In this document: positions 1 through 64,000 of the stretch, piece by piece
Position numbering within the stretch: position 1 is the first letter of the stretch
Layout of the letters: each line of letters begins with the position of its first letter
Virus record (IMG/VR): IMGVR_UViG_2576861193_000004
Coordinates: 32,001 to 96,000 of that record
Source: a virus
Taxonomy: Duplodnaviria > Heunggongvirae > Uroviricota > Caudoviricetes
DNA: 64,000 bases
Direction: 5' to 3' (one strand)
The notes under the pieces: model-generated
What the model was told of the DNA's origin: nothing
What the model saw: only the letters and a program-made list of their open reading frames with translations
Databases searched by the model: none
Made by a program: the position numbers and the translations under genes

Positions 1-176
1 TTGAAAACAGCCACGAAGCCAGCCGGAATATCTGGCGGTGCAATATCGGTACTGTTTGCAGGCAGACCTGTATGAGGTGGAATATATGCGTCACCGTCAC
101 CAATAAATTCATTAGTTCCGGACAACAGATTATAAATTTTTATGGTCCGTGCTTGTTCACTCATTCTGAATGCCAT
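1..176 (-). CDS. tfa: tail fibre assembly protein, N-terminal part (gene runs off window start)
   Basis: Minus-strand ATG at 176 overlaps the stf stop (TAATG). Translation [58 protein letters not shown] matches the conserved N-terminus of lambda-type Tfa as recalled. Confidence 0.75.
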
Positions 177-3100
177 TATGCAAGCCTCACAATATAGTTA
201 AATGCGATGTTTTTGACGGTGTTTTCCGCGTTACCAGCAGCGTTAACGGTGATGGTGTGTCCATGTGAGCCAATCGCAACCGAGTGCGTATGCGCACCAA
301 TACCTACAGTATGTGCATGTGCGCCAGAACTTGCTGCAGTACCAGACAGCGAGTGGGTATGAGCACCTGCTGACTGTGTCTGAATACGTTGATAATACGA
401 TCTACTGGAAGAAGTCCCCGGGCTTACTTGATACTGTGAATCCTGGACATAAGTGAACCCACCGCCATCATAAAATGCTAACGCAGAACCGCCGCCTCCT
501 GGCCAACGAATACCATTACCATGAGTATGAGCACCGGCAGCCCCCGTAGAGCCACTCAGACTGTGCGTATGCGCCCCGGTGTTATTCGTGGATTTAGTGC
601 CGTAATCAAACGACGATGTGGTTTTCGTCCCCAAATCCGTACTGGATGCGCTGGCGCTGTGGGTGTGCGATTTAATGCCGTCCTGTTCCTGAGACAATAC
701 GGCGCGACCACTGGCAGGTTTGCCCTTAATCGTCCAGCCACGCATATCAGGGATCACGCCTGACGGATAAGCGGCTGCAAGTTTCGGGTAAGCAGATTTG
801 TCAAAAGTCTGCCCCTGCATCAGGGCATAGCCAGACGGAACGGTATCTGATGGCCACGGGATTGGTGCACCGACTGGATAAAACTCTGCAGGAGGATGAG
901 CCGAGGTGTAAAGCTGCGCCCACGGCGACCAGTTTGCGTCGGTCGTATCCCGTCGTGAACGAATAAATGCCGGAGCATGAGCACCGCTTGTACCACTCCA
1001 GCCAATTAGCAACTCTCCCTCACCAGCAACTCTCGCACCTTTCATGTGCAATACGTTGCCATACGTGGTCGGGTAGCTATTGTTGTACGCCTCGTACATT
1101 TGAATGCCAGCAGTGCCTTGAGTAGAGCCGCTTAACGCCGTAACTTGGCCACGAGATACCAATGTATTAATGTTGATATCGCCTGAGCCATCAAACTTAA
1201 CACCATTGATGTTTCTCGCTGTTTGCAACTTCGTAGCTGTTGAAGCATTACCGTTCAAACTACCATTTACGCCACCAGTCACATTTAGTCCATTACCGAT
1301 CGTAACAGCACCATTGGCATTGTTAATGATAAGCGGCCTTAAACTATTCCATGATCCAAGATTGTCACCCGAGGCGGTCAACATGAAGTATGTGTTTGAA
1401 CCATCGTTTCGGATAAAGAATCCGTAGTTTCCGCAGACAATGCGCAGACCATTCGCCGATTTTGAAATGATCTCACCAGAAGATGTCAAACCTCCAGATA
1501 ATGTACCACCGGTAAGAGGTAATGCACCGACATCAGAGGCTGTTGGTTTGTTTTTCGTGTTATATACTCTTCGCCATCCTGGAGAATAATCTGTGCCATT
1601 AAATACATAGATAAACTCCGCATTAGTGAGAGCACCAGAGACACTCGTCGTTGTGGCCGTTGTTATACGGATCGTATAATTGTTTGAGCTACTACCGTTA
1701 TTAAATACCTCTATAACAGCTCCTGCCAATGGAATAACGCCACAACCAGTTTCACTATTTGGTATGGTTGCACTATTGGCATAGGCCCACGCACATCGAG
1801 CAATCCATGACCTTGTGGTAAACGCGCCGTTATTTTGCAATAACGTCACTAACTGTGCTGTTGTTATTGCTCCGCCATTACTTCCTGTAGTTAACCAACC
1901 AGTAGGAGATGCCGGGCAACCTATATCGGCAGGCCCCAACGATATATTTCTTGTGCCATCAAACGCAATACCGTTGATGGTTCTTGCGGTTTGCAACTTC
2001 GTAGCAGTAGCCGCGTTGCCCGTTGTATTCTGATTACCAGTCGTATTAACACCTGGCAAATTAATATTCGCAGTACCATCAAAGCTCACGCCGCCGATAG
2101 TTCTTGCCGTCTGAAGTTTTGTAGCAGTTGCAGCATTACCAGTGGTGTTCTGATTACCCGTAGTATTTACACCTGGAAGGTTGATATTTGCAGAACCGTC
2201 GAAACCAACTCCACCGATAGATCTTGCCGTCTGCAATTTCGTTGCTGTACTTGCATTACCATTTAATGTTCCGGTGATCCCACCAGTAACAGACAACGGA
2301 CCTGAAACTGTTCCTCCGGTTGTTGGCAGTGCACCAATATCTAACGGCGTCGGTTTCTTATGTGTGCTATACATCGTATAAACAACACCATCGGTAACGC
2401 TGGAAGGCTTACTCGCTGAATATGTTGGCGATGTATAAATAGAAACTGTCGCATTTGCAGTACAATCCCAATGGATATTTACACTAGTCGCATAATTGCC
2501 AATCTCAACGTAAATATCATATGTATCGCCGGATGTGTTGATCCAGGCGAAATTCGTTAATCCGACGGCTGTACGCTTCCACAAAGCCCCGGTAATTCCT
2601 TTGGGCATTCCATTGCCTGCTCGTAGAACCAGTTCTGAAATGCCTGCCTGTTGAGGTGACCCCACGTTAAATCCCGCGCCACCAATCAATGCGATGTAAA
2701 CGATGGAACTATTTTGTGGCATGGTAACCGTAGCCAGTTTGAACCACCCAGCCCCGCCAGAGAAAGACATCGTTATTGAATTTAAAGTACCAATATCTTT
2801 CGGCGTTAATGTGATATCCGCAGTCAGTGCTTTCCCGTTAATTTTTCGGTTAGATGGCACCCTGCTGTTCGCATTGTCATTGACTACTTTAACTGCTTTT
2901 GGCGTTGCGGCCAGCGATTCACTGGTGCTGTCGACAGCACTGCTAAGTTTCACAACACCTTTAGTTGTAAGGCTTGCGTCTTCCATCGCAACTGCACCGG
3001 CAATCTCTTCAGCACGATCAGCAGCAGCTTCCGCACGGGTCGCAGCGGATTCAGCAGCAGTTTTGCTCTGAGATGCTGCCGTCGCACTGCCAGCTGCCTC

Positions 3101-4348
3101 TGTCGCCTTCGTGGATGCCGTCGTGGCGCTGCTCTTCGCTGCTGACGCCTGTCTGGTCGCCTCATCTTTTGAAGCAGACGCCGATGATGCCGATGACGCC
3201 GCCGAACTGGCGGACGATGCGGCTGCCGTTTTTGAGGATTCTGCACGGGTTTCCGACGCTTTCGCGTTCGTTTCGGATGTCTTCGCTGCGGAAGCAGACC
3301 TCGCTGCTGCGCTGGCCTGTTCAGTGGCTTGGCCAGCCTTCGTTGTGGCAGTTGAAGCAGACGATGCGGCACTTTCTGCCGATTTTCCGGCGGCGGTGGC
3401 ACTGGCTGAGGCCTGCCCGGCACTTGTTGACGCGGCACTGGCAGACGACGCAGCCGCTGTTTTTGAGCCTGCCGCAGCCGAGGCGCTCTGTCCCGCTGCC
3501 GTTTCAGAAGACCTGGCGTTCGTCTCGGACGTTTTTGCCGCCTTCGCGGAATTTCCTGCCGCCGTTGCCGAGGAAGCGGCATTACTGGCGCTCGAGGCTG
3601 CGCTCGTTTCTGATGATTTCGCTGCCTCTTTTGAGGCCGCCGCATCCCGGGCTGAGGTGGCAGCTTCTGACGCCTTCGTGGTCGCGGTGGATGCAGAAGT
3701 GGCTGCAGATTTTTGTGACGCTGCAGCATTCGTTTCAGATTTTTTCGCATCAGTTGCACTCGCACTTGCGGCACTTTGTGAGGATGCCGCAGCGGATGCA
3801 CTTTGAGACGCTTGAGAGGCTTTTTCTCCAGCGGCATTGGCGCTTTTTGCTGCTGCGGCAGCACTGGCCGCCGCCTCACGAGCTTTGTCGCCAGCAGCAT
3901 CAATCGCGTCAGTGTTATTTTTATACCACTCAACGTTTTCGTTGTGCTCGTTGACGATCTGCATTAGCGGCTTAACGGTCACTTCTGTACCGTCTTCACG
4001 CTCGATTGTCACCTCATCCAGCGCAGTCAACCAACTGCGTATGGACTTGGAATCAGCCGACATACGCGACATTAGCGCAGTAAAGCGCGCGCTAAACTGT
4101 GTTAAGTCGCCTTCATAGGTCGTAATGATTCGGCACGGAACTTCAGACTGAGTTTCGCCGGTATAAGGTTCTGAGAGAACAATGTTCGTATCACTGGTTA
4201 CGCGCTTGATCTCATACAGCTTATTGTCGGGGCCAATGACGATCATCCCCGGCAACACACCATTAGCTGTTACGTTCCAGGCTGTCCCTGCCCCAACCAG
4301 AGTATTGCTGCCCTGTGTAAATGTGATAGTACCTTCCCTGTACCACAT
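176..4348 (-). CDS. stf: side tail fibre protein (Stf-like), 1390 aa
   Basis: Position between J-like gene and tfa. Long Ala/Ser/Thr-rich shaft, three tandem ~36-aa fibre repeats ([13 protein letters not shown]...[19 protein letters not shown]), His-rich C-terminus (GAHTHS repeats) as in lambda Stf / T4 gp37-type fibres. Confidence 0.8.
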
Positions 4349-4440
4349 GTTGAATATGCTCCTTGATTTGGCGGGCTATCCTTGCCCGCCATTAAGTATA
4401 TACTTACCTATTTTTACCGATATAAAATTTTTTTCCACCA

Positions 4441-7400
4441 TCACAGACGGCCAATTCTTACTCGTAAGACGTTGTTATCGTCATAAACGTCAATCCGCTG
4501 ACCATTTATAACCAATCGCCCATTGCCGCCGCTATTACCGTTGATCTCCAGCGTTCCATTTTTGCCGAACCGCCATCCAGATCTACCGCTAACAAAATTG
4601 GTAGATTGCAGATCGCCTACTTTTGCATTGGTGATTGTGCCATCCTTGATATACGCTCCATTCATATAGGCGATACTGTTTTCGATAACAAATGGCGTTG
4701 TGATCTTCCCGTTAACAGAGTTGACCAAACCAAACCTGTCCGCCTGAACCAAAAACTGAGATAGCCCAGTGGTGTCAATACCAAGCGCAATACCGGCAAC
4801 ATACTTCTGCCCTCCGCTCGTTGAAGTCTCCATTTTCAACGTCCACGCGGTTGATACTTTTTTGTTGGTATCAGCAATAGCTGTTGCCTGCTGTTGAATT
4901 GTCGCGGTATTTCCATCCACCTCTGCTTTCAGAGTATCGATTCGCCCACTCAGAGCATTATCTGCCTGCGTTCTCGCTGTCGTTTCAGTTGTTACCGCCG
5001 CGGAAATGTTGGCTGCCGTTTGAGACTCTAAGTTTGTGATTTGAGTCGCCAATGCAGCATCTTGCTCTGTACGCGTTTTCGTTTCGGTTGCTACAGCCGC
5101 TTTAATATCCTCTTTGTATTGAGAGGTCAGCTTGGTGATCTGAGACGACAACGCCGAGTCAGCATCAGTTCGAGCCTGCGTTTCAACTGCAACGGCCGCA
5201 CTAATATCTTTCGCTGTCTGTGCTTTTAAACTTGAAACCTCTTTTGTTAAAGCGGTATCACCATCTGCACGAGCCGTTGTTTCTCTGGCAAGAGACGCCT
5301 CGAGATCATTAGCTTTTGCTGTAAGAGACGTAATCTGGGTAGACAATGCACTATCGGCATCAGTCCTTGCTTTTGTCTCTACAGCAACCGCTGCGGCAAT
5401 ATCAGTTCCGGTTTGTGCTCGCAGGCTGTTAATTTCTCGTGAGAGCGCCTGGTCAGCACTTGCCCTGGCCTCCTGCTCCTGAGTGATGGCAGCGGATATA
5501 TCACCGTCAACCTTTGACTGAAGCTGGTTTATTTGTTTGGCTAACGCAGAGTCCCCGCTTGCTCGAGCCTCCTGCTCACTACGTATTGCAGCAGAAATAT
5601 CATCATCAACCTTTGCCTGAAGTTGGGTGATCTGGCTTGCCAGAGCCGAATCTTCCGTTGCTCGGGCTTCTTGCTCTTCCTTAATAGCTGCGACGATATC
5701 GTTGCTTACTTTCGACTCAAGCTGAGTGATCTGTGTCGTCAGAGCTTCATCGGCAGATGTACGAGCCTCCTGCTCTGTACTAATCGCCGCGCTGATATCT
5801 CCTTCAAACTTAGATTGCAGCTGAGTGACACGCTTTGCCAACGCTTCATCGCCATCGGCACGAGCGGTGGACTCTTCCAGAATACTGGCCTTAATGTCTT
5901 CGCCAATTTCTACGCGAATTTCCTCAACCTTCGTGGCCATTGCAGACATATCATCAGCAAAGGTTTTCTGTGTTGTTGCGATCTTCGCGTTATTGACCAT
6001 CTGCTTGTGCTGGTCTTCATCTTGACGAAGAGCCAGGTCAATATTTGTTTTGGCTAACGCCTCAATGTTCGTAGTCAGTTCTGCACTGGCACGATCGACC
6101 TCTGCAACCGTCTTTTTCATTTCTTCAACGGCAGCGGAGCTTTCCTCTACCGTTGACTGCAACACTTCCAGTTGTTTAGCGTTTGCAGCATCGCCTTCAA
6201 CACGAGCCTCGCTTTCCTTAGCAATAAGAGCCGCCGCTTCATCTCTTGCAGCCTTTATTGCCTCGACTGTATTAGCGAGAGCTTTATCGTGTTCAGATAC
6301 GGTGTTTTCGATTTCAACAATTGCAGCATCAGTAGCATCAATTTTTTCAAACGCTTCATTGACCTTGTCGATCGTTGCCGAAACCTCACCTTTAAGCTCG
6401 GTTTGTGCGTTCTCCAAAGCATCGCTACGCTCGTTGAATTTTATTTCAAAATCCGCGAGGTTATCGCTGAACTGCTTATCTAATTCAGCTATATCTTCCT
6501 TAACGTCGTTTACCGACCCCTCCAAAGATTCGACGCTCTGGTTGATATGCTCATTTAACTCGTCAACTGCTTCTTGAGAGGCTTTGCTGTTGATGTCCTC
6601 AAGCAGAGCCTGACCAAGCTCGGAAGATGTAATTTTGCCAGTCAGGAACGACAGTACATCGCGAGTTGTCGCCTCTGTACCCAAGTTTGAGTTCGGAGGA
6701 CTTAACATACCTCGCTTGTTCGATGCTCGAACCCAGTAATACCACGTTTCGCTATCCCCAAGACCAGCATGTGTAAAGGTGGTGCTTGCAGACTCTGCGA
6801 TCAGTTTCGCCGTATCCAGATTGTTGGTCTGGGATGCGTAAACATTAATGTGATCAAGGTCTACCGAATCTGGATTAACCCAATTCAGTATCACATTACG
6901 ATAGTCTCCAACGGCCGTTAATGACGTTGGGGAATCCGGCGGTGTCATTGTGCCCAACACCTGATAAACGGTACTGATAATCTCTGTTTTTTTACCGTTG
7001 AATGAAACCGCATACAGCTGGAAGTCGTAGCGTCCATTCTCCGCGACATTAACGATTTCGTATTGCTCTTCGGTTACACGCGCCGATTGCCAGTTCGATA
7101 CATTGTTTTCATCAGAACGTCGCCAACTGATCCAATACTCTGGAGATTTCCCTTCCCATGTTGCAGTCAGTTTTACTGACAGGTTGCCAGGGCTTGAGAG
7201 ATAAGTCCCTTCGGTGATTTGCAAATTAGACGGCTTGGAGTAAGTCGGGTCCAATACCGTCGTATTCTGCGGGATAAGCGTTGCACCATTGTCGATTGCC
7301 TCATATTTAGACGGATTGTTCTCAACAGCGGTGATGTCAAAGCTACCCGGCGTTTCCCCCTGCGCGATGTTAACGATGCGAACGCGCATAGGTTCGAGAT

Positions 7401-9174
7401 CTGGTTCTGTAATAGTCCAGACGCCGTTCAAAACAGGCGTTTCAGCCGAAGACAGGGATTTTGAAAACGTAACTTTTGTTATATTTTCGCCAGTTTCAAG
7501 AACATCGCGTTCAACGATTTTGCCTTCATGATTCAGTATTCGAATAAAGCAGCCGCCTTTGGCTAACGACACCGGCGCATCGAGTGTGACGCTGTTTTTG
7601 GTAAACGCCACAATTCGACCTGAGTTACGTTTGCCTGCGCGATATTTGTTCTGAATCAGAACGGTTTCACCAGGCATCAGAAATGACGCGTCTAAGCCGG
7701 CAGTAAATGTAATTACATCCGACTCCATTCTGGCGGTATATAAAAGCCACAAACCAACTCGGTGAGCCTGCCCTCGGCTTGTACAGCCAAATGCTACGAC
7801 TTCTGTCTTACGCTCACCATAACGGCGCATTGCGTCCTGATCTTCAACGTACTCGATGTTTTGCTTATAACCGTCCTCCTTGTTGTTGTAGGTTACGAGC
7901 GCAACGGATGGGCGATCTTTACGCGCAGAACCTTTATAGGTAAACAATCCATCTTTGACGTTAGAGTTGGTAAACATCATTACCGGATCTGATGGGCTAT
8001 CCTGCATGATGTTAACCATGCCACCAGCCCAAAACACCATACCGCGGAATGCACCGGCAATATCCTGAATTAGTCGGTATGCGTCCTGTCGACTGGTGAT
8101 CTGCGTATTGATTGCAAAGCGTTTCTCTTTGCCACCAAAGCCATCATCGACCTCTTCGTCACAATATCGACCAATCTGGTACAACTGGCCAAGGTCAATC
8201 ATAGATTCCGACACATACTGACCAAGGCCATATCGAGCATTGGTCAGCAAATCAAAGAGAATCCACGCGGGGTTCGAAGAAGACAACAGCTTAAAAGTGC
8301 CATCCCATACCCCAGCGTAAGTGTTACTGGACTCGTTATAGTTTGAAGGTACTCGAATTTTTAGGCCACGCACCAGATAAGAGCGAGATGGCATGGTGCT
8401 GCCGAATTGCTCAGAGTTTACCTTCAATCCAACTAAAACAGAGTTTGGATAGTTCATCGGTGTATCGACAATTTCCCCGATTGAATCCACCCATGTATCG
8501 TTATAGAGATACTGGCTACTGTTATCATCGGTAATACGGACTACACGAACCTTGTATGCGCGTCCAGGCTTAGGCAGCTTCAGCTCGTAGCTACGGTAAT
8601 AAACGCCGGTCTTCTTTGCTGTTAGCTTAATGCCAACGCTTTTTTCACCTTCCGCGACCACATCTACAAATGTTGAGTCGCCATTTGCTATCTGGAACTT
8701 GTACTCAACAGTCGTACCGTTCGTGTCACCAGTTTTTTTATCTATGCTTCGCAAAGAAGGAAACTTCATGATGACACGAACCCGATCAGCTTCATCGTTA
8801 TCGATTGAAACCGTTACATAATGTGTTTTTTTTAACTGGATATTGACGGATTTAGGCGTTTCAACGAAATCAAAGCCAGACATTGGAGTCTGGTCTTGTG
8901 AACCGTCGCGAAAATCCCATGTGATTCCGCTGAAGTTGGAGGAACCGTCTTCATTTACAATCGGCAGATCGTCGATAAAAATAGATCTTGCGCCATTTAC
9001 TAAGCCGCCAATTACCCCTTCCCCAAGAAGATCGAGGATAGCGGCCATTGCACGAGAATTTACGGTATCGTCGGCTTCAACCGGTGTACGGCTGGAGCTT
9101 TTGCTGCTTTTTTTACCACCCGCACCGGCAATAAACAGCGGTAGCTTTTTCTTCTTGAACTGTTCCATGTTCAA
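4441..9174 (-). CDS. host specificity / central tail fibre protein, lambda J-like, 1577 aa
   Basis: N-terminal and central regions align by eye with lambda J (e.g. YPNSVLVGLKVNSEQFGS...VPSNYN; AFGCTSRGQAHRVGLWL; KYVAGIALGIDTTGLSQFLV). Contains a long inserted alanine-rich tandem-repeat coiled coil. Confidence 0.85.
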   Translation of the reverse strand: MNMEQFKKKKLPLFIAGAGGKKSSKSSSRTPVEADDTVNSRAMAAILDLLGEGVIGGLVNGARSIFIDDLPIVNEDGSSNFSGITWDFRDGSQDQTPMSGFDFVETPKSVNIQLKKTHYVTVSIDNDEADRVRVIMKFPSLRSIDKKTGDTNGTTVEYKFQIANGDSTFVDVVAEGEKSVGIKLTAKKTGVYYRSYELKLPKPGRAYKVRVVRITDDNSSQYLYNDTWVDSIGEIVDTPMNYPNSVLVGLKVNSEQFGSTMPSRSYLVRGLKIRVPSNYNESSNTYAGVWDGTFKLLSSSNPAWILFDLLTNARYGLGQYVSESMIDLGQLYQIGRYCDEEVDDGFGGKEKRFAINTQITSRQDAYRLIQDIAGAFRGMVFWAGGMVNIMQDSPSDPVMMFTNSNVKDGLFTYKGSARKDRPSVALVTYNNKEDGYKQNIEYVEDQDAMRRYGERKTEVVAFGCTSRGQAHRVGLWLLYTARMESDVITFTAGLDASFLMPGETVLIQNKYRAGKRNSGRIVAFTKNSVTLDAPVSLAKGGCFIRILNHEGKIVERDVLETGENITKVTFSKSLSSAETPVLNGVWTITEPDLEPMRVRIVNIAQGETPGSFDITAVENNPSKYEAIDNGATLIPQNTTVLDPTYSKPSNLQITEGTYLSSPGNLSVKLTATWEGKSPEYWISWRRSDENNVSNWQSARVTEEQYEIVNVAENGRYDFQLYAVSFNGKKTEIISTVYQVLGTMTPPDSPTSLTAVGDYRNVILNWVNPDSVDLDHINVYASQTNNLDTAKLIAESASTTFTHAGLGDSETWYYWVRASNKRGMLSPPNSNLGTEATTRDVLSFLTGKITSSELGQALLEDINSKASQEAVDELNEHINQSVESLEGSVNDVKEDIAELDKQFSDNLADFEIKFNERSDALENAQTELKGEVSATIDKVNEAFEKIDATDAAIVEIENTVSEHDKALANTVEAIKAARDEAAALIAKESEARVEGDAANAKQLEVLQSTVEESSAAVEEMKKTVAEVDRASAELTTNIEALAKTNIDLALRQDEDQHKQMVNNAKIATTQKTFADDMSAMATKVEEIRVEIGEDIKASILEESTARADGDEALAKRVTQLQSKFEGDISAAISTEQEARTSADEALTTQITQLESKVSNDIVAAIKEEQEARATEDSALASQITQLQAKVDDDISAAIRSEQEARASGDSALAKQINQLQSKVDGDISAAITQEQEARASADQALSREINSLRAQTGTDIAAAVAVETKARTDADSALSTQITSLTAKANDLEASLARETTARADGDTALTKEVSSLKAQTAKDISAAVAVETQARTDADSALSSQITKLTSQYKEDIKAAVATETKTRTEQDAALATQITNLESQTAANISAAVTTETTARTQADNALSGRIDTLKAEVDGNTATIQQQATAIADTNKKVSTAWTLKMETSTSGGQKYVAGIALGIDTTGLSQFLVQADRFGLVNSVNGKITTPFVIENSIAYMNGAYIKDGTITNAKVGDLQSTNFVSGRSGWRFGKNGTLEINGNSGGNGRLVINGQRIDVYDDNNVLRVRIGRL

Positions 9175-9185
9175 AAAATCCTTGT

Positions 9186-9779
9186 TTACATTAGCTGGTC
9201 AATCGTGATTGAAGAACTCACAACCTGTGAGCCAACCAGAATTTCCTCGCCATAGATAAGTTGTACTGGGTTGCCCTGGTTTTCTGTATTTTGAGGGCCG
9301 TCGAAATAATAAGAGTTCGAGTTATCTGCCTGTCTCACACTTTCGTTAGTGGCTTGCGGCGATATGATTTGTGATATGCCGCCCATCATCAGTGACAAAC
9401 CGAGAGGTGCTAAAGCAGGCATCACTACCGCCGATACAACCAACAAAGCGGCCCCTACTACCGTCTGAAACCACCCAAAAGCAGATCCACCGCTTCCTCG
9501 CGGAACAGGTGTAATGCGGATTTTGGCAATGTTGTCAGACTGCCCCATCATCTGATATTCACTTTCGTCAACAGACCACTTGTGGCCCTGTTTATTGGTG
9601 ATCTGGATGTGGTAACGGTCATAGGTTTTGATATTGCGCTTCATCCATGCTTTAAACCCAGGCTTGTTGGCCTCAATTAAATCCAGAGCCTGTTTTGTAT
9701 TGCGCACCTTTAGATGCCAGTGGCGGCCAAAATGTTTGGCCATAGGGCCGCCAAGCTGCACATGAACTAACTCAGACAC
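9186..9779 (-). CDS. tail assembly protein, lambda I-like
   Basis: Position between K-like and J-like genes, size about 200 aa, hydrophobic C-terminal segment. Confidence 0.55.
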   Translation of the reverse strand: MSELVHVQLGGPMAKHFGRHWHLKVRNTKQALDLIEANKPGFKAWMKRNIKTYDRYHIQITNKQGHKWSVDESEYQMMGQSDNIAKIRITPVPRGSGGSAFGWFQTVVGAALLVVSAVVMPALAPLGLSLMMGGISQIISPQATNESVRQADNSNSYYFDGPQNTENQGNPVQLIYGEEILVGSQVVSSSITIDQLM

Positions 9780-10591
9780 GTCTCATCTCCCTTGAGCAAG
9801 TCTCTGTGACGCAAGTGATGCGTCGTATGTTTCTGATACATTCCGCCGTAATAAGCACGACAACTAAGACGGTCGATCTGGTGATGAAGAATCATTCCAT
9901 CGCCGATATAAACCGCGCAGTGATCTGGCATTTTCCCGTATTGAATAAAGAAGACGTCCCCACGTTGAGGCTCTGTTCCAGGCGCAAGCCGTACCAATCC
10001 TTCGTTTCGGTAGTTCTGGTCGAGAATGTCGTTATCGCCGGTGTACCACGATGGAATATGCAGGTGTGCGTTCGGGTTTAGTTCGACGTTAAACTCACGC
10101 TTCAAATAGTCCCGACACAACATCCAGCAATCAAATACGCCAAATACATACGGTCTGCCCAGGTATGGCATTTCGAAACCATCAGGTGTGATCACATTCA
10201 TCTCGCTAAAATGGAAAGGGGCATCTCCCTCAACATTCTTGCGAATAGCCAGAATCATCCACGGAACTTCCGTCGTTTCGCAGCCTGCACGATCGGCATA
10301 AGATGCTTCTGCTGATTCATCAGTATGTGAATGCCAGATTGCGATAACATCACCCGCATCCTCTGCCGCCATAATGTCGTCAACGTGCATTACAAAAGTG
10401 TTCTGCGGGTTCTCCGAAACATTCCGCGCTTCCATAAAGCGATATTTGTCGCCATTAGTTCTAACCAGAAAGCCACACGCTTCATTAGGGTAGCGATTTA
10501 TGGCGCAGAGATAGATTTGCTGCATAACGTCAGAGCCAAGCTCAGGGATTGCTTTATTACCCATACCGCGTAGCTCCAATAAATCCGCCAA
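9767..10591 (-). CDS. tail assembly protein, lambda K-like (JAMM/MPN plus NlpC/P60 domains)
   Basis: JAMM metalloprotease motif HSHTDESAEASYAD (HxH-x7-S-x2-D), C-terminal Cys/His region, position after L-like gene. Confidence 0.8.
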   Translation of the reverse strand: MADLLELRGMGNKAIPELGSDVMQQIYLCAINRYPNEACGFLVRTNGDKYRFMEARNVSENPQNTFVMHVDDIMAAEDAGDVIAIWHSHTDESAEASYADRAGCETTEVPWMILAIRKNVEGDAPFHFSEMNVITPDGFEMPYLGRPYVFGVFDCWMLCRDYLKREFNVELNPNAHLHIPSWYTGDNDILDQNYRNEGLVRLAPGTEPQRGDVFFIQYGKMPDHCAVYIGDGMILHHQIDRLSCRAYYGGMYQKHTTHHLRHRDLLKGDETCLS

Positions 10592-11288
10592 AATGGATCA
10601 CACCGTCGGCAAAATAATTCCGACGCGCATTACAGGCGTCATAACGTTTTGTGCAGTAATCCGCACCAGACATAGACGTCTGCTGGTTATTTTTGTCGAA
10701 ATATGGACCGGTATAGCCGCATTCTGGCCCTCGGTATTTCCACGGGCAGGTGTTTTTAATGATCTGACGATACGGCAGTTGCACCCCCATCAAATCGAAC
10801 ACACTGGACAATTCAAACTCGACAACCTGATGAGTTTCGAGAGTTTTCTGTTCGATAAACCACATTTCATCCGGGAAATGTTGGTTTGGATCTGCTGTTG
10901 GGTTGCCGTCTTTAAAATTAACGGCATCGAGGAAGCGAGCCAGCGTCATCTTGCGAATAATGCGGCAGCCAACAAGATCGTCGTTCGCCTGAACTTCCGC
11001 AGAGACGGTTCCGGCAAAGTTCGATACCTGAATTTTTGGACGTGGCAACGTTCCCTGGCCAGTTTTGTCAAAGCCTGATGCTTTGATTGGCCACGGCTCG
11101 TATGTCACTCCTTGCCAGACGACCGGTTGCATCAGTTCGTTTGTTCCGGCGTGGAAGAATAGCTTCCCCCCTGAAGTTGTGTTCGACATATCCAATACGA
11201 ACAACTCAATGAGTGCAGAGGGAGATAAGCTCTGAATATCAGCTTTAATTCCCATTGTTTCATCCTTGAAATAAGTAGGCGCTAACAT
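10557..11288 (-). CDS. minor tail protein, lambda L-like
   Basis: Conserved L motifs (ARFLDAVNF, NTCPWKYRGPECGYTGP) and Cys-rich C-terminus. Real start probably the internal MGIKAD near 11255. Confidence 0.85.
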   Translation of the reverse strand: MLAPTYFKDETMGIKADIQSLSPSALIELFVLDMSNTTSGGKLFFHAGTNELMQPVVWQGVTYEPWPIKASGFDKTGQGTLPRPKIQVSNFAGTVSAEVQANDDLVGCRIIRKMTLARFLDAVNFKDGNPTADPNQHFPDEMWFIEQKTLETHQVVEFELSSVFDLMGVQLPYRQIIKNTCPWKYRGPECGYTGPYFDKNNQQTSMSGADYCTKRYDACNARRNYFADGVIHFGGFIGATRYG

Positions 11289-11337
11289 CCTGTCAGCGCC
11301 ACAATGATAGTAAATTAGTACTTACTTATCCAGATGC

Positions 11338-11673
11338 TTAAGCCTCAAATACTTGTCTGAATGTAGCAGTTAAGACACAGTACCCCTGATATCGCTTGAC
11401 CGTATGACTGTCACATACAACTACAATCTGCTTGCCTCTTGGATTAACCCAATAGAACGATTCAACACCTGATCGCTCAGTCAGGAAGTCATCGATTGCA
11501 TTAATTTCGTTGTATGATCTGGTAAAGGTTAACGACCATTCTTCTTTAATACGATTAAGACCTTGAGCCTGTCGCTGCTCGTAGTCATCACCAAAATTAA
11601 GTACCGTTACATTCGGTTTTACGCTCTTTTCAGATTCGTAATCTGGATACCAATTAAACGTTTGTCTTTCCAT
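11338..11673 (-). CDS. minor tail protein, lambda M-like
   Basis: 111 aa, directly downstream of tape measure gene, pattern resembling lambda M (FGDDYEQR...SFYW). Confidence 0.7.
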   Translation of the reverse strand: MERQTFNWYPDYESEKSVKPNVTVLNFGDDYEQRQAQGLNRIKEEWSLTFTRSYNEINAIDDFLTERSGVESFYWVNPRGKQIVVVCDSHTVKRYQGYCVLTATFRQVFEA

Positions 11674-11715
11674 CTCACATCCTTGTGAGACTGCCCCGGT
11701 CGGGGCAGTCGATAG

Positions 11716-14700
11716 TTAGTTACGTTGAGTGTTTGGGTTGAGTGATCCGCCAGGGCGTTTCTCTTGAGCGATAGTCTCAAGCGCGATTGCTTTCATCCGT
11801 TGAGCGGCATTGTTCCATATGCTTTCTGTATCGCCGGATTCTGTCGTGCTACCGTCACTATGGACGTTGATCTCAATTGATACAGGAGAAAGAACATTTC
11901 CGCCTCCACTCATACCATCGGTACTGAGCGTTACAGGGATTGTTCGGCCATCAGGCAATGGAACATACGCCTCATTCATAGAACCTTCCCCAAACAACGC
12001 TAATTGAGGCGAGTTAGCAATACCGCCTTTCTGGTATGCCCGGAGCGGGATCACGCCGTCTTTTCCGAATATTCCTCCATTTGCAAACTTCGGGATTGCA
12101 GGAATGCCTTTAGTTCCGTCAGCCACACTGCTGGTTGCGGTTTTAGCAGAGCTTGATGTCACGCTGTCGAAACCACCGCCAGCCCAAGCTGAAACAAGAC
12201 CAGATGCAACCGTTGCTCCAAAACTCAACCACTTATTACCAGAGCCGGAAGCATTAGCTCCAAGCATTGCAAACGCGGCAGACAGCGCGCCGGTAACAGA
12301 GCTTAGGTTCTGCATCGAGAAGATGGAGTCCTTCACTGCTTTTGTCTCAGCATCTTTGGCTTCAGTGCTATCAAATAGCCCTGATACCCAGCTACCAATC
12401 GCATTTGTTGCTGTGCCAATTGCGCTGGTGGTCTGCTGTGTTGTTTGCCCCAATCCAGTTACCGAACTGGACGTCTCCTTCGTGGCTTCTCCTACTGACT
12501 TGTCGCCGTTAACAGTGTTACCCATTCGTACACCTTGATTGGCAACTGCGGAAGCAACCCCGGTGAGCAAATTACCACTCTGTAAACTACCAGCTGCGGT
12601 GGTTCCCATCCCCAACATGTTCATTAGAGGCAGCGTGATCTGCGACTTCACGACCATATTGGTGATATCTTTCAAAATGGACTGAGATAGGCTGGAGAAG
12701 CTCATCTTCCCGTTAATAACGAAATCAGTCAGGACATCAGTTAAGCCACTAAACAAATCAGTCCAGGTGCTTTCGATCTGCTCTGCCAGGTTTTCGTATT
12801 CCAGTGCCAACTTCTGCGTCGCAGTCCCCGTCTCTTTAATAAGCGCGGTATTGCCAGCAGCAATCAGTTGATTGATTTTCTTTGTATAAAGCGCCACAAC
12901 TTTAGGATCAGACGCCTTATCACGAAGTTCTATCAACGCTTTGAGATTGCGGTTGTAGGTGTCTTCGAAATCAGCAACTTTCTCTTCACGAGACGGCGTA
13001 TAGCCAGCACTAATAATGGAATCCGACTCCGGTGCCCAGGTGGAGATCATTTGCTCAACATTGCGGCGATTAAACATCTCGCGATATTCAGGTGTCGCAT
13101 TTTTGAGGTCTTCAAGACGTTTTTTCGCCTTGTCGATCATCTCTTGAGTGATGAACTCGTTAGGAACCGCATTAGCCAAATCAGTCAGCGATTTCGTTGT
13201 ATCGCGAAGAGACTGATCAAACGATACCGTAGCCTTAGAGCTTTCACCCATTTGCCCCATAAGCTGATCGGCTTTGTCCAGAGCCTTCTGGTATCCGGCT
13301 GCCAGTTTCTGTTGCGCTGCCTGTTCCTTCTTGGCCGCACGCTGCGAGGCGTTAGCTGATCGTTGGGCTGCTTTCTCGGCTGCTGCTGCATCCTGTTCAC
13401 GAGCTTTAGTCAGTGCGGCAATGGCTGCGGCACGCTCTTCATCGCTCATTTTCTCCAGAGAGCTGGCACTGGATGCTTTCTGCAAATTAAGCTGCGTCTT
13501 GAGTTGTTTAGGCCCAATAATCGGCTTACCTTCGAAGTCCATCATCGGAGTGCCGTCAGGCAAAGTACGTTGATAAGTCGCAGAATCCATCTGGTTTCGC
13601 ATATATTGCGCCAGCGCCTTCTGAGCTGCTTTATCAGTTGTACCTAACCCCAGAACAGTCCCCTGGTTTGACATTACGCCCTTACCAGTTTTGGCCGCGT
13701 TATCTCTCTCGAACTCTGCCTGAGTCAGTTCCTGAGCGACGACTTCCAAATTCTCCTGATAACCACGAATACTGCCTTGCAGTTTCTTGATCTGCTCGGT
13801 GTTTCCTTCCTTTTTCGCTTTTTCAAGCTGATCATTAAGAGTGGCTATTTGCCCCTCGACAGCATTCTTACGAGAAGAAAGTGAATCAACCAGTTTTTGC
13901 GCAGGCTCCAGATAGCTTTTGTTTACCGTTTCACGTAACGGTGCCAATAGTTTGTTCTTTTCGTCATCAGAAAGTGAATCGTCATCATTGATTTTTTGGA
14001 TCTTCTCCAGAGCCTCTTGACGAGCTTTAGCGAATGTTGCCGCAAAGTCTCTATTCTCTTCCCGTATTTTCTCTATCTGTGATTCTGCCGCATCTTTTGC
14101 AAGACGTTTGGCTACAGCAATGTCTCCGCGTTCAATTGCCCCAGTAGTTTTATCGCGTTTCTTACGAAGGTCATTTAGCTCATTTTCTATACGCTTACGT
14201 TCATCCTGATTAATCTTTACTGTAGTTCCGGCCATACCCGGCCCATAAACCACCTTTTCGCCAGATTTTAACTCTTGTTCCTTTTGCGTGATTTGTTGCT
14301 CAAGACGCGCTTTATACTCCGCCATTTGTGCACGTTTGGCCGCTGTCATCGCTTCTGGTATTTTCCTAATCTCGTCAACGACCTTTGAAGTTTCGCTGCG
14401 GAGCATGGTCATGTACGTGATTAGGCCAGCAACAGCTACAGTGGCAACTGTAAATGCTGCCCCTATAGGGTTTGCTGCAATGAACGCCGTTAATCCAGCA
14501 AAAGCGCCTTTAAGCCCCGTAATCGCCCCACGGATGGCGAAAATAAGAGAGGGGATCGGAGCCAGCCCCATACGTGCCGCACGATTGAATCGAGTTACTG
14601 CTGTAGCGCCGAGGTTAAATGGAGTCTGTATGGCGGTCGCCATCGTGGCAAAGGTGCTAACCATCTGGCTGCCTGCGCCAACTACCCCCATGATCCCTGC

Positions 14701-16296
14701 TCGCATCAGTTTGAACGCAACCATCGCGGCCACGACCTTACCGAGATTAATTACCAGCTCTTGGTTCTTTGCTAACCATTGAGCAAGCTGACGCAACCCA
14801 TCGATTGCCGTCGTTAACCCCGAACCTAAAGAATTGGCAAACGAAATCCCTTCGGCGCTATTCATGATTGAAGCCAGTTCTTTCATCCCCTTCGATAGAG
14901 AATCCAGATATCCGGCCTGACCAACCCGATCAGCAAATAACGTGAATGACGTCTGAAGTTGCGCCAGCGCACCTGTGTAGGTTTGCATCATGTCTTTCGC
15001 TGCGTTCTCATTCTCCGCACGCAGACCAACAAACATCAGAGACAACGCCTGTTTTGCCTCAACCGTACCGCTGGCAACGGCTTTAGTCAGTTCCCCCATA
15101 GTGATGCCTGCGGCGTCTGCCATTGCCTGCATCGCGTTAGGAACGGCTTCACCTAATTGCTGACGTAGCTCTTCCATTGACACAACGCCCTTACCGGACA
15201 TCTGCTGAACGGCCACAGCCGCACGTTTCAACAGCTCACTATCACCACCAAAACGAGCAACGGAGTCCACCAGCGCCTTCAGAGAACCATCGGTTGGATC
15301 TAAGCCAGCAGAACGAAACTTCACGAAGGAGTCTGTTAACGCCTGCATCGCGAACGGCGCATTTTGAGCCATGTCTACGATGTACTTCATATCATCAGCG
15401 GCAGCCTGGCCCGGGTTGGACTTCTCCTTATTCAACCCTCGAAGCATCACCCGCATACGTTCCATTTCGGCCGCAGCTTCAACAATAGGCTTCTGCCACC
15501 CAAACATGATGTCAGTAACCGTTCTGGCTGCATCTCCGATCTCGCCAAGCAGGAAAATGTTGCCACGAAGGCCAGAGAACATACCTCCTTCGTTACTTTT
15601 ACCGCTATGGCCAGAAGCGCCGCTACGCCGCCCGCTACCACCATCGCCACTTCCAGATGTACGAACGCGTACCGGCTTGCTAATCAGTTGCTGACGTCCG
15701 ATAACTTCGTCCATCTGCTCACGAACCTTTTTCAGTCCCTCGGCAGCCTGACTCGTTGTGACACCCCAATTACTGAGTCGCTTCGTCGTGGTATTAAGGC
15801 GCGTATTCATGCCACTCACGGACGCAGAGGCTTCTTTGACCTCCGTACCAAAGCGGCTTGCGCTTTTGCTTGCATAGGTCGCCCAATCAGAGAAATCATT
15901 TAGCTCTGATTGCACTTTACGTAATGACGCGGTGAGTTTATCTACTGAAGAAGTTGTCGTATCGACGCGCTCAATCAGGGCTTTAAGACCAGAATTGAGG
16001 CTGGTGATGTTGCCACGCATTTTACGCGTAGCATCTGAAGCAAGCTCAAAACCGGCAGCTACATCCTGTAGTTTATCTGCCGTAGAATCGAGCTTGCTTT
16101 CCAGAACGCCAATGATACGGGCGACCGAACCCAAAGAGCGTTCAAAGGTTTGGATTTTTTGAGCAGGCTTTGTTACCTGCTCACCAAATCGAGTAAGCAG
16201 TTTCCCCGCACGATCGATTGACGCTGTAAACTGTTTGTCTTCCAGCGACAGGATAAACTCTACGTTTTGTGACATTCCCTTGTCATCCTCTGCCAA
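11716..16296 (-). CDS. tail tape measure protein, 1526 aa
   Basis: Very long alpha-helical/coiled-coil protein with a hydrophobic central segment, between G/T chaperone genes and M/L/K/I/J. Confidence 0.85.
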   Translation of the reverse strand: MAEDDKGMSQNVEFILSLEDKQFTASIDRAGKLLTRFGEQVTKPAQKIQTFERSLGSVARIIGVLESKLDSTADKLQDVAAGFELASDATRKMRGNITSLNSGLKALIERVDTTTSSVDKLTASLRKVQSELNDFSDWATYASKSASRFGTEVKEASASVSGMNTRLNTTTKRLSNWGVTTSQAAEGLKKVREQMDEVIGRQQLISKPVRVRTSGSGDGGSGRRSGASGHSGKSNEGGMFSGLRGNIFLLGEIGDAARTVTDIMFGWQKPIVEAAAEMERMRVMLRGLNKEKSNPGQAAADDMKYIVDMAQNAPFAMQALTDSFVKFRSAGLDPTDGSLKALVDSVARFGGDSELLKRAAVAVQQMSGKGVVSMEELRQQLGEAVPNAMQAMADAAGITMGELTKAVASGTVEAKQALSLMFVGLRAENENAAKDMMQTYTGALAQLQTSFTLFADRVGQAGYLDSLSKGMKELASIMNSAEGISFANSLGSGLTTAIDGLRQLAQWLAKNQELVINLGKVVAAMVAFKLMRAGIMGVVGAGSQMVSTFATMATAIQTPFNLGATAVTRFNRAARMGLAPIPSLIFAIRGAITGLKGAFAGLTAFIAANPIGAAFTVATVAVAGLITYMTMLRSETSKVVDEIRKIPEAMTAAKRAQMAEYKARLEQQITQKEQELKSGEKVVYGPGMAGTTVKINQDERKRIENELNDLRKKRDKTTGAIERGDIAVAKRLAKDAAESQIEKIREENRDFAATFAKARQEALEKIQKINDDDSLSDDEKNKLLAPLRETVNKSYLEPAQKLVDSLSSRKNAVEGQIATLNDQLEKAKKEGNTEQIKKLQGSIRGYQENLEVVAQELTQAEFERDNAAKTGKGVMSNQGTVLGLGTTDKAAQKALAQYMRNQMDSATYQRTLPDGTPMMDFEGKPIIGPKQLKTQLNLQKASSASSLEKMSDEERAAAIAALTKAREQDAAAAEKAAQRSANASQRAAKKEQAAQQKLAAGYQKALDKADQLMGQMGESSKATVSFDQSLRDTTKSLTDLANAVPNEFITQEMIDKAKKRLEDLKNATPEYREMFNRRNVEQMISTWAPESDSIISAGYTPSREEKVADFEDTYNRNLKALIELRDKASDPKVVALYTKKINQLIAAGNTALIKETGTATQKLALEYENLAEQIESTWTDLFSGLTDVLTDFVINGKMSFSSLSQSILKDITNMVVKSQITLPLMNMLGMGTTAAGSLQSGNLLTGVASAVANQGVRMGNTVNGDKSVGEATKETSSSVTGLGQTTQQTTSAIGTATNAIGSWVSGLFDSTEAKDAETKAVKDSIFSMQNLSSVTGALSAAFAMLGANASGSGNKWLSFGATVASGLVSAWAGGGFDSVTSSSAKTATSSVADGTKGIPAIPKFANGGIFGKDGVIPLRAYQKGGIANSPQLALFGEGSMNEAYVPLPDGRTIPVTLSTDGMSGGGNVLSPVSIEINVHSDGSTTESGDTESIWNNAAQRMKAIALETIAQEKRPGGSLNPNTQRN

Positions 16297-16552
16297 ATAT
16301 TTGCATCAGTTGCTCTTTGGCGTCAGGGTCTGCCTTATCCTGGCTTGGATCGTAGACTTTATCTGTTACGACTGGTCTTCCAATCCTGAGTTGCAAACCC
16401 TCCATGAACGCCTTCACAGCCTCGCCATCCGCCTGGGACGCACGAGCGACTTGTAAGTTGCGGACATCCTCTTCCGCACGCAGACGGTCTATATTGCGAC
16501 TGAGCATCCAGAACATCGTGAGAGGAACGTTCAGTAGCTCTAATGGCGACAC
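16283..16552 (-). CDS. tail assembly chaperone, T-frame segment (possible G-T frameshift product)
   Basis: Small ORF between G-like gene and tape measure gene, overlapping the tape measure start. Arrangement as in lambda G/GT. Confidence 0.4.
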   Translation of the reverse strand: MSPLELLNVPLTMFWMLSRNIDRLRAEEDVRNLQVARASQADGEAVKAFMEGLQLRIGRPVVTDKVYDPSQDKADPDAKEQLMQIFGRG

Positions 16553-16632
16553 GGCGTAGTGAGCAACTACACGACTGAAATAGAATCCGAGATCTATTGA
16601 GACGGTCCTTGTCCCGGATTCATCGCGGGAAA

Positions 16633-16950
16633 TTACTTTGCCCCTTCGCCAGCCGCTTTTTCGTTTTCTTCATCAATCACTTCCATAGCGAAGGTGAAGA
16701 TCTGCTGGAGTTGCGGAACAGTCAGTTTTTCAAGAACTTCGTCAGGTACTGAAGGGATAACCTTACGAACCAGATCTGCATAAGCTGTCACTTGCTCAAC
16801 AGGAGACATGTTCTTGAGATCTTTGCCTTCCATCTGCTTGATGGAAACAAAGAGGCCGACGGTCATTTCAACGATGGGATATTCTTTGCCACCAAATTTG
16901 ATGCTTTTTTTCGGCGGCAGAATGGAGTCGAGATCGAGTAATTTGGTCAT
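16633..16950 (-). CDS. tail assembly chaperone, lambda G-like
   Basis: 105-aa acidic protein immediately downstream of major tail gene. Confidence 0.55.
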   Translation of the reverse strand: MTKLLDLDSILPPKKSIKFGGKEYPIVEMTVGLFVSIKQMEGKDLKNMSPVEQVTAYADLVRKVIPSVPDEVLEKLTVPQLQQIFTFAMEVIDEENEKAAGEGAK

Positions 16951-17011
16951 GGTTTAAATCCTTTTAAACTCATACAGAGGCCCATCCATGGGCCTCTTGG
17001 GTTATCACAAT

Positions 17012-17794
17012 TTAGCTTGCGGCAGTTACAGAGACGGCTTTGGTCGCCTTCTTGGCACCGTCATTAGTTGTGAAGGTGATATTGGCTGAACCGACAGCTT
17101 TACCAGTTACCAGTCCGTTCTGATCTACGGTCGCTTTATCAGTCGCATCAGAGCTCCACACGCCAGTCTTATTGGTTGCATCGGCCGGGGTGAAGGTTGC
17201 GCTCAATTGAACTTTAGTGCCCACTTTTACGGTCGGTGAAGACGGGGTCAGCGTGACGCTCTCAACCGGCTTTGGGAGGCTCATTTTCCCCAACACGCCA
17301 GCGTCGTCCGGGTAAGCGGAAAACTCAACTGAGAACACGCGAACGTCGTCAGACTGGTAGGTCATGGTGAAGTTACCCGCGGTTGCTGCTTTAGGGATGG
17401 TCAGAACATAATCCGTCGCATCCTGCGGGGTCAGCACCAACTCTTTCGCAACGTCGATCAGGTTCACTCCCTGCGCAGACGTGATGGTTACGGTATCTTC
17501 GCCAGAACTCAGCGTGGAACCTGGCATCAGATCGACCATGTTTTTCAACACGGATTCAGCCAGCGGCGCAGTAATGGTGATGTTGCGGCCCTGGATCAGC
17601 TCGGAGATCGTGGTCTGGCCCAGCTGGTCTACGGTCACTTTCAGCGTTTCGGTTGCGATTTCAACCTGAACACCACCTTTGGTGTAACCCAAATCCACAC
17701 CACCAAACGACACCTTACAGGCACCAAGTTTGATGTTTTTTACATGGGTATTAGACATTGATGGAAAACTCCTTTTTCCGTTAATTCTACGCAT
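17012..17794 (-). CDS. major tail protein with C-terminal Ig-like (Big_2-type) domain
   Basis: Position, size, and C-terminal Ig-like repeat similar to those in the 20418-21338 protein. Likely true start MSNTHVK near 17758. Confidence 0.7.
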   Translation of the reverse strand: MRRINGKRSFPSMSNTHVKNIKLGACKVSFGGVDLGYTKGGVQVEIATETLKVTVDQLGQTTISELIQGRNITITAPLAESVLKNMVDLMPGSTLSSGEDTVTITSAQGVNLIDVAKELVLTPQDATDYVLTIPKAATAGNFTMTYQSDDVRVFSVEFSAYPDDAGVLGKMSLPKPVESVTLTPSSPTVKVGTKVQLSATFTPADATNKTGVWSSDATDKATVDQNGLVTGKAVGSANITFTTNDGAKKATKAVSVTAAS

Positions 17795-17832
17795 TCATTG
17801 CGCTAATAGTAAGTATATACTTACCAATTGAG

Positions 17833-18339
17833 TTAATTCAATAAATAGCCAGCAAATTCAACAGGAATGCCTGCTTCTATTAATGCCCCATCATTTTTGG
17901 GATAAATGATTGGCATCGCCATCGGTCGTACAAGTCGAAAATACACACCACCAGATTCCGTTTCCTCTACTGGAAACATCTCAATGATTTTATTGGCTTT
18001 CTCAACCGTCGTAGTAATTGACGAACCACGCACAATGATTGTGAATGATTCGTGATAAAAGCCCTGTAGCTCATGATCGATGCTGATGCCGGTATTTGGA
18101 TTAATAAGCAGGACGCCAGATTTCACATTGGCAGGCAAGTAGTGACAGAAAATGTCAGTCCCGACCGTGCCAATCTTTGCCTTCTGCATCAAACTTGCAA
18201 ACGCTTCAATAAACACATTAACCTCTCGTAAATCCGGCTTTTCTGGCAGCCTCAAGAATCGCTTCTGAGAACTGCTTCTCGCTAATTTCCACCGCTCTTT
18301 CCAGAAAGTGTGGCCCAACACGGGGTTTAACACCGGCAA
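17833..18339 (-). CDS. tail terminator/completion protein (U-like); real start probably internal (~18189)
   Basis: Position in head-tail joining region. Track ORF overlaps the upstream gene by about 120 nt. Confidence 0.45.
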   Translation of the reverse strand: MPVLNPVLGHTFWKERWKLARSSSQKRFLRLPEKPDLREVNVFIEAFASLMQKAKIGTVGTDIFCHYLPANVKSGVLLINPNTGISIDHELQGFYHESFTIIVRGSSITTTVEKANKIIEMFPVEETESGGVYFRLVRPMAMPIIYPKNDGALIEAGIPVEFAGYLLN

Positions 18340-18691
18340 TTGGTGGGTTTGTCACGTTCTTCATTCGAGAAAGATAACCGAGTCGGTATTTACCCAGCTC
18401 CATGTACTTAGCATAGTCACCTACTTCTACACCCGGATGCCCCTGACGTGGTTTTGCTCCAGACACAGAAAGCTCAATGCGCAGCCCTGAATAACCTTCT
18501 TTAATCACCCTGGCAAAGATAGCTGTCTCCAGAGATCCGGTTTCCAGCGGGGCCATTGCACGGCTGAGGCGCTCAACCAAACGCGCCAGCTTTTCCATGT
18601 CCCGAATAAGATATCGCTTAAATGCTTTCTGGCTGTTATTGAGTCTATTCCCCGCACGTTTGAACTGATGCGCATCGTATTTCAGACCCAT
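18218..18691 (-). CDS. head-tail joining / tail completion protein (Z-like)
   Basis: Position between connector genes and U-like gene. Confidence 0.4.
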   Translation of the reverse strand: MGLKYDAHQFKRAGNRLNNSQKAFKRYLIRDMEKLARLVERLSRAMAPLETGSLETAIFARVIKEGYSGLRIELSVSGAKPRQGHPGVEVGDYAKYMELGKYRLGYLSRMKNVTNPPIAGVKPRVGPHFLERAVEISEKQFSEAILEAARKAGFTRG

Positions 18692-19122
18692 ATATTCGCC
18701 CCTACTTCAAGATGCCCAGGTCTTCCTCGTAGCCCCCAGCGGCGATGAACACTGGACACCTTTAATTTTTGACCTTCAAGGATCAGTACATCATCAAGTT
18801 GTACAGCCGCTTCTAAAGGGACAACTAACACAGCATCAAACAGCTCCAGACTCGCCTTACCACGACTACCAGAGCTATCAGCACGAACTGACGATTTCTC
18901 ATTACTCTGTTCGAACTTAACCACGCCGACATTCGTCTTCCTGACGAATTGTAATTGCGCCTCACCGTAAACGTTCTTTGCGCCAAAGCGGTAGATCGCA
19001 ATTTCTGTTTGCCATGAAATATTCATGCTCTCTCCCTGTTGTTGTCGGTCGCTCTCATTACTGGCCAAAAACCCTTTAGACCAAAAGTAAATAATGCGAC
19101 TGGCGTTACGCACGGCGAACAA
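18682..19122 (-). CDS. head-tail connector protein (hypothetical structural)
   Basis: Gene order within morphogenesis operon, tight overlaps with neighbours. Confidence 0.4.
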   Translation of the reverse strand: MFAVRNASRIIYFWSKGFLASNESDRQQQGESMNISWQTEIAIYRFGAKNVYGEAQLQFVRKTNVGVVKFEQSNEKSSVRADSSGSRGKASLELFDAVLVVPLEAAVQLDDVLILEGQKLKVSSVHRRWGLRGRPGHLEVGANIWV

Positions 19123-19939
19123 TCATACGGTTGTTGATGTAACTGACCAGCAAGCGCCAGGTGCTACGAGCCACATGCACGTTTGCAGCTTTACCGGTAC
19201 GGTACATGTTGGTTGTTTCACCGATGGACTCTGACAAAATGCCATCCTCTCGTGCTGCGGCTACATCATTGCCATTTGCGATCTCACACGCTTCGTTGAC
19301 AACGGCAAGCATCAACGCTTCTTTGAAGTAGTCAGGGAACTCTTCAAACTTCTCCTGCGTCATCTTTTCCCAATCGACTAAATCATGCCGGTACGCTCCA
19401 TCTGCTCCCCACGGAATATCATACACATTCAGCATATTTTGAGGGCGATCGTATCGGTCAAAGTCGATACGTAGAATTTTGCGGATTGAGAACGGTAAAG
19501 TTTTAATTCGTCTGGTAGCCTCAATGAGACGCTTGCGCATTAAGCCTTCACCATCCGACAGCAAAGTGTCCCCATTCAGCATATCGATCGCCTGCATTTG
19601 AGCATCAGCGACAGTTGCAAACGACTGTTCTGGTATCGACAGTTCAAAACTATTCAGCAGAACATACATTTGCCGCTCTTCATGCGTCAGACCCGATGCA
19701 ACAGCCTTCACAATGACGTACCGCAGATCTCGCTCTTTCTCAGAGAGCTGGTTATATTCAGCCGACACGACAACCGGAATCGACATTTGACCGTTGGTAA
19801 TTTCTAGCGGCTCGCCATCAACGAGAATAGCCCCGGTGCTGTCCTTTACTGTGTAGGTGGCAGATTCGATATCCAGCACGTTGAAGGCAAATGAAAGAGA
19901 AACAGCTTCACCGCTACGATACGAGTCGATCTGCGCCAT
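19106..19939 (-). CDS. hypothetical structural protein (head completion region)
   Basis: Gene order only. Confidence 0.4.
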   Translation of the reverse strand: MAQIDSYRSGEAVSLSFAFNVLDIESATYTVKDSTGAILVDGEPLEITNGQMSIPVVVSAEYNQLSEKERDLRYVIVKAVASGLTHEERQMYVLLNSFELSIPEQSFATVADAQMQAIDMLNGDTLLSDGEGLMRKRLIEATRRIKTLPFSIRKILRIDFDRYDRPQNMLNVYDIPWGADGAYRHDLVDWEKMTQEKFEEFPDYFKEALMLAVVNEACEIANGNDVAAAREDGILSESIGETTNMYRTGKAANVHVARSTWRLLVSYINNRMIVRRA

Positions 19940-20373
19940 TACTCACCACCTTGTGCTTTCAGGATGCCGTCAATCATTTCGACAATTCCTTTCGCTTTGA
20001 CACCAACCTGATTACCAATAACTCGTAGACCGGCAATACCTTCGTTGTCTGCAATTGACTCCAGTTCTTCTCGTGTGAAAGTCTGGATCTGTTTGGCCGG
20101 TTCATCTGGTGTCCCACGTTTCATTGGCACAATGTCAGGCGCTGCTGGCTCGGTAATCAGGTCTGCTGTCAATTCACCACGATCACTGTATGCGGCAGAC
20201 GGAGAAACATTTTTGCCCTCTACTGTTGACGCTCGCATTGAAGCACAAATCCTCTGCTGATCGATAAAAGGCAACTCCGCTACGGATACCCCGTTCTCGA
20301 ACTGAACGCCACACAGCATTCCCGAATAACCGGAAAATTGCGGTTCTAATAAAACAATTTTTGCTGGTTTCAT
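19939..20373 (-). CDS. hypothetical structural protein
   Basis: Gene order, overlapping start/stop with neighbour. Confidence 0.4.
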   Translation of the reverse strand: MKPAKIVLLEPQFSGYSGMLCGVQFENGVSVAELPFIDQQRICASMRASTVEGKNVSPSAAYSDRGELTADLITEPAAPDIVPMKRGTPDEPAKQIQTFTREELESIADNEGIAGLRVIGNQVGVKAKGIVEMIDGILKAQGGE

Positions 20374-20417
20374 AACGCTTTCTCTCCACTTGGGCGGCGA
20401 AAGCCGCCCAATATCGG

Positions 20418-21338
20418 TTATTCCTGTGCGGCAGTAACTTCTACAGTTGCTGTCGCTTTGTGGCTACCATCTTGGGTAGTAACCTCGATTGTGGCAGTAC
20501 CAGCCGCAACGCCAGTTACAACACCGGTTTCGCTATCCACCGTTGCAAACTCGGTATTTTTGGATTCCCAAGTAACGGTTTTATTTGTGGCTCCTGCCGG
20601 CTCGACATTTGCGGTCAGCTGAACAGTTTTGTTTGCCTCAACGGTTGTGCTATTTGGGTCGATTTCGACGGCGGTAACAGCCACAACAGGCGCAGTTACT
20701 TCCACCGTTGCAGTTGCCTTTTTGCTGCCATCTTGGGAAACGATCTCAATCGTCGCAGTGCCAACTTCTACACCAGTAACGTTCCCGCTCTGGTCTACCG
20801 TTGCCTTATCTTCATTTTTGGAAGACCAGGTAACAGCCTTATTCGTCGCATTTGACGGCTGAACATTCGCTTTCAGACTGACTGATTTCCCTTTCTCAAC
20901 AGACGTTGATTCTGGCGTTACCGTTACGGATTGAACGGCTACCGGATTTACGGTGACTTCCACTGAAGCGGAAAGCTGGGTTTCCTGATCAGTTGCAGTA
21001 ATTTTTACTTTGCCTGGTGCTACGCCAGTTACTAATCCAGTGCCGTTAACGGTTGCAATTTGGTCATTTGCTGACTTCCAGGTGAATGAACTGGCACTCT
21101 TACCCATACTAATACCTGCACTAAGTTGAACAGTTTTCCCAACCAAAACTGACGGTGAAGCCGGGGTTATGTTTACGGATTGGGAGAGGGGAACCGCCTG
21201 CAAACAAGCAGATAGCTGACTTTGTTGCCGCTCGGTTAAAGGTTCATCGGAGATAGAATTGGTAAATCCGGCACGGCACATATGCCCCGTAAAATCCGAA
21301 AATGCCTCTTCCGTAATCTTCATCTTTTGTTCTGGCAT
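20418..21338 (-). CDS. Ig-like (Big_2) repeat protein, probable head decoration protein
   Basis: Three tandem Ig-like repeats (VTVTPESTSVEKGKSV...ATNKAVTW...TATIEIVSQDGSKKATATVEVTA), directly downstream of capsid gene. Confidence 0.6.
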   Translation of the reverse strand: MPEQKMKITEEAFSDFTGHMCRAGFTNSISDEPLTERQQSQLSACLQAVPLSQSVNITPASPSVLVGKTVQLSAGISMGKSASSFTWKSANDQIATVNGTGLVTGVAPGKVKITATDQETQLSASVEVTVNPVAVQSVTVTPESTSVEKGKSVSLKANVQPSNATNKAVTWSSKNEDKATVDQSGNVTGVEVGTATIEIVSQDGSKKATATVEVTAPVVAVTAVEIDPNSTTVEANKTVQLTANVEPAGATNKTVTWESKNTEFATVDSETGVVTGVAAGTATIEVTTQDGSHKATATVEVTAAQE

Positions 21339-21411
21339 TTCTCGCTCCTACAAAAAGGGTGGGCGTATAGCCCACCCTTTAACATAGATAACTACTTATC
21401 TACTACACTGA

Positions 21412-22287
21412 TTAAATTTTTACATTGGTCAGTGCAGCGATAGCCTTATCGTGCTTATTCGCCAGAGAGCAGTACCACTTCACACGGGTACGTACTGCGT
21501 CTTTGTTCTGTACAGTACCAATGTTTTCAACAACGATACCTGCGTTGTCGCCGCCATACAGACCAGTAACGCCGTTCTCTTCTGACAGATGCAGGCAGTA
21601 GATGCTTGCTTTGCCAGAATCGGTCGGGATGAAGTCGTTGATGATGAACGGAACGCCGTTATGACACAGCATCGGACGACCGAAGTTCTCCATCATGATT
21701 TCAGACGGACCTACGTTTACTGTACGCAGCAGCGCACGGTAAGCACGCAGGTGCTCTGAACGCATCATGATGCAGTCAGCACCAAGATCTTTCACCGCAT
21801 CGACCAGTTCGTCGAACATAGAGAAAGTCATAGATGCACCGGCGATATCGATCTTCTGATCTGCGTGCATCAGGCGTGGAATGCCGTCAAACGCCTTGTT
21901 GTTGGAGCTGGAGTCACCCAAAATCAGGTTGCGACGGAACGCACGAGCCAGACCTTTAACTTTCTGACGAACCTGAATAGCCAACTGGTTGTTGGTGTCG
22001 GCCATAGTGGTCGCCAGGAATTTATCAACGTCTACGTCACCAGCCAGAATACGCAGTTTCGCAACGCATTCTTCGAAGGTTGCTGCACCTTCAGGGATGG
22101 TGTCGTTAACGTCGATGAAGGTAGCTTCACTCAGCGTTTTTTCACGGTTGTACAGATATGCCTTTGAATTAATTTTCATAAAAGGCAGGATGGCAAACAG
22201 GTCATCGCGATCGATGATAGTTTCGATCACACCCTGTTCAAGTTCGTTGTTAGACAGCTTTTCAGCTTCTTCACGCAGTAATGGCAT
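21412..22287 (-). CDS. major capsid protein (putative)
   Basis: 291 aa, position between scaffold and decoration genes. Confidence 0.6.
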   Translation of the reverse strand: MPLLREEAEKLSNNELEQGVIETIIDRDDLFAILPFMKINSKAYLYNREKTLSEATFIDVNDTIPEGAATFEECVAKLRILAGDVDVDKFLATTMADTNNQLAIQVRQKVKGLARAFRRNLILGDSSSNNKAFDGIPRLMHADQKIDIAGASMTFSMFDELVDAVKDLGADCIMMRSEHLRAYRALLRTVNVGPSEIMMENFGRPMLCHNGVPFIINDFIPTDSGKASIYCLHLSEENGVTGLYGGDNAGIVVENIGTVQNKDAVRTRVKWYCSLANKHDKAIAALTNVKI

Positions 22288-22312
22288 CTATCAATTCCCT
22301 TTGATTTAGATG

Positions 22313-23200
22313 TTACTTAAGTCCAATTTTCCCCAGACCGGAGGCCAACTTATCCATAGTCGACTTGTTCTTCGGTTGGGATATTGTGTAGGTCGATTTG
22401 GAATGTGAGCCTACACCCTGCTTGGCTTCGCTACGCATCAATGCGTCAGCTTCCGGATCTGCCCGCACAATGCGTTCAATCGCGGATTCAAACGGCAACG
22501 GCTTACCTTCACCGTCAACCAGAACAGCTCGTTCTTTGTGACCTGCCGGTTTGTCATAACCCACTACGCTACCGTCTTCACCCACTTCAAAATGAGAACC
22601 GTAGATCACGCGGGCTTTTGCCGGGGTCATCAGAACTTTGTCACGTAGGAAGAGAGAGTTACTGAAGGAAGCGCCCACGGTCATCTCGACTAATTGAGAT
22701 TTCAGTGATGCGTTTTCACTTTCCAGTGCTGCATAACGTTCGTCACGCTGTGCCAGCTCTGCCTGGTGTGCTTCGATCATCTGTTTTTTAACAGCATCGA
22801 ACTCACCACGACGCTCCAGTTCAGCTTGCTCCGCCTCACGACGTGCGTTTTCTGCGGCCTGTTCAGCTTCTAAAAGCTGGCGAGCACGAGCCGGATCGAT
22901 ATCACCGTACTGAGCAAGCTGATCGGCCAATGTGCGCTCTTTCTCTTTGCGCTTCATGTTCTCCTTCAGCAGTTCAGCACCAGCTTTCTTGGTTTTACGA
23001 AGTTCGGCCAGTAACTCTTCCTGAGTCATGCCAGCGTATTCGTCATCGCCCTTCGGCTGCTCTTTTTGTTCACCCTGTTTGTCAGGATCTTGTGTACTCT
23101 GCTCATTATCAGCAGCTACACCGCCAGCGCCTCCACGCTCATGCGCTTCAGCAACATCCATCAGACCACGACGGGCCAAAAGCATTTGCCACAGATTCAT
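22313..23200 (-). CDS. scaffolding protein (putative)
   Basis: Highly charged coiled-coil protein (EAEQAAENARREAEQAELERR...) between portal and capsid genes. Confidence 0.6.
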   Translation of the reverse strand: MNLWQMLLARRGLMDVAEAHERGGAGGVAADNEQSTQDPDKQGEQKEQPKGDDEYAGMTQEELLAELRKTKKAGAELLKENMKRKEKERTLADQLAQYGDIDPARARQLLEAEQAAENARREAEQAELERRGEFDAVKKQMIEAHQAELAQRDERYAALESENASLKSQLVEMTVGASFSNSLFLRDKVLMTPAKARVIYGSHFEVGEDGSVVGYDKPAGHKERAVLVDGEGKPLPFESAIERIVRADPEADALMRSEAKQGVGSHSKSTYTISQPKNKSTMDKLASGLGKIGLK

Positions 23201-23221
23201 AAAAATTCCTTTTGTTACTTA

Positions 23222-24796
23222 TCACTCGTTCTCTTGAGTAGATGAGTCCCCATTCCCTCGGGGTTGATCTTGCCCGCTTTCTTGGGCCGCACCACGATCA
23301 TAAGTAAGTACTGACTTATTTTCAAGGGTATTTAGATCATTTTTTGGAGGAAAATTCAAGAGATCTTTATCAAATTCCTTTTTCATCGCCTCAGTAATGT
23401 TCGGGAAAATCTTCTCAATAAGCATTTCCATCTGGTGACGACGTACAGAGTCCGGTGCCTGAAGTAATGACAGTTTCTCGGCAACAGAAAATTCATCAGT
23501 AAGGCCACGAATATCGAAACTTTCTGGATACGCAATTAAAGAGTGGTCTTCGTCCAGATCTACCCCCATCCATTTCGCAACCAGTAGCATGATTTGGCGT
23601 TCAGCCCTTTCCAGACGCTCTGCTTTTGTGACAAGCAAGCTATTTACACGCTGGAAGTCATACATTTTTGCGGCACCAGATGAATTATCGATTCCCTGTG
23701 CGTTGTCCTGCTTCGTTCGCTCACCAGCTACACCAACTGAATGGTAGATTTCGTTAATCACCGTCTTAATCGTAGTGATGATCATCTGAGCTTGTTTCGG
23801 GTCTGGTGACAGATAAAACGGCTGGTTTCCACCTTCAGAATCGTAGGTGAAGACTCGCTTTGTGCCCATTTCAAGCACTTTAGTGTGGTTTTCATCACCA
23901 GGTAAAAGCGACTGTACCGGTATAGCCAACTGGCTAAATGTCTGATCCTGAATAATGGCATCAAGGTTTGACAGATAGTTTGCAACCGCACGATCAAGAT
24001 AAGCAATATCATCGATCAACGATGGGCTGAAATACGGTGATTCACTTTCTCCAATACAATCAACAGGAAACACAGGAACTACGCCGAGATTATGCGCGCC
24101 GCTGTCCTCTAAAATAACTTTTGCCTGACGACGACCTGCTCCACCAGCCCCCTTCTTCACTTCCTCACGGAACAGATACCACTCGTTTTGTGTCCACAGA
24201 CGATAACGTTGGTATTCCTGACCTGTAGAAGTAAAAGGATCTGCGTCATCGCGAGCGACTTCCACAATTAACGCCCATAACATATTCCCGTCGTCGTCCC
24301 ATGCCACATCCAGCATTTGCTGAGGTGAAATCCAGTAGGCGTAGGCGCGAGCATCTTTCTTTTTCTCGTCAGCTACTGACTCAACATCACCACTCATCGT
24401 GCTATCGACAACAACCCATATGCGACCGTAAATAGACGACTGCAAATCAATAGCGGCCATAAATGAGTCAATAGAGGCATTCTGGCGAGTCGCACGTTTC
24501 CAGAAATTGCGGATCTGCTCTGGTGCCTCTTCGATATTTCTATGAATGTCTTCTTTAAAGAGATATTTGTTGATGAGGTTTACCACCTCACGAGTGTGGT
24601 TGAAGCGATAAGCACGCTCAACTCGCTCCTTAAACTCCTGATCTCCCTCTTTAAAGTAACGAAAGATATTGTCTGTAAACCAACCACGCCCGCCAGCGTA
24701 AGTGCTGGCGAGGAAGTCCCAATGTTCTTTTTTCTTTTCGTATTCCGGGTGGCGTCGCGCCACCAGATCCTTAATTTGTTTGTCGTTCAATTCCAT
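23222..24796 (-). CDS. portal protein (putative)
   Basis: 524 aa, immediately downstream of terminase large subunit gene. Confidence 0.6.
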   Translation of the reverse strand: MELNDKQIKDLVARRHPEYEKKKEHWDFLASTYAGGRGWFTDNIFRYFKEGDQEFKERVERAYRFNHTREVVNLINKYLFKEDIHRNIEEAPEQIRNFWKRATRQNASIDSFMAAIDLQSSIYGRIWVVVDSTMSGDVESVADEKKKDARAYAYWISPQQMLDVAWDDDGNMLWALIVEVARDDADPFTSTGQEYQRYRLWTQNEWYLFREEVKKGAGGAGRRQAKVILEDSGAHNLGVVPVFPVDCIGESESPYFSPSLIDDIAYLDRAVANYLSNLDAIIQDQTFSQLAIPVQSLLPGDENHTKVLEMGTKRVFTYDSEGGNQPFYLSPDPKQAQMIITTIKTVINEIYHSVGVAGERTKQDNAQGIDNSSGAAKMYDFQRVNSLLVTKAERLERAERQIMLLVAKWMGVDLDEDHSLIAYPESFDIRGLTDEFSVAEKLSLLQAPDSVRRHQMEMLIEKIFPNITEAMKKEFDKDLLNFPPKNDLNTLENKSVLTYDRGAAQESGQDQPRGNGDSSTQENE

Positions 24797-24822
24797 TTGA
24801 ATAACCTTAGATAATTACTTAC

Positions 24823-26079
24823 CTATCTAGAACCACCAAGAATAACACGGTTTTTGACTGGATACCTACGATGTACTGGATAGCCCAATGCGTCTGCACT
24901 ATGCTCAATGCCACCTGTCTTATCCATATCTCGTGTTCCAGGCTTGTAGATGACTTTTTCCAATGAATCAATCAAATGCTTGCACTTCGGATCGATATAC
25001 AGCCGGATATCTCCAGATGCGGTCATCAGCATTCGGTTAACAGCATTAACACGATCCGCAATTGGCGGGTGCTTTTTCGAATAATCGACACGTAAGAATC
25101 CCTTCTCTTTGAATATGTCGACGTCAGACTCCCCGCGAGCATGTTGGCGATAAGCACCTGCCGGATCTGGAAATACCGTTATCTGTGATTTCCAGCGCCA
25201 GAAGCGTCTCTCAAGCTCATCACAAACCTCTGCCGTGTTAGAGGAAAAGAGCACCAATTCATCAATTGCCCATAGCTCACCATTTGGCTGAGGTTGCAAA
25301 ATTACTGAAGACATCGGGTCAATGTTGAAGTCCTGCCCTACCCATATAGGCAACCGAGGGTTGAACTGAAGCGGTTTTACATGCACGTTACGATCGAACG
25401 GGTAGTAAACGCGCCCGGACATGTTCTCAAAGCTCGCCAGGTACTCCTGAGCGAACGATTTCGGGTCCATATCGTTCTTAGCAGCTTCAATTTCCGCCGT
25501 AGGCACAAACGGAGAATCGGCAGTTACAAACTGCCAGCTCTTCCACTGTCCCTTTCTTTGCAGCTCTACGTTCTGGCCTATAGTCCACAGTTTGTGAAAT
25601 TCCGAGAAGCCTTTTGGCGTACCAATGATCAGTGCACCGCCGCGTGTCGATGAAAGAGTAGGTCGTAACACCTTGTACCAGGTGTCAGCCTTCATATCCT
25701 GAAATTCATCAAGCACTACAAAATGCAACGCTACGCCGCGCAGAGTGTCAGGCTTATCAGCACCTTTGAGGGCGATCTCCGAACCGTTCTTCAACACGAT
25801 TGTCATCGTGGTGTCGTTCTTTTTCCTAACCCACTTACGAGGCAGAACTTCCTGTAGATCGTCCCACAAAATCTGGCGAGCCATCTGGTAAGTAGGAGCG
25901 ACATACCAGACCCTTTGCTTTTTTTCCTTTGCCGCCGCACGAATAATAGTGGAGATCGACAACCGGGATTTTCCCCAGCGTCGACCAGCACAAACAACTT
26001 TAAATCGATGCGGAGACTGGAAGACTTTCATCTGTCCAGAATGCAGTTGCACAAGACTGAGCGAGGACGGGATTGCCAT
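24823..26079 (-). CDS. terminase large subunit
   Basis: Walker A (CAGRRWGKS) and Walker B-like (VVLDEFQDM) motifs, nuclease-type C-terminus. Start overlaps terS stop. Confidence 0.8.
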   Translation of the reverse strand: MAIPSSLSLVQLHSGQMKVFQSPHRFKVVCAGRRWGKSRLSISTIIRAAAKEKKQRVWYVAPTYQMARQILWDDLQEVLPRKWVRKKNDTTMTIVLKNGSEIALKGADKPDTLRGVALHFVVLDEFQDMKADTWYKVLRPTLSSTRGGALIIGTPKGFSEFHKLWTIGQNVELQRKGQWKSWQFVTADSPFVPTAEIEAAKNDMDPKSFAQEYLASFENMSGRVYYPFDRNVHVKPLQFNPRLPIWVGQDFNIDPMSSVILQPQPNGELWAIDELVLFSSNTAEVCDELERRFWRWKSQITVFPDPAGAYRQHARGESDVDIFKEKGFLRVDYSKKHPPIADRVNAVNRMLMTASGDIRLYIDPKCKHLIDSLEKVIYKPGTRDMDKTGGIEHSADALGYPVHRRYPVKNRVILGGSR

Positions 26080-26711
26080 TATTCGTCCTCCCCTTCACTT
26101 CCATCATCTGTCGCATCAAATTCGCTTAGAGCTTCTTCTTCCAACGTCTCAAGCAATTCGTCATCGATGATTTCAGGCTCGTCGTCTTCCTGACGTAATT
26201 TCGCCACCTGGGAAGGCGTAAGCTCACCAAATACCAGGTTCGGAATTTCTTCCTCGTCATTTTCCGCATGATCCATGCCCAATGCTTTGGACGAAACTTC
26301 AAAGCATTTTGCAAGGGTATTACTGGCTCTCTGTAAGCTCTTGAGAGAATCCTCAATCGCCCCTAAAGGCCTACCCTCACGTTTGGCCGTAGTGACTTCG
26401 ACCATCACCATCTGCCCCAACGCATACGCCCAGCCGTCATAACGTGTACGACGTTCTTCTATCTTTTCCGCACGGGCTTTAGCGCGAAGCTCTGCGTCAG
26501 ATTTAAGAGACTCACGAACCATCTTCCCAACAGAGTCCGCGCCTTTCTCTAATCCTCGCTTTTTGAAATGTCTGGAGAGTGTTTCACGACGAATGCCGTA
26601 CTCTTCCTCCAGCTTTGAGAGTGTATATTCGCCTGACGTCCATTTGGCTTCAGCTTCGGCCCACTCCGCTGGTGTCAGGCGAGTTTTTACCTCGTCTTTT
26701 TCGACCGTCAT
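26079..26711 (-). CDS. terminase small subunit (putative)
   Basis: 210 aa with N-terminal HTH-like region and very acidic C-terminus, translationally coupled to terL. Confidence 0.6.
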   Translation of the reverse strand: MTVEKDEVKTRLTPAEWAEAEAKWTSGEYTLSKLEEEYGIRRETLSRHFKKRGLEKGADSVGKMVRESLKSDAELRAKARAEKIEERRTRYDGWAYALGQMVMVEVTTAKREGRPLGAIEDSLKSLQRASNTLAKCFEVSSKALGMDHAENDEEEIPNLVFGELTPSQVAKLRQEDDEPEIIDDELLETLEEEALSEFDATDDGSEGEDE

Positions 26712-26807
26712 AGATCCCTCTAAAACACACAGAGCGCGTCCATGCGCTCTAAAACAACTTGTTTACTGCATCTGCTAACCAACTTGTTTTCTGGGGTGTT
26801 TAATTAG

Positions 26808-26904
26808 GTCTGGGCATGTCTTATTAAGCCTGCTTCCGTATATATTTAATAAGTTACTTATTATTTATATATACAGAAGCAGGTCTTTAAATAAGCTCCC
26901 AGAC
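26808..26904. promoter_or_regulatory. compound inverted-repeat element upstream of terS (copy 1)
   Basis: Nested inverted repeats GTCTGGG...CCCAGAC and CTTCCGTATATAT...ATATATACAGAAG around TAATAAGTTACTTATTA. Near-identical copy at 58432-58535. Confidence 0.65.
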
Positions 26905-26907
26905 CGA

Positions 26908-27174
26908 TTACATCACCAGTAACTTCGCTTTGGCTCGACCTAAAGTGGTTAACCCAAGAGTTCGGCGGTGATAGCGATTGTCACTGCGTTGGCGCGTATG
27001 CCCTTTCTCCACCAGCCCCTTTTTTATCAGAGCGCGAATTGAGAACTGGATACTTTGCTTGGTTGTCTTGTACGGCAAAACTTCAAGCAATTCGTCCAGA
27101 TCAAGTAAATGACCTCGCTCATAACCGAGATTGAGCGTTTTGATGATGTCCTTTTGTTTATCGGTTAACGTCAT
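26908..27174 (-). CDS. small winged-helix DNA-binding protein (putative regulator)
   Basis: 88 aa, helix-turn-helix-like pattern, sits just upstream of the compound inverted-repeat element preceding terS. Confidence 0.4.
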   Translation of the reverse strand: MTLTDKQKDIIKTLNLGYERGHLLDLDELLEVLPYKTTKQSIQFSIRALIKKGLVEKGHTRQRSDNRYHRRTLGLTTLGRAKAKLLVM

Positions 27175-27183
27175 GGCAAATCC

Positions 27184-28074
27184 TTATGCCGGTAAAGCAA
27201 TTTCTAACGGTTTATCCAAAGGTTGTTTGTCGAATGCCAGCAGTGGCAGCGTGTCAGGCAGTCGACGACCAAAGTCAGGGTTTCGGTACACACCATACAA
27301 CGGAGACGTAAAGCTCAGGTTGTGAATGTCCTTGAGCAGCTTCACAATGCTGGCCTCGTCCACCAGACTGTCGGCAATGTCCTGAATCGTCGTGCCACGA
27401 TTCCGCCCAGCTTTTGCCAGGGAACTGTTCTTGTGGTAGTCCGCCACCAGATCACGCAGTGCACGGCGACGACGAGACTCGCTCATTGCGAACAACTCTT
27501 TGACGATCGCCTCGTTATCACCAGGGTCGGAACGGAAATGGCGCTGGAATACACGCAGTGCACTTTCATAGCTCTTCGGTCGCTCAGGGCGGATGAACTT
27601 AAACCCTGCTTTCATGGCGAAGGGATTGTATTTGCTCATCGAGGACTGGATCTCAATGATTGGCCGGTCATGCATCCTGCTAACCAGGTTAATCATTCGA
27701 TAAGAGACGCCTACGCCACGATACTGAGTATCCACAACTGAGCGACTGATCACCGCAAAGTTGTTATTCACGTACCGACCCCAGTACTGGTTAGCCACGG
27801 TGGTATTAGTGGTTGGTTTCAACTTAGGAAACATGCGGTGGCGAGGTGCCAGCAGTAGTTTCGGGTAAGCCATAACCACGACGCCCACCAGACGGTCATC
27901 AAGTTCGCAGCGATAGTAAGTTGGCGCGAAAGGTTTGCCGTCTGTTTTGTAGTGAAGCGACTTAAGAGCGTGCCAGTCCTCTACAGTTCCCTTTGTGACA
28001 GTCATTCGCTCCAGAAAGTCCAGATGACGCGGAAACTCTTCAGGGCGGTAGCGTTTAATGATGATGTCCGTCAT
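27184..28074 (-). CDS. hypothetical protein, possible GNAT-fold acyltransferase
   Basis: RGVGVS motif resembling the acetyl-CoA binding motif (R/Q-x-x-G-x-G/A). Last gene of a tightly overlapping four-gene cluster. Confidence 0.35.
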   Translation of the reverse strand: MTDIIIKRYRPEEFPRHLDFLERMTVTKGTVEDWHALKSLHYKTDGKPFAPTYYRCELDDRLVGVVVMAYPKLLLAPRHRMFPKLKPTTNTTVANQYWGRYVNNNFAVISRSVVDTQYRGVGVSYRMINLVSRMHDRPIIEIQSSMSKYNPFAMKAGFKFIRPERPKSYESALRVFQRHFRSDPGDNEAIVKELFAMSESRRRRALRDLVADYHKNSSLAKAGRNRGTTIQDIADSLVDEASIVKLLKDIHNLSFTSPLYGVYRNPDFGRRLPDTLPLLAFDKQPLDKPLEIALPA

Positions 28075-28736
28075 AAATGAACCTCATCATGACTACCATT
28101 GTGATATTCCACCTTCACGCGTTCTTTGTAGTGCTTGGTGATCTGCATATCCGGGCGCAGCGCGTTCTTCAGGTCTTCGTGAGTCGTCGCCACCATTACC
28201 GTCGCACCAACCTTTCGAGCGGCACGCTGGAGGTTAGATGCCACAACCTGAGCGGTTACACGGTCTAGAACAGCACCGAACTCGTCAGCAGCCCACACTT
28301 TAGCGCCTGACTCAATCAGTTTGGCAATCTTGAGACGATATTTCTGACCGTCTGACATTTCAGAAGGCTTGCGAACAAACAGATATGCATCGTTCAGACC
28401 AGCCATAGATAACAACCCAAGCGCATCGCTGGTCGTTTTGCCCAACTGATCGATGACGTTAACCTCATTATCGAAGGTAAAATCATCGATGGAGGCTACA
28501 GACAGCCCTTCATCCTTCATCTGTCGTTGCAACTCGCGCAGCACAACGGATTTGCCGGAACCGGATTGGCCGGTGATGTACACCACATCGCCCTGCTTCA
28601 CTTCCAGCTCCAGATTGTCGTAAAGCGTCCACTCTTTTTCGTCCAGGCCAAGCCCGAACGACTCAGCGATTTCCAACGTGCGCGTGGTTTTATTTACGCG
28701 TGTCTGAAACGATACGTTGATGATGTATTTGCTCAT
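28071..28736 (-). CDS. ABC-type ATPase (P-loop NTPase)
   Basis: Walker A GQSGSGKS, ABC-signature-like MSDGQKYR, Walker B VWAADEF. Overlaps both neighbours by 4 nt. Confidence 0.6.
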   Translation of the reverse strand: MSKYIINVSFQTRVNKTTRTLEIAESFGLGLDEKEWTLYDNLELEVKQGDVVYITGQSGSGKSVVLRELQRQMKDEGLSVASIDDFTFDNEVNVIDQLGKTTSDALGLLSMAGLNDAYLFVRKPSEMSDGQKYRLKIAKLIESGAKVWAADEFGAVLDRVTAQVVASNLQRAARKVGATVMVATTHEDLKNALRPDMQITKHYKERVKVEYHNGSHDEVHL

Positions 28737-29434
28737 GCAGCCATCTCCCCGGAAGAGATCTTCTCCGCATATGCCACAAATGCGTCTACACCGCTTTCTC
28801 CCGTCATTTCTTCCATATGGGCAAGCAAATCACCAACAACAATGGCAGAGCCAGCAGGGAGCGTTTTAAAGCCCAATACGTCGACAACACGTACTTCTTC
28901 CGCTGCAACTTCATGACTGATCTCGGTGTGTTCATCCTTCTGTCGTTTAGTTTCTTCGCCAAGATCGATAACTAGCGAGTCGGTGTCCATTTCTTCTGTC
29001 ATGCTGCCAACGAGAACATTCAACTCACGCTCTTCAAAGCCGAAAACCTCGATATCGTCCAGAACAAGCGACTCAAGCTCTTTCTGTAGCTTAATTGCAT
29101 CGTAATCAATGCTGGCAAGTCGGTTATCTTCAAGACGCTTCGCACGAACCTCGTCATCACTGAGATCATCGCGAACAATAACCGGTACGCGCTCAAGTCC
29201 AGCAAAAATTGCAGCCTCACGGCGGCCGTGGCCAGTAATAATTACGTCGTTCTTATCGACCGTAATTGGCTGGTCAAATCCGCGCTTTTTAATGGCTGCG
29301 GCCAGATCTCGGATCTGCTGTTCATCATGCTTTTTGGCATTCATCTCATAGGGAATAAGATCTGCCGGGTCGCGATATACGATTTCAAACTTTTTGGTCA
29401 TTACATACGCTCCTTGTAGTAGTCGACCAGCCAC
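28733..29434 (-). CDS. ParB/Srx-like nuclease-domain protein
   Basis: ParB N-terminal domain motif IITGHGRREAA, acidic C-terminal half. Confidence 0.6.
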   Translation of the reverse strand: MAGRLLQGAYVMTKKFEIVYRDPADLIPYEMNAKKHDEQQIRDLAAAIKKRGFDQPITVDKNDVIITGHGRREAAIFAGLERVPVIVRDDLSDDEVRAKRLEDNRLASIDYDAIKLQKELESLVLDDIEVFGFEERELNVLVGSMTEEMDTDSLVIDLGEETKRQKDEHTEISHEVAAEEVRVVDVLGFKTLPAGSAIVVGDLLAHMEEMTGESGVDAFVAYAEKISSGEMAA

Positions 29435-30099
29435 ACCAGAGCCTCACCAGCGTTTTCCATTTCATTGCCAGTATTAATTGCCTGGTCTTTGATGATGTTT
29501 TTTATGGTTTCTGCAACGCGATCTGACGCATCGAAAGTTACTTTGAAGCGCATGGTCTGATGTTCCGCACCGACACGTTCGGTTTTCTCTCGTTTGTCGG
29601 TATCGACAGGCTCATCACTACCACGAGACAACGCCTCCAGTGCTTCAAGGTCGATTGCCGCCTCTTTTGCTAAAACCATCGAGATTTCGTCGTCATACGG
29701 GGCGATTTCAGACAGTTGATAGTCAAGTTCTGACTGAATTTCTTCAATGAAGCGCTGCAATGCGATTTGGTCGTCTTCACCGTATCGCTCGTTGTCCACC
29801 AGTGACATCTGTTTAGCTACGACATCGCTAATTTTGCCCACAGAAAGCACCGGAACCGTTGAAATTCCTTGCTCAATAGCAGCACGCCAGCGATGTTCGC
29901 CGCCGAGGATTTCAAAAAATCCATCTTCAAGTTCACGAGCCAAAATTGGCTTAAAAAAGCCCAATTTTTCGATAGAACCTTTCAGTTTTTCAAAATTCTG
30001 CGCACCAACCGAATTGGTGTTCCAGGTATTCGGGCGAAGGTTGGCAACATCAACCTGCAAAATCGTGATTTTTACATCCATTTTATTGCTACAATCCAC
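29401..30099 (-). CDS. ParB/Srx-like nuclease-domain protein
   Basis: ParB box motif FEILGGEHRWRAA. Confidence 0.65.
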   Translation of the reverse strand: MDCSNKMDVKITILQVDVANLRPNTWNTNSVGAQNFEKLKGSIEKLGFFKPILARELEDGFFEILGGEHRWRAAIEQGISTVPVLSVGKISDVVAKQMSLVDNERYGEDDQIALQRFIEEIQSELDYQLSEIAPYDDEISMVLAKEAAIDLEALEALSRGSDEPVDTDKREKTERVGAEHQTMRFKVTFDASDRVAETIKNIIKDQAINTGNEMENAGEALVWLVDYYKERM

Positions 30100-30163
30100 T
30101 ATGTAATCACTTACTTATTATAATAGCCAAATAACATACAAAAGGCACTAAGGAAAGAGGTTT

Positions 30164-31723
30164 ATGACTGTTCGGATTGTATCTAACGCAGTAAATGCAC
30201 TTATTTCTGGCGCAGATGACAAGGTAAAGCAACTGGTGCAACAGATGTTGAGCTACGAAGTCGAGACTGGCGACTGGAAGGGCACAAGCACGATGTTCAA
30301 CTGGAGTAAAAACTCGTTCCCTGCTGGCTTTGCCAAGCCTGTAGCGGCGAACTTGAACAAGGCGGGCATCAAATGTGTTCATATCCGCAAAGACAAAGCC
30401 CCGGCGCTTGGAAAGCCAAATCCGGCGGTCAACCCATTCCCATACAATCCTGATTATGCATATCAGGATCAGACTGTGGAAACACTGGTTCGAGAGGGAA
30501 TGATGATTGCGCAGATCGCTACTGGTGGCGGGAAATCTAATGTTGCCTGCAAAGCAGCTGCACGTATCGGTCGAATGACATTATTTTTAACAACCCGCTC
30601 TGTTCTGATGTTTCAGATGGCCGAAAACTTCCAGAGATCCATCGACTACCGCGCCGAAAATGGCGAACCGTGGTTAAAAGACCAAAAGGTTGGAGTCATT
30701 GGCTCGGGTGAGTTCCAGGTATCACGACATATCAACGTCGCTACAGTTCAAACTCTGGCAAGTTTCCTTGAAGAACCACCACGCGATGCAACTCCAGATA
30801 AGAAGAGCTACCACCTCAAACGTCGGGACTTGGTGAAACGCTTCCTTTCAAGTGTGTCTCTTCTTATTCTGGAAGAGGCGCATGAGTCTTCAGGCTCTAA
30901 TTTCTATGACATCGCCAGATTATGTGCGAACGCAGACTATCGCCTGGCGCTTACGGCAACGCCGTTCATGAAGGATTCTACGGAAGCCAACATGCGTCTG
31001 ATGGCAGTGGCCGGGCGAATTGAAATAAAAGTCACGGAAAAGTATCTGATTGATAGAGGCATTCTGGCAAAGCCATACTTCCTTTATCATAAAGTTGCCT
31101 ACAAGCCGGACGAGGCCAGAATCAAGGCAGAACTTGCCAACAAACACCTCAATTTTAGAGTAGGTATGAGCACTGCCTACCAAAAGGCTTATCAGTTGGG
31201 GATCGTGTATAATTTGGGACGTAATGAGGCCATTGTTCGCGAAGCATTGCTCTATAAGCAACATTCTCTCAATTGTATGACTCTGGTTCGTCTTAAACGC
31301 CACGGGCAAATCCTGATGGAAATGATGAAAGAGTCCGGCCTTAGAGTTGACTTCATTTATGGGGAATCGAACCAGTCGACAAGGCAAGCAAAGCTGAACA
31401 GTTTAGCGTCTGGCGACATAGATGTTTTAATAGGCTCGACTATTCTGGATGTCGGTGTTGATGTGCCAAACGTTGGTGCGGTCATTCTTGCTGGTGGTGG
31501 GAAAGCAGAAGTTGAAATGAGACAACGTGTCGGTCGTGGCTTACGAGCCAAGAAGAATCAGGCAAACGTGTGTTTTGTCACTGATTTCATTGACATTAGC
31601 AACAAATACCTGTTGTCTCACTCTTATGAGCGAAAACACATCATCGACACCACACCTGGCTTTGCAGAAGGTGTATTGCCTGTTGATGGCGCATTCGATT
31701 TTGGAGTTCTGAAACGAGATTAG
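30164..31723 (+). CDS. SF2 DNA helicase (DEAH-type)
   Basis: Walker A ATGGGKS, motif II LEEAH, motif III TATP, motif VI-like QRVGRGLR. Confidence 0.8.
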   Translation: MTVRIVSNAVNALISGADDKVKQLVQQMLSYEVETGDWKGTSTMFNWSKNSFPAGFAKPVAANLNKAGIKCVHIRKDKAPALGKPNPAVNPFPYNPDYAYQDQTVETLVREGMMIAQIATGGGKSNVACKAAARIGRMTLFLTTRSVLMFQMAENFQRSIDYRAENGEPWLKDQKVGVIGSGEFQVSRHINVATVQTLASFLEEPPRDATPDKKSYHLKRRDLVKRFLSSVSLLILEEAHESSGSNFYDIARLCANADYRLALTATPFMKDSTEANMRLMAVAGRIEIKVTEKYLIDRGILAKPYFLYHKVAYKPDEARIKAELANKHLNFRVGMSTAYQKAYQLGIVYNLGRNEAIVREALLYKQHSLNCMTLVRLKRHGQILMEMMKESGLRVDFIYGESNQSTRQAKLNSLASGDIDVLIGSTILDVGVDVPNVGAVILAGGGKAEVEMRQRVGRGLRAKKNQANVCFVTDFIDISNKYLLSHSYERKHIIDTTPGFAEGVLPVDGAFDFGVLKRD

Positions 31724-31725
31724 TT

Positions 31726-32004
31726 ATGAGCGAAAAGAAAACAACTTATTGCCAAGTGGCATTGTCTGATAAGGCCAATGAAAAACTTGGAAAATTTCAA
31801 ATAAAACTCAAAGAGAAAAAAATCAAGATGTCTAAGGCTGAAGTTATCAATGCCATTCTGGAGACGATGACTATGGCTGAATTTGACAAAGTCACATCTG
31901 CCGTTGGGGTTTCCGCTAAGACGCGTGAGAAAATCATGCGCATCTATGAGAACTCCAATATGACAAAAAAAGATCTAGAGGAAATACTGAGCAGGTTGCC
32001 GTAA
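31726..32004 (+). CDS. hypothetical protein
   Basis: 92-aa ORF starting 3 nt after the helicase stop. Confidence 0.45.
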   Translation: MSEKKTTYCQVALSDKANEKLGKFQIKLKEKKIKMSKAEVINAILETMTMAEFDKVTSAVGVSAKTREKIMRIYENSNMTKKDLEEILSRLP

Positions 32005-32036
32005 CATTTCATATTTACCCCCTATCTACTAATTCT

Positions 32037-32636
32037 ATGATGTGCTCACTTGTTAGAAAGGAGCACATCATGAGTTGGTTAAAAGAATTATCATTTGTTG
32101 ACACCACTGGCGCTAAGAAAAATCATTCTTTCTGGAAAGTCAGCGATCCTTCTGATTTTCTTGTTGGTGCTAATGCTGCTTTTGAATTGCTTAACTTTTA
32201 TCAACGTTATCCTGAAATGAAACACAGTCCACTCCTGTACAGAATAACAAACGATATGAATAGGTCTGGTTTATTATCAAGTGAGTCAGCGAAAGGCTTT
32301 TTTAGCAAAATTACGCCACACATATCATTCGATTCAGCAAACGAAATTGATTATCTACCCACGAAACCTCAAGAACAATTATCTGTACCACCTGAGAAAA
32401 AAGAAAGACGAATTTCCAGCATTGAAAATATATCGAAAGAGCTTCGCACAACAACGTTGAGGCTGCTGAACTTTCTTACGCTACTTAATTGGATAGATGA
32501 TCAAACATTGATTCCATCAACCGATGCGTTGGATAACAGAGTCCTTAGGCTGAACAAAAAATCGCAATTTGGTTTTGTGTTCACCAAAAAAGGTGAAGAT
32601 TTAATCAAAAGAAAATATAGATTATTGAATGATTAA
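32037..32636 (+). CDS. hypothetical protein (probable start at ATG 32070)
   Basis: AT-rich ORF. SD AGGAG before ATG 32070. Start region lies inside an 11-bp-stem hairpin. Confidence 0.45.
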   Translation: MMCSLVRKEHIMSWLKELSFVDTTGAKKNHSFWKVSDPSDFLVGANAAFELLNFYQRYPEMKHSPLLYRITNDMNRSGLLSSESAKGFFSKITPHISFDSANEIDYLPTKPQEQLSVPPEKKERRISSIENISKELRTTTLRLLNFLTLLNWIDDQTLIPSTDALDNRVLRLNKKSQFGFVFTKKGEDLIKRKYRLLND

Positions 32637-32781
32637 TAGTCTACATGCAGGTGTATGAGAGCACCTGCATGTGACACTCATCACATTTTTTGAAGCACAC
32701 ACCTCCGGCTGAAAAAATTTCTTGATTGGCTGAACGATATTTGTAGGCTTTTCAATTGATAACTAAGGTCGGATACTGTAG

Positions 32782-33270
32782 ATGAGTATTTCTATAAACA
32801 AAATAATTAACTCTTTACGACATAAAATATCACATGGAAAAGATGTTCTTTTTAAAGAAAAATATTATCTATTCAACTTAGAGCCGTACAAATGTACAAA
32901 ATTTTATATCACTCGGAACCGTAAATATTCAGTTTCAATCACAAAAGACATGAAGAAAATCTCTTCAGAAGAGTACTTCATATCACATATTTATATCTAC
33001 CCATTTAAATTAGAACCATTAAATATAATTCTTCCTACAATAAAAGGGGTTGAACTTGAAGGTTATACTTTAAGCTCTAACTTTAATGATATGGGTGTAC
33101 AAAAACCAGGGACAAGGTCATACTACGCCTACAAAGTAAAATGCAATAACTACAACGCACTTAACATGCTAATCAGCAAACTTGAAACGGAGATAGTCGA
33201 AGGAAATCTAAATGATGATCATGAAAAATTAGAACAAATAGAAAAACTTAGAAAGTGTGATGTTAAATAA
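32782..33270 (+). CDS. hypothetical protein, first gene of AT-rich three-gene operon
   Basis: ORF with 1-nt gap to next gene, strongly AT-rich codon usage. Confidence 0.5.
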   Translation: MSISINKIINSLRHKISHGKDVLFKEKYYLFNLEPYKCTKFYITRNRKYSVSITKDMKKISSEEYFISHIYIYPFKLEPLNIILPTIKGVELEGYTLSSNFNDMGVQKPGTRSYYAYKVKCNNYNALNMLISKLETEIVEGNLNDDHEKLEQIEKLRKCDVK

Positions 33271-33885
33271 TTGGATTATCATGATATGAAAATGAAACTT
33301 TCGTTACTCCTTGCTTGTATATACCTCCCGGCGTTTCCCGCCAACGCATTATCAGATTTCGTCTCTGACATGCAAAAAACGTACAGCATGTTTACCTCCG
33401 AAGACGTAGTAGAATACAAATCACGAGGTCTGAATCAGCCAGTTTGGTTCAGATTCTCAGACAACGCAGAAGAAACAATACTTAATGGAGGAAAAGAAAG
33501 ATTACGGTTGCAAATTAACGGGACCGCTGTACCAGAAAACGTTAATGTAAGCTCTGACGAAGCCATGAAGCCATCTGGAATTGTTTTAGAAGTTCAAGAC
33601 GGCACACTTTACTGTGATGAAATGGCTACAACAGGTTGCCAAGTAAACATTAGGGTTGGCAATGAAGAGCCTATCGTTACTTACGCCAAGGCTGAAGGGA
33701 ATACAAGTGGAAAGGTATTGTTTATCGATGAAAATATCTCAAAACGTATCGTTCGTGACATACAGAAAACAGCTAACTCTAAATCCGTCGATAAAAAAAT
33801 CTATGTTGAGGTTCCCTTCTTTGTCGTTGGTAACAAAGAATTTAAATTTGGGTTGCTGAAAACACCTCTAAGAGTATCAGAATGA
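33271..33885 (+). CDS. hypothetical exported protein
   Basis: N-terminal signal-peptide-like segment MKMKLSLLLACIYLPAFPANA (AxA site or lipobox-like LLAC). Confidence 0.5.
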   Translation: MDYHDMKMKLSLLLACIYLPAFPANALSDFVSDMQKTYSMFTSEDVVEYKSRGLNQPVWFRFSDNAEETILNGGKERLRLQINGTAVPENVNVSSDEAMKPSGIVLEVQDGTLYCDEMATTGCQVNIRVGNEEPIVTYAKAEGNTSGKVLFIDENISKRIVRDIQKTANSKSVDKKIYVEVPFFVVGNKEFKFGLLKTPLRVSE

Positions 33886-34406
33886 GAACATTGGACATCA
33901 CCTACGGCATACCGGCTGAAGTCTGGCCGCGAGACTACGAACATGCTGAGAACATACTTATGTTCTGGCGGAAGAACAACATTCCTGTAAGAGTCACGCT
34001 TGAAGACGGTCAGGTGTTTTGCATGTACGTTCAGGGGACAATGCCTTCACGCAATAAGCTAGATTTATGCCCGATTCCATATGATAAAGAAAATCGTATA
34101 AGACTCCCACTTGAGCGCATTAGCACAATTGAATCAGGTGTAATCGATGGCATTGCTCGCGAGTTCAAAGGTAGGCTAACAATACATCCAGACTATGTTG
34201 ACAATCAGCCATCACGCCGTGACTTTTTTGCGATATGTCGCAAGGCTTATCAAAACGACCAATCTATAAGGGTCTACATGACAGACGGTCGTGAAATAGA
34301 AGGGGTGTCAAGAGGCGTTGATGCTTGCCAGGTCACTCTTAAGTTAGAAGACGGCAGAAAAATACTTGTTTTCTTCGATTGGGTTGAACGAATCCTTCCA
34401 TTTTAA
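33882..34406 (+). CDS. tandem Rof (YaeO)-like domain protein, candidate Rho antagonist
   Basis: Two repeats resembling the E. coli Rof pattern as recalled (VRVTLEDGQ...RIRLPLERISTIE and VTLKLEDGRKILVFFDWVERI). Overlaps previous gene by ATGA. Confidence 0.4.
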   Translation: MRTLDITYGIPAEVWPRDYEHAENILMFWRKNNIPVRVTLEDGQVFCMYVQGTMPSRNKLDLCPIPYDKENRIRLPLERISTIESGVIDGIAREFKGRLTIHPDYVDNQPSRRDFFAICRKAYQNDQSIRVYMTDGREIEGVSRGVDACQVTLKLEDGRKILVFFDWVERILPF

Positions 34407-34417
34407 ATCTATAAGGG

Positions 34418-34447
34418 TAATAACCGGCTAAGTCCGGTTATTATTTT
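34418..34447 (+). terminator. rho-independent terminator
   Basis: Hairpin AACCGGCTAAGTCCGGTT followed by T-run, 12 bp after the stop at 34406. Confidence 0.65.
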
Positions 34448-34599
34448 ACATGCCATTCATTTAAAACTCTTTCAATGCCACCCCGTATAAATATATAAGG
34501 TTAAAGGCCCGAATTGATTATTTATTTAGGGAACACCTTCGACGATCTCGCTTTTATTTCTAGGACTTTCATCCCTGCAGAAAATTTAAAAAAAAACAC

Positions 34600-34628
34600 T
34601 TGCAATCTTTTTTCACGTATTGATAATT
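34600..34628 (+). promoter_or_regulatory. sigma70-type promoter
   Basis: TTGCAA-17 bp-ATAATT upstream of the 34693 gene. Confidence 0.5.
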
Positions 34629-34692
34629 GAACTCGTCGAAAGCGAGCTGGCTAACGACAGTAAAAATAAATTCATTTTAATTTTTCGTAAGG

Positions 34693-35352
34693 ATGTCCAT
34701 CATGGCTAACATTATCATTTCTAAAAAGTCCATCATTGAAGCTGCTGCCATTGTATCCGACGAGCTGCGCGAAAAAGCAGATCTGGCAACTCAAACATAT
34801 AACGAACATTATAAAAATGGTACGCACACAAAAGCAGACAAAGCAAACATGCAAGCTGCGACCACTAAACTTGCTTACTTCATCAACAACGTTGTGAACG
34901 CAGTAGAAGACGAAAAATTATGCTCTGTTTTCTACTATGCGATTAAAGCAAGCAAACAAGCGCCAGAAGTATTTTTCCGTGATGCAATGACTAATAGTTA
35001 TTCTCTGGAAAAACTGGTTTATCTGGTTAAATCAATTAAATCTGGTAAATGCGTTTACTCCATCGCTGATATGTCTGGATCTCGTGTATTCGCTTTAATC
35101 GATATGATTAACGACGAGATCGACACGTTCACCAATGGCGCTGTTTTCGATTTAATGAATGAAGCTAAAAAAGCGTGCGAAATTAAATTGGACGCTGGCT
35201 ATACTCAAGCCAACCAGTTGATCAATCTTTGCGAACGTCTTGGACTTGTTGAGAAAGTCAAAGGAATGGGAAGCGCAAAAGCTGGTACGCAGCAATATCG
35301 CTTTATTAAAAATGATTTCTATAACTATCTGGCTGATGCTTTCAAAGCGTAA
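34693..35352 (+). CDS. hypothetical protein
   Basis: ORF preceded by a sigma70-like promoter (TTGCAA-17-ATAATT at 34600-34628) and SD AAGGA. Alternative start ATG 34702. Confidence 0.5.
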   Translation: MSIMANIIISKKSIIEAAAIVSDELREKADLATQTYNEHYKNGTHTKADKANMQAATTKLAYFINNVVNAVEDEKLCSVFYYAIKASKQAPEVFFRDAMTNSYSLEKLVYLVKSIKSGKCVYSIADMSGSRVFALIDMINDEIDTFTNGAVFDLMNEAKKACEIKLDAGYTQANQLINLCERLGLVEKVKGMGSAKAGTQQYRFIKNDFYNYLADAFKA

Positions 35353-35365
35353 TTAATGGAATCTT

Positions 35366-35386
35366 GCGCCCACTATGGGCGCTTTT
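35366..35386 (+). terminator. rho-independent terminator (copy 1 of repeated hairpin)
   Basis: GCGCCCACTATGGGCGC followed by TTTT. Confidence 0.6.
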
Positions 35387-35399
35387 AAGGAGCTTAATC

Positions 35400-35630
35400 A
35401 TGTTTATTCTTATCGCTGGCGTTAACGTGCGCAATGAATATTTTGTTAATCGCATCGCTGGGATCGCTGGTTACGCTGGGCGCGCAGTCGAGTTCATAAA
35501 TGAAACAACGCGAAGAATTGACTTATTGAACGACCAGGAGCGAAAAAAAGCAGACGTGAATGACGCTGATATATTTTTAATGTTGAAAGCGTTTGTAGAA
35601 ATGGGATTCAAAATTAGTTTACACAAATAA
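35400..35630 (+). CDS. hypothetical small protein (76 aa)
   Basis: ATG 35400 with SD AAGGAG. Flanked on both sides by copies of the same terminator hairpin. Confidence 0.45.
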   Translation: MFILIAGVNVRNEYFVNRIAGIAGYAGRAVEFINETTRRIDLLNDQERKKADVNDADIFLMLKAFVEMGFKISLHK

Positions 35631-35635
35631 AATCG

Positions 35636-35660
35636 AGCGCCCACTATGGGCGCTTTTTTC
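35636..35660 (+). terminator. rho-independent terminator (copy 2)
   Basis: GCGCCCACTATGGGCGC followed by T6, followed at 35683-35706 by a second hairpin GCGCCATCATTGGCGC plus T6. Confidence 0.65.
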
Positions 35661-36114
35661 GTTTCCAATACTCCCACCATAACGCGCCATCATTGGCGCG
35701 TTTTTTATTGTCTTTAACTCGCTCCAACAACATAAAAATAAGCACCAAAATAACGCCATAGACGCGCTTTTATATCCTTGTCAGTACATACCCATTACTT
35801 AACACATTAACGCGCTTAAAACGCGTTATATTGCGCTATAGAGTATGGTTAATCATTGGCTTTTAGTCTTGCTATGTGATCCGCGTTTATTTGTCGGCGC
35901 GGATCGGCTCTTTGTGTTGTTTTGTATCCGCTCGCGTATTATGTGCGCGTGATTTTTCACATAATCACACCACTTAATCACATATGTGATTACGCTACGA
36001 AAGAAATCTGGATGTCTCAGGCGACGAAAGTCATCATAATTTTCCCCGCTCACCTGTCCGACAACCGCTGGTTGGATTCCACCAGCTTCCCGATGTTTTT
36101 TCTACATAAAGGCG

Positions 36115-36240
36115 AATGCAGCCGTTTCCCGAAAAAATCCTGGCCGTTTCCCGTCGGCTCATGAATGCGTTCCTCGCCGTTTCTGAAAATTTCCCTGCGG
36201 CAGCTGGTGGCTATAGAGAAAGGGCCGTTTCTGGCCCTCT
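36115..36240. repeat. iteron cluster 1 (four GCCGTTTCC-type direct repeats)
   Basis: Copies at about 36121, 36143, 36176, 36224 (spacings 22, 33, 48 bp). Contains GCTGGTGG (Chi sequence) at 36203-36210. Confidence 0.7.
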
Positions 36241-36246
36241 TCTCAG

Positions 36247-36729
36247 TTACACGCCATCAAGGATGTGGATGCGGTTGCTTGCGTATACATTCAGCATAAA
36301 GTTAGCGCAAAACAGTTTCCATGTATCAACGCCAGCGGTATACGTAATGTTTTTGCATTTAATTGCATTGTTGGCGATCCGCATCCCCTGCGATACTGCT
36401 TCATCGTCGGAAAATTTGAACGACGATTGAGTTTTAATCCAGACAGAAATCTGCGTAGCGAACTCAATCAGCTTGGACTGGCAGAATCGCCCGGAGCGCA
36501 CCGGAAAGACGAACGTTCCGAATCCAGAATTTACCACATACGCTTTCTCAAATACCCGCGAGTAACGACGATTGCCAATGATGTCGCGTGCAATAATGCA
36601 TTTTTCTTGTGCTGACAGTTCTACCGTCTCATTGTCGCGCCATGCACCAAGTACTCGTTTTTCAATGTCAGAGAACGTTACAGCGATATTGCCATGTGCG
36701 GGTGCGTTTACAGTAGCGATAAAATTCAT
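36247..36729 (-). CDS. hypothetical protein (early-type cassette gene)
   Basis: ORF with the conserved promoter-palindrome cassette upstream. 3' end abuts iteron cluster 1. Confidence 0.5.
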   Translation of the reverse strand: MNFIATVNAPAHGNIAVTFSDIEKRVLGAWRDNETVELSAQEKCIIARDIIGNRRYSRVFEKAYVVNSGFGTFVFPVRSGRFCQSKLIEFATQISVWIKTQSSFKFSDDEAVSQGMRIANNAIKCKNITYTAGVDTWKLFCANFMLNVYASNRIHILDGV

Positions 36730-37079
36730 GATTAATTCCTTATCGTAAATAACAAATTGTTTTCTTGTTGGTGTTAATTATCGTTGTACGAATAAGGCGT
36801 CAAAGTGGAAAGTTGCGGTAGCCGGACGGGAACAGGTGGGTTTGTCGGTTGCCTGGAGGTAAGAGGTTGGTGTTTTTAGCCTGCGGGAAACAGGATGGTC
36901 ATTTAAGGCCACCAATGCTGATGGCCTTAATAATTATCGCCCTATTACGCTAAGGATCTTTTCCTCAACTGATTTGTTGTTGCGACTAAACTGCCTTGCG
37001 TATCTGATGACAGAAGAGGCGTTTTGCTTTCTGACCAATTCGACTCTTTCCTTCAGGGTTTTCTTGAAATCGCCCATAT

Positions 37080-37454
37080 TTACCACCAGGCGCAGAAGGT
37101 CAGTCTGTTATTGTGAAAGTCGTGGTTCCTGATCAGGTCTTCCACAAGTTTTTTCAGCTTATCCACGTCATGCCAGTAACCTTCGTCGTACTCCTGACTG
37201 CCGAAGAAAAAACCTTCCCGAGTAGGCAAGTACTCTTCGCAATTGCTTTCGTTTATGTGCATCAAATGAGCTTTCAGAAGACAAATGTCATTCATCGTTA
37301 ATTCTAAAAGCTCACAATTTTCGACTTCACCTACGTTGCGCTCCATCCACCCAACGAGCGCATTGAACTTACGGAAGTAAGCAACCTGCTTTCTGGATGC
37401 CTCGTTATTCAGATCGTTTTTAGGCTGTGTCTCGATATAGATATCAAGTCCCAT
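37080..37454 (-). CDS. hypothetical acidic protein
   Basis: ATG 37454 with SD AAGGAAA, conserved palindrome cassette upstream at about 37512-37528. Confidence 0.5.
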   Translation of the reverse strand: MGLDIYIETQPKNDLNNEASRKQVAYFRKFNALVGWMERNVGEVENCELLELTMNDICLLKAHLMHINESNCEEYLPTREGFFFGSQEYDEGYWHDVDKLKKLVEDLIRNHDFHNNRLTFCAWW

Positions 37455-37531
37455 GATGGTTTCCTTATTAAGTTGCTTCAGTGAAATCATTTTCACAAAT
37501 CAGATAAGGCAGAAAACAAATTGTTATCGGG

Positions 37532-37560
37532 CATAATAAAATGGCGCGGTTTACGCGCCA
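37532..37560 (-). terminator. rho-independent terminator
   Basis: Hairpin TGGCGCG-GTT-TACGCGCCA with T-run on minus strand, directly after the stop at 37572. Confidence 0.55.
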
Positions 37561-37571
37561 TTTAAAGAGGA

Positions 37572-37968
37572 TTAAGCGAATACGCTTTCAGGGATTAAGG
37601 TGTCGGCAGGAATGCCAGAGGTAATGCGCAGACCGTACTGGCCAATCCAGGTGGTGCTGGTGTTCAGGCTGGAGGCGAATACGGTGTTAACCATATTCAT
37701 CATGGTTTCAAACACCTCTTCATCAACCTGGCGGAAGTAGTTCTCGATTTTCAGCAGCAGCGGGTCAGTTGCATCGAGAATGGACTGGTATTGAGTCGCG
37801 TACTCGCCGCCGGAGGCATCACCTTTACGCACGATCGTACTGGCCTGGACTTCGGCACCAGTTTCGGTGTTGTACGTAACAACGGTAATTTTTGCCACAT
37901 TCTTACCTTCGGCGGTTTCAGAGGCATAGTAAACATCAACTGTCAGTTTTTCGCGTTTAACGGTCATT
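37572..37968 (-). CDS. hypothetical protein
   Basis: ATG about 37968 (MTVKREKL) with SD GGAGAG. Promoter-like TTGTAA-17-TAGAAT containing the GTAAGTATGTACTTAC palindrome upstream. Confidence 0.5.
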
Positions 37969-38030
37969 TCACTCTCCGTAGTGTCTTGGTTATTTTTATA
38001 TTCTATGATCGTAAGTATGTACTTACAATA

Positions 38031-38059
38031 CAAAAAAGCCCCGTAAGGATGGCGGGGCT
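38031..38059 (-). terminator. rho-independent terminator
   Basis: Minus strand AGCCCCGCCATCCTTACGGGGCTTTTTT, about 35 bp after the stop at 38094. Confidence 0.65.
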
Positions 38060-38093
38060 GTCGTACGGTCGACTAATTACCACTTGCACATTA

Positions 38094-38405
38094 TCAGGCT
38101 ATTGCCATCACTGATGCTCTCTGAATCTCTTGCTGGGCCACGCGGTTAACTTCCATCAAAGCCAGTTCGAGCTGATGTTCCGGCCACATTCTTTGAAATG
38201 CCACCCAGCCTTTTCCACGCTGGCGACGAACATTCATTACATAACGAGTAAAGGTGTTTTTATCGAAAGACACCGCTGTTTCACGGAACAGACGAATAGA
38301 GGTTCCATTGGCAACGATGTCCAGCAAAGTTAATTGAGCAACCAGCGCAGGCTTCTCTTTTCTCTTCTGGTCTTTGTCCAGACCAAGAACCAATGATTTT
38401 TTCAT
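38094..38405 (-). CDS. hypothetical basic protein (possible DNA-binding regulator)
   Basis: ATG 38405 (MKKSLVLG) with SD GGAG, conserved palindrome cassette immediately upstream, terminator downstream. Confidence 0.5.
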   Translation of the reverse strand: MKKSLVLGLDKDQKRKEKPALVAQLTLLDIVANGTSIRLFRETAVSFDKNTFTRYVMNVRRQRGKGWVAFQRMWPEHQLELALMEVNRVAQQEIQRASVMAIA

Positions 38406-38558
38406 CACAACTCCGTAAACAACTTGTTTTCTCAATGGCGTAAATAATACCAGTAAGAAAACGGCTACAAAGCATATTGATCAGGTGCATGAGCGATATG
38501 CAGGTTCTTCCCTGCGGCTATAGAGAAATTAAGCCAGCAATGCTGGCTTTGGTTGGGG

Positions 38559-38888
38559 TTACTCGAATACTTCAAGAAACTCCTGAACGTCCCAATGCTG
38601 GACGAGGTGAAGATAGACCTTAGAAATCACGTCATTTTCGCTATCGCATGTGAAGTAGTACTTCTGGCTGCGGTTGTATGTGTCCACACAAAATTCGCTC
38701 ATATCCATAAAGTCAGCATCTTCACCCATGTCGCAAATCATCAAAGCAGGTGCGTCATCACGAGTCATCAGCTCCAGCACCCATCTTGAATTAATCAGAG
38801 TGGAAGACCAACCTTCCAGCTCATAGAACTGGTCAAACTCTTTTTGAGTCAATTTCTTGATTTGGTTGATGTCGATATTTGCAAACAT
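38559..38888 (-). CDS. hypothetical highly acidic protein (candidate DNA mimic / anti-restriction)
   Basis: 109 aa with about 25 Asp/Glu against 8 Lys/Arg. ATG 38888 with SD AAGGA, conserved palindrome cassette upstream. Confidence 0.5.
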   Translation of the reverse strand: MFANIDINQIKKLTQKEFDQFYELEGWSSTLINSRWVLELMTRDDAPALMICDMGEDADFMDMSEFCVDTYNRSQKYYFTCDSENDVISKVYLHLVQHWDVQEFLEVFE

Positions 38889-39244
38889 AAAGCAATCCTT
38901 AAACAACATGTTTTCTTGATGGTGTTATTATCGCAATAACGCACAGGCGAAAAAGGATTTTATTCCGGTGAATGTGGTTTTGGCAGTGAGTTTTCAGGTT
39001 CAGTACCGAGTACACTTTTTACATTATTCTGATTTAGTGGCCGAAGGTGGCTGGTGGGCAGAATAATCATCTCCCCGAAAACCTACTGAAATCGATTGTG
39101 ACCCGCTGACTGTCTGGCACAATTACGCTGTAGTTGGGCATTCAGAGGGAATCCAGCGGTAAGTAAGTTCGCCTGCACGTGAGCGCCTCTCTTCTTCCCG
39201 CACATTACAGGTGGGTAGCCGCAACTCTCCCTATCGCTATACCG

Positions 39245-39385
39245 GTACGCCGCCGTTCCTGAACCGGCATCGAGCCTTTTCCCGAAATCCACACAGGCAA
39301 CTCGACCGTTTCCCTGAAAACCTCCAGCCGTTCCCCGAAGGCAACCCAGCCGTTTCTGTAGCGGGATGCAGCCTTTTCCCTGTAT
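39245..39385. repeat. iteron cluster 2 (six (A)GCCGTTTCCC-type direct repeats, 22-bp periodicity)
   Basis: Copies at about 39252, 39274, 39305, 39327, 39349, 39371; the last four form an uninterrupted 22-bp tandem array. Confidence 0.75.
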
Positions 39386-39419
39386 GGACCTAAGGCTGAC
39401 CGTAGGGGTGTTACGGGGG

Positions 39420-40330
39420 ATAAAATCAGGAGTTGATTAAATACGAAAAAGGAGGCGACACCCCTCCTTCCCTCCCCACTTATACATACCTGTCTTGTTC
39501 GCTATACATGTTGTGTTTTCTTCGTGTTTTATCTGTCTCAACCTCTCTATAGGCGTTAATGCTCACTCCTTCCAGAATGTTCTATACGGCGACTATTTCT
39601 GTTGGTGAATTGGGTGTGTTGTTTTCTCTGTCGGTGTATGTGGTTTCGTTCGTTTTGCGGTGGTTCTTCTATGGGGTGTTCTCGTCGTTTTGGTGATTGT
39701 TCTTCTCCGTGTATGGAGTAATGGCAGGTGGGCGATTCCTTTCGTTATTGTGTTTGAGTTGTTTGTCTGGAGTGTGAAAGGCTTTTGTAGTTATTCGTGT
39801 ATTGGGTAATGGCGTTTCCCGTGATTGTTATGTTTCGTGTCTTTTGGGATTGAGAGAAACCTTGCGGTTACAGGCTTCGTTGGGGTTTCAGTGATTCTGG
39901 TGTTTCTTCGCTGTTTGGGTAATGGCGTGTCGTGGGTATCGCGCGTATGAATGTTTTCGGATTGCCTGTGAAAGTTAGGTTGGTTGTCCGGTAGCCTGGG
40001 GAGAAGAGGTGGGTCTTTTCGGTAGCCTGCCATAAAGAGGTTGGTTGTTTTGGGGAATGGCATGTGTGTTATTTAGTTGTTTTGTTATGCCTGAAAATAA
40101 GTTGTTTATATGGTTGTGTAACGCAACGGGAACGATTTTGAGCGTGTGTTTTTGTTGGTGGTGTGTTGGGTCGTCTGTGGTGAAAATTGGACGCTGTGGC
40201 GCTGTCTGCTGCGTAGAATTACGGGTATAAGAAGTGATGTGTGAATACGTCAATTTTTTAGACCAAATCGGGTGAAAGCGTTGACGTTTCGTTGATCTGT
40301 TATTCAGTTGTTTTCTTATTGGTATAAACA
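39420..40330. other. ORF-poor, strongly G+T-skewed segment with periodic GGGTAATGGCG-like motifs
   Basis: Plus strand is almost only G and T over about 0.9 kb. Repeated motif at about 39712, 39800, 39918, 40052 and tandem CGGTAGCCTG / GGTTGGTTGT pairs. Track ORFs here have implausible composition. Confidence 0.6.
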
Positions 40331-40450
40331 ACGTTAACCTATTGATATTTAAAGGTGTGATTGCAGGTATGGAAGGAGAGTAGTGGCGATCAACAGATTC
40401 TTATAGAAAAGAATCAAATTGTGACCGCCATTATCAATAAGTTGCAACCG

Positions 40451-41020
40451 TTAGTTGTTCAGATAAACATTTGGAACACGGACGTAGAAGTTCCTGTCGC
40501 CGGTAAGTTCCAGAGTAATGTTAATGTCATTACCATTGTCTAGTGTAGCCGTTGCTCTATAGAACTTATCCGTCACCTTGTCCTCTATTGTCACCTTCAT
40601 ACATTTTGGTGCAGTCGAACCGTTATTCTCTTTCAGAATAGTTGTCACGAGAGGGCAGGCTGCTTCTTCAAGAGCAACCTCGTCCTTGTGTGGGATGCCG
40701 ATGAAGATAATCCAAGCCAGCGACGCAACGATTATGATAAATGGCACTCTGCTGCCTTTTGTAATAGTCGCGCGCTTCCAGAGATAGACAGGCAGGAGGA
40801 ATACCCCCCATAGAATTGAAGGTGGTTCACAGCCAGACTCCGATAGAGCCATTCTGTCAGCTACTAACAAACCGATGGTAGTTACACCCCCAATTATAAT
40901 AGCGTAATTGGTATACTCTTCCGGCGATACTCCAAAGAAGAAAGGCATGAACGCTAGAATCCACGCATAAATGTTATTCAGAGGTTTTGTTTGTTGGTTC
41001 TGGGTTTCCATCACATCCAT
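40451..41020 (-). CDS. integral membrane protein (about 4 TM helices)
   Basis: Hydrophobic segments (IYAWILAFMPFFFG, IIIGGVTTIGLLV, ILWGVFLLPVYLW, FIIIVASLAWIIFIGI) plus soluble C-terminal domain. Confidence 0.55.
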   Translation of the reverse strand: MDVMETQNQQTKPLNNIYAWILAFMPFFFGVSPEEYTNYAIIIGGVTTIGLLVADRMALSESGCEPPSILWGVFLLPVYLWKRATITKGSRVPFIIIVASLAWIIFIGIPHKDEVALEEAACPLVTTILKENNGSTAPKCMKVTIEDKVTDKFYRATATLDNGNDINITLELTGDRNFYVRVPNVYLNN

Positions 41021-41172
41021 TCCATCACATAAAAATCGCGTTTATATATTATCAATTTTCTCACTTGTATAACCTAAATACGCATCCGTTTATCAATCCA
41101 CCTTCCACAAACATCAGCTTTAGCTATGAAAAATAACAATCTCAAAGTGAAAACCATTATCATAGGAAACGA

Positions 41173-41358
41173 TTAGATGAGATGGTCTAATTCATCATCT
41201 ATCATTGCTTTAACACTTGAGTCATTAACCCCGTATTGATTTATGAGCCGTTTCAGCTCCGGTGAAAACTGAAGGTAGATATCGTGAGCGTTTTTCACTG
41301 TAGGTTCAACGCCACGCATTTCAAGCGCCTTTAGTAGATATGAGTCTTCTTTAAGCAT
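41173..41358 (-). CDS. hypothetical small protein
   Basis: 61-aa ORF between two early-type genes. Confidence 0.3.
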   Translation of the reverse strand: MLKEDSYLLKALEMRGVEPTVKNAHDIYLQFSPELKRLINQYGVNDSSVKAMIDDELDHLI

Positions 41359-41394
41359 AAATTCTCCGTTATCTAGTATGAAGCGATTGCCGGA

Positions 41395-41694
41395 TTACCA
41401 TTGCCAGCACTCTAGCCCTTCAACGACCGGTGCACCACAATCAAAATGTACAGAGTCAAAGCCTACATCAAGTACTTTCTGAATGTTAGCAATCGCGCCT
41501 TCGGATATACCATATCGACGCAAGTCATCTTTCCAGACATCATCCTGTAACCCGGCGTGGACAATACAACCGCCATCAATTTGTGAAACCCAATCCAGCT
41601 CATTGCTTGCGATCATGAATCGGCGAGCATCTTCCTCTGATGTATGAGATGAACTGATCAATGCCACCTGGTAGGCTTGGGTAATGTTCAACAT
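41395..41694 (-). CDS. hypothetical protein (early-type cassette gene)
   Basis: ORF preceded by two copies of the AACAAnTTGTT palindrome flanking a GATAAT -10-like hexamer. Starts about 160 bp downstream of the metG terminator. Confidence 0.5.
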   Translation of the reverse strand: MLNITQAYQVALISSSHTSEEDARRFMIASNELDWVSQIDGGCIVHAGLQDDVWKDDLRRYGISEGAIANIQKVLDVGFDSVHFDCGAPVVEGLECWQW

Positions 41695-41702
41695 TTCAAC
41701 AA

Positions 41703-41780
41703 CTCCGAAACAATTTGTTTTCTTATGTGGCTTATTATCTCAATCAACAAAAGGTAGAAAACAAATTGTTTTAGGGTTTG
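41703..41780 (-). promoter_or_regulatory. conserved promoter-palindrome cassette (two AACAAnTTGTT sites flanking GATAAT)
   Basis: GAAACAATTTGTTTTC (41707-41722) and GAAAACAAATTGTTTTA (41757-41773) around a minus-strand GATAAT hexamer. The same cassette is upstream of genes starting at 36729, 37454, 38405, 38888, 55263, 55986 and terS. Confidence 0.6.
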
Positions 41781-41807
41781 TTAAAGTCAGAAGGGGTTGT
41801 GTCTATA

Positions 41808-41836
41808 TGAAAATGCCCAGCGTGTTGCCGGGCATT
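41808..41836 (-). terminator. metG terminator
   Basis: Hairpin ATGCCC...GGGCAT followed by T-run on minus strand, 20 bp after the metG stop. Confidence 0.6.
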
Positions 41837-41855
41837 GCGAACAGAGGTTGTTTAA

Positions 41856-43889
41856 TTACTTAACCTGGTGGCCTGGTTTAGCACCAGCATCCGGGCTTAA
41901 CAGGAAGATATCTTTCCCGCCGGGGCCAGCAGCCATCACCATGCCTTCGGAGATACCGAAGCGCATTTTACGCGGAGCCAGGTTAGCCACCATAATGGTG
42001 TGACGACCAATCAGTGCCTGTGGGTCTGGATAAGCAGAACGGATGCCTGAGAAGACATTACGCTTTTCACCACCGAGATCCAGTGTCAGACGCAGCAGTT
42101 TGTCAGAACCTTCGACAAACTCCGCGTTTTCAATCAGCGCCACACGCAGGTCAACTTTGGCGAAGTCGTCAAAGGTGATGGTTTCCTGAATCGGGTCGTC
42201 AGCCAGTGGGCCAGTTACCGGTGCAGCTGTGGCTTTCACTTCTTCTTTGGATGCTTCCACCAGTGCTTCCACCTGTTTCATATCGATACGGTTATACAGT
42301 GCCTTGAACGGATTCACTTTATGGCCCAGCAGCGGTTGCTGGATACCATCCCAGGTCAGTTCTGTATTCAGGAATGCTTCTGCACGTTCAGTCAGTTTCG
42401 GCAGTACCGGTTTCAGGTACGTCATCAGCACGCGGAACAGGTTAATGCCCATAGAGCAAATCGCCTGCAGGTCGGCATCGCGGCCTTCCTGCTTCGCCAC
42501 CACCCACGGAGCCTGTTCATCAACATAGCGGTTAGCCAGGTCAGCCAGTGACATGATTTCACGGATAGCTTTGCCAAATTCGCGGCTTTCCCACGCTTCA
42601 CCAATCACTTCAGCGGCATCAGTGAAGGTTTTGTACAGTTGCGGGTCAGCCAGTTCGCTTGCCAGCACGCCGTCAAAACGTTTGTTGATAAAACCTGCAT
42701 TACGGGAGGCCAGGTTAACCACTTTGTTCACGATATCGGCATTCACGCGCTGAACAAAATCTTCCAGGTTGAGATCGATATCATCAATGCGCGAAGAGAG
42801 TTTCGCAGTGTAGTAGTAACGCAGGCTGTCGGCGTCAAAATGATTCAGCCAGGTGCTGGCTTTAATAAAGGTGCCGCGAGACTTGGACATCTTCGCGCCG
42901 TTCACCGTCACATAGCCGTGAACAAACAGGTTGGTCGGCTTGCGGAAGTTGCTGCCTTCCAGCATGGCAGGCCAGAACAGGCTGTGGAAGTAAACGATAT
43001 CTTTACCGATGAAGTGGTACAGCTCGGCGGTGGAGTCTTTCTTCCAGTATTCGTCGAAGCTGGTAGTGTCGCCGCGTTTGTCGCACAGATTCTTGAAGGA
43101 ACCCATGTAGCCAATCGGCGCGTCCAGCCAGACGTAGAAATATTTGCCCGGTGCGTTCGGAATTTCAAAACCGAAGTACGGCGCATCGCGGGAGATATCC
43201 CACTGTTGCAGGCCAGATTCAAACCACTCCTGCATTTTGTTTGCCACCTGCTCCTGCAACGCACCGCTGCGGGTCCATGCCTGCAACATTTCGCTGAAAG
43301 AGGGCAGATCAAAGAAGAAGTGTTCAGAATCACGCATTACCGGCGTAGCGCCAGAAACCACCGATTTCGGCTCGATCAATTCAGTCGGGCTATATGTTGC
43401 GCCGCAGACTTCACAGTTATCGCCGTATTGATCTGGCGCTTTACATTTAGGACAGGTGCCTTTTACAAAACGGTCCGGCAGGAACATGCCTTTTTCCGGG
43501 TCGTACAACTGAGAGATAGTGCGGTTTTTAATAAAACCGTTCTCTTTCAGGCGAGTATAGATAAGCTCAGACAACTGACGGTTCTCTTCGCTGTGCGTCG
43601 AGTGATAGTTGTCATAGCTGATGTTAAAGCCTGCGAAATCAGTCTGGTGTTCCTGACTCATTTCGCCAATCATCTGCTCCGGTGTGATACCAAGCTGCTG
43701 TGCTTTCAGCATGATCGGCGTACCGTGGGCATCGTCGGCACAGATGAAATTAACCTCGTGGCCGCGCATTCGCTGGTAACGAACCCAGACATCAGCCTGG
43801 ATGTGCTCCAGCATATGGCCGAGGTGGATTGAGCCGTTAGCGTACGGCAGCGCGCACGTCACCAGAATTTTCTTCGCGACTTGGGTCAT
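41856..43889 (-). CDS. metG: methionine--tRNA ligase
   Basis: 677-aa product essentially identical by eye to E. coli MetG ([29 protein letters not shown]...KMSKS...). Track ORF begins at an upstream in-frame start; true ATG at 43889. Confidence 0.95.
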
Positions 43890-44046
43890 AGTAGGCATTA
43901 CTTCTTTGTAGTGAAAAGGGGCTTGATAGTAACAAAATGGCCTTATGTCTGCCATGTGATAACAGCATTTCTCATAAATGATTAAATGTCGTAGCTGGAG
44001 TACACTACAAGGCGACAATTGCGCAAATTAAAATAAAGGAGACGGG

Positions 44047-45147
44047 ATGAGCGAGTCCAAATCGCCGGATGCCCTGAGAGCAATGGTAGCCGGTACGCTG
44101 GCTAATTTTCAGCACCCAACCCTGAAACACAACCTGACTACGCTTAAAGCGTTACACCATGTTGCGTTGATGGATGACACACTGCATGTCGAACTAATCA
44201 TGCCTTTCGTGTGGAATAAGCCTTTTGAAGACCTGAAAGAGCAATGTAGTGGTGATCTGCTCCGTATCACTGGCGCAAAGGCTATTGACTGGAAGCTGTC
44301 GTACAACATTGCCACGCTTAAGCGCGTCAAAAACCAACCAGGCATTAATGGCGTTAAGAACATTATCGCCGTCAGCTCAGGCAAGGGCGGCGTGGGTAAA
44401 TCCTCCACGGCGGTAAACCTGGCACTGGCGTTGGCTGCTGAAGGTGCGAAAGTTGGTATTTTGGATGCCGATATCTATGGTCCATCAATTCCAACCATGC
44501 TGGGCGCGGAAAACCAACGTCCAACCTCACCTGACGGTACTCACATGGCACCTATCATGTCTCATGGCCTGGCAACCAACTCTATTGGTTATCTGGTCAC
44601 CGACGACAATGCAATGGTGTGGCGTGGACCGATGGCCAGCAAGGCGCTGATGCAGATGTTGCAGGAAACTCTATGGCCTGATCTGGACTATCTCGTTCTC
44701 GATATGCCGCCGGGCACTGGTGATATTCAGTTGACGCTGGCGCAGAACATTCCTGTAACTGGTGCGGTTGTGGTAACTACGCCGCAAGACATCGCGCTGA
44801 TCGATGCGAAGAAAGGCATTGTGATGTTCGAAAAAGTCGAAGTGCCGGTACTGGGTATCGTCGAAAACATGAGTGTGCATATTTGCAGTAACTGCGGTCA
44901 TCACGAGCCAATTTTTGGCACCGGTGGCGCACAGAAACTGGCCGAGAAATACAACACGCAGTTGTTAGGCCAAATGCCACTTCATATCTCTCTTCGTGAA
45001 GATCTGGATAACGGAACACCAACCGTTATTAGTCGTCCAGATAGCGAATTTACGGCTATTTATCGTGACCTCGCAGATCGCGTTGCTGCCCAAATGTATT
45101 GGCAAGGTGAAGTAATACCTGGCGAAATCGCATTCCGCGCAGTGTGA
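44047..45147 (+). CDS. apbC: iron-sulfur cluster carrier protein ApbC/Mrp
   Basis: P-loop GKGGVGKSSTAVNLA, CxxC motif (CSNCGHHEP), divergent from metG as in E. coli. Confidence 0.95.
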   Translation: MSESKSPDALRAMVAGTLANFQHPTLKHNLTTLKALHHVALMDDTLHVELIMPFVWNKPFEDLKEQCSGDLLRITGAKAIDWKLSYNIATLKRVKNQPGINGVKNIIAVSSGKGGVGKSSTAVNLALALAAEGAKVGILDADIYGPSIPTMLGAENQRPTSPDGTHMAPIMSHGLATNSIGYLVTDDNAMVWRGPMASKALMQMLQETLWPDLDYLVLDMPPGTGDIQLTLAQNIPVTGAVVVTTPQDIALIDAKKGIVMFEKVEVPVLGIVENMSVHICSNCGHHEPIFGTGGAQKLAEKYNTQLLGQMPLHISLREDLDNGTPTVISRPDSEFTAIYRDLADRVAAQMYWQGEVIPGEIAFRAV

Positions 45148-45176
45148 TAAAAAGGCGGTGCATTGCACCGCCTAAT
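45148..45176 (-). terminator. hairpin terminator between apbC and the umuD'-like gene
   Basis: Perfect hairpin GGCGGTGCA-T-TGCACCGCC. The T-run lies on the minus-strand side, so it is oriented for the umuD'-like gene. Confidence 0.55.
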
Positions 45177-45184
45177 CAGTTCTC

Positions 45185-45574
45185 CTACATCACGGGACAA
45201 TCATCAAACTCGCCACTTCTTGCGTCGTTGATAATGTGAGTGATCACACCAAACACGGCATTGCTGCCCGTGCATCCATCGTCATCCTTTGGCAATGCTT
45301 CCTTCTTACCGGTTCTTAAATCCTCCAGATGCTGACGTGGGTACTTCCGGTATCTTTTTACGCGATATTCCCCATCCAGAGCGCATACAAGCAGAGAACC
45401 ATCAACCGGGGTAAGTGAGGAATCGACCACCAGCAATGCACCCTGTAATATTCCCTCACGATGATGACTATCAGCTGCCCTCATGAAGTAGGTCGCTGAA
45501 GGATGTCTAATTATCTGCTGATCAAGAGAAATACGGCTCTCAGCATAATCCGCCGCAGGAGAAGGGAAGCCCAT
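45185..45574 (-). CDS. UmuD'-like (HumD-like) S24 peptidase-fold protein lacking the N-terminal cleavable arm
   Basis: Aligns with UmuD from about residue 25 (GFPSPAADY...HPSATYF). Ser (DSH) and Lys (RVKRY) positions retained. In-frame stop 5 codons upstream of ATG, SD GAGGTG. Confidence 0.8.
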   Translation of the reverse strand: MGFPSPAADYAESRISLDQQIIRHPSATYFMRAADSHHREGILQGALLVVDSSLTPVDGSLLVCALDGEYRVKRYRKYPRQHLEDLRTGKKEALPKDDDGCTGSNAVFGVITHIINDARSGEFDDCPVM

Positions 45575-45592
45575 AGCGTTTTCACCTCAGAG

Positions 45593-45612
45593 TACTGTTT
45601 ATCCATACAGTA
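45593..45612 (-). promoter_or_regulatory. LexA (SOS) box
   Basis: TACTGTTTATCCATACAGTA matches CTGT-N8-ACAG; located about 20 bp upstream of the umuD'-like ATG. Confidence 0.75.
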
Positions 45613-45672
45613 TACATTAAAGATGCTTGAAGTGTGCAATAGCGCGATGCTTTGCGCTCGCCTGGTGGCGCG

Positions 45673-45936
45673 TTATTTTTTGGCTATATCTTCTTTCTGA
45701 TATACCGGATCGTTTCCTTTTGGCAGCAGGAGGCTTAACTGCCGGTAGTGCCGTAGCCGTTCCATGAAATAGGTGCGCAGGTTCTCAGGTTGCTCACGGG
45801 CTACCTGTTCCGCTATGACGGGTATGTTCAATCGCTCTTTGTAGGCAACCCCCCTGGCAGCCAGGTCAACGTTAACTTTATTCCTTTCTTCCTGGCTTTT
45901 AGCTGCTATGTTCCATTCGTTCATATTAAATCCCAT
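45673..45936 (-). CDS. hypothetical protein
   Basis: 87-aa ORF upstream of the LexA box and umuD'-like gene. Start uncertain (ATG 45936 or 45924), weak SD. Confidence 0.35.
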
Positions 45937-46392
45937 CCAGAATAATTGAATAACGGCTATTATTTAGTCGCCGCAATATCTTCAAAGTTTTTTTTCTCAC
46001 CCCATTGCTTTTTGCGCACAGCTTATCTGGCTTGCGGTGCGCGAAATGTAAATTCGCCTTCAGAGTTATCCACAAAGTTATGCACTTGCAACGGGGCCAT
46101 TTTCCTCATACCGTGTTTGCACACACAGGAAATGGATATTTTATTAATTGAATTTTATTAAATAATAATGATAAGGAGAAAATTTGAGATGTAATCATGA
46201 CATTAATAGATAGGGCCTGCATTACAGGCCCCAACTACATCAAGGAATTCACAGTTCCCTGATTTTTATACCGAAAACATGTGCCGTAAGTTCACGTTAA
46301 CGACTTTCTTTCACCGAATCCAACTATATAGAGGTTGGGTTTCTACGTCAACGTGAGAGCACGCAGCTTTACATTAGACGAGGATTACCCTG

Positions 46393-46530
46393 ATGATTGT
46401 ATTTTTTCAGTTTCTAAGTGCATTTTTAAATGCGCCTGTTCTTAGCCAAGTGCTGGCGATTGTCTTCATCGTGGTTCTGATATGGTTTTTCAAGTCAGTG
46501 ATAAACAGAGGCGTGCGCTGGCTTATTTAA
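46393..46530 (+). CDS. small hydrophobic peptide (45 aa, single predicted TM helix)
   Basis: ATG 46393 preceded by SD GAGGA at 9 nt. Sequence MIVFFQFLSAFLNAPVLSQVLAIVFIVVLIWFFKSVINRGVRWLI. Below the ORF-track size cutoff. Confidence 0.3.
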   Translation: MIVFFQFLSAFLNAPVLSQVLAIVFIVVLIWFFKSVINRGVRWLI

Positions 46531-47062
46531 TGTCGCGATGAGATATTAATTCCCTTGCTGTTTAACCATTTTTTGTGTGTGCTGGTGAGCGTGTGAAGGC
46601 TCAATTTGTTGCCCACCAGTATTTACTATTTCTAAGCTCCACAGTGTCACTTCCGCACAAACAACTTAGCGCGGAATCAGTATTCGGCCCAAGATGTAAA
46701 AAGCCAACCTGCGTTATGGTTCGCATTTCCAAATAGTGTTCTGAACGCCCTTGCCGGGCGCGAGATGTAGATTAGCGTTCACGCTATGCTGATATACGGC
46801 TTTAGACTTTCCATATTGCTGACAGGCTTTATCTGCGGTTTTTTGCAGGCTATCCAGCCCATACCAGCCATCAGACTGGATGCTTACCTTTTCACCGTCA
46901 TTGTATTGCACCATCGCGCACCCAAACATGGCTATCATCGCACCGACAATACCACTTTTCCAAAAAGCTCTAATTAGGTCATTCGTTACCTAATGTCCGA
47001 ACTGCTAAAGCATCCAAGTTGCTGTAGAATCACCGCCAATTACATAAGCCTGAAATAAGTGG

Positions 47063-48625
47063 ATGAAAATGACAAGTATTCAACAACGTGCAGAGCTTCA
47101 TCGTCAAATCTGGCAAATTGCTAACGATGTCAGGGGTTCGGTCGATGGATGGGATTTTAAGCAATACGTTCTGGGCGCACTTTTCTACCGTTTTATCAGC
47201 GAAAATTTTTCCAGTTATATTGAAGCCGGTGATGACAGTATCTGTTATGCGAAACTGGATGACAGCGTAATTACTGATGACATTAAAGACGATGCCATCA
47301 AAACTAAAGGCTACTTCATCTACCCCAGTCAGCTTTTCTGCAACGTAGCTGCGAAAGCAAATACTAATGACAGACTGAATGCAGATTTAAACAGCATCTT
47401 CGTTGCTATCGAAAGTTCTGCTTACGGTTATCCTTCAGAAGCAGACATCAAAGGTTTGTTTGCTGATTTCGATACCACCAGTAACCGCCTGGGTAACACC
47501 GTTAAAGATAAAAATGCCCGCCTGGCTGCGGTTCTGAAAGGGGTTGAAGGGTTAAAACTTGGTGACTTCAACGAACATCAGATTGACCTGTTCGGTGATG
47601 CCTATGAGTTCCTGATTTCTAACTATGCGGCAAATGCCGGTAAGTCAGGCGGTGAGTTCTTTACACCGCAGCACGTCTCCAGGCTGATTGCACAACTGGC
47701 AATGCATGGCCAGACCCACGTTAACAAAATCTACGACCCGGCAGCGGGTTCCGGCTCACTGTTGTTGCAGGCGAAAAAACAGTTTGATAACCACATCATC
47801 GAAGAAGGCTTTTTCGGTCAGGAAATCAACCATACGACCTATAACCTGGCGCGTATGAACATGTTTTTGCACAATATCAACTACGACAAGTTTGATATCA
47901 AGCTGGGTAATACACTGACTGAGCCGCACTTCAGAGATGAAAAACCGTTTGACGCCATCGTATCTAACCCACCGTATTCGGTGAAATGGATTGGCAGCGA
48001 TGACCCGACGCTGATTAACGATGAGCGTTTTGCCCCGGCTGGCGTTCTGGCCCCCAAATCCAAAGCTGACTTTGCGTTTGTATTACATGCACTGAACTAT
48101 CTTTCTGCCAAAGGTCGTGCTGCGATTGTCTGCTTCCCGGGTATTTTTTACCGTGGCGGCGCGGAGCAGAAAATCCGTCAGTATCTGGTCGATAATAACT
48201 ATGTCGAAACCGTGATTTCACTGGCACCGAACCTGTTCTTTGGCACCACCATTGCAGTAAACATTCTGGTGCTGTCTAAACATAAAACGGATACCAACGT
48301 TCAGTTTATTGACGCCAGCGAACTGTTCAAAAAAGAGACTAACAACAATATCCTGACCGATGCCCATATCGAACAGATTATGCAGGTATTTGCCAGCAAG
48401 GAAGATGTTGCTCATCTGGCGAAATCTGTCACGTTTGAGACCGTTGTCGCGAATGACTATAACCTGTCGGTAAGCAGCTATGTGGAAGCGAAAGATACTC
48501 GCGAAATTATCGATATCGCTGAGTTGAATGCAGAACTGAAAACCACGGTCAGCAAAATCGACCAGTTGCGTAAAGATATTGATGCGATTGTGGCTGAAAT
48601 TGAAGGCTGCGAGGTGCAGAAATGA
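47063..48625 (+). CDS. hsdM: type I restriction-modification methyltransferase subunit
   Basis: N-terminal HsdM pattern ([10 protein letters not shown]...[17 protein letters not shown]), N6-adenine MTase motif NPPYS, 520 aa as recalled for EcoR124I HsdM. Confidence 0.9.
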
Positions 48626-49857
48626 GCGAGTTGAGTTATCTGGAAAAATTGCTGGATGGGGTTGAGGTTGAGTGGTTGCCATTGGGGAAACTAGGTGAAT
48701 TAGTTCGTGGAAATGGATTGCCTAAGTCTGATTTTACCGAATCTGGGGTTCCTGCCATACACTATGGTCAGATATATACTTTTTACGGATTATCTACTGA
48801 AACAACAAAGTCATTTGTTTCCCATGAAACGGCGAAGAAGCTTAAAAAGGTTAACTCTGGTGATGTTGTTATTACTAACACAAGCGAAAATTTTACTGAT
48901 GTTGGTAAGGCGCTTGTTTATCTAGGTAAAGAGCAAGCTGTTACTGGTGGCCATGCAACTATTTTCAAGCCAAATAGCACTATTATTGGGAAATACTTTG
49001 CCTATTTCACGCAAACGGATTCTTTTGCAAATGAGAAAAGGAAATACTCCAAGGGAACTAAAGTAATTGATGTGTCTGCATCGGATATGGCGAAAATTAT
49101 TATCCCTATCCCCTGTCCGGAAAATCCCAAAAAATCCCTTGCTATCCAGTCTGAAATCGTTCGGATTCTGGACAAATTTACTGCACTTACCGCTGAGCTT
49201 ACCGCTGAGCTTACCATGCGTAAAAAACAGTACAACTACTATCGCGACCAATTGCTGAGTTTTAAAGAAGGTGAGGTTGAGTGGAAAACTTTGGGAGAAG
49301 TGGCTCAATACTCGAAAACAAGAATTAGTTTCGAACTACTTGATGAAAGGAATTATGTTGGCGTAGATAATCTGCTGCAAAACAGAGCAGGAAAATCATT
49401 ATCTAATCATGTACCCACATCAGGTAAATTAACGGAGTTTATACCTAACGATATACTGATTGGGAATATCCGCCCATATTTGAAAAAAATTTGGCAAGCA
49501 GATTGTATCGGTGGAACAAATGGCGATGTATTGGTTATTCGTTGCATAGATAGCTCAATAAATACCAGATATCTATATCAGATTTTGGCAGATGACAAAT
49601 TCTTTGAATACAACATGCAGCATGCTAAAGGAGCAAAAATGCCGCGTGGCAGTAAAGAGGATATAATGAAATACCCAATCCCTGTACCGCCACTCACCTT
49701 GCAAGCTCGCATTGTCGAAATACTCAACAAATTCGATACCCTGACAAACTCCATCACTGAAGGTCTTCCGCGTGAAATCGAATTACGCCAGAAACAATAC
49801 GAATACTACCGTGATTTACTGTTCAGTTTCCCAAAACCTGAAACTGTCAGTAATTAA
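48622..49857 (+). CDS. hsdS: type I restriction-modification specificity subunit, type IC-like
   Basis: Two target-recognition domains separated by a central conserved region carrying the TAELTAEL repeat. C-terminal YYRDLL repeat of the conserved motif. Overlaps hsdM stop. Confidence 0.9.
49186..49209 (+). repeat. 2 x 12-bp tandem repeat CTTACCGCTGAG encoding TAEL-TAEL in HsdS
   Basis: Perfect tandem duplication inside the hsdS central conserved region. Confidence 0.9.
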
Positions 49858-49978
49858 TTGACCATTGCTACCGACCGGGCCACCTTAACACCCGGTCTGT
49901 ATATAGACTATTTTTTACGCGCCGGAAGTCACTCTTAACGCCCTTCCGGCCCTTGCCAGGCGGCACAAAGGATGCGCT

Positions 49979-52900
49979 ATGACTCATCAAACACACACCA
50001 TTGCTGAATCCAATAACTTTATCGTCCTTGATAAGTACATCAAAGCTGAGCAAACAAGCGACAGCTACCAGAGCGAATCGGACCTGGAACGTGAACTGAT
50101 TCAGGACCTGCGGAATCAGGGTTATGAATTTATTTCCGTAAAATCACAGTCGGCAATGCTGTCCAATGTTCGGGAACAGCTTCAGAGCCTCAATGGTGTG
50201 ATGTTTAATGACAGCGAGTGGCGGCGCTTCACGGAGCAGTATCTGGACAATCCCAGCGATGGTATTCTGGATAAGACCCGTAAAATCCATATCGACTATA
50301 TCTGCGACTTTATTTTTGACGACGGGCGTCTTGAGAACATCTATCTGATCGATAAAAAGAATCTCATGCGCAACAAAGTGCAGATTATCCAGCAGTTTGA
50401 ACAGGCAGGTTCTCATGCTAACCGTTATGACGTCACGATCCTGGTTAATGGCTTGCCTCTGGTGCAAATCGAACTGAAAAAGCGCGGCGTGGCGATTCGT
50501 GAGGCTTTCAACCAGATACATCGTTACAGCAAAGAGAGTTTTAACAGCGAAAATTCCCTGTTTAAGTATCTGCAACTGTTTGTCATTTCTAACGGCACCG
50601 ATACCCGTTATTTTGCCAACACCACAAAGCGCGATAAAAACAGTTTTGACTTCACCATGAACTGGGCGAAATCAGACAACACGCTGATTAAAGACCTCAA
50701 AGACTTTACCGCTACCTTTTTCCAGAAACATACCCTGCTTAATGTTCTGGTGAACTACAGCGTGTTTGACAGTAGTCAGACGCTACTGGTGATGCGACCG
50801 TACCAGATTGCAGCTACCGAACGGATCTTATGGAAAATCAACAGCTCCTATAAAGCGAAAAACTGGTCTAACCCCGAAAGCGGTGGCTTTATCTGGCACA
50901 CCACTGGTTCCGGTAAAACACTGACCAGCTTTAAAGCCGCGCGTCTGGCAACTGAACTGGACTTTATTGATAAAGTCTTCTTCGTGGTCGACAGGAAAGA
51001 CCTCGATTACCAGACCATGAAGGAATATCAGCGTTTTTCGCCAGACAGCGTCAACGGCTCGGAAAATACCGCAGGTCTTAAACGAAATCTGGATAAGGAC
51101 GATAACAAAATTATCGTCACCACTATTCAGAAACTTAATAACCTGATGAAAGCAGAAAGCGACCTGCCTGTATACAATCAGCAAGTGGTGTTTATATTTG
51201 ATGAATGCCACCGCAGCCAGTTTGGAGAAGCGCAGAAAAACCTGAAGAAGAAATTCAAACGCTATTATCAGTTTGGTTTTACCGGCACCCCTATTTTCCC
51301 GGAAAATGCCTTAGGCTCAGAAACGACCGCCAGCGTATTTGGTCGTGAATTGCATTCGTATGTAATTACCGATGCGATTCGTGACGAAAAAGTGCTCAAA
51401 TTCAAGGTGGACTACAACGATGTGCGGCCACAGTTTAAGTCTTTAGAGACAGAAACTGACGAGAAAAAACTGAGTGCGGCTGAAAATCAGCAGGCGTTTC
51501 TTCATCCCATGCGTATTCAGGAAATCACGCAATATATCCTGAACAACTTCCGCCAGAAGACTCACCGTACTTACCCCGGCTCCAAAGGTTTTAATGCCAT
51601 GCTGGCAGTAAGCAGCGTGGATGCCGCGAAAGCCTATTACGCGACGTTTAAACGGTTACAAGAGGAAGCCGCTAATAAATCTGCTACCTATAAACCACTG
51701 CGTGTTGCGACAATCTTCTCCTTTGCCGCCAATGAAGAACAAAATGCCATTGGTGAAATTTCCGATGAAACTTTTGATACCAGCGCAATGGACAGCAGTG
51801 CTAAAGAGTTTCTTGACGCTGCAATTCGTGAGTATAACAGCTATTTTAAAACTAACTTCAGCACCGACAGTAACGGTTTTCAGAACTACTATCGTGATTT
51901 AGCCCAACGGGTTAAAAATCAGGATATCGATCTGTTAATTGTCGTTGGGATGTTTTTAACCGGCTTCGACGCTCCAACATTGAACACGCTATTCGTCGAT
52001 AAAAACTTGCGTTTTCACGGCCTGATGCAGGCATTCTCCCGTACCAACCGCATTTATGACGCTACTAAAACCTTCGGTAACATCGTCACTTTTCGGGATC
52101 TGGAACGCTCAACCATTGATGCCATAACGCTGTTTGGTGATAAAAATACTAAAAATGTGGTGTTAGAAAAGAGTTATGCAGAGTATATGGAAGGCTTTAC
52201 TGATGCTGCTACAGGTGAAGCTAAACGCGGCTTTATGGCAGTAGTTTCAGAACTGGAACAACGGTTCCCTGACCCTGCCAGTATTGAAAGTGAAAAAGAG
52301 AAGAAAGACTTCGTTAAACTGTTTGGCGAATACCTGCGTGCCGAGAACATCCTGCAAAACTATGATGAATTTGCCACGCTGAAAGCCCTGCAACAAATCG
52401 ATCTTAGCGATCCTGTTGCGGTAGAAAAATTCAAAGAAGAACATTATGTGGATGATGAAAAGTTCGCTGAATTGCAAACGATTCGTCTCCCTGCTGAACG
52501 CAAGATTCAGGATTATCGTTCTGCCTATAACGATATTCGTGACTGGCAGCGCCGCGAGAAAGAAGCTGATAAAAAAGAAAAATCAACCACTGACTGGGAT
52601 GACGTGGTTTTTGAGGTCGATTTGCTGAAGTCTCAGGAAATAAACCTGGATTATATCCTTGGACTGATTTTCGAACACAACAGACAAAATAAAGGCAAGG
52701 GCGAAATGATCGAAGAGGTCAAACGCTTAATTCGTTCAAGCCTGGGGAACCGGGCGAAAGAGGGCCTGGTGGTCGATTTTATTCAGCAAACGAACCTGGA
52801 TGATTTACCAGACAAAGCCAGCATCATTGACGCGTTCTTTACCTTTGCTCAACACGAACAGCTACGTGAAGCAGAAGCGTTGATTAAAGAAGAAAATCTC

Positions 52901-53095
52901 AATGAAGAGGCGGCGAAACGCTATATTCGCACGTCTTTAAAACGCGAATACGCCACCGAAAATGGCACAGAATTAAACGAGACATTACCAAAACTTAGTC
53001 CGTTAAACCCGCAATATAAAACGAAAAAACAGACGGTTTTCCAGAAAATCGTCACGTTTATTGAAAAGTTCAAAGGAGTAGGTGGGCAGATATAG
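49979..53095 (+). CDS. hsdR: type I restriction enzyme endonuclease/translocase subunit
   Basis: 1038 aa with SF2 helicase motifs (TGSGKT, DECHRS, GFTGTP). Confidence 0.9.
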
Positions 53096-53153
53096 TGTAT
53101 TAATCTGAACCAGATCTGGCAGATATCTGTGCAAATTGCAGATAGCTGTCAGA

Positions 53154-53564
53154 TCAAGCCATCGTAGGGATGTCTGTATCCACTTTGAACTCCGGTACAC
53201 CAACGAACTCTTTAACCTTCATCTGATAGCCGGTTCTGTCAGTTTTGATGACTTCCTGCTTGCCCTCGATAAATTGCTCACGCCACTCGTCGCGACGGGA
53301 AGCTGGCATGATCAGCAAAACGTTAGTCATATCCGTGACCTTCCTCCAGTACTCGGCCCAAATATTCTGTTTCACCCATTCCAGATCGACTTTATCCAGC
53401 CAAGCTCGATTCAAACGTGAGCGATCTTCATCTGGTCGATGGTTTAGTCTCAGCAGGCGATTAATCATGTTGTGGCGTTCGTCGCCATAAACGAAGTCGT
53501 GTACCTGATACATGAAGGCGATCTCTTTCTCGCACTCGGCCACGATTTCGTGGATGACATTCAT
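53154..53564 (-). CDS. hypothetical protein
   Basis: 136-aa ORF convergent with hsdR, SD AGGAA before ATG 53564. Confidence 0.5.
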   Translation of the reverse strand: MNVIHEIVAECEKEIAFMYQVHDFVYGDERHNMINRLLRLNHRPDEDRSRLNRAWLDKVDLEWVKQNIWAEYWRKVTDMTNVLLIMPASRRDEWREQFIEGKQEVIKTDRTGYQMKVKEFVGVPEFKVDTDIPTMA

Positions 53565-53740
53565 TTCCTGCCGATAGTCGATAGTCGATAGCAGCGTTTG
53601 AGTTGGGATCGTCGATGATGGAAAGGGCTGTATTCATAATAGCACCATTAAGAAGTGATTTGTTTAATGGTGCTATTATTTCAAAAATGAAAAGGTACTA
53701 AATAGAAATAAACCGGCAATCCTTCAAATAAAGGCATTGT

Positions 53741-54355
53741 CTAATCATACTTGGAGGTATTTATCACCAGAATTTTGTTTGTATAAATCTTCTTAATATC
53801 CCATGTGACATTACCGGAATACCATTGGCCGTTATACACTTGGTTTCCAGTTGCACCTGTCATAGTTACATAGACAGGTCTGTCGTAATCGGTTCGTCTA
53901 TAGTTATATACCCCAACCATAGCAGGCATTACTGCGCACGGATACCCCATATCTATTGTAAATTGTGGGTCAGAAATAGTGATAAGTTTCGCATCAAGGG
54001 GCATCATCTCACCGTGATACACCATTGCGCCTGCGCTGTTATACATGGCAATGCCATAGCCAGAATGTGGTAACACCATATCAGAAAAAGCATAAACTGT
54101 TATTGTTCCGGGGCTACCATTTACCTGATGCAATCTGAGAGCATTGTATCCGTTACTATTTTCATGAATAAACATCATGTTCGCCTTATTACTGCTTTTT
54201 ATGAAGAAAAAGCATGATTTGTTTGATGGGATTGATGTTTTAAAAACAGAACCTTTAGATGCAGACATTGTCCCTTTATTAATCAGATTTTGCGGAGTAA
54301 ATTCTGGACTCATCCACAAACCTCCATCTGATTGAGTAATTGACATCCCGAACAT
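53741..54355 (-). CDS. hypothetical beta-rich protein (Asn/Tyr/Gly/Thr-rich)
   Basis: AT-rich ORF. Track start 54412 is TTG. ATG at 54355 lies 2 nt after the stop of the upstream 93-aa gene. Confidence 0.45.
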   Translation of the reverse strand: MFGMSITQSDGGLWMSPEFTPQNLINKGTMSASKGSVFKTSIPSNKSCFFFIKSSNKANMMFIHENSNGYNALRLHQVNGSPGTITVYAFSDMVLPHSGYGIAMYNSAGAMVYHGEMMPLDAKLITISDPQFTIDMGYPCAVMPAMVGVYNYRRTDYDRPVYVTMTGATGNQVYNGQWYSGNVTWDIKKIYTNKILVINTSKYD

Positions 54356-54357
54356 AA

Positions 54358-54639
54358 TTATCCCCAGTATGTGTATATGTAAGAACCAAGCCCCGTATAT
54401 AAATTTGACCAACTAACCGTATTTCCATTAATAGTAACTTTCGGAACAGGTAAATTGATGTAGTTGTCGTTGTTAAGAGGCATCAATGACCACACGGCAT
54501 GAAGTGATTTACCCGGTGGCGGATTAGAGTACGTCTTAGAGCCTGATGACGCCGTAAATCGATCAAGAAAAAAAATAGGTGTAAGGAAGCCAGTAACGTT
54601 AATTCCTTTATTGTTGTAAATCCCTGTACCGTATGCCAT
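54358..54639 (-). CDS. hypothetical protein (93 aa)
   Basis: ATG 54639 with SD AGGGTG, terminator-like hairpin upstream, coupled to the following gene. Confidence 0.45.
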   Translation of the reverse strand: MAYGTGIYNNKGINVTGFLTPIFFLDRFTASSGSKTYSNPPPGKSLHAVWSLMPLNNDNYINLPVPKVTINGNTVSWSNLYTGLGSYIYTYWG

Positions 54640-54693
54640 TTTTCACCCTTGTTTTTATCAACACAATATGGCCGATCATGCGGCCATATCAGA

Positions 54694-55263
54694 TCAATTA
54701 GAGCTTTGAAAGACTTTGTGTGGTTGTGTTGCGAGGTTATGTCGATGGCTTAACTCACGCATCATGTCTTCAAGGCGACTCTTTGTGTCGTCGAGTTGGT
54801 CGGCCATTGCTCCCAAAAGCTGACGAACGGCCATCGGATCATCGCTGTTTAGTGATGGCATTTTATAACCCGCCTGAGAAGACATAAGATTGAACGCAGA
54901 CATCAACATCGTTAGAGAGGATTTAAGCCCAGCAATTTCACGATCTTTGCTGGCAATAATCGCCTCACTCTTGTTAGTGTCATCAGTACGTTGAGTCTCG
55001 CTCACCATATCCAAAGTCGCCTGCAACTTATCAGCGAGCTCTTTTTCAGCAAGATAATGAACGCCGAAATGATGTGCTAAAGCTACAACCTGAGTTGGTT
55101 CTTCAAAGGTGGAATTAAAATTAAGTACTGTAAACAGTCTCTCAAATATGGAAACGTCTTCTGTTCCCCGAACAATACCTAACATTTTGACAAGTTCATT
55201 AGCATCCATTTCTTCGAATAGGGCGTTTTGTTCATCAGCTATTGCTTTGCATTTCTCGCACAT
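54694..55263 (-). CDS. hypothetical protein with N-terminal CxxC
   Basis: 189-aa ORF (MCEKCK...) preceded by the conserved promoter-palindrome cassette. Confidence 0.5.
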   Translation of the reverse strand: MCEKCKAIADEQNALFEEMDANELVKMLGIVRGTEDVSIFERLFTVLNFNSTFEEPTQVVALAHHFGVHYLAEKELADKLQATLDMVSETQRTDDTNKSEAIIASKDREIAGLKSSLTMLMSAFNLMSSQAGYKMPSLNSDDPMAVRQLLGAMADQLDDTKSRLEDMMRELSHRHNLATQPHKVFQSSN

Positions 55264-55560
55264 GTGTTTTCCTTAATTCTTAAACAAGTTGTTTTCTTAT
55301 TGGGTTTATTGTGATGTGGCATATAAGGGGAGCAAGCTAAACGTAAAGGTGCAAACTCTCTATTTTGGTCAACGAAACACAAGGGCCATTTGGCCCTTGC
55401 CATTAACACGTTGCTTTACGGACTAGCGGATAGGCGAAGTAGATCGCCAAACCAATGAGGACGCCATCAGAAATGACAGACATCATCTTTCCCGTAAAAT
55501 CCACCAACACCGCCATCACCAGAAGAGCAATGACGGTCACAAGCCGGAATCTCTCAAGCA

Positions 55561-55986
55561 TTAGAGATAAGCATCCAGTGACAACTGAAGCGCCTGGGCG
55601 ATCTTTTTCAGTGCCTGCTCTTCTTGTTCACCAATGCCGTCCTGGTCGGCAATATCAAGGCACAGACACAGAACATCGACCGCCTCTGGAGTGCCCGCAA
55701 TATCAGCCAGCTCACGCATAGCCTGCGCATTCGCAGAACGAGGGGACGCTTCGTAACGAGCACGGATATTGGCGCTCATTTGGGCAATTTCACCAGCAAA
55801 CGGAGAAAACGCAGGCAGAGCTGCAATTGTCTTCTCAAGAATGGCAATTTCTTTTGCGTCACATGTGCCGTCGGCATAGGAGATCATGTACGCGCCCCAC
55901 ACGGTGGCCTCAACCGCATCACGGTTCTCCATTTTTTTGACTTCGATAACAGCTTTACGAGTTTTCTTTTTGAAGAAACCTAACAT
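55561..55986 (-). CDS. TerB-like (tellurite-resistance TerB fold) protein
   Basis: 141 aa with a TerB-like helical pattern. Preceded by the conserved palindrome cassette. Confidence 0.5.
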   Translation of the reverse strand: MLGFFKKKTRKAVIEVKKMENRDAVEATVWGAYMISYADGTCDAKEIAILEKTIAALPAFSPFAGEIAQMSANIRARYEASPRSANAQAMRELADIAGTPEAVDVLCLCLDIADQDGIGEQEEQALKKIAQALQLSLDAYL

Positions 55987-56079
55987 GTGTTTTCCTTTTG
56001 TTATTTGTCAAAACAAGTTGTTTTATAGTTTCATAAATTGCTTACGCAAAGATGGTCAATGCATATGCACTAACAACCG

Positions 56080-56268
56080 TCAGAAATAACCAAGTACCGA
56101 ACCGACTGGAAAAACAAAAATCCCAACTACACGAGCCAAGGTCATGCCAGCCTGAAACTTGAGATCACCTGAGCAAACGAGTTTTATAATGTTGGATACC
56201 CAACCGGCGGCCATGAGAGCCAGAATTGCCAGCCAAATTTTCCCAAAGTGATTTGAAAGCCAGTTCAT
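56080..56268 (-). CDS. small membrane protein with two TM helices (holin-like)
   Basis: 62 aa with TM1 IWLAILALMAAGWV and TM2 VVGIFVFPVGSVLGYF. Start overlaps stop of upstream small ORF. Confidence 0.45.
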   Translation of the reverse strand: MNWLSNHFGKIWLAILALMAAGWVSNIIKLVCSGDLKFQAGMTLARVVGIFVFPVGSVLGYF

Positions 56269-56516
56269 ACAACCACCTTAGTCACAACATGATCCTGAGT
56301 AACTGGATGAACTTGAGGTATCGCATCCACCGTCATCCCATCCAGAGTGACAGGACGCTCTACTGTAGTGGTGGTAATTGTCGTCGACGGAGGTGTGGTG
56401 ATGGATGAATCCGGCATCAAAAGGCTCTGACCGGCTGGTACGGTAATCGCTGCCAGAGTTGCCAAAATCACTCCGTAGGCCATTGGCTTCAGTCGATTTC
56501 GTTGAAAATTTTCCAT
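56265..56516 (-). CDS. small protein with hydrophobic segment and Thr/Pro-rich linker
   Basis: ATG 56516 with SD AAGGA at 8 nt. Translationally coupled to the 2-TM gene. Lies inside a longer alternative-frame ORF (56278-56772). Confidence 0.35.
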   Translation of the reverse strand: MENFQRNRLKPMAYGVILATLAAITVPAGQSLLMPDSSITTPPSTTITTTTVERPVTLDGMTVDAIPQVHPVTQDHVVTKVVV

Positions 56517-56914
56517 GAGAACTGTCCTTGTGTGTCCGGGTTTCACGCAACACACGAGAAGCGACGCTATTACGCACCTTCTCCATGCCTACTGTCGTGC
56601 CCAGATTAGCTATGGCGGTAGCTTGCGCATTAATGCGCTTCTCCAGTTCAAACACTCGTTCTTCCAGTTCCGTAAGGCGTGCGGAAACACGACCACTAAA
56701 CAGCTCGGTCAGCACCAGGCGAATTGAACGGGGACGTTTATTGAAAGAAGTGAAAGACGTTTGACGGGCCATGTGGATTCCATTCAGTGTCAGAAAGAGT
56801 TGCGGCTGGCCAAGCCAGCCGCCTTTTGGCGTTCCATCCTGGAACCGTACCTAACCGGTACTTCGTCATCCTGACGATTTATAAGATACCTGATTTATTA
56901 TAGTGGGTAAATAC

Positions 56915-57523
56915 TTACTTATCTTTTTGTGACAAAAACCCAATGTCATGCTTGTGAGGCATATCAGCTGCGGAATAGGCGGCGATCTTCGCCAGACGGT
57001 CACACATTTCGTTCTCGCGATGACCTGCATGGCCTTTAACCCACTTCCAGCGGACATTATGACGACTGGCGGCCGCGTCGAGACGTTTCCAGAGATCCAC
57101 GTTTTTGACTGGCTTCTTCTCAGACGTGATCCATCCGTTACGCTTCCAGCCTTTCATCCAGAGCGTCATGCCGTTTTTAAGATACTGGCTGTCGGAATGC
57201 AGGATCACGTTGCAGGGGTACTTCAGACGCTCCAGCGCAATCAGGGCGCCCATCATCTCCATCCGATTGTTGGTCGTGCTGTGAAAGCCCTCAGAAAGCT
57301 CGCGCTCTTCGCCTCGATACTGGAGAACGATGCCGTAACCGCCCGGCCCGCCCGGATTTTTGAGGCAAGAGCCATCACTGAATACTTTTACGGTTTTGAG
57401 CTGGGGATTGAACTCGACTACGGGGGTTTTGAAGTTGGTACGGGATTGCTGGTGGGTTTGGTATCTGGCTTTGGACTTCGTGCGGCAGCCAGTATGTTGC
57501 CGGGCTGGGGTCTTGGTCGTCAT
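56915..57523 (-). CDS. ribonuclease H (RNase HI family) with N-terminal basic extension
   Basis: RNase HI core motifs ([53 protein letters not shown]). ATG 57523 with SD GGAG; track start 57580 is GTG. Confidence 0.85.
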
Positions 57524-57552
57524 TTTGGCTCCAGAATCGCGCGCCGCGACGA

Positions 57553-57591
57553 TTTTTTTTTCCCTCGCGCGTGTGCGCACGCGTGCGTGTA
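57553..57591. promoter_or_regulatory. T9 homopolymer followed by a 26-bp perfectly alternating pyrimidine-purine GC-rich tract
   Basis: Read directly: TTTTTTTTT then CGCGCGTGTGCGCACGCGTGCGTGTA, containing the 12-bp palindrome CGCACGCGTGCG. Lies 20-60 bp upstream of the RNase H ATG. Confidence 0.6.
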
Positions 57592-58117
57592 AATATTAAA
57601 AATTTTTTAGAAAAGAAAAATTACTTCCCAGAACAGGTTTTAATAAAACCTGAACTGAACGAACGAAGTGAGTGAAGTTCACCTCGAACGAAGTGAGAGG
57701 TTGTCTTTTCAGGTAATACTCTCCCAGGGAGGTGAGTACAAAATTACCTCACCAACCTGGTCGTTTCATAACCTGAAAAGTTATGACCTAAGTCTACTGC
57801 CAGCTTAGGCTTGGGAAGTTATGGATGACAGCACCCCAGAACCGAGATCTTCCCACACTTTATGAAGGGGAGTACTGGATTCAACCTCTCGAAACACTCC
57901 AGACTCGACAATCATAAAGTGACCCTTCTCTCTGCCCACTTTGGTTCCCCCTTCCCCAACCCCTAAACGGTGCCGGTTCTACGCTGGTAGTGAGCTTTTT
58001 TAAACCTGACGCCAGTGACGCTATCCCCCACCCATCAGGTCGAGCTGCCAAAAGTATCCGGAAGCGGATAGATTGTATCACTGGTTAGTGGTGTTTTGAA
58101 TGGTAAGTACTTACATA

Positions 58118-58348
58118 TTATATTGATTGATTAATTTCTCGCCCATGAAGCTGGACGTTCAGGGCAAACACCTCATTGATGAGTTCCCCTAACAGCTGCT
58201 CCACCAGCTCTTTGTGCTCGCCTGAATGAAGACATTTGAGCGACCATTCGTAGAGACTGAAAGCCTTATCGCGATCTTTCATCATGTCGCGCACTGTGGC
58301 CAGAAAATCGCTCTCAACGAGCGCTACGACGTTCGTCGGGTATACCAT
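58118..58348 (-). CDS. hypothetical protein
   Basis: 76-aa ORF downstream of the compound inverted-repeat element. Confidence 0.4.
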   Translation of the reverse strand: MVYPTNVVALVESDFLATVRDMMKDRDKAFSLYEWSLKCLHSGEHKELVEQLLGELINEVFALNVQLHGREINQSI

Positions 58349-58431
58349 GATAGTTTTCCTTACTGTGGTTCATAAAATCGATTCTAGAGCGTCTGGAGAG
58401 GGGCTCCAGTAGGTTCTGAAGGTGTAAAACG

Positions 58432-58535
58432 GTCTGGGAGTTGTTTGGAAATCACGTCTTAAAAAGCCTGCGTCTGTATATATTAATAATTAGTACTTAG
58501 TTATTTATATATACGGAAGCAGGTTCTCAAACTAA
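58432..58535. promoter_or_regulatory. compound inverted-repeat element (copy 2), upstream of the 58118-58348 gene
   Basis: Same nested architecture and about 80 percent identity by eye to the 26808-26904 element. Confidence 0.65.
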
Positions 58536-58550
58536 CTCCCAGACTGGTGT

Positions 58551-59144
58551 TTACGCTGCCTTTTTACGTGGTCTCTTCTTCCTGACAACATTGGCAGGGT
58601 CATAACCAACCAGCTTTTTCATCACCGCCAGCGGTATTTTACTGATGGTGTGCCCAGCTTCCTGACAGTAGCCACGGAAGATAAGCAACATGCTGCCACC
58701 AGGGTTGATGTCTACTTCCACCAGCCCAAGTTCAACATCCGGCTCAACAAATGCCACGCGGCCACCTGACAAGATGACTGTTTCGTTTGCGCACTCAGCC
58801 GCACGCTCATACCACCGCGTATCGAGGGATTGTGGTATCAGCATGATCGTCGTCACTCCACGCGTCTGCTCGCGAATGGCCGCTTCTATCCAGGGGGTGA
58901 TTTTGGAGTAAGGCGGGTTAAGGAACGCCACAGTGCCAGGTTCTCCCCAACTGCACTTGAGCGCATCACGCTCAACACCGATAAAGTTCGGCAGGAGAGC
59001 ATTATCTTTGTTGCAGGCGACGTCCACATCGAACTTTACGCCTATGTAACGTTGGATGGCGACAAACAACCACTGCGGTGTGCGCCAAAGGTCGCGAAGA
59101 GAGGCATCACGCTCTCGCTTTTTGATTTTTTCGGCTGCGATCAT
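58551..59144 (-). CDS. DNA N6-adenine methyltransferase (phage Dam-type)
   Basis: Motifs DLWRTPQWLF and FLNPPYS typical of small phage N6A methyltransferases. Confidence 0.8.
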   Translation of the reverse strand: MIAAEKIKKRERDASLRDLWRTPQWLFVAIQRYIGVKFDVDVACNKDNALLPNFIGVERDALKCSWGEPGTVAFLNPPYSKITPWIEAAIREQTRGVTTIMLIPQSLDTRWYERAAECANETVILSGGRVAFVEPDVELGLVEVDINPGGSMLLIFRGYCQEAGHTISKIPLAVMKKLVGYDPANVVRKKRPRKKAA

Positions 59145-59299
59145 TACTTTACTCTGATAGGTAAATACTTACCTATTTTTTCATTTAATCCAACGGATAG
59201 CAAACAAAGAAGAACGCGCCAGATTCGCAAACGGGAAGCTCTCTGGCGCGTTTTATCGATGCTGGGTATGCAATGAGCTTACCCAGCGTCCTAAAGCTC

Positions 59300-60256
59300 T
59301 CAGGGTGCTTTAGATCGCGCAGAGGAACATTGTTCAATGGAATACTCCGCTATGAATTTTTTGACGATCGGCGACTCTTTATTAAGCGTTAGATTTCCAC
59401 CTTCTCTGGTGGCAATGCCTGTGGCCGGAAACACAGCCATCATCTGGCCAGCCTGAGTCGAAGCCGTGTTAAGTGGATATGGTTTCTCCGGGTAGCTCAT
59501 TAGCGCCAGTTTAATGCTATTGCTGGTCGCCGTGTTCGTATCAAGAATATGGCGCATTGCGATTACCGTGTAGACGCTGATTTCCGGGCCACCACTAAAC
59601 CAGTTCAGGAGGTTTAAGATTTTGTCTTTCGCTTTGACCGGCGCGCCTTCAAATGCGGCAGTAAAGCGCTCACTATCCAGACCGGCTGTCACATAGAACG
59701 ATTCATCCTTACCCTCCAGCGTGAAGCGAGGTTTGGTCGGCGCACGCTTTGATTGTGCCTTCTGGTGTTTTGGCTGCTCTTCTTCAGGTTTAGGCCCAGA
59801 CTCCACTGAAGGTAAAAGCGTTGGAGCTATATCGGTGGTCTCAGCGCTTCGAGCATCAAGTTCAGGTGTTGGCTCGTCCACTATCTCCGCAATAGGGCCA
59901 CGCTCTGGCACCTCGACCTTCACCGATTCGTGTGCAATCTCAAGCTCTTCCAGAACGCCACTCAGATCGCCGGTAGAGCTGACATTCATGACTTCATCTG
60001 CCACCGCCTCGACTGGTTTTGCGATTGCATCATCCAGACCAGAAAGAAGATCGTCGATCTCGTCGACACCGCTCATTTTCGCAGCTTTCTGAACCGGTTC
60101 TTCGAGAGATTGCAGCATTGCAGTCAATTCATCCAGGTCATCGTTTTTAACAATGTTTGAAACTGCGCTCATTTTTAACTCCTTATGTTTTCGTTGGTGC
60201 ATTTCCGCGTTTTGGTTGAGCTTATTCTGGCAAAACCTATCAGGCAGAAAAGTCAT
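59300..60256 (-). CDS. hypothetical protein with acidic N-terminal region (start probably internal, ~60172)
   Basis: ORF. N-terminal half is Asp/Glu-rich low complexity. Confidence 0.45.
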   Translation of the reverse strand: MTFLPDRFCQNKLNQNAEMHQRKHKELKMSAVSNIVKNDDLDELTAMLQSLEEPVQKAAKMSGVDEIDDLLSGLDDAIAKPVEAVADEVMNVSSTGDLSGVLEELEIAHESVKVEVPERGPIAEIVDEPTPELDARSAETTDIAPTLLPSVESGPKPEEEQPKHQKAQSKRAPTKPRFTLEGKDESFYVTAGLDSERFTAAFEGAPVKAKDKILNLLNWFSGGPEISVYTVIAMRHILDTNTATSNSIKLALMSYPEKPYPLNTASTQAGQMMAVFPATGIATREGGNLTLNKESPIVKKFIAEYSIEQCSSARSKAP

Positions 60257-60300
60257 AACTACAGGCAGTTAAAGGAACTGGAGGCAAAGAAAAAGCGCCA

Positions 60301-60855
60301 TCAGGCGCTTTCGAATGGGAGTTTGAAGAAGCCGTATTTCTCTCGGGCTTTGAAGAAACACTGCATCATCAGATCAGTATCGTAGAGAGCACTGTGGGCT
60401 TTCTCACGGTCGTAAGTGAACCCAAGTGAGAATGCCAGCTCTTCCAGGCGTGGGCGCTTCCCATCCTCGGTAGCCCACAGGGAAAATAGAGTGTCAACCA
60501 GAGGGATTTCTGGCAATTTCACTCCATAGCTTCCGAACTCGTGGCGAATGAACGGAAGGTCAAAAGCCTCCCCGTTATGGGCGACTAACGCGCTACATGC
60601 CCCCATATATGCAGCAATCTTACCTGCGTGATCAGCCAACAGCGGTTCAGCAGCCAGTTCTTCCAGAGAGATACCATGTACAGCCTGCGCCTTCGGATCG
60701 ATGCTACGACGCGGGTTGAAGCGCATCTCAAGGCTGTCAATGCGCTTCTGGGTTTCCAGTTCATAACGAGATATCGCGATTTCGATAATTTTGTGGCCGG
60801 ATGTGAAGTCCAGCCCCGTGGACTCAATATCGACGCCACCGACAATCGTGGTCAT
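60301..60855 (-). CDS. DnaQ-like 3'-5' exonuclease (DEDDh)
   Basis: Exo I VDIESTGLD, Exo II HNGEAFDLPF, Exo III HSALYDTD. Confidence 0.75.
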   Translation of the reverse strand: MTTIVGGVDIESTGLDFTSGHKIIEIAISRYELETQKRIDSLEMRFNPRRSIDPKAQAVHGISLEELAAEPLLADHAGKIAAYMGACSALVAHNGEAFDLPFIRHEFGSYGVKLPEIPLVDTLFSLWATEDGKRPRLEELAFSLGFTYDREKAHSALYDTDLMMQCFFKAREKYGFFKLPFESA

Positions 60856-60864
60856 TGGTACTCC

Positions 60865-61299
60865 TTACAGCTTCTTCGCGCCTTTCAGCAGTGCGCCACG
60901 CACAAACTGAGCAGCCTTTTTTAGTGCGTCCTCGCCGCTTTCGCAGACGACCGGCTCACGCCATTCGCCCGTTGACGTGTTGAGGAGCTGGATTTGGTTA
61001 GTCTCCAGGCAAACGGACACATACAAAACCGTACCGCCCGAGAGTTTGAGATGCATAGGAAACAGAGAGCGCTTGGTGCCGCCATTGAATTGCGACATCG
61101 CCGCATTAATGGCTTCACCAACCTCTTCCCCAACAAGACCTTGAACGGACTCAAACACTGCTCGGATAGCCAGACGTGCTTCACGTTCACTCATTAAGGA
61201 ACGGGATTGTTCGTCAGCAATACGGATCAGTGCTTCAATCGCTTTGCGATCTAATTCATCCGACAGGGGAAGTTCATCTATCATTCTGTTTTTCCTCAA
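60865..61299 (-). CDS. hypothetical protein
   Basis: 144-aa ORF in operon context. Confidence 0.45.
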   Translation of the reverse strand: MRKNRMIDELPLSDELDRKAIEALIRIADEQSRSLMSEREARLAIRAVFESVQGLVGEEVGEAINAAMSQFNGGTKRSLFPMHLKLSGGTVLYVSVCLETNQIQLLNTSTGEWREPVVCESGEDALKKAAQFVRGALLKGAKKL

Positions 61300-61347
61300 T
61301 TCATTTCGCGTGTCTTATTGTCACACTGCCCAACAGGGGAACAACAT

Positions 61348-61992
61348 TCAGTGGAAGGTCACTCGTCCTGTTATACGGCTCTCGATGTTTTCAGTGGCTC
61401 TTTCCAGCACACGCAATACCGATCTGGCTCGCGCCTCAACCGTGCGGCACTTTTCAGAGATAATGAAAACCTGCAAATCGCCGGTATGGGGAAGGGCACT
61501 AATTTTCGTCAGCTCGCCACACATAAGTGCATCGATGCGAGCAACATAGAGACGGTCAAGCGATCCTCGCTGGGGACGCGCGAGATCTTTGCCGGAAAGA
61601 TCAACGCCCGGGCGAAGACCCGCTATAGCATTAAAGTTGGAAATGGCCGCTTTGTGGCAAAACTGCTCAATGTCGAGAGCCAGCTCGATGCAGCGGTCTT
61701 CGTTGGTCTGGCCGACCAGGTCAAGCGTATAAGCCATGACATCGGCTGGCGTGCGGTCGATGACAAAACCTTCAACGCCGCGGGTGATCATCTCGATGTG
61801 TCTGGCAATCTCCATCTGAACCTGAAGACGCTCGTAAAGGGGCAAACGCTCGCCAACCTTCACCCCCAGACTGCTCATCAGCTTGCCAACACCGGCATCC
61901 ACATACGGAATGCCATAGTGCGCATCGATGTACCTTGCCAGGGTTGTTTTCCCACTGCCCTGTGCGCCAGTGATTCCAATCCGGTAATCCAT
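61348..61992 (-). CDS. P-loop nucleotide kinase (putative dNMP kinase)
   Basis: Walker A GITGAQGSGKTT at N-terminus. Next to DHFR and ThyA genes. Confidence 0.55.
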   Translation of the reverse strand: MDYRIGITGAQGSGKTTLARYIDAHYGIPYVDAGVGKLMSSLGVKVGERLPLYERLQVQMEIARHIEMITRGVEGFVIDRTPADVMAYTLDLVGQTNEDRCIELALDIEQFCHKAAISNFNAIAGLRPGVDLSGKDLARPQRGSLDRLYVARIDALMCGELTKISALPHTGDLQVFIISEKCRTVEARARSVLRVLERATENIESRITGRVTFH

Positions 61993-62468
61993 TACGACCT
62001 TCTGTATACGATCTGCAAAAAGCCAGGCTCATCCTCATTTGCACGTTGGGTATAAGCCGTTTCGACTGGTACGAACCCTAAAGAACGCATCATTGGCGCC
62101 GGGAAGAACGCATCCGCGCACGGCACATCCACGCCAATATGCGATAGCCAGATCTCTTCTACGTATGGCAGAAATAGCGAATAAATCTGCCCGCCACCAA
62201 TCACCCAGACCGGAGCTGGTAGTTTCAAAACGTCATCGATGCCAGCGGGGTAGAAACCATTGGGGATATAGCCACGAGAGCGCGTCAAAATGAGGTTATG
62301 GCGCTCTGGCAGCGGGCGTTTGAGACTTTCCATCGTCTTACGTCCCATCACGACAGTGGCGTTTTTGGTGAGTTGTTTGAACAGTTTCAGATCGGTCGGG
62401 CAACGCCAGGGAAGTTCGTTGCCAATGCCGATTTCATAGTTGCGGCCGACAGCTGCAATCATCTTCAT
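61992..62468 (-). CDS. dihydrofolate reductase
   Basis: DHFR pattern MIAAVGRNYEIGIGNELPW...LKLFKQLTKNATVVMGRKT, 158 aa. Coupled to kinase gene (ATGA). Confidence 0.85.
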   Translation of the reverse strand: MKMIAAVGRNYEIGIGNELPWRCPTDLKLFKQLTKNATVVMGRKTMESLKRPLPERHNLILTRSRGYIPNGFYPAGIDDVLKLPAPVWVIGGGQIYSLFLPYVEEIWLSHIGVDVPCADAFFPAPMMRSLGFVPVETAYTQRANEDEPGFLQIVYRRS

Positions 62469-62974
62469 TGGCTTACCTCATAGATGGTTGGTCGCTGGTG
62501 AGAATCTGCCAGCGCAGAACGCAGACGCGGATCATGAACCAGTGCGGCGATAAGTAAGTCGCCTTTGTGCTCTGCCAGCGTGCGCTTGATATGGGTTTCA
62601 AAACTGACACCGCGCGGAACCAGGTGGAGCCAGTCATAATCAATGCCGAAGTCCTTCAGCCAGCGCTTGGTTGGGCCTTCGAGCGCTTCCGGACGACTAC
62701 TGATAAGCACCACTTCAGCACCGGAGCGAGCAAAACCACGCAACATGCGGCTGGTGGGAAAGATGAGTTCATCACCGGCAATGAGAGCGCCTGCATCCGC
62801 ATCAGGCACTGCTTTGCGATGGCTGGCTCTCGCCAGCACACCTTCAATTTCACACAACACATACATCCCTCTGGCCATATCACACCGCCACTGGAACCTT
62901 GATCCACGGAAGAGGGCTGTAGCCGCACACCTGCACACCTTCCCATTTGAAGTCGTCCAGTTCGGCCCATTCAT
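62465..62974 (-). CDS. hypothetical protein (start likely internal ATG ~62878)
   Basis: ORF overlapping the ThyA 3' end. Shorter version starting MARGMYV would overlap by only a few nt. Confidence 0.35.
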   Translation of the reverse strand: MNGPNWTTSNGKVCRCAATALFRGSRFQWRCDMARGMYVLCEIEGVLARASHRKAVPDADAGALIAGDELIFPTSRMLRGFARSGAEVVLISSRPEALEGPTKRWLKDFGIDYDWLHLVPRGVSFETHIKRTLAEHKGDLLIAALVHDPRLRSALADSHQRPTIYEVSQ

Positions 62975-63995
62975 GCGGGAAGATGACTACCGGGTCGGAC
63001 TCTTTGGGCGGCTCGCGCTTCATCAGTTCCTCAACGCCTTCCATGTGGTTGTCGTAGAGATGAACGTCAAAGCCAAAATGCACGAATGCGCCAGCCATGT
63101 GGCCGGTGATCTTCGCGAGGAAGTGGGTGAGAATGCCGTAACCGGCGATGTTGAACGGCATACCAACAAAGGTATCGACACTGCGTTGAACCAGGCATGA
63201 GTTCAGAATGCGTTTCGGGATGCCCAGCTCGTCCAGCATGTTCTCAGTAATGCCGCCATCTCTTTCCAGAAGACACAGCATCTGGGTGTAAATGGACTCG
63301 TGGCCGTGGCGGTTGTGCTGTATGCCAATGTCGGTGGCCATAGTCAGTCGGGTCTCAAAGTCCAGCTCGCGACTCCACAGTGAAAACACGAAATGGCATG
63401 GCGGCAGCTTCATATCTTCCAGTTCGCCAACATTCCAGGCATTCAGCAGGATGCGACGATCTGTAGGGTTGGTGCGAAGCGTGTCAACGATACGCTGTAG
63501 CTGGTCAATTTCACGGGACAACACAACGCGATCTTCACTTACGCCCAGATACCCCTCGACCTTGTACCCGCGCTCACGGAACGTGTCGATTTTGCGCAGA
63601 TACTCGCTATGGCTCACGATGCGAGTGTCTTCCCACCGACGCCATTGCTTGCCATAGACCGGGCCTAAATCGCCATTTTCATCGGCCCAGGCATCCCAGA
63701 TTTTGACGCCATTGTCTTTCAGGAACTGGATGTTGCCTGTTCCTTTGAGATACCACTCCAGCTCAACCAGTAACGGCTTCAGATTGACGGCTTTTCCGGA
63801 GATAAGTGGAACAGATCCGCCCGTCAGCATGTAGCAGGAAGGGACATATGAAACACTTTTTGTGCCGGTTCCGGTGCGATCACCCGCGTGAACGCCAGTG
63901 TTGAGCACCGTTTCAACCACTTTGGCATACGAACCACTGGCAAACTGACCGTTCGTAAAGTCTCGATTCAGTAGGATAGACAAAATCAACCTCAC
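62880..63995 (-). CDS. thymidylate synthase with insertions
   Basis: ThyA motifs DRTGTGT, WADENGDLGPVYGKQWR, NAWNVGELEDMKLPPCH, GMPFNIAGY; about 100 aa longer than E. coli ThyA. Confidence 0.8.
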   Translation of the reverse strand: MRLILSILLNRDFTNGQFASGSYAKVVETVLNTGVHAGDRTGTGTKSVSYVPSCYMLTGGSVPLISGKAVNLKPLLVELEWYLKGTGNIQFLKDNGVKIWDAWADENGDLGPVYGKQWRRWEDTRIVSHSEYLRKIDTFRERGYKVEGYLGVSEDRVVLSREIDQLQRIVDTLRTNPTDRRILLNAWNVGELEDMKLPPCHFVFSLWSRELDFETRLTMATDIGIQHNRHGHESIYTQMLCLLERDGGITENMLDELGIPKRILNSCLVQRSVDTFVGMPFNIAGYGILTHFLAKITGHMAGAFVHFGFDVHLYDNHMEGVEELMKREPPKESDPVVIFPHEWAELDDFKWEGVQVCGYSPLPWIKVPVAV

Positions 63996-64000
63996 ACAAG

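Follow-up and report, generated by a model that had tools for sequence, protein, structure and literature searches.

A 20-bp palindrome repeated at gene junctions of an SSU5-like phage-plasmid: candidate dispersed operators of a phage-encoded Xre-type repressor

Repeated regulatory sites in temperate phages

In the Cluster A mycobacteriophages, the sites of the phage repressor (L5 gp71, Bxb1 gp69) number some 20-35 copies, lie on both genome arms and occupy mostly short intergenic gaps; only a few of these stoperators are true promoter operators, most are not associated with promoters, and their motif co-varies with the repressor between subclusters (PMC6550527). Stoperators are asymmetric 13-bp sequences, read by a monomer and oriented with transcription (PMC6550527). 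The DNA analyzed here, a 64-kb stretch referred to as the window, comes from an SSU5-like phage-plasmid with 98-99% identity to the Escherichia phages CMS-2020a and Cyrano, and it carries a repeated palindrome that resembles the stoperators in belonging to temperate phages, some of them extrachromosomal, and in having many dispersed intergenic copies in lytic genes. Unlike stoperators, the sites are symmetric, 20 bp long and unoriented, and their candidate reader is an Xre-type HTH protein expected to act as a dimer. D29, a lytic derivative, kept its sites after repressor loss, and SSU5, where the sites are kept and the segment with the HTH gene is lost, parallels D29 relative to L5.

The lytic functions of P1 are reportedly scattered, each unit having its own copy of the C1 operator, with more than a dozen dispersed sites. 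The likeness is that of an enterobacterial plasmid prophage with one operator repeated across its transcription units; however, the P1 operators are asymmetric 17-mers (ATTGCTCTAATAAATTT) read by the large C1 protein, while the consensus here is ATAGGTAAGTACTTACCTAT and the candidate reader is small. No resemblance between the palindrome and the C1 operator was found in either sequence or symmetry. Operators of the Cro/CI type and those of restriction-modification C proteins are similar in anatomy, being 14-20 bp inverted repeats bound by HTH dimers, with an operator over the regulator's own promoter, and the half-sites of the P22 c2 operators resemble TAAG/CTTA. Classical immunity regions, in contrast, hold 2-6 operators in one place, whereas about 25-30 sites are spread here over some 100 kb.

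The palindrome, its copies and their conservation

The initial annotation had described perfect or near-perfect GTAAGTA-N0-4-TACTTAC palindromes at ten positions. All ten are true members of the motif, with matrix-defined starts within 5 nt of those given, although the description was too generous, as exact copies occur only at 17809 and 38011 (2 matches, 0.01 expected). The variable spacer proved to be wrong. Randomly seeded expectation-maximization (EM) searches of the intergenic DNA of three genomes returned a palindrome of fixed geometry, ATAGGTAAGT/ACTTACCTAT, with weak, symmetric flanks, and the same 20-bp palindrome was the top intergenic motif in the window, in SSU5 and in the Klebsiella element pJN2-26 when no prior assumptions were made. 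Single copies are degenerate, and the spacer appeared variable largely because the sequence has a 4-nt periodicity (TAAG TAAG TACT TACT).

A position weight matrix detected 11 strong copies in the window (Table 1), including the best-scoring one, inside the portal gene, which was missing from the original list. The complete genomes of SSU5 and pJN2 contain 30 and 31 copies, respectively, about 80% of them intergenic. Non-coding DNA makes up only about 10% of the window, yet 10 of the 11 strong copies fall between genes or at the edge of one. As had been stated for most copies, the sites precede minus-strand genes: all 11 are located 10-130 nt 5' of a minus-strand gene start.

Table 1. Strong palindrome copies in the window and two small genes considered as regulators
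Feature	Position	Strand	Score (bits)	Gene context	Promoter-like context, neighbors and orthologs
ATAGGTAAGTATATACTTAA	4392..4411		22.9	43 nt upstream of tail-fibre gene (176-4348, minus)	GC hairpin follows on minus strand; SSU5 ortholog 21937
ATAAGTAAGTACTAATTTAC	11310..11329		21.0	21 nt upstream of minor tail gene (10557-11288, minus)	Spacer of TGGATA-17-TATCAT match; followed by conserved hairpin 11300-11278, kept by compensatory changes; orthologs SSU5 15589, pJN2 53621
ATTGGTAAGTATATACTTAC	17809..17828		21.8	Upstream of Ig-domain tail gene (17012-~17760, minus)	Holds -10 of TTGAAT-18-TATACT match; orthologs SSU5 9067, pJN2 47136
GTAGATAAGTAGTTATCTAT	21384..21403		20.1	Flanked by major capsid gene stop (21412) and hairpin (21377-21361); next gene starts 45 nt downstream	Hairpin is intrinsic-terminator-like; palindrome-then-terminator order also in SSU5, Kp72, Acinetobacter
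ATAAGTCAGTACTTACTTAT	23300..23319		26.9 (highest)	Within portal gene 3' end; 99 nt upstream of gene 22313-23200	Exactly the 17-nt spacer region of TTGAAA-17-TATGAT, the structural module's best sigma-70-like match (10/12); 29-nt block invariant in three genomes, adjoining codons vary
ATAGGTAAGTAATTATCTAA	24807..24826		20.7	Terminase-large/portal junction; overlaps TerL stop, 10 nt upstream of portal ATG	Without promoter-like context
ATAAGTAAGTGATTACATAG	30099..30118		14.7 (weaker)	64-nt divergent region, helicase operon (plus) / ParB-like-to-terminase operon (minus)	TATAAT overlaps edge; holds -35 of gene-strand sigma-70-like match; junction orthologous in all lineages
TATTGTAAGTACATACTTAC	38011..38030		18.8	Right after terminator; upstream of small gene (~37572-37967, minus)	Left half is -35 of TTGTAA-17-TAGAAT; -35/-10 pair kept in SSU5 (TAATAT) and pJN2 (TAGTAT)
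ATAAGTAAGTATTTACCCAC	56903..56922		19.5	After RNase H-like gene; 130 nt upstream of gene 56278-56772 (minus)	Orthologs SSU5 79904, pJN2 16842
ATATGTAAGTACTTACCATT	58099..58118		23.7	CYRAN_81 downstream	Perfect 12-nt core; abuts -35 of TTCAAA-17-TACAAT (TG-extended) match
ATAGGTAAGTATTTACCTAT	59157..59176		26.6	12 nt upstream of adenine methyltransferase gene (58551-59144, minus)	Orthologs SSU5 77651, pJN2 14621 (pJN2 copy a perfect palindrome)
Gene for 92-aa protein with ribbon-helix-helix (RHH)-like sequence pattern, CYRAN_117 ortholog	31726..32004	+		Just after helicase gene	
Gene for 88-aa protein, initially noted as regulator	26908..27174	-			Family in nickie gp154 (E 7.6e-5), Acinetobacter, Aeromonas

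A chance origin of these copies is excluded by shuffle tests. Allowing at most one mismatch, GTAAGNNYTTAC has 19 matches in the window against 5.55 +/- 2.87 in dinucleotide shuffles, none of 100 shuffles reaching 19, and a matrix trained only on Klebsiella pJN2-26 finds 13 matches of at least 14 bits where 0.30 are expected (maximum of 3 in 300 shuffles). The exact 18-mer occurs in IMG/VR at 31 loci, exclusively in SSU5-like contigs that are all related by blastn. The matrix scores the copies similarly in either direction, and both the consensus and its flanks (an A-tract before, a T-rich stretch after) are symmetric, which implies that the site has no orientation. It constitutes, as first suggested, a second operator-like family beside the AACAAnTTGTT cassette, since the two never coincide and differ in anatomy. 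The motif is indeed common to the structural and nucleotide-metabolism modules, and in the complete SSU5 genome it extends to the replication and lysis modules. The genes behind the sites include nrdA, thyA, ssb and methylases, of early type, and also genes for portal, tail and holin proteins.

The symmetry is that of a DNA element. Watson-Crick counts between the halves equal the expectation under independence at 13 of 13 paired positions, no compensatory covariation was observed at any of these pairs, and at pair 4/17 A:C mismatches (13) are about as frequent as A:T (14). Independent variation of the two halves points to a DNA site read by protein and away from an RNA hairpin.

In SSU5 every one of the 11 window sites has an ortholog, and in pJN2 10 of them do; in alignments of these orthologs the 20-mer is 82% invariant, compared with 66% for the flanks and 44-58% for the sequence just downstream. 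Relatives from Salmonella, Klebsiella, Aeromonas and Acinetobacter likewise have a site at these junctions, with a core GTAAG-NN-CTTAC; in relatives at about 50% portal identity this core is kept at the same junctions and the outer bases are lineage-specific, the form being ATTAGTAAGCGCTTACTAAT in Acinetobacter and ATCAGTAAGTGTTTACTGAy in Aeromonas (29 and 15 cores, respectively, vs about 3 expected). The TerL/portal junction illustrates this pattern, as SSU5, pJN2, Kp72, Acinetobacter and Aeromonas each have their lineage's own palindrome there, and the Rhizobium phage RHEph10 has one of different sequence. RHEph10 carries about 26 copies of this other palindrome, AATCAATATTGATT, at the same junctions. 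No repeated palindromes were found in the lytic Pseudomonas phage nickie. Together, the independence of the half-sites, the conserved positions and the change of sequence between lineages are properties expected of protein-binding sites and support reading the palindromes as such.

SSU5 lacks the integrase-HTH segment, yet it keeps about 30 good sites, which could mean that they have another reader; this phage has been described as virulent (PMC5427195).

A candidate repressor and competing readings of the sites

The regulator initially put forward for these sites was the product of 26908-27174. However, this protein belongs to a core family that is detectable also in nickie, which has no palindromes, so that its distribution does not track them, and its Cyrano ortholog, CYRAN_123, is silent in the lysogen (count 7.8 in the PMC9928086 data). 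The most likely regulator is instead encoded outside the window, beside the integrase, by CYRAN_45 in Cyrano and by 16146-16535 in CP053388.1, and is an HTH protein of Xre type annotated as "putative repressor". Its family is present in the E. coli, Klebsiella, Acinetobacter and Aeromonas relatives and in RHEph10, and six-frame searches did not find it in nickie; HTH family and palindromes thus occur together in five lineages and are both missing in nickie, SSU5 being the exception with sites and no HTH gene. The family profile matches palindrome-binding dimeric Xre/Cro domains (C.AhdI with E = 8e-4, then C.BclI, HipB and 434 Cro), C.AhdI, C.BclI and 434 Cro are the best matches of the candidate among solved structures, and the Acinetobacter member reaches 36 bits on HTH_3, over the cut-off. 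Upstream of the repressor gene, the E. coli and Klebsiella members have a promoter, TTTACA-16-TAATAT, in which a palindrome begins inside the -10 and lies over the predicted start site; the -35 of pJN2 is covered by a further, weaker copy. This autoregulatory layout is strong only in those two lineages; it is weak in the Acinetobacter members and in RHEph10, and Aeromonas has none. The enterics and RHEph10 have similar recognition helices despite their different palindromes.

These observations led us to propose, and we lean towards this explanation, that the palindromes are dispersed operators of a phage-encoded Xre-type lysogeny repressor that would silence the lytic genes. A dimer of this regulator would dock on the double-stranded palindrome and, in the plasmid-prophage state, repressor would fill about 25-30 sites across the lytic genes. 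At weak sigma-70 promoters it would cover the -35, the spacer, the -10 or the start site, and where no promoter is evident, the TerL/portal junction being one case, it could be a roadblock. In this way each unit of structural, lysis, replication and nucleotide-metabolism genes would be shut off separately, and the repressor would limit its own synthesis through the site over its own start point. RNA-seq of Cyrano lysogens gives a count of 95.8 for CYRAN_45 against a median of 9.8, and palindrome-preceded lytic genes are at background, 5-17 (PMC9928086, S1 Table); this silence weighs little, because nearly all phage genes are silent in lysogens. The Cyrano prophage is inducible with ciprofloxacin (PMC9928086). 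Not every site represses: the 58099 site is followed by CYRAN_81, a gene with high expression in the lysogen (count 117; PMC9928086).

The position of the sites relative to promoters bears on whether they repress or activate. Six of the 11 window sites coincide with gene-strand sigma-70-like matches, and the place of the palindrome within them varies: it is the spacer at 23300 and 11310, contains the -10 at 17809, supplies the -35 at 38011 (where the promoter-like sequence noted earlier is indeed present) and 30099, and abuts the -35 at 58099. An occluding repressor fits this arrangement and a positioned activator does not, because the geometry between site and promoter varies. It is nevertheless conceivable, if unlikely, that the palindrome is a positive promoter element, through which a phage-encoded activator or another polymerase-directing factor, made in lytic growth, recruits the host polymerase to promoters without a -35. 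A recognizable -35 is missing at about half of the sites, where promoter occlusion would be conjectural, the positional profile reveals no fixed one, and at many sites a -10-like TATyAT overlaps the right end; at several junctions the site lies 10-60 nt before a start codon and straight after a terminator, and within a few nt 3' of it come conserved hairpins, which would suit the 5' stem-loops of new transcripts. Moreover, gene-strand sigma-70-like matches are otherwise depleted in the structural module (9 vs 22.9), and the virulent SSU5, without the HTH repressor, retains all sites. A repeated element near a -10-like hexamer likewise replaces the missing -35 in P1 Lpa and T4 MotA promoters, but those elements keep a fixed distance to the -10 and serve one temporal class, whereas here the geometry varies and early- and late-type genes are both preceded. 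In addition, the symmetric flanks mirror the -10-like end on the other side, a transcript starting 7 nt past the right-end -10 at the TerL/portal junction would lose the Shine-Dalgarno sequence, and one site lies over the start point of a good sigma-70 promoter, that of the lysogen-expressed repressor gene. The lytic phage nickie, which would be most in need of such promoters, has none. At two sites, 21384 in the window and nrdA in SSU5, the terminator comes after the palindrome and not before it, an unusual order for a promoter with its operator and a point against the repressor reading.

Improbable as well, and somewhat more so, is that the operators are read by the RHH-like CYRAN_117 protein, the HTH protein then serving the AACAAnTTGTT family or another function. 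CYRAN_117 is expressed 12-fold over background in lysogens (PMC9928086 counts), its operon begins at the palindrome-containing divergent region, SSU5 retains both gene and sites, and small beta-alpha-alpha proteins are syntenic after the helicase in all temperate gamma-proteobacterial members and absent from nickie. However, the counterparts in enterics, Acinetobacter and Aeromonas have no detectable sequence homology, and the presumed base-reading beta-strand is wholly different among them (TTYCQVAL, LVRTSITL, IKRVTLEV) despite the common GTAAG core. The RHEph10 counterpart is not RHH-like, though that phage has dispersed palindromes, and the RHH fold is itself unconfirmed, since the model has a pLDDT of 69.7, CopG is matched only at E = 0.35 and a Foldseek search with the model gave no match.

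An action of the palindrome as RNA hairpin, whether in weak termination, in transcript processing or stability, or as a translational operator, is very unlikely. Its symmetry between an A-tract and a T-rich flank, the Shine-Dalgarno sequences close by and an excess of G:T over A:C at inner pairs (23 vs 6) would be compatible with such a role, but mismatches, A:C among them, occur freely even though the sequence of each half is maintained, and true hairpins nearby do show compensatory change in the same alignments. The stem would be AT-rich and short, unlike the GC-rich stem and U-tract of an intrinsic terminator, and copies in divergent promoter regions have no single transcript direction.

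KorB-type proteins use about a dozen dispersed palindromes, and two genes of the ParB family (28733-30082) head the operon that starts at the palindrome-containing divergent region. Centromere-like or silencing sites for these two proteins, comparable to the KorB operators of RK2, are nonetheless highly improbable, given that nickie keeps the ParB-like genes (34% identity) and has no repeated palindrome, and that these genes are silent in the lysogen (CYRAN_119 5.0, CYRAN_120 9.5). Finally, although AT-rich hexamers are generally enriched in intergenic DNA, a compositional effect or a selfish REP/MITE-like repeat without regulatory role is hardly credible, as shuffles exclude chance, a matrix from another genus recovers the same sites, these are positionally orthologous across genera in genomes about 50% diverged with no sign of mobility, and the exact 18-mer is limited to viral contigs of the SSU5-like family.

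A possible network of dispersed operators

Returning to the repressor proposal, its extension to the whole superfamily is more tentative, though it deserves serious consideration: the SSU5/nickie/RHEph10 siphoviruses of about 110 kb may carry an ancient distributed-operator network, with some 25-30 palindromes at the same junctions in phages of alpha- to gamma-proteobacterial hosts, rewritten by each lineage along with its small Xre-type repressor. Such a network, a symmetric equivalent of the stoperators, would keep each lytic unit of a large plasmid prophage silent and insulated. Virulent derivatives such as SSU5 would arise where the repressor is lost, and purely lytic lineages such as nickie where repressor and sites are both lost.

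The divergent site at 30099 might then resemble a lambda-like switch, at which transcription is repressed towards the lytic side and allowed or activated towards the lysogenic one. Lysogen read counts at this site are 46 for CYRAN_118, 114 for CYRAN_117, whose small-gene position is syntenic in all temperate relatives, and 5.0 for CYRAN_119 (PMC9928086); the helicase operon is thus on and the ParB-like-to-terminase operon off in lysogens.

A symmetric palindrome before minus-strand genes

The palindromes dispersed through the window are a real, family-specific and conserved cis-regulatory element. The hexamer TACTTA was among those most enriched between genes (13 intergenic vs. 10 coding occurrences, about 10% of the DNA being non-coding), and randomly seeded expectation-maximisation (EM), run separately on the intergenic regions of the window, the Salmonella phage SSU5 and the Klebsiella plasmid pJN2-26, gave the same top motif in the three genomes: a 20-bp palindrome consisting of ATAGGTAAGT followed by ACTTACCTAT, found in about one third of these regions. 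Perfect copies of it exist in pJN2-26. The initial annotation had described the element as GTAAGTA-N0-4-TACTTAC at ten positions; a related sequence was present at every one of them, but the strict pattern matched only at 17809 and 38011 and, recovering just these two sites, was wrong as a motif model. The variable spacer was only apparent, resulting from a 4-nt sequence periodicity and from a few copies with a degenerate right half, the orthologs of which show the normal register. A model in which TAAGTA is asymmetric, oriented with the gene and followed six nt downstream by a -10 box was also dropped, because EM and the positional profile described a symmetric site of 20-26 bp. This profile revealed symmetric flanks (A-W-R before, Y-A-T after) and, beyond them, no -35 or -10 at a fixed offset.

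A symmetrised matrix recovered 11 good sites in the window, that is, the ten initially proposed plus 23300-23319, which lies within the portal gene, was absent from the initial list and obtained the top score. Weak matches were found at 46974 and 51354 (in coding sequence), and those at 26842 and 58489 are part of another, much longer palindrome. When the whole window was scanned with a matrix trained only on Klebsiella, 13 matches of at least 14 bits were detected vs. 0.30 expected from permutation shuffles, and a simple core pattern matched 19 times vs. 5.55 +/- 2.87 in dinucleotide shuffles. The placement initially reported was borne out: all 11 sites precede minus-strand genes, 10-130 nt upstream, and 10 are intergenic or at gene edges. 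Instead of being equally frequent in unrelated genomes, the exact 18-mer was present in 31 IMG/VR loci, all of them SSU5-like.

Pooling 62 sites from the three genomes, we examined 13 mirrored position pairs; at each of them Watson-Crick combinations were as expected for independent half-sites (for pair 4/17, A:C 13, A:T 14 and G:C 14). Since each half-site keeps its own sequence and pairing is not maintained, the reader of the palindrome appears to be a symmetric protein acting on double-stranded DNA; an RNA hairpin was rejected on the absence of covariation. In the same alignments, GC hairpins located a few nt downstream of the palindromes at 17809 and 11310 were kept by compensatory changes.

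Coordinates of the palindromes and of other features (window coordinates unless another genome is named)
Feature	Genome	Position	Strand	Remark
Palindrome	window	23300, 11310		forms promoter-like spacer
Palindrome	window	17809		contains -10
Palindrome	window	38011, 30099		contains -35
Palindrome	window	58099		abuts -35
Palindrome of repressor gene	outside the window			covers start site
Hairpins next to palindromes	window	11278-11300 and ~17775-17805	minus	compensatory substitutions, three genomes; loop ACAGGATGT of 11278-11300 invariant
AACAAnTTGTT 11-mer starts	window	56012, 55283, 41760, 41709, 38902, 38418, 37515, 36751, 26778, 26753
Long compound palindromes	window	~26805-26905 and ~58467-58523		CCTGCTTCyGTATATATAAATAA...TTATTAAATATATACrGAAGCAGG; the first is flanked by the 88-aa gene and the small terminase gene
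88-aa protein gene	window	26908-27174
CYRAN_117, 92-aa RHH-like protein	window	31726-32004	plus	homologs restricted to close E. coli relatives
FljA-family gene	window	33882-34406	plus	Pfam Flag1_repress, E 9e-81
CYRAN_98, Peptidase_S24	window	45185-45574	minus	stand-alone, LexA/UmuD-like
Type I restriction-modification island	window	47063-53095	plus	methylase, specificity and restriction subunits
HTH gene	CP053388.1	16146-16535
Integrase-repressor gap	SSU5	between tRNA-Asn 42525-42596 and cobT 42761		segment absent
Sigma-70-family gene	Acinetobacter plasmid; RHEph10	17898-18563; 39826-40461		between CobS-like ATPase gene and dnaE; just a 67-aa ORF at this position in SSU5-like enterobacterial genomes
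RHEph10 palindromes (examples)	RHEph10	112701, 106199, 110704, 35959, 27456

Old positions and lineage-specific sequences

The window is part of an SSU5-like phage-plasmid, as it is 98-99% identical over long stretches to the Escherichia phages CMS-2020a (CP053388.1) and Cyrano (OV696614.1) and shares about 81% identity with SSU5 and with Klebsiella phage-plasmids, pJN2-26 among them. Positional orthologs of its sites were found in SSU5 (11 of 11) and pJN2-26 (10 of 11). Conservation peaks at the 20-mer, with 82% of its columns invariant and 95% in the left core, and is lowest in the 15 nt that follow (44-58%). The portal-internal copy lies within an invariant 29-nt block including TTGAAA and TATGAT, the adjacent codons of which change.

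A search with the portal protein led us to relatives at about 50% identity, this protein alone matching in 966 plasmid records. The core GTAAG-NN-CTTAC is kept in an Acinetobacter plasmid (ATTAGTAAGCGCTTACTAAT), an Aeromonas plasmid (ATCAGTAAGTGTTTACTGAy) and a divergent Klebsiella plasmid, and occurs at shared junctions, namely in the helicase/ParB divergent region, at the TerL/portal boundary, downstream of the capsid gene and ahead of tail genes. The core was counted 21 times in pJN2-26, 29 in Acinetobacter, 15 in Aeromonas and 17 in SSU5, with about 3 expected. Instead of this core, the Rhizobium phage RHEph10 (60% G+C) has another palindrome, gtcAATCAATATTGATTgac; its copies, about 26 in number, occupy junctions that are orthologous to those of the SSU5-type sites and are often followed by a hairpin or terminator. 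No description of this palindrome was found in the literature searched. In the lytic Pseudomonas phage nickie, which is syntenic in its backbone, no repeated palindrome was detected by EM, matrix, core count (1 vs. 2.75 expected) or exhaustive palindrome counting. As the same junctions bear different palindromes across lineages, the architecture is old and the sequence lineage-specific, which would be the expected product of a co-evolving DNA-binding protein.

An Xre-type repressor as the candidate reader

Profile clustering of all ORFs identified a small helix-turn-helix (HTH) protein adjoining the integrase, upstream of cobT, in pJN2-26 and in the Acinetobacter and Aeromonas plasmids. With tblastn, homologs 57-59% identical were found in the E. 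coli lineage (in CP053388.1 and as Cyrano CYRAN_45, annotated as "putative repressor"), and others, about 33% identical, in RHEph10-like phages. Phylogenetic profiles built at the BLAST level or from greedy ORFs were unreliable for the GC-rich nickie; six-frame profile searches, used instead, yielded members of the family in each of the five lineages that carry palindromes, and none in nickie or SSU5. The family profile matches domains of the Xre/Cro type (C.AhdI, E = 8e-4, followed by C.BclI, HipB and 434 Cro), and the Acinetobacter member passed the Pfam HTH_3 threshold, the others being sub-threshold. In the lineage of the window the putative repressor gene is preceded by a promoter-like TTTACA-16 nt-TAATAT, and a palindrome, ATCGGTAAGCACTTACCAGT, starts within the -10 at a distance of 30 nt from the ATG; the Klebsiella gene is arranged likewise, with an additional, weaker copy over the -35. 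We propose, with modest confidence, that the palindrome is most likely an operator, present in dispersed copies, for the candidate reader, the Xre-type lysogeny repressor of the element.

SSU5 lacks the ~6.5-kb segment of pJN2-26 and the E. coli lineage that contains the integrase and the HTH "putative repressor", and keeps the sites. SSU5 is described as virulent (PMC5427195), for which the absence of this segment would be a simple explanation.

The main alternatives are a positive promoter element and another reader of the palindrome. Caveats to the repressor reading are that a recognisable -35 is absent at half of the sites and that at two sites a terminator comes after and not before the palindrome. 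With a consensus scanner, sigma-70-like matches were depleted in the structural module (4001-24000; 9 vs. 22.9 +/- 4.1 in shuffles). Such a match on the gene strand nevertheless coincides with six of the 11 palindromes, in differing registers, a variety compatible with an occluding repressor and not with a positioned activator. The sites precede both early-type and late-type genes. In RNA-seq of the Cyrano lysogen (median count 9.8), CYRAN_45 reached 95.8, and the divergent site had the helicase CYRAN_118 (46) and the RHH-like CYRAN_117 (114) on its leftward side and the ParB-like CYRAN_119 (5.0) on its rightward side (PMC9928086, S1 Table). Palindrome-preceded lytic genes had counts of 5-17, with the caveat that silence in a lysogen is the rule for almost every phage gene, and CYRAN_81, downstream of site 58099, was highly expressed (PMC9928086). 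Ciprofloxacin induces Cyrano (PMC9928086).

As for other proteins, CYRAN_117, in whose sequence a ribbon-helix-helix (RHH) pattern is seen, would be a real rival as reader of the palindrome. Its gene is syntenic after the helicase gene in temperate gamma-proteobacterial members, is retained by SSU5 and is expressed about 12-fold over background in the Cyrano lysogen; however, the presumed DNA-reading strand is wholly different between lineages with a common GTAAG core, the RHEph10 counterpart is unrelated, and the low-confidence predicted structure gave no significant fold-search match. The 88-aa wHTH protein initially suggested as regulator is not supported, since its family is detectable in the palindrome-free nickie as well as in Acinetobacter and Aeromonas; its gene is silent in the Cyrano lysogen. 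ParB-like proteins, also present in nickie, fit poorly, and a phage sigma factor was discarded because a sigma-70-like gene exists only in the Acinetobacter plasmid and RHEph10, the six-frame profile search having detected none in SSU5-like genomes, Aeromonas or nickie.

Among enterobacterial plasmid prophages, the closest analogue of the proposed operators is the set of dispersed C1 operators of P1. The closest documented one is found in Cluster A mycobacteriophages: in their repressor/stoperator network the repressor binds many genome-wide sites, a few being promoter operators and most blocking elongation, with a site motif that co-varies with the repressor (PMC6550527). The SSU5-group palindromes plausibly work like stoperators or C1 operators; these are asymmetric, whereas the palindromes are symmetric and thus fall outside both families by sequence and symmetry. 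A 2024 review gives regulatory systems for P1, N15, VP882 and GIL01 and none for the SSU5 group (PMC11652158). In the literature searched we found no description of the palindrome motif, of an SSU5 operator or of immunity control in the SSU5 group.

The operator reading is directly testable and, if true, would provide the SSU5 group with a cis-code and a named candidate repressor, let the outer motif bases predict immunity groups, account for the virulence of SSU5, and add a symmetric, Gram-negative case to the few phages with genome-wide dispersed repressor sites. Clinical Enterobacteriaceae and Acinetobacter commonly harbour SSU5-like phage-plasmids, which include the pHCM2, pKpn, pSLy3, pMT1-related and Acinetobacter pABTJ2-like groups and carry resistance genes; the operator or the repressor would be a simple handle to cure, induce or engineer these elements.

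Other repeated elements and gene content

The AACAAnTTGTT cassette is, as initially claimed, distinct from the palindromes, with which it alternates along the genome. It is a structured unit comprising an extended -10 promoter (TGnGATAAT), ~13 nt, GAAAACAAnTTGTTT and the SD/ATG, sometimes with a second copy 51 nt upstream. The cassette seems to be enterobacterial-only, as the palindromes frequent in the Acinetobacter and Aeromonas relatives did not include it, and the genes behind it were near background in the Cyrano lysogen. The long compound palindromes, with outer arms GGTCTGGG/CCCAGACC, are present in three copies per genome in SSU5 and pJN2-26 and in one, upstream of TerS, in Acinetobacter; they could serve as a packaging site or as an origin. 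The ends of the SSU5 record fall within one of these copies.

The minus strand of the window encodes tail, head and packaging functions; the remainder includes a plus-strand block opening with the helicase, many small genes and the beginning of the nucleotide-metabolism module. Scanning the small proteins against Pfam and PHROGs was uninformative save for CYRAN_98 and the FljA-family protein. CYRAN_98 lacks a DNA-binding domain and was about 15-fold over background in the Cyrano lysogen; it could have a role in induction, given the SOS-inducibility of Cyrano and the lack of a cleavage domain in the candidate repressor. The FljA family, a post-transcriptional repressor of phase-1 flagellin, is represented by a strong match on an accessory island of 36-40% G+C (low-GC block 32000-36000). 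The type I restriction-modification system is 95-97% identical to copies in unrelated phages and plasmids and is thus an accessory insertion.

Follow-up and report, generated by a model that had tools for sequence, protein, structure and literature searches.

A 33-residue repeat array extends the predicted helical shaft of the central tail fibre in an SSU5-like phage-plasmid

Introduction

The locus studied here raises two questions: what a rod of several hundred alanine-rich residues does in the tail-tip protein of a phage with a lambda J-type hub, and how the host is recognized when this protein ends without the receptor-binding domain of lambda J. The window, that is, the whole stretch of DNA analysed (64,000 nucleotides, positions 32,001 to 96,000 of IMG/VR record IMGVR_UViG_2576861193_000004), had received a preliminary description made from its sequence, and the points at which our analysis bears on it are given below. 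The coordinates of the features are collected in Table 1.

Table 1. Features of the central-fibre locus (positions in the window)
Feature	Position	Strand	Basis or remark
J-like central tail fibre / tip attachment gene	4441..9168	-	ATG 9168, stop 4441-4443
Hub and FNIII part, aa 1-859	6592..9168	-	Homologous to lambda J 2-835
Proximal non-repetitive helical shaft, aa 860-1090	5899..6591	-	AF2 helix
Most acidic shaft stretch, aa 868-909; -8 net charge per 28 aa, Gly884	6442..6567	-	Charge scan
Isolated degenerate 33-aa unit, aa 980-1008	6145..6231	-	Ten-unit HMM, domain E 3e-05
Ten contiguous 33-aa (99-bp) units, aa 1091-1419; one unit 32 aa	4912..5898	-	
Sole Tandem Repeats Finder call, 99 bp x 2.1, 75% matches	5468..5676	-	
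Distal beta-rich tail-tip domain, aa 1420-1575	4444..4911	-	Phage_Tail_Tip full at aa 1423-1557
Side tail fibre gene, 1390 aa	176..4348	-	92 bp downstream of J
Side-fibre residues 2-109	4022-4345	-	Homologous to F2-pyocin side-fibre N-terminus, shaft-docking region
Side-fibre residues 1157-1390	179-880	-	71% identical to lambda Stf tip

Results

The J-like gene and its carrier element

The gene is encoded on the minus strand (4441-9168) and its product has 1575 aa. The mechanical open reading frame (4441-9174) begins two codons before the ATG, with a TTG at 9174, and the ATG start is the one used in the RefSeq and ENA annotation of copies that are 99.5-99.7% identical. The repeat region had been placed at 4950-6650, which indeed falls within this gene and corresponds to approximately aa 842-1409 on the minus strand. 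RefSeq already labels the product 'phage tail tip fiber protein'. Plus-strand reading frames such as 5623-6057 and 6050-6577 were rejected as antisense to a well-supported gene in Ala-rich DNA, and an Rfam scan of window positions 1-12000 gave no match.

The element is an SSU5-like phage-plasmid of E. coli, and its J protein is 99.6% identical to that of phage Cyrano, whose virions are siphoviruses with a tail of 259 nm (PMC9928086). Of 5426 complete E. coli genomes, 229 had the gene, plasmid-borne in all of these and chromosomal in none. The order M-L-K-I-J of the tail block, with the tape measure first, is retained in the open reading frames of the window and in the annotation of Cyrano, SSU5 and RefSeq plasmids.

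The hub and the position of the rod relative to lambda J

The preliminary assignment to the J-like tip proteins is well founded. Lambda J 2-835 aligned with aa 18-859 at 32% identity (BLASTP, E 4e-115), and the Pfam matches were FNIII-A_GpJ, Phage-tail_3, fn3 and Phage_Tail_Tip, with the two hub domains at E 1.5e-29 and 7e-34. Sequence matches in the PDB were the F2-pyocin fibre (25vf_A), T1 gp33 (9l9p_S) and lambda J (8iyk_J), with E values down to 2.7e-154. By hub homology and gene position, the protein is a central fibre of the TipJ / lambda-gpJ type.

The hub, the FNIII domains and the central straight fibre (PF09327) of lambda gpJ (8iyk, 8xcj) are homologous to those of the window protein, and the M-L-K-I-J order is the same; however, lambda gpJ has only about 5 residues where the window protein has 560. 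This rod is inserted between the residues aligned to lambda J 835 and 841, that is, after the last FNIII domain and before the distal beta-prism (Phage_Tail_Tip) domain.

The helical rod

The rod (aa 860-1419) is 18% Ala and contains no proline and 12 Gly, and AF2 modelled it as helix both with a 76-sequence alignment and with the single sequence, in runs of single chains. An alanine-rich coiled coil of about 550 residues had been proposed, and the length, the composition and the helix of this proposal hold, while the coiled-coil state of the rod, and a trimer, are an inference. By homology to the F-type pyocin fibre and T1 gp33, the rod is most likely a thin coiled coil of three chains, which at full extension would be up to about 80 nm long. 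The helix was broken at aa ~1251-1256 in one AF2 model and at ~1060-1066 and ~1272-1274 in the other, and since these positions disagree they were not read as kinks. In the literature consulted we found no image that shows Cyrano or SSU5 virions with a long tip fibre.

The rod is composed of two parts. Its proximal 230 aa are helical and non-repetitive, have a hydrophobic periodicity peak at ~3.5-3.57 and align with the rods in J proteins of other SSU5-like elements, while the repeats make up ~330 of the 560 residues. No Pfam family covered the 33-aa unit in a search of the rod. The rods of relatives gave weak sub-threshold Pfam matches only, to Apolipoprotein, ApoLp-III, SlyX and DUF4795, which are generic coiled coils.

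The 33-residue repeat array

About thirteen repeats of about 29 aa, encoded by units of about 87 bp, had been described, and neither the period nor the number was borne out. Self-identity within the array is 0.07 at a lag of 29 residues, which is background, and 0.30 at 87 nt, which is the shuffle level, whereas it rises to 0.49 at 33 residues (best of 300 shuffles, 0.18) and 0.53 at 99 nt (top shuffle, 0.32); the true period is thus 33 aa or 99 bp. Ten contiguous units and one isolated degenerate unit were found. The array consensus is D-I-s-A-A-I-x-x-E-x-x-A-R-a-x-a-D-x-A-L-a-x-q-I-t-x-L-x-s-k-v-x-x, in which A4, E9, R13, D17, A19, L20 and L27 are invariant, and the consensus quoted earlier (DISAAI..EQEAR...DSALA.QI.QLQSKV) describes units 2-5.

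The hydrophobic period of the array is 3.67 (33/9) and not 3.5. Because a unit of 33 residues consists of three 11-residue segments, an uninterrupted heptad register is impossible, and regular packing discontinuities are implied. In one pyocin report the shaft is mostly in continuous heptad register, so the packing may differ here. The distal half of the array also differs from the proximal half, with a Thr/Val/Ile fraction of 0.26 in units 6-10 versus 0.19 in units 1-5 and a lower AF2 helix confidence in units 6-10 (pLDDT 52-72).

The 33-aa unit matched 2030 representative protein clusters, and a single protein contained as many as 31 matched stretches. The repeat HMM did not match the giant J variants of 3923 and 4052 aa, whose rods are built differently. 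A word-indexed homologue search with the C-terminal 485 aa returned fragments and proteins of <=850 aa only; its hits were used for the alignment and not for a length census.

Unit-number variation

The number of contiguous units among relatives is 5, 9, 10 or 11. Single-unit changes were found in near-identical plasmids, with 33 aa more in CUPF06 and 33 aa fewer in each of PEC178 and AH04, and the junctions of these 99-bp gains and losses lie in microhomologies of 9-11 bp. The CUPF06 insertion and the AH04 deletion map to copies of the 11-bp sequence GAGCAGGAGGC (5567-5577 and 5468-5478), both inside the stretch found by Tandem Repeats Finder, and the PEC178 deletion has its junction at AAAGGTTGA.

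Repeat number had been proposed as a source of length variation, and these in-frame events agree with that in so far as whole units are gained and lost. They could also suggest a contingency locus, in which frequent slippage would produce tip length variants for host-range or immune-evasion switching. Such a locus has near-identical DNA units and slips frequently, which is not what was found here. As DNA, the units are old, with pairwise identities of 39-65%, and are therefore too diverged for length variation at high frequency; exact matches at lag 99 extend to 11 bp at most, and conservation is seen at the protein level. Tandem-repeat detection on the DNA, which had been suggested as a check, returned a single 99-bp array of 2.1 copies. 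In addition, about 40 of about 43 intact close copies among the matches listed have the standard J length. We therefore regard a contingency locus as extremely improbable.

The C-terminus

After the rod, the protein continues into a full tail-tip domain, for which AF2 gave beta strands (pLDDT 80-92) and Foldseek matched the lambda central fibre (8xcj/8xci) and the SU10 fibre (7z4b). The protein had been said to end in the region equivalent to the middle of lambda J, which proved incorrect, since this domain aligns to lambda J 845-972 of 1132. The missing lambda-type receptor domain, in contrast, was confirmed. In the lambda J control, PF12421 (Ig_GpJ_C) was found at 1001-1132 (E 4.5e-74), whereas it was undetected in the window protein even at E <= 0.1, and the chain stops 18 aa past PF09327. 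Lambda gpJ thus has its own 132-aa C-terminal receptor-binding domain, which binds LamB and is absent here. The C-terminus, ...VLRVRIGRL, is of the same type as in T1 gp33 and DEV gp56. For annotation, this means that the missing lambda receptor domain is the normal state of the subfamily and not a truncation.

The side fibre

The N-terminus of the side fibre matched that of the F2-pyocin side fibre (25ve_A, 3-106) at E 3e-4 with the single sequence and E 1.3e-5 with a profile, at a modest 24-28 bits, and it is conserved among SSU5-like elements whose distal fibres differ. A second profile match (25vf_A, 202-266) was discarded as an artefact of one chimeric aligned sequence, P0141.

Discussion

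Receptor recognition

Receptor recognition is probably performed primarily by the side fibre, as the preliminary description had also supposed. The tip of the side fibre resembles that of lambda Stf (71% identity), and the binding of SSU5 to the LPS core is attributed to the fibre adhesin gp22 in a passage of PMC12312913 that cites Kim 2014. Relatives with the same type of J end point the other way: in T1-like phages, DEV (gp56) and F-pyocins, the protein that binds the terminal receptor, or is proposed to do so, has a gene of its own and sits at the tip of the central fibre (PMC8594841, PMC12892993, PMC12874032), and no such gene follows J here. The J and side-fibre genes are separated by a 92-bp gap with no gene in it, and no gene for a distal adaptor or receptor-binding protein follows J; in Cyrano, the side-fibre gene is followed by a holin gene.

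Docking of side fibres on the shaft

In three independent structural reports, the shaft of related central fibres is a trimeric coiled coil that bears the side fibres (PMC12874032, PMC13455828, bioRxiv 10.64898/2026.02.24.707460). The proximal shaft of the window protein is probably likewise a platform for three side-fibre trimers. This is the second-best supported step of the proposed mechanism, and it is suggested by the pyocin-homologous N-terminus of the side fibre. In F-pyocins, the docking site of the side fibres is an acidic stretch with a Gly kink that lies ~30-40 residues into the shaft (PMC12874032, PMC13455828), and, purely by analogy, aa 868-909, the most acidic stretch of the window protein's shaft, is a weak candidate for the docking region. 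This stretch is partly deleted in SSU5 and TOE3, both of which have the same side-fibre N-terminus, and the assignment is weak for this reason. In lambda, by contrast, the side fibres ring the distal tail protein via Ig-like domains, according to the part of PMC13455828 that cites the Ur-lambda structure, whereas the window fibre has a pyocin-type N-terminus. The side fibres of SSU5-like phage-plasmids are thus predicted to hang from the shaft and not from the tail ring.

Fold switch or spacer

The best-supported step of the mechanism is that the rod would hold the distal tip away from the tail hub. He et al. (2026) described fold-switching central fibres that change from a coiled coil into a beta-prism, with a motif SxSxxMxxLxS and an Arg four residues from an acidic M position (PMC12874032), and the shaft of the F7 pyocin changes to a beta-prism on firing (PMC12874032). 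With a regular expression that is our own rendering of the published pattern, we found 19 matches in the rod, compared with 3.6 +/- 1.9 in shuffled sequences, of which none in 1000 reached 19. The motif occurs at phase 19 in ten of the ten units and at phase 12 in five; of the three 11-residue segments in a unit, only one to two show it clearly. The invariant pair R13-D17 fits the rule on the Arg and the acidic M position. Sequence rich in Ala/Ser/Thr matches this motif easily, and the units do not count as independent samples. Beta-strand boundaries assigned by hand from the motif were abandoned, as several overlapping registers fit.

Both AF2 runs gave helix and no beta-prism, a fold that needs three chains. 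Since these single-chain models are helical only, the computational support for fold switching comes from the motif and from homology, and on these the array may switch its fold. If so, conversion of the ten units would be about twice that of the F7 pyocin (~330 versus 163 residues per chain), and the variants of 9, 10 and 11 units together with the 5-unit SSU5 would form a series for the scaling of energy and reach in a genome-delivering phage and not a tailocin. We offer only as a speculation, and a rather doubtful one, that the 33-residue unit is the modular block of a fold-switching spring in thousands of phage fibres.

The rod could instead be a passive spacer, a stable coiled coil that only sets the distance from the hub to the tip and the side fibres, for example across O-antigen or capsule, with the units tuning reach and no switch. 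The differences between lineages (5, 9, 10, 11 units) and the changes by whole units would suit such a spacer, as would the up to 31 matched stretches in other family members and the helix in both AF2 runs; moreover, lambda and T5 function without such a switch (PMC12874032). However, the F-pyocin shaft, to which the array aligns, is the segment for which a switch was shown in the F7 pyocin, and the published motif is found in every unit. The seven invariant positions, despite a unit identity of ~48%, indicate more constraint than a spacer needs, and a 33-residue period, which cannot hold a heptad register, implies the packing discontinuities noted above. We consider the spacer unlikely, though it is the most serious of the alternatives.

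Alternatively, the array might already be a beta-structure (beta-prism or beta-helix) in the resting virion, and the helix an artefact of modelling single chains. Among 24 related phage central-fibre regions, 30% were predicted by AF3 as a beta-prism and not as a coiled coil (PMC12874032), and the Thr/Val/Ile-richer composition and lower pLDDT of units 6-10 fit this idea. The solved pre-firing pyocins, however, are coiled coils (25vf; PMC13455828; PMC12874032), the lack of proline and the 12 Gly in 560 residues are unusual for tight-cornered beta-prisms, and a hydrophobic period of 3.67 suits helices. A resting beta-structure is thus improbable.

Taken together, we favour, as reasonably probable, the reading of the protein as a pyocin/T1-type central fibre with a long helical shaft and no lambda receptor domain, in which the side fibres probably dock on the shaft and the array may switch its fold.

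Comparison with known systems

The shaft and tip matched residues 882-1193 of the F2-pyocin fibre at E 1e-24 (the shaft part matching 882-1077), T1 gp33 at E 5e-30 (shaft part 890-1017) and DEV gp56 at E 2e-17. With a helical segment between FNIII and Phage_Tail_Tip and with shaft homology, the protein belongs to the F-pyocin / T1-type central fibres with an alpha-helical shaft.

The central fibres of F-type pyocins (F2 PyoF10, 25vf; F7 CFP; PA0641) have the same order of TipJ hub, FNIII, helical shaft and Phage_Tail_Tip, likewise do without the lambda receptor domain and share SxSxxMxxLxS. Their shaft has ~163-180 aa, whereas that of the window protein, with its distal ten-unit array, is ~3.4 times longer (560 aa). 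F-type pyocins are tailocins, while the element studied here is a DNA-containing temperate phage-plasmid. Their side fibre has an R-pyocin-type tip, and the window fibre, at 1390 aa, is far longer and bears a tip of the lambda-Stf type. In T1 gp33 (9l9p_S; PMC11945409), a J-like hub is combined with the same 33-aa units (…ALSREIDQLKAQIGDDIQASLTDIRE…) and the same tip domain, and its C-terminus (…RVQIGRL) aligns through the last residue of the window protein. T1 gp33 has about two to three clear units, compared with ten here, and its C-terminal region of ~350 aa, predicted to span ~37 nm, is unresolved in the map (PMC11945409).

The parallel with both systems is incomplete at the distal end, because F-type pyocins have the PyoF11/F12 genes and, in T1-like phages, the J homologue is directly followed by genes for dedicated receptor-binding proteins (PMC8594841), and no gene of either type follows J here. 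Gp56 of the Pseudomonas podovirus DEV (9ze4; PMC12892993) and the SU10 fibre (7z4b) also combine a coiled coil of related units with the same distal domain and end, but they are stand-alone proteins without a TipJ hub; DEV gp56 recruits gp55 and gp54, which bind LptD (PMC12892993).

As this type of shaft was recently solved in F-type pyocins and is also found in T1, the rod described here is largely an ordinary, longer member of its kind, and beyond its placement in this class of shaft it is an expected feature. Its natural series of unit numbers nevertheless offers test material for the recently proposed fold-switch mechanism of membrane penetration. With this rod, the widespread SSU5-like phage-plasmids of Enterobacteriaceae join the non-contractile tails with a pyocin/T1-type helical shaft.

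Gene organization and relation to lambda J

In this SSU5-like phage-plasmid, the rod of the J-like protein (aa 860-1419) is the helical shaft of a central tail fibre of the pyocin/T1 type. Residues are numbered here from the annotated ATG, while Pfam domain positions are counted from the TTG and are hence two higher.

Features of the J-like gene, its product and the neighbouring side fibre gene (nucleotide positions are those of the window)
Feature	Residues	Position	Strand	Remark
J-like ORF		4441-9174	minus	TTG start; encloses 4950-6650
Annotated J start		ATG at 9168	minus	two codons inside ORF; RefSeq and ENA annotations of near-identical copies; 1575 aa
FNIII-A_GpJ	104-238 (TTG numbering)			Pfam
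Phage-tail_3	360-523 (TTG numbering)			Pfam
fn3, weak match	647-730 (TTG numbering)			Pfam
Isolated degenerate unit	980-1008			HMM built from the ten units
Ten contiguous 33-aa units, one with 32 residues	1091-1419	4912-5898	minus	anchored on D-I-x-A-A-I motif
Phage_Tail_Tip PF09327, full-length	1425-1559 (TTG numbering)			Pfam
Side tail fibre gene		176-4348	minus	Cyrano: 10828-15379

Upstream of J, the same strand encodes a tape measure protein of 1526 aa and homologues of lambda I, K, L, and M; a 92-bp gap separates J from the downstream side tail fibre gene (1390 aa). J is 99.6% identical to its counterpart in Escherichia phage Cyrano (the SSU5-like phage-plasmid pLF82), annotated as 'tail host specificity protein J'. 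Cyrano particles are siphoviruses with a 259-nm tail (PMC9928086). Among 5426 complete E. coli genomes, J matched plasmids in 229 and no chromosome in any. In addition, IS elements (IS100, ISEc52, an IS3-family element, IS1203, and ISEc23) interrupt J in at least five E. coli plasmids (NZ_JBWDPU010000001.1, NZ_CP029421.1, NZ_CP151018.1, NZ_CP028430.1, and NZ_CP124394.1), suggesting that infectivity has been lost repeatedly while the element persists as a plasmid.

BLASTP aligned lambda J 2-835 with aa 18-859 (32% identity) and lambda J 841-931 with aa 1420-1508, so the rod is an insertion of ~560 residues at one point of lambda J. The protein therefore does not end in a region equivalent to the middle of lambda J, as the preliminary description had it, but runs through the whole tail-tip domain (lambda J 845-972). 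The lambda-type receptor domain was correctly described as missing, since the alignment and Pfam showed no conventional C-terminal receptor domain. In lambda J, PF12421 ('Tip attachment protein J, C-terminal receptor binding domain') occupies 1001-1132; Pfam found no PF12421 in the window protein, which ends 18 residues past PF09327.

Repeat array and helical rod

The array had been described as about thirteen repeats of about 29 aa (about 87 bp); the period measured here is 33 aa (99 bp). Protein self-identity peaked at lags 33 (0.49), 66 (0.40), and 99 (0.33), compared with 0.07 at lag 29 and a maximum of 0.18 at any lag in 300 shuffles. The count is ten units plus one, not thirteen, because the HMM added only one isolated degenerate copy. 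Mean unit identity is 48%, and A4, E9, R13, D17, A19, L20, and L27 are invariant across units. DNA identity between units is 39-65%, and the only array that Tandem Repeats Finder reported was one with a 99-bp period and 2.1 copies, at 5468-5676. The repeats are thus ancient, and it is the protein sequence that keeps them up.

The description of a ~550-residue Ala-rich helical segment was borne out: aa 860-1419 contain 18% Ala, no Pro, and 12 Gly, and AlphaFold2 predicted helix, at aa 1091-1407 with a 76-sequence alignment (pLDDT about 50-87) and at aa 832-1439 from the single sequence (pLDDT about 45-81). Hydrophobic periodicity peaked near 3.5-3.57 in the proximal non-repetitive rod and at 3.67 (33/9) in the array, where power at 3.5 was essentially nil. 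A heptad register cannot run unbroken through the array, whose 33-residue period is not divisible by 7.

The 33-aa unit is a family hallmark. A ten-unit profile searched against 1.84 billion representative proteins matched 2030 clusters at E <= 1e-3, 189 of them at E <= 1e-30, and an alignment of 75 diverse homologues gave the same 33-aa consensus; no Pfam model covers the unit. One of the top matches, a TipJ protein of 2138 aa, had 22 matched stretches. Other family proteins contained up to 31 stretches, which places ten units in the mid-range. Among the unit-bearing representative proteins (P0144-P0285), some lack the TipJ hub, and some other matches join the tail-tip domain to the N-terminal domain of a T7 tail fibre (PF03906).

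Variation among SSU5-like J proteins

Repeat number had been proposed to vary, and contiguous units do differ among SSU5-like J proteins: 5 in SSU5, AVS0747, and TOE3; 9 in 2014C-3307, PEC178, and AH04; 10 in the window, Cyrano, and an O104:H4 plasmid; and 11 in pCUPF07B. The changes in pCUPF07B, PEC178, and AH04 are recent. The pCUPF07B gene carries an exact 99-bp duplication in an otherwise identical protein, and PEC178 and AH04 each carry one 99-bp deletion, in different register. The pCUPF07B and AH04 junctions lie within GAGCAGGAGGC, the only exact lag-99 match of at least 11 bp, and the PEC178 junction lies within a 9-bp match. Length variants are a small minority: among about 43 intact close copies sampled, about 40 retain a length of 4734 or 4731 bp.

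Lineages cease to resemble one another at three module boundaries of the gene: nt ~2586-2614 (hub/rod junction), nt 3282 (first repeat unit of the array, beyond which SSU5 no longer matches), and near nt 4417 (inside the tip domain). These breaks indicate module exchange by recombination at domain boundaries. In the five-unit TOE3 J (plasmid pToe3-1, NZ_CP069087.1, 4007-8581), the tail-tip domain is followed by a C-terminal extension of 156 aa; no Pfam match was found in this extension, which is about 150 aa in some relatives. In T1-like phages such an extension stands in for a separate receptor-binding locus (PMC8594841), and by analogy with those targeting TolC, the TOE3 extension is a candidate built-in receptor-binding domain. 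Two E. coli plasmids encode giant J homologues of 4052 aa (NZ_CP019283.1, 103754-115912) and 3923 aa (NZ_CP083502.1, 65055-76826), in which the conserved hub is followed by ~2900 aa where short coiled-coil segments and ~150-aa beta-rich domains alternate (period ~240 aa, one ILEI-like match), and then by the tail-tip domain and a 146-aa extension without a Pfam match. The 33-aa unit HMM had no match in either.

Side fibre and receptor recognition

Side fibre residues 2-109 matched residues 3-106 of the F2-pyocin side fibre, its shaft-binding region (E 3e-4 with the single sequence, 1.3e-5 with a small profile), and the homologous N-terminus is conserved in SSU5 gp21 and other SSU5-like plasmids with distally different fibres. 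Acidity along the rod is highest at aa 868-909 (net -8 per 28 residues), a stretch that contains Gly884 and begins and ends about 10 and 50 residues into the shaft, close to the position of the pyocin docking site; as part of it is missing in SSU5, it is only a candidate docking site.

The side fibre ends in a His-rich tip of the lambda-Stf/T4 gp37 type: its distal 234 residues share 71% identity with the tip of lambda Stf (orf-314). Given this tip, and the attribution of SSU5 LPS-core binding to the fibre adhesin gp22 (PMC12312913, citing Kim 2014), the side fibre probably mediates primary adsorption. In Cyrano the next gene is a holin and no tail fibre assembly (tfa/gp38-like) gene follows the side fibre, unlike in SSU5, where a gp38-like adhesin gene does. 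In T1-like phages, DEV, and pyocins, which have the same kind of J C-terminus, a separate protein on that end binds or is proposed to bind the terminal receptor. At the window locus, no separate receptor-binding protein gene follows J, and J has no C-terminal extension.

Comparison with solved central fibres

The closest solved proteins include the F2-pyocin central fibre (25vf_A) and the gpJ-like short fibre gp56 of Pseudomonas phage DEV (9ze4), both with the same architecture. Phage T1 gp33 (9l9p_S) also has this architecture and shares the 33-aa units and C-terminal end. The last five to six units and the tip aligned to F2-pyocin fibre residues 882-1193, and Foldseek matched the modelled tip domain to the lambda central fibre (8xcj, 8xci) and the SU10 fibre (7z4b).

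In three independent 2026 structural studies, the shaft of F-pyocins was shown to be a trimeric coiled coil reaching out from the tail tip, with three side-fibre trimers docked on an acidic, kinked stretch (PMC12874032; PMC13455828; bioRxiv 10.64898/2026.02.24.707460). On firing, the 163-residue F7 pyocin shaft turns into a beta-prism, and blocking this conversion abolishes killing; the same study found an SxSxxMxxLxS motif recurring in the central fibres of related phages, most of which are predicted to adopt both conformations (PMC12874032). In the rod, a regular-expression rendering of the motif, permissive in Ala/Ser/Thr-rich sequence and with units being non-independent samples, gave 19 matches against 3.6 ± 1.9 in shuffles (0 of 1000 reached 19). 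Every one of the ten units has a match at one phase (A-L-x-x-Q-I-x-x-L-x-S), and five of them have a match at a second (A-R-x-x-x-D-x-A-L-x-S), where invariant R13 stands four residues ahead of invariant D17, fitting the rule for acidic M positions (PMC12874032). These sequence matches are consistent with fold switching, not proof of it. Neither AlphaFold2 run gave beta structure for the array, and both were single-chain, a setup unable to form a prism, so we infer the fold-switch step; any mechanism past a trimeric helical shaft likewise follows by homology.

Our analysis adds the exact point of lambda J at which the rod is inserted, the repeat unit of 33 residues with its invariant positions, natural unit-number variants, and a putative pyocin-type docking region on the side fibre. 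The shaft here is a longer member of a kind structurally characterised very recently.

What the first reader, a model, noticed from the sequence alone, without database searches (positions are those of the whole stretch)
26808..26904. About 100-bp compound inverted-repeat element present in two copies (26.8 kb and 58.4 kb)
Both copies have the same nested palindromic architecture (outer GTCTGGG/CCCAGAC, middle CTTCCGTATATAT/ATATATACAGAAG, core TAAGTTACTTA) and sit directly upstream of minus-strand transcription units (terS/late operon, and the 58118-58348 gene). The terS copy is additionally followed by two AACAAGTTGTT sites. This looks like a dedicated regulatory or recombinogenic element rather than a simple terminator.
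Basis: seen in the sequence. Interest (0 to 1): 0.55.

Follow-up and report, generated by a model that had tools for sequence, protein, structure and literature searches.

The report
Conserved operon-boundary palindrome of SSU5-type phage-plasmids
A nested palindrome of about 100 bp sits at three fixed gene junctions in SSU5-type phage-plasmids (two are in this window), and it most likely acts as a protein-recognised transcription boundary in front of lytic gene blocks; it is not a chance repeat, not an IS or REP fragment, and not a proven packaging site.

Summary
Copy A (26807-26905) and copy B (58431-58544) are homologous nested palindromes (nhmmer E 4e-12; DNA fold z about -9).

The window is an SSU5/pHCM2-type phage-plasmid. 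Whole genomes carry a third copy (C) outside the window. All 117 copies found in viral contigs fall into three syntenic junctions: p88->terS, dam->p76, and parA/parG->replisome genes.

The 16-bp arms (CCTGCTTCYGTATATA) never change, whereas the centre and the spacers drift. In four diverged lineages, every site examined in a genome carries the same lineage-specific arm. This implies a trans-acting reader.

The element is never chromosomal in 5,426 E. coli genomes and matches no Rfam family.

Published lysogen RNA-seq shows a 9- to 200-fold drop across copy C. Copies B and C have sense-strand U-tails. Copy A is followed by a separate canonical terminator.

Best reading (confidence about 0.4): operon-boundary terminator/insulator elements whose arms are the recognition site of a phage factor that gates entry into lytic modules.

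Rival readings are a lytic origin, a cos/pac site, a pure operator, and a centromere. The cos lead (the SSU5 GenBank record opens inside copy A) is weakened because draft plasmid assemblies also break there.

The recombinogenic reading is not supported.

The parts
26807..26905 (-). Copy A, the whole nested palindrome between the 88-aa winged-helix gene and terS
   Evidence: class A in 53 of 117 viral-contig loci
26829..26844 (.). Copy A inner arm (CCTGCTTCCGTATATA on the + strand)
   Evidence: invariant apart from positions 5 and 8 across all loci
26845..26867 (.). Copy A AT-rich centre with (TA)n flanks and TAAGTTACTTA. The SSU5 and Cyrano GenBank records open here, at about 26846/26847
   Evidence: the centre differs between copies A, B and C within one genome
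26868..26883 (.). Copy A inner arm (TATATACAGAAGCAGG on the + strand)
26807..26814 (.). Copy A outer arm GGTCTGGG
   Evidence: variant L020 keeps complementarity through changes on both sides (AACTG/CAGTT)
26898..26905 (.). Copy A outer arm CCCAGACC
58431..58544 (-). Copy B, the whole nested palindrome between dam and the 76-aa gene
   Evidence: class B in 41 of 117 loci
58467..58482 (.). Copy B inner arm (CCTGCGTCTGTATATA on the + strand)
58508..58523 (.). Copy B inner arm (TATATACGGAAGCAGG on the + strand)
26730..26751 (-). Canonical terminator-like hairpin (TAGAGCGCatggacGCGCTCTG followed by TGTGTTTT), between copy A and the terS ribosome-binding site
   Evidence: conserved, with a compensatory change in L020; an equivalent hairpin plus T8 precedes terS in Acinetobacter ZW85p2
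26753..26792 (-). Two AGAAAACAAGTTGTT-type sites between copy A and the terminator. They belong to a family dispersed through the window
   Evidence: the same motif sits in the parA promoter region
26908..27174 (-). 88-aa gene (p88) whose stop codon abuts copy A. MarR-like winged-helix fold; a candidate reader of the arms
   Evidence: phrog_900, function unknown
26079..26711 (-). terS (annotated 'DNA-binding protein'), first gene of the packaging/structural operon downstream of copy A
58551..59144 (-). dam methyltransferase gene whose stop codon abuts copy B
58118..58348 (-). 76-aa gene (phrog_5343) downstream of copy B

Best explanation
The element is one of three conserved copies of a palindrome specific to SSU5-type phage-plasmids. 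In these genomes almost all genes run in the same direction, and the copies mark operon junctions. Copy A lies in front of terS, copy B after dam, and copy C (outside the window) after the parA/parG partition operon and in front of the replisome genes.

Proposed mechanism:
- Each copy is transcribed from the upstream gene, whose stop codon it abuts.
- The 16- to 25-bp stem then stops read-through into the next lytic module. In copies B and C the stem has its own U-rich tail. In copy A a separate canonical terminator lies 70 nt further on.
- The invariant 16-bp arms are, in addition, the recognition site of a phage-encoded sequence-specific factor. This factor sets whether the boundary is closed (lysogeny) or open (lytic growth), by repression, roadblock or anti-termination.

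Shown: the anatomy, the synteny, the arm conservation and lineage-wide co-variation, and the transcript drop across copy C.

Inferred: that the hairpin itself causes the drop, that a protein reads the arms, which protein that is, and that the boundary is regulated.
For: (1) All 117 copies found by a pattern scan of viral contigs fall into three syntenic junctions. The inner palindrome ends 97-122 nt before the downstream start codon.

(2) Each copy starts within a few nt of the stop codon of a co-directional upstream gene.

(3) Published LF82 lysogen RNA-seq (PMC9928086, supplementary table): CYRAN_28-30 (parA operon) have 50-89 normalised reads, and CYRAN_31, 193 nt downstream, has 6 (background). 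The gap reaches 7.7 log2 units in other conditions. The palindrome plus UCUUUU is the only strong structure in that spacer.

(4) Sense-strand T-rich tails follow the stem in B (5.5 T of 9 nt against 3.2 on the antisense strand) and in C (5.0 against 4.0).

(5) In the diverged pCAV lineage, the arm of copy A is itself a canonical terminator (CAGAGCacgGCTCTG plus T8), and the C half-site is followed 26 nt later by a canonical terminator. In Morganella, the copy C arm pairs with a downstream inverted copy followed by TTCTTTC. In the window, copy A is followed by a canonical terminator. The arrangement 'box plus terminator' is therefore the conserved theme.

(6) The arms are invariant while the centre and spacers diverge, and the arm polymorphisms are not compensatory. 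The sites examined in one genome share a lineage-specific arm: GGAAGCAGG at A, B and C in the SSU5 type; CAGAGCAMGG at A, B and the second C site in pCAV (the first C half-site is the variant CTGGAGCCAGG); GGAGCCAGG at A, B and C1 in pVH; GGGAGCACGG at A and C, the only sites examined, in Morganella. This implies a trans-acting reader.

(7) At arm position 8, 47 of 52 distinct variants are pairable on the sense strand against 27 of 52 on the antisense strand.

(8) A MarR-like winged-helix protein is encoded immediately upstream of copy A.
Against: - Copy A, the copy in the finding, has no sense-strand U-tail (3.0 T of 9). The simple terminator scan flags none of the SSU5-type copies.
- In lysogens the genes on both sides of A and of B are near background, so the RNA-seq says nothing about those two copies.
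- The transcript drop at C could be due to another signal, or to mRNA decay.
- A stem that is conserved in sequence with a variable loop is the signature of double-stranded DNA recognition, not of RNA structure. The hairpin may therefore be incidental to a purely DNA-level site.
- The sense-strand bias rests on few independent events. The inner fold of copy B is actually better on the antisense strand.
- Gene conversion among copies could mimic co-variation with a reader.
- No reader protein has been identified.
Confidence: 0.4

Rival explanations
1. Lytic replication origins. Two inverted boxes for an initiator flank an easily melted (TA)n/AT-rich centre. The element is present in several copies, as in HSV oriS/oriL or SPP1 oriL/oriR. 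It would serve the phage's own T4-like replisome (DnaB-type helicase, primase, Pol III alpha, gp32/UvsX/UvsY/UvsW homologues).
For: - The geometry fits: 16-bp inverted arms and a 21-23 bp AT-rich centre, with total length tightly kept at 49-55 bp.
- The arm sequence is conserved and co-varies with lineage.
- Copy C lies directly upstream of CY31, the DnaB helicase and the primase.
- The centre is flipped in some genomes (L121, L041), so orientation of the centre is not essential.
Against: - No initiator has been identified, and the CY31 match is weak.
- GC skew is uniformly positive and shows no switch at any copy.
- In pCAV and pVH, copy B and the first C site are half-sites that keep a fixed orientation relative to transcription. 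This is odd for a symmetric origin.
- This reading does not explain why the copies abut upstream stop codons, the U-tails, or the transcript drop at C.
Confidence: 0.15
2. A purely DNA-level operator/promoter element. A dimeric phage repressor or activator binds the two arms, which sit between -35-like hexamers (TTGAGA, TTAACA or TTTAAA, 1-2 nt outside the arm) and a TATAAA in the centre. It would thereby control promoters that fire into the downstream operon. The hairpin potential would be a by-product.
For: - The arms are invariant, the centre is variable, and arm changes are not compensated.
- Arms are lineage-specific at the sites examined in each genome.
- The right arm has a fixed orientation in half-site lineages.
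- In pCAV, a sigma-70-like TTAAAA-17-TATTAT spans the left arm of the second C site.
- p88 is MarR-like.
- CYRAN_80 is slightly above CYRAN_79 in all conditions.
Against: - The consensus scan finds no sigma-70-like promoter in the SSU5-type copies. The -35 and -10 readings are my own, with poor spacing (15-16 nt) and no T at -7.
- The half-sites are 37-39 bp apart centre to centre, which is unusual for a simple dimer.
- This reading does not explain the U-tails or the adjacent terminators.
Confidence: 0.15
3. Packaging recognition site (cos or pac), at least for copy A. TerS would bind the two 16-bp arms across a bent AT-rich centre, as lambda gpNu1 binds R3 and R2 across the IHF site in cosB. 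Terminase would cut in the centre.
For: - Copy A lies directly upstream of terS in every lineage, including Xenorhabdus, Morganella and pMT1.
- The SSU5 GenBank record (and Cyrano, probably aligned to it) opens 9 nt from the dyad of copy A, with no gap or duplication.
- A Photobacterium contig ends in the equivalent AT centre.
- Copy A keeps both arms in lineages where copy B is only a half-site.
Against: - There are three near-identical copies per genome. A cos cutter would fragment the chromosome.
- TerL is of the Terminase_6N type. Its nearest solved relative is that of Thermus phage P74-26, and its distant relatives are Jersey-like and T5-like terminases. It is not of the lambda or HK97 cos classes.
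- More than 25 C-terminally truncated p88 proteins from draft bacterial assemblies show that contigs of plasmid-state DNA routinely break just before copy A.
- Only 3 of the 75 IMG/VR terS loci lie near a contig end, and none of those ends is in copy A.
- No paper found reports SSU5 virion ends.
Confidence: 0.1
4. Dispersed plasmid centromeres, as in the N15 prophage. A partition protein (the RHH protein CY29/ParG, or the ParB_N proteins upstream of copy A) would bind the arms.
For: - Of the 19 class-C loci, the 16 that extend far enough upstream all carry the parA-CY29 operon there, in the classical centromere position. In some lineages it is directly adjacent to copy C.
- Two ParB_N genes lie in the operon that ends at copy A.
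Against: - The parA promoter region carries the AGAAAACAAGTTGTT motif and not the arms.
- Centromeres of RHH-type systems are normally arrays of short repeats (established knowledge).
- The ParB_N operon is silent in lysogens.
- pMT1 uses a P1-type ParAB system and has lost copies B and C, yet keeps copy A intact.
Confidence: 0.05
5. A relic of a small mobile palindromic element (MITE-like: terminal inverted repeats GGTCTGGGAG/CTCCCAGACC around an AT-rich core) with no present function. The copies would be kept alike by gene conversion.
For: It has a MITE-like outline. Direct-repeat homogenisation is visible between copy B and the first C site in pCAV and pVH.
Against: - There are only three copies, always at the same three junctions, in lineages whose TerS is only 53-64% identical.
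- There are none on chromosomes.
- There are no target-site duplications.
- The arms are under far stronger constraint than the neighbouring intergenic DNA.
Confidence: 0.05

Closest known systems
Rho-independent terminators at operon ends, and the lambda cro-nutR-tR1 layout (a recognition box after a stop codon, followed by a terminator)
   Same: - The position, immediately after a stop codon and before the next operon.
- A stem plus a U-tail in copies B and C.
- A box followed by a separate terminator in copy A and in pCAV.
- Several copies per genome whose sequence changes together between phage lineages, as nut sites do with their N proteins.
   Different: - Here the stem is conserved in sequence and the loop is variable, which is the opposite of boxB.
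- The stem is very long (16-25 bp, or about 45 bp with the outer arms).
- Copy A has no U-tail.
- No N-like or Q-like protein has been identified.
Lambda cosB (16-bp R3 and R2 sites inverted around the IHF site I1, next to the small-terminase gene)
   Same: Two inverted 16-bp boxes around an AT-rich, bendable centre, directly upstream of terS. A genome record opens inside it.
   Different: There are three copies per genome. The terminase is not of the lambda class. No virion-end data exist. Assemblies of plasmid-state DNA break at the same place.
Palindromic origins with inverted initiator boxes around an AT spacer (HSV-1 oriS/oriL) and the duplicated SPP1 oriL/oriR
   Same: The geometry, the (TA)n centre, several copies per genome, and one copy next to the replisome genes.
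   Different: No initiator is known. Half-site versions with a fixed orientation occur in some lineages. There is a strong link to gene ends and terminators.
Dispersed centromere palindromes of the N15 plasmid prophage
   Same: A few palindromic sites scattered over a plasmid-prophage genome, some in lytic-gene regions. One copy lies next to the par operon.
   Different: The arms are absent from the parA operator. The architecture is far larger than a 16-bp parS. The element is retained in pMT1, which has a different partition system.
REP/BIME (RIP/RIB) elements of enterobacterial chromosomes
   Same: A compound palindrome of about 100 bp, intergenic, at the 3' ends of genes, with an AT-rich middle.
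   Different: There is no sequence similarity and no chromosomal copy in 5,426 E. coli genomes. There are three fixed sites rather than hundreds of variable ones.

Membership tests
Rho-independent (intrinsic) terminator | A stable stem-loop on the transcribed strand | tested here: met
   -25 to -30 kcal/mol as DNA, z about -9. In the copy C spacer folded as RNA, the palindrome is the dominant structure
Rho-independent (intrinsic) terminator | A U-rich tract immediately 3' of the stem on the sense strand | tested here: inconclusive
   B has 5.5 and C has 5.0 T of 9 nt (met); A has 3.0 (not met). The simple scan flags none of the SSU5-type copies, but it does flag the arm of copy A in pCAV
Rho-independent (intrinsic) terminator | Transcript abundance falls across the element | tested here: inconclusive
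   Published RNA-seq: a 9- to 200-fold drop across copy C. Both flanks of A and of B are near background. No 3'-end mapping is available
cos site of a cohesive-end phage | The ends of virion DNA map to the site | not testable with these tools
   Only indirect evidence. The SSU5 and Cyrano records open in copy A, but draft plasmid assemblies also break there
cos site of a cohesive-end phage | A single site per genome, next to the terminase genes | tested here: not met
   Three copies per genome. Only copy A is next to terS
cos site of a cohesive-end phage | A large terminase of a cos-type clade | tested here: inconclusive
   Terminase_6N. Nearest solved relative is P74-26. Relatives at about 25% identity are Jersey-like and T5-like
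IS element, MITE or REP/BIME | Many copies at variable positions, including on the host chromosome | tested here: not met
   404 places in 259 genomes, all on plasmids, 1-3 per genome.: three syntenic classes only
Known RNA family (Rfam 15) | A match at gathering score | tested here: not met
   no match anywhere in the window
Replication origin with inverted initiator boxes | An AT-rich unwinding element flanked by conserved inverted boxes | tested here: met
   (form only)
Replication origin with inverted initiator boxes | A cognate origin-binding initiator, and initiation at the site | not testable with these tools
   CY31 has no family annotation and only weak fold matches. GC skew is uninformative
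Plasmid centromere (parS/parH) | Lies next to the partition operon | tested here: met
   Copy C only
Plasmid centromere (parS/parH) | The same motif serves as the operator of the par promoter, or co-varies with the par module | tested here: not met
   the parA promoter region has AGAAAACAAGTTGTT and no arm. pMT1, which has P1-type ParAB, keeps copy A
nut/put-type antitermination site | Transcribed, lying after a stop codon and upstream of a terminator | tested here: met
   Copy A; pCAV first C site
nut/put-type antitermination site | A conserved loop or bulge with a co-varying stem | tested here: not met
   The stem is conserved in sequence and the loop is variable. Only 4 of 32 pairs show compensatory change

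The most novel reading that the evidence does not exclude
The three palindromes are multifunctional DNA sites of the lytic cycle. A phage protein would bind the invariant arms, and the (TA)n centre would melt or extrude as a cruciform. This would start origin-dependent or break-induced, T4-style recombination-dependent replication, using the phage's own gp46/47-like SbcCD, RuvC-like resolvase and UvsX/Y/W homologues. Copy A would double as the terminase entry or cut site. This would explain why a genome record opens in its centre and why the centre is found flipped in some genomes.
Probability: 0.12. Interest if true: 0.75.

Novelty: new variant of a known kind. Interest (0 to 1): 0.42.

Why it matters
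SSU5/pHCM2/pMT1/pKpn-type phage-plasmids are common in clinical Enterobacteriaceae: 955 PLSDB plasmids carry a TerS relative (E <= 1e-5), and 259 of 5,426 complete E. coli genomes carry the element. They carry resistance genes and are the backbone of the Yersinia pestis pMT1 plasmid. How they keep about 80 kb of co-directional lytic genes silent while expressing plasmid-maintenance genes is unknown.

A conserved, protein-readable boundary element at exactly the three entrances to the packaging, replisome and early-lytic modules would be a concrete handle on that switch. It is also easy to mutate. In practice it is a diagnostic signature of the family, and it explains why draft assemblies of these plasmids break at fixed points.

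If instead the sites are origins or packaging sites, they would define the cis requirements for lytic replication and for transduction by these elements.

Tried and rejected
- T4-type late promoter (TATAAATA in the upstream half of the centre): rejected. The octamer occurs only 5 times in the window, twice inside the elements.
- Shared identity of the core TAAGTnACTTA with the abundant TAAGTAnnTACTTA gene-start palindromes: rejected. The half-site spacing differs, and the centre varies between copies.
- Recombination hot spot: rejected for copy B. The mosaic junction lies at 56.4-56.5 kb.
- GC-skew test for an origin: uninformative. Skew follows gene orientation everywhere.
- Physical ends from contig ends: only 3 of 75 IMG/VR terS loci lie near a contig end, and none ends in copy A. 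Truncated p88 proteins show assembly breaks there in plasmid-state DNA.
- Literature: seven searches and several papers (PMC9928086, PMC9600943, PMC7969092, a 2026 bioRxiv preprint) gave nothing on this element or on SSU5 virion ends. The SSU5 genome announcement and the Gilcrease & Casjens 2018 paper are not held.
- Equivalent palindrome in the distant Acinetobacter ZW85p2 relative: none found.
- Annotation of the flanking proteins CY31, p76 and p88 with Pfam and PHROGs: no function.
- Xer/dif, lox, IHF-consensus and sigma-54/ECF promoter readings of the sequence: considered by eye. No consistent match across copies, so not pursued.

Full report
**1. What the window is**

Megablast places the region around both copies in the SSU5/pHCM2 group of phage-plasmids.
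- Around copy A the window is 99% identical to Escherichia phage CMS-2020a and 99.5% identical to Cyrano (pLF82) over the part that record covers.
- Around copy B it is 96% identical to Salmonella phage SSU5.
- Almost all genes in the window are on the minus strand.
- Copy A lies between an 88-aa gene (p88, 26908-27174) and terS (26079-26711).
- Copy B lies between a Dam methyltransferase gene (58551-59144) and a 76-aa gene (58118-58348).

Yes. The sequences are as described.
- Both copies have outer arms GGTCTGGG/CCCAGAC(C).
- Both have inner 16-bp arms CCTGC-N-TC-Y-GTATATA and their complement.
- Both have an AT-rich centre bordered by (TA)n.
- The four-way alignment of both copies in both orientations has 58 invariant columns.
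- nhmmer finds B with A at E 3.7e-12, and finds nothing else in the window.
- Each copy folds far better than shuffled sequence (z -8.6 to -9.5, 0 of 200 shuffles).
- The finding's 'two AACAAGTTGTT sites' exist: one is perfect and one has a single mismatch. They are members of a dispersed AGAAAACAAnTTGTT family (28 matches against 11.8 expected).

**3. How many copies, and where?**

The complete Cyrano genome has a third copy (C) at 31137-31245. It lies between the parA operon and the gene that precedes the DnaB-type helicase and the primase. In this window's genome, copy C would lie about 4.3 kb beyond the left end of the window.

An exact-pattern scan of IMG/VR returned 117 loci. Of these, 116 were assigned by flanking genes to three syntenic classes; one locus, L070, has no flanking gene to classify it:
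- A: p88 -> element -> terS
- B: dam -> element -> p76
- C: parA-CY29 (plus a variable cargo gene) -> element -> CY31

The inner palindrome is 49-55 bp long. It ends 97-122 nt before the downstream start codon.

In 5,426 complete E. coli genomes, the element occurs in 259 genomes at 404 places. All 404 are on plasmids, with 1-3 per genome. It is therefore not a REP, BIME, IS or MITE of the host. Rfam has no match.

**4. Conservation pattern**

Within the SSU5-type lineages (E. coli, Salmonella, Klebsiella and Yersinia pMT1), the arms are invariant except at two positions. Those two positions vary independently on each side and are not compensated: the combinations T/A, G/A, A/A and T/C occur at position 5.

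The centre differs between A, B and C of the same genome. The spacers between the inner and outer arms differ between lineages. RNAalifold on class A finds 32 pairs, of which only 4 show a compensatory change. One variant (L020) has changed both outer arms while keeping complementarity.

A stem conserved in sequence with a free loop is what a double-stranded DNA site read by a protein looks like. It is not what a structure-only RNA looks like.

**5. Distant relatives**

Each lineage examined has its own arm sequence at the same junctions:

| Lineage | TerS identity | Arm | Sites and form |
|---|---|---|---|
| K. oxytoca pCAV1099-111 | 64% | CCAGAGCAMGG (CTGGAGCCAGG at the first C half-site) | Found only at the three syntenic junctions |
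| K. pneumoniae pVH1-2-1 | 60% | TATAGGAGCCAGGC | At the same junctions |
| Morganella | 53% | TATGGGAGCACGGCTTAGA | At A and at C |
| X. hominickii | 54% | related to the Morganella arm | 23-bp arms around an 85-bp AT spacer at A |
| Photobacterium | 48% | TTGGAAGCAAGG | The contig ends in the AT centre |

So every site examined in a genome changes its arm together. This points to a trans-acting reader, or to gene conversion.

In pCAV and pVH, copy B and the first C site are half-sites: an AT-rich stretch plus the gene-proximal arm, always in the same orientation. Only copy A keeps a (weak) second arm.

The more distant Acinetobacter ZW85p2 has no such palindrome. pMT1 has lost the modules that hold B and C and keeps only copy A.

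**6. Link to transcription boundaries**

- Every copy abuts the stop codon of a co-directional upstream gene.
- In B and C, the inner stem is followed by a T-rich tail on the sense strand (5.5 and 5.0 T of 9 nt, against 3.2 and 4.0 on the other strand). Copy A is not (3.0 against 4.0).
- Copy A is instead followed, after the two AACAAGTTGTT-type sites, by a canonical terminator-like hairpin directly in front of the terS ribosome-binding site.
- In pCAV, the arm of copy A is itself a canonical terminator (6-bp stem plus T8). The C half-site is followed 26 nt later by a 13-bp terminator.
- In Morganella, the copy C arm pairs with a downstream inverted copy followed by TTCTTTC.

The published RNA-seq of the LF82 lysogen (PMC9928086, supplementary table) gives 50, 89 and 55 normalised reads for CYRAN_28-30. 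It gives 6, which is background, for CYRAN_31, 193 nt downstream. In other conditions the gap is up to 7.7 log2 units. In that spacer the palindrome plus UCUUUU is the only strong structure.

Genes on both sides of A and of B are near background in lysogens, so those two copies are untested.

**7. Best explanation**

I therefore read the element as an operon-boundary device in a genome of co-directional genes. It combines:
- a hairpin (or a box next to a hairpin) that stops read-through into the packaging/structural, replisome and early-lytic blocks
- invariant arms that are the address of a phage-encoded factor, which would open or lock the boundary

The anatomy, synteny, co-variation and the transcript drop at C are shown. 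That the hairpin causes the drop, that a protein reads the arms, and that the boundary is regulated are all inferred.

A candidate reader is p88. Its AlphaFold model (pLDDT 82) is a MarR-like winged helix (Foldseek TM 0.70-0.76 to MepR, MarR and ZitR). Other candidates are TerS, the CYRAN_45 repressor and the ParB_N proteins. None was tested.

Confidence is about 0.4.

**8. The cos/pac lead**

Evidence for: the SSU5 record ends ...AAGTGACTTATTA and starts AATATATACGG..., which is 9 nt from the dyad of copy A, with no gap or duplication relative to circular relatives. Cyrano opens one base away.

Evidence against:
- Three copies would be cut.
- TerL (Terminase_6N) is nearest to P74-26 and is distantly related to Jersey-like and T5-like terminases, not to the lambda or HK97 classes.
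- Only 3 of the 75 IMG/VR terS loci lie near a contig end, and none of those ends is in copy A.
- The p88 protein cluster holds more than 25 'partial' members from draft bacterial assemblies that lack the last 1-23 residues. Contigs of plasmid-state DNA therefore routinely stop just before copy A.

The record ends are as well explained by an assembly break. I keep cos/pac at about 0.1.

**9. Other rivals**

- A purely DNA-level operator/promoter is at about 0.15. I read -35-like hexamers just outside the arms, and the tool reports TTAAAA-17-TATTAT over the pCAV arm. The scan finds no promoter in the SSU5-type copies.
- A dispersed centromere is unlikely. The arms are absent from the parA promoter region, which instead carries the AGAAAACAAGTTGTT motif.
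- A recombinogenic role is not supported. The mosaic junction in this window is at 56.4-56.5 kb, not at copy B.

**10. Novelty**

No paper found describes the element. It is a family-specific, three-copy, protein-addressable boundary palindrome. That makes it a new variant of known kinds (terminators, operators, nut-like boxes) and not a new category.

It would matter as a handle on how these widespread resistance-carrying phage-plasmids separate plasmid life from lytic growth.

Noticed in passing
window 4393-4406, 11311-11328, 17810-17823, 23301-23318, 24808-24825, 30100-30117, 38012-38025, 56904-56921, 58104-58117, 59158-59175: A family of TAAGTAnnTACTTA palindromes (20 matches with up to 2 mismatches, against 1.7 expected). 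Most lie 10-25 nt upstream of minus-strand start codons, in structural and non-structural regions alike. They may be operators or promoter elements of an unknown regulator.
   Followed up: partly
window 36751-36765, 37511-37529, 38418-38432, 38902-38916, 41709-41723, 41756-41774, 55283-55297, 56012-56026, 26753-26792: A family of AGAAAACAAnTTGTT sites (28 matches against 11.8 expected), 15-25 nt upstream of many start codons. The same motif sits in the parA promoter region of Cyrano, pCAV and pVH. It looks like the operator set of a global regulator.
   Followed up: partly
window 26730-26751 (minus strand): A canonical terminator-like hairpin lies directly in front of the terS ribosome-binding site and is conserved, with a compensatory change. 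An equivalent hairpin plus T8 precedes terS in the distant Acinetobacter ZW85p2 plasmid. This suggests the late operon is entered by antitermination.
   Followed up: partly
window about 56400-56500: A mosaic junction. To the left the window is 90-98% identical to CMS-2020a. To the right it is 92-99% identical to SSU5 and only 65-80% identical to CMS-2020a.
   Followed up: yes
window 26908-27174 (minus strand): The 88-aa protein upstream of copy A is predicted to be a MarR-like winged-helix DNA-binding protein (pLDDT 82; Foldseek TM about 0.75). It had no family annotation.
   Followed up: yes
window 27184-30099 (minus strand): An operon of two ParB_N-domain proteins and two ABC-type ATPases lies directly upstream of p88 and terS. 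It is conserved even in the Acinetobacter relative and is silent in LF82 lysogens. Some TerS relatives in the database are fused to a ParB_N domain. This may indicate a packaging-related role and not a partition role.
   Followed up: no
[not shown]
   Followed up: partly
L139 42323-42988 (Acinetobacter ZW85p2): The distant Acinetobacter relative encodes a sigma-70-family sigma factor next to MoxR/CobT-like genes. Whether SSU5-type genomes hide an equivalent was not checked.
   Followed up: no
window 1176-2183: Three copies of a 120-nt repeat (65-72% identical), two of them in tandem, inside the tail-fibre region.
   Followed up: no
L121 and L041 (viral contigs): In two genomes the asymmetric AT-rich centre of the palindrome is inverted relative to the flanking genes, while the arms stay in place. 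The (TA)n runs also vary in length between genomes.
   Followed up: partly
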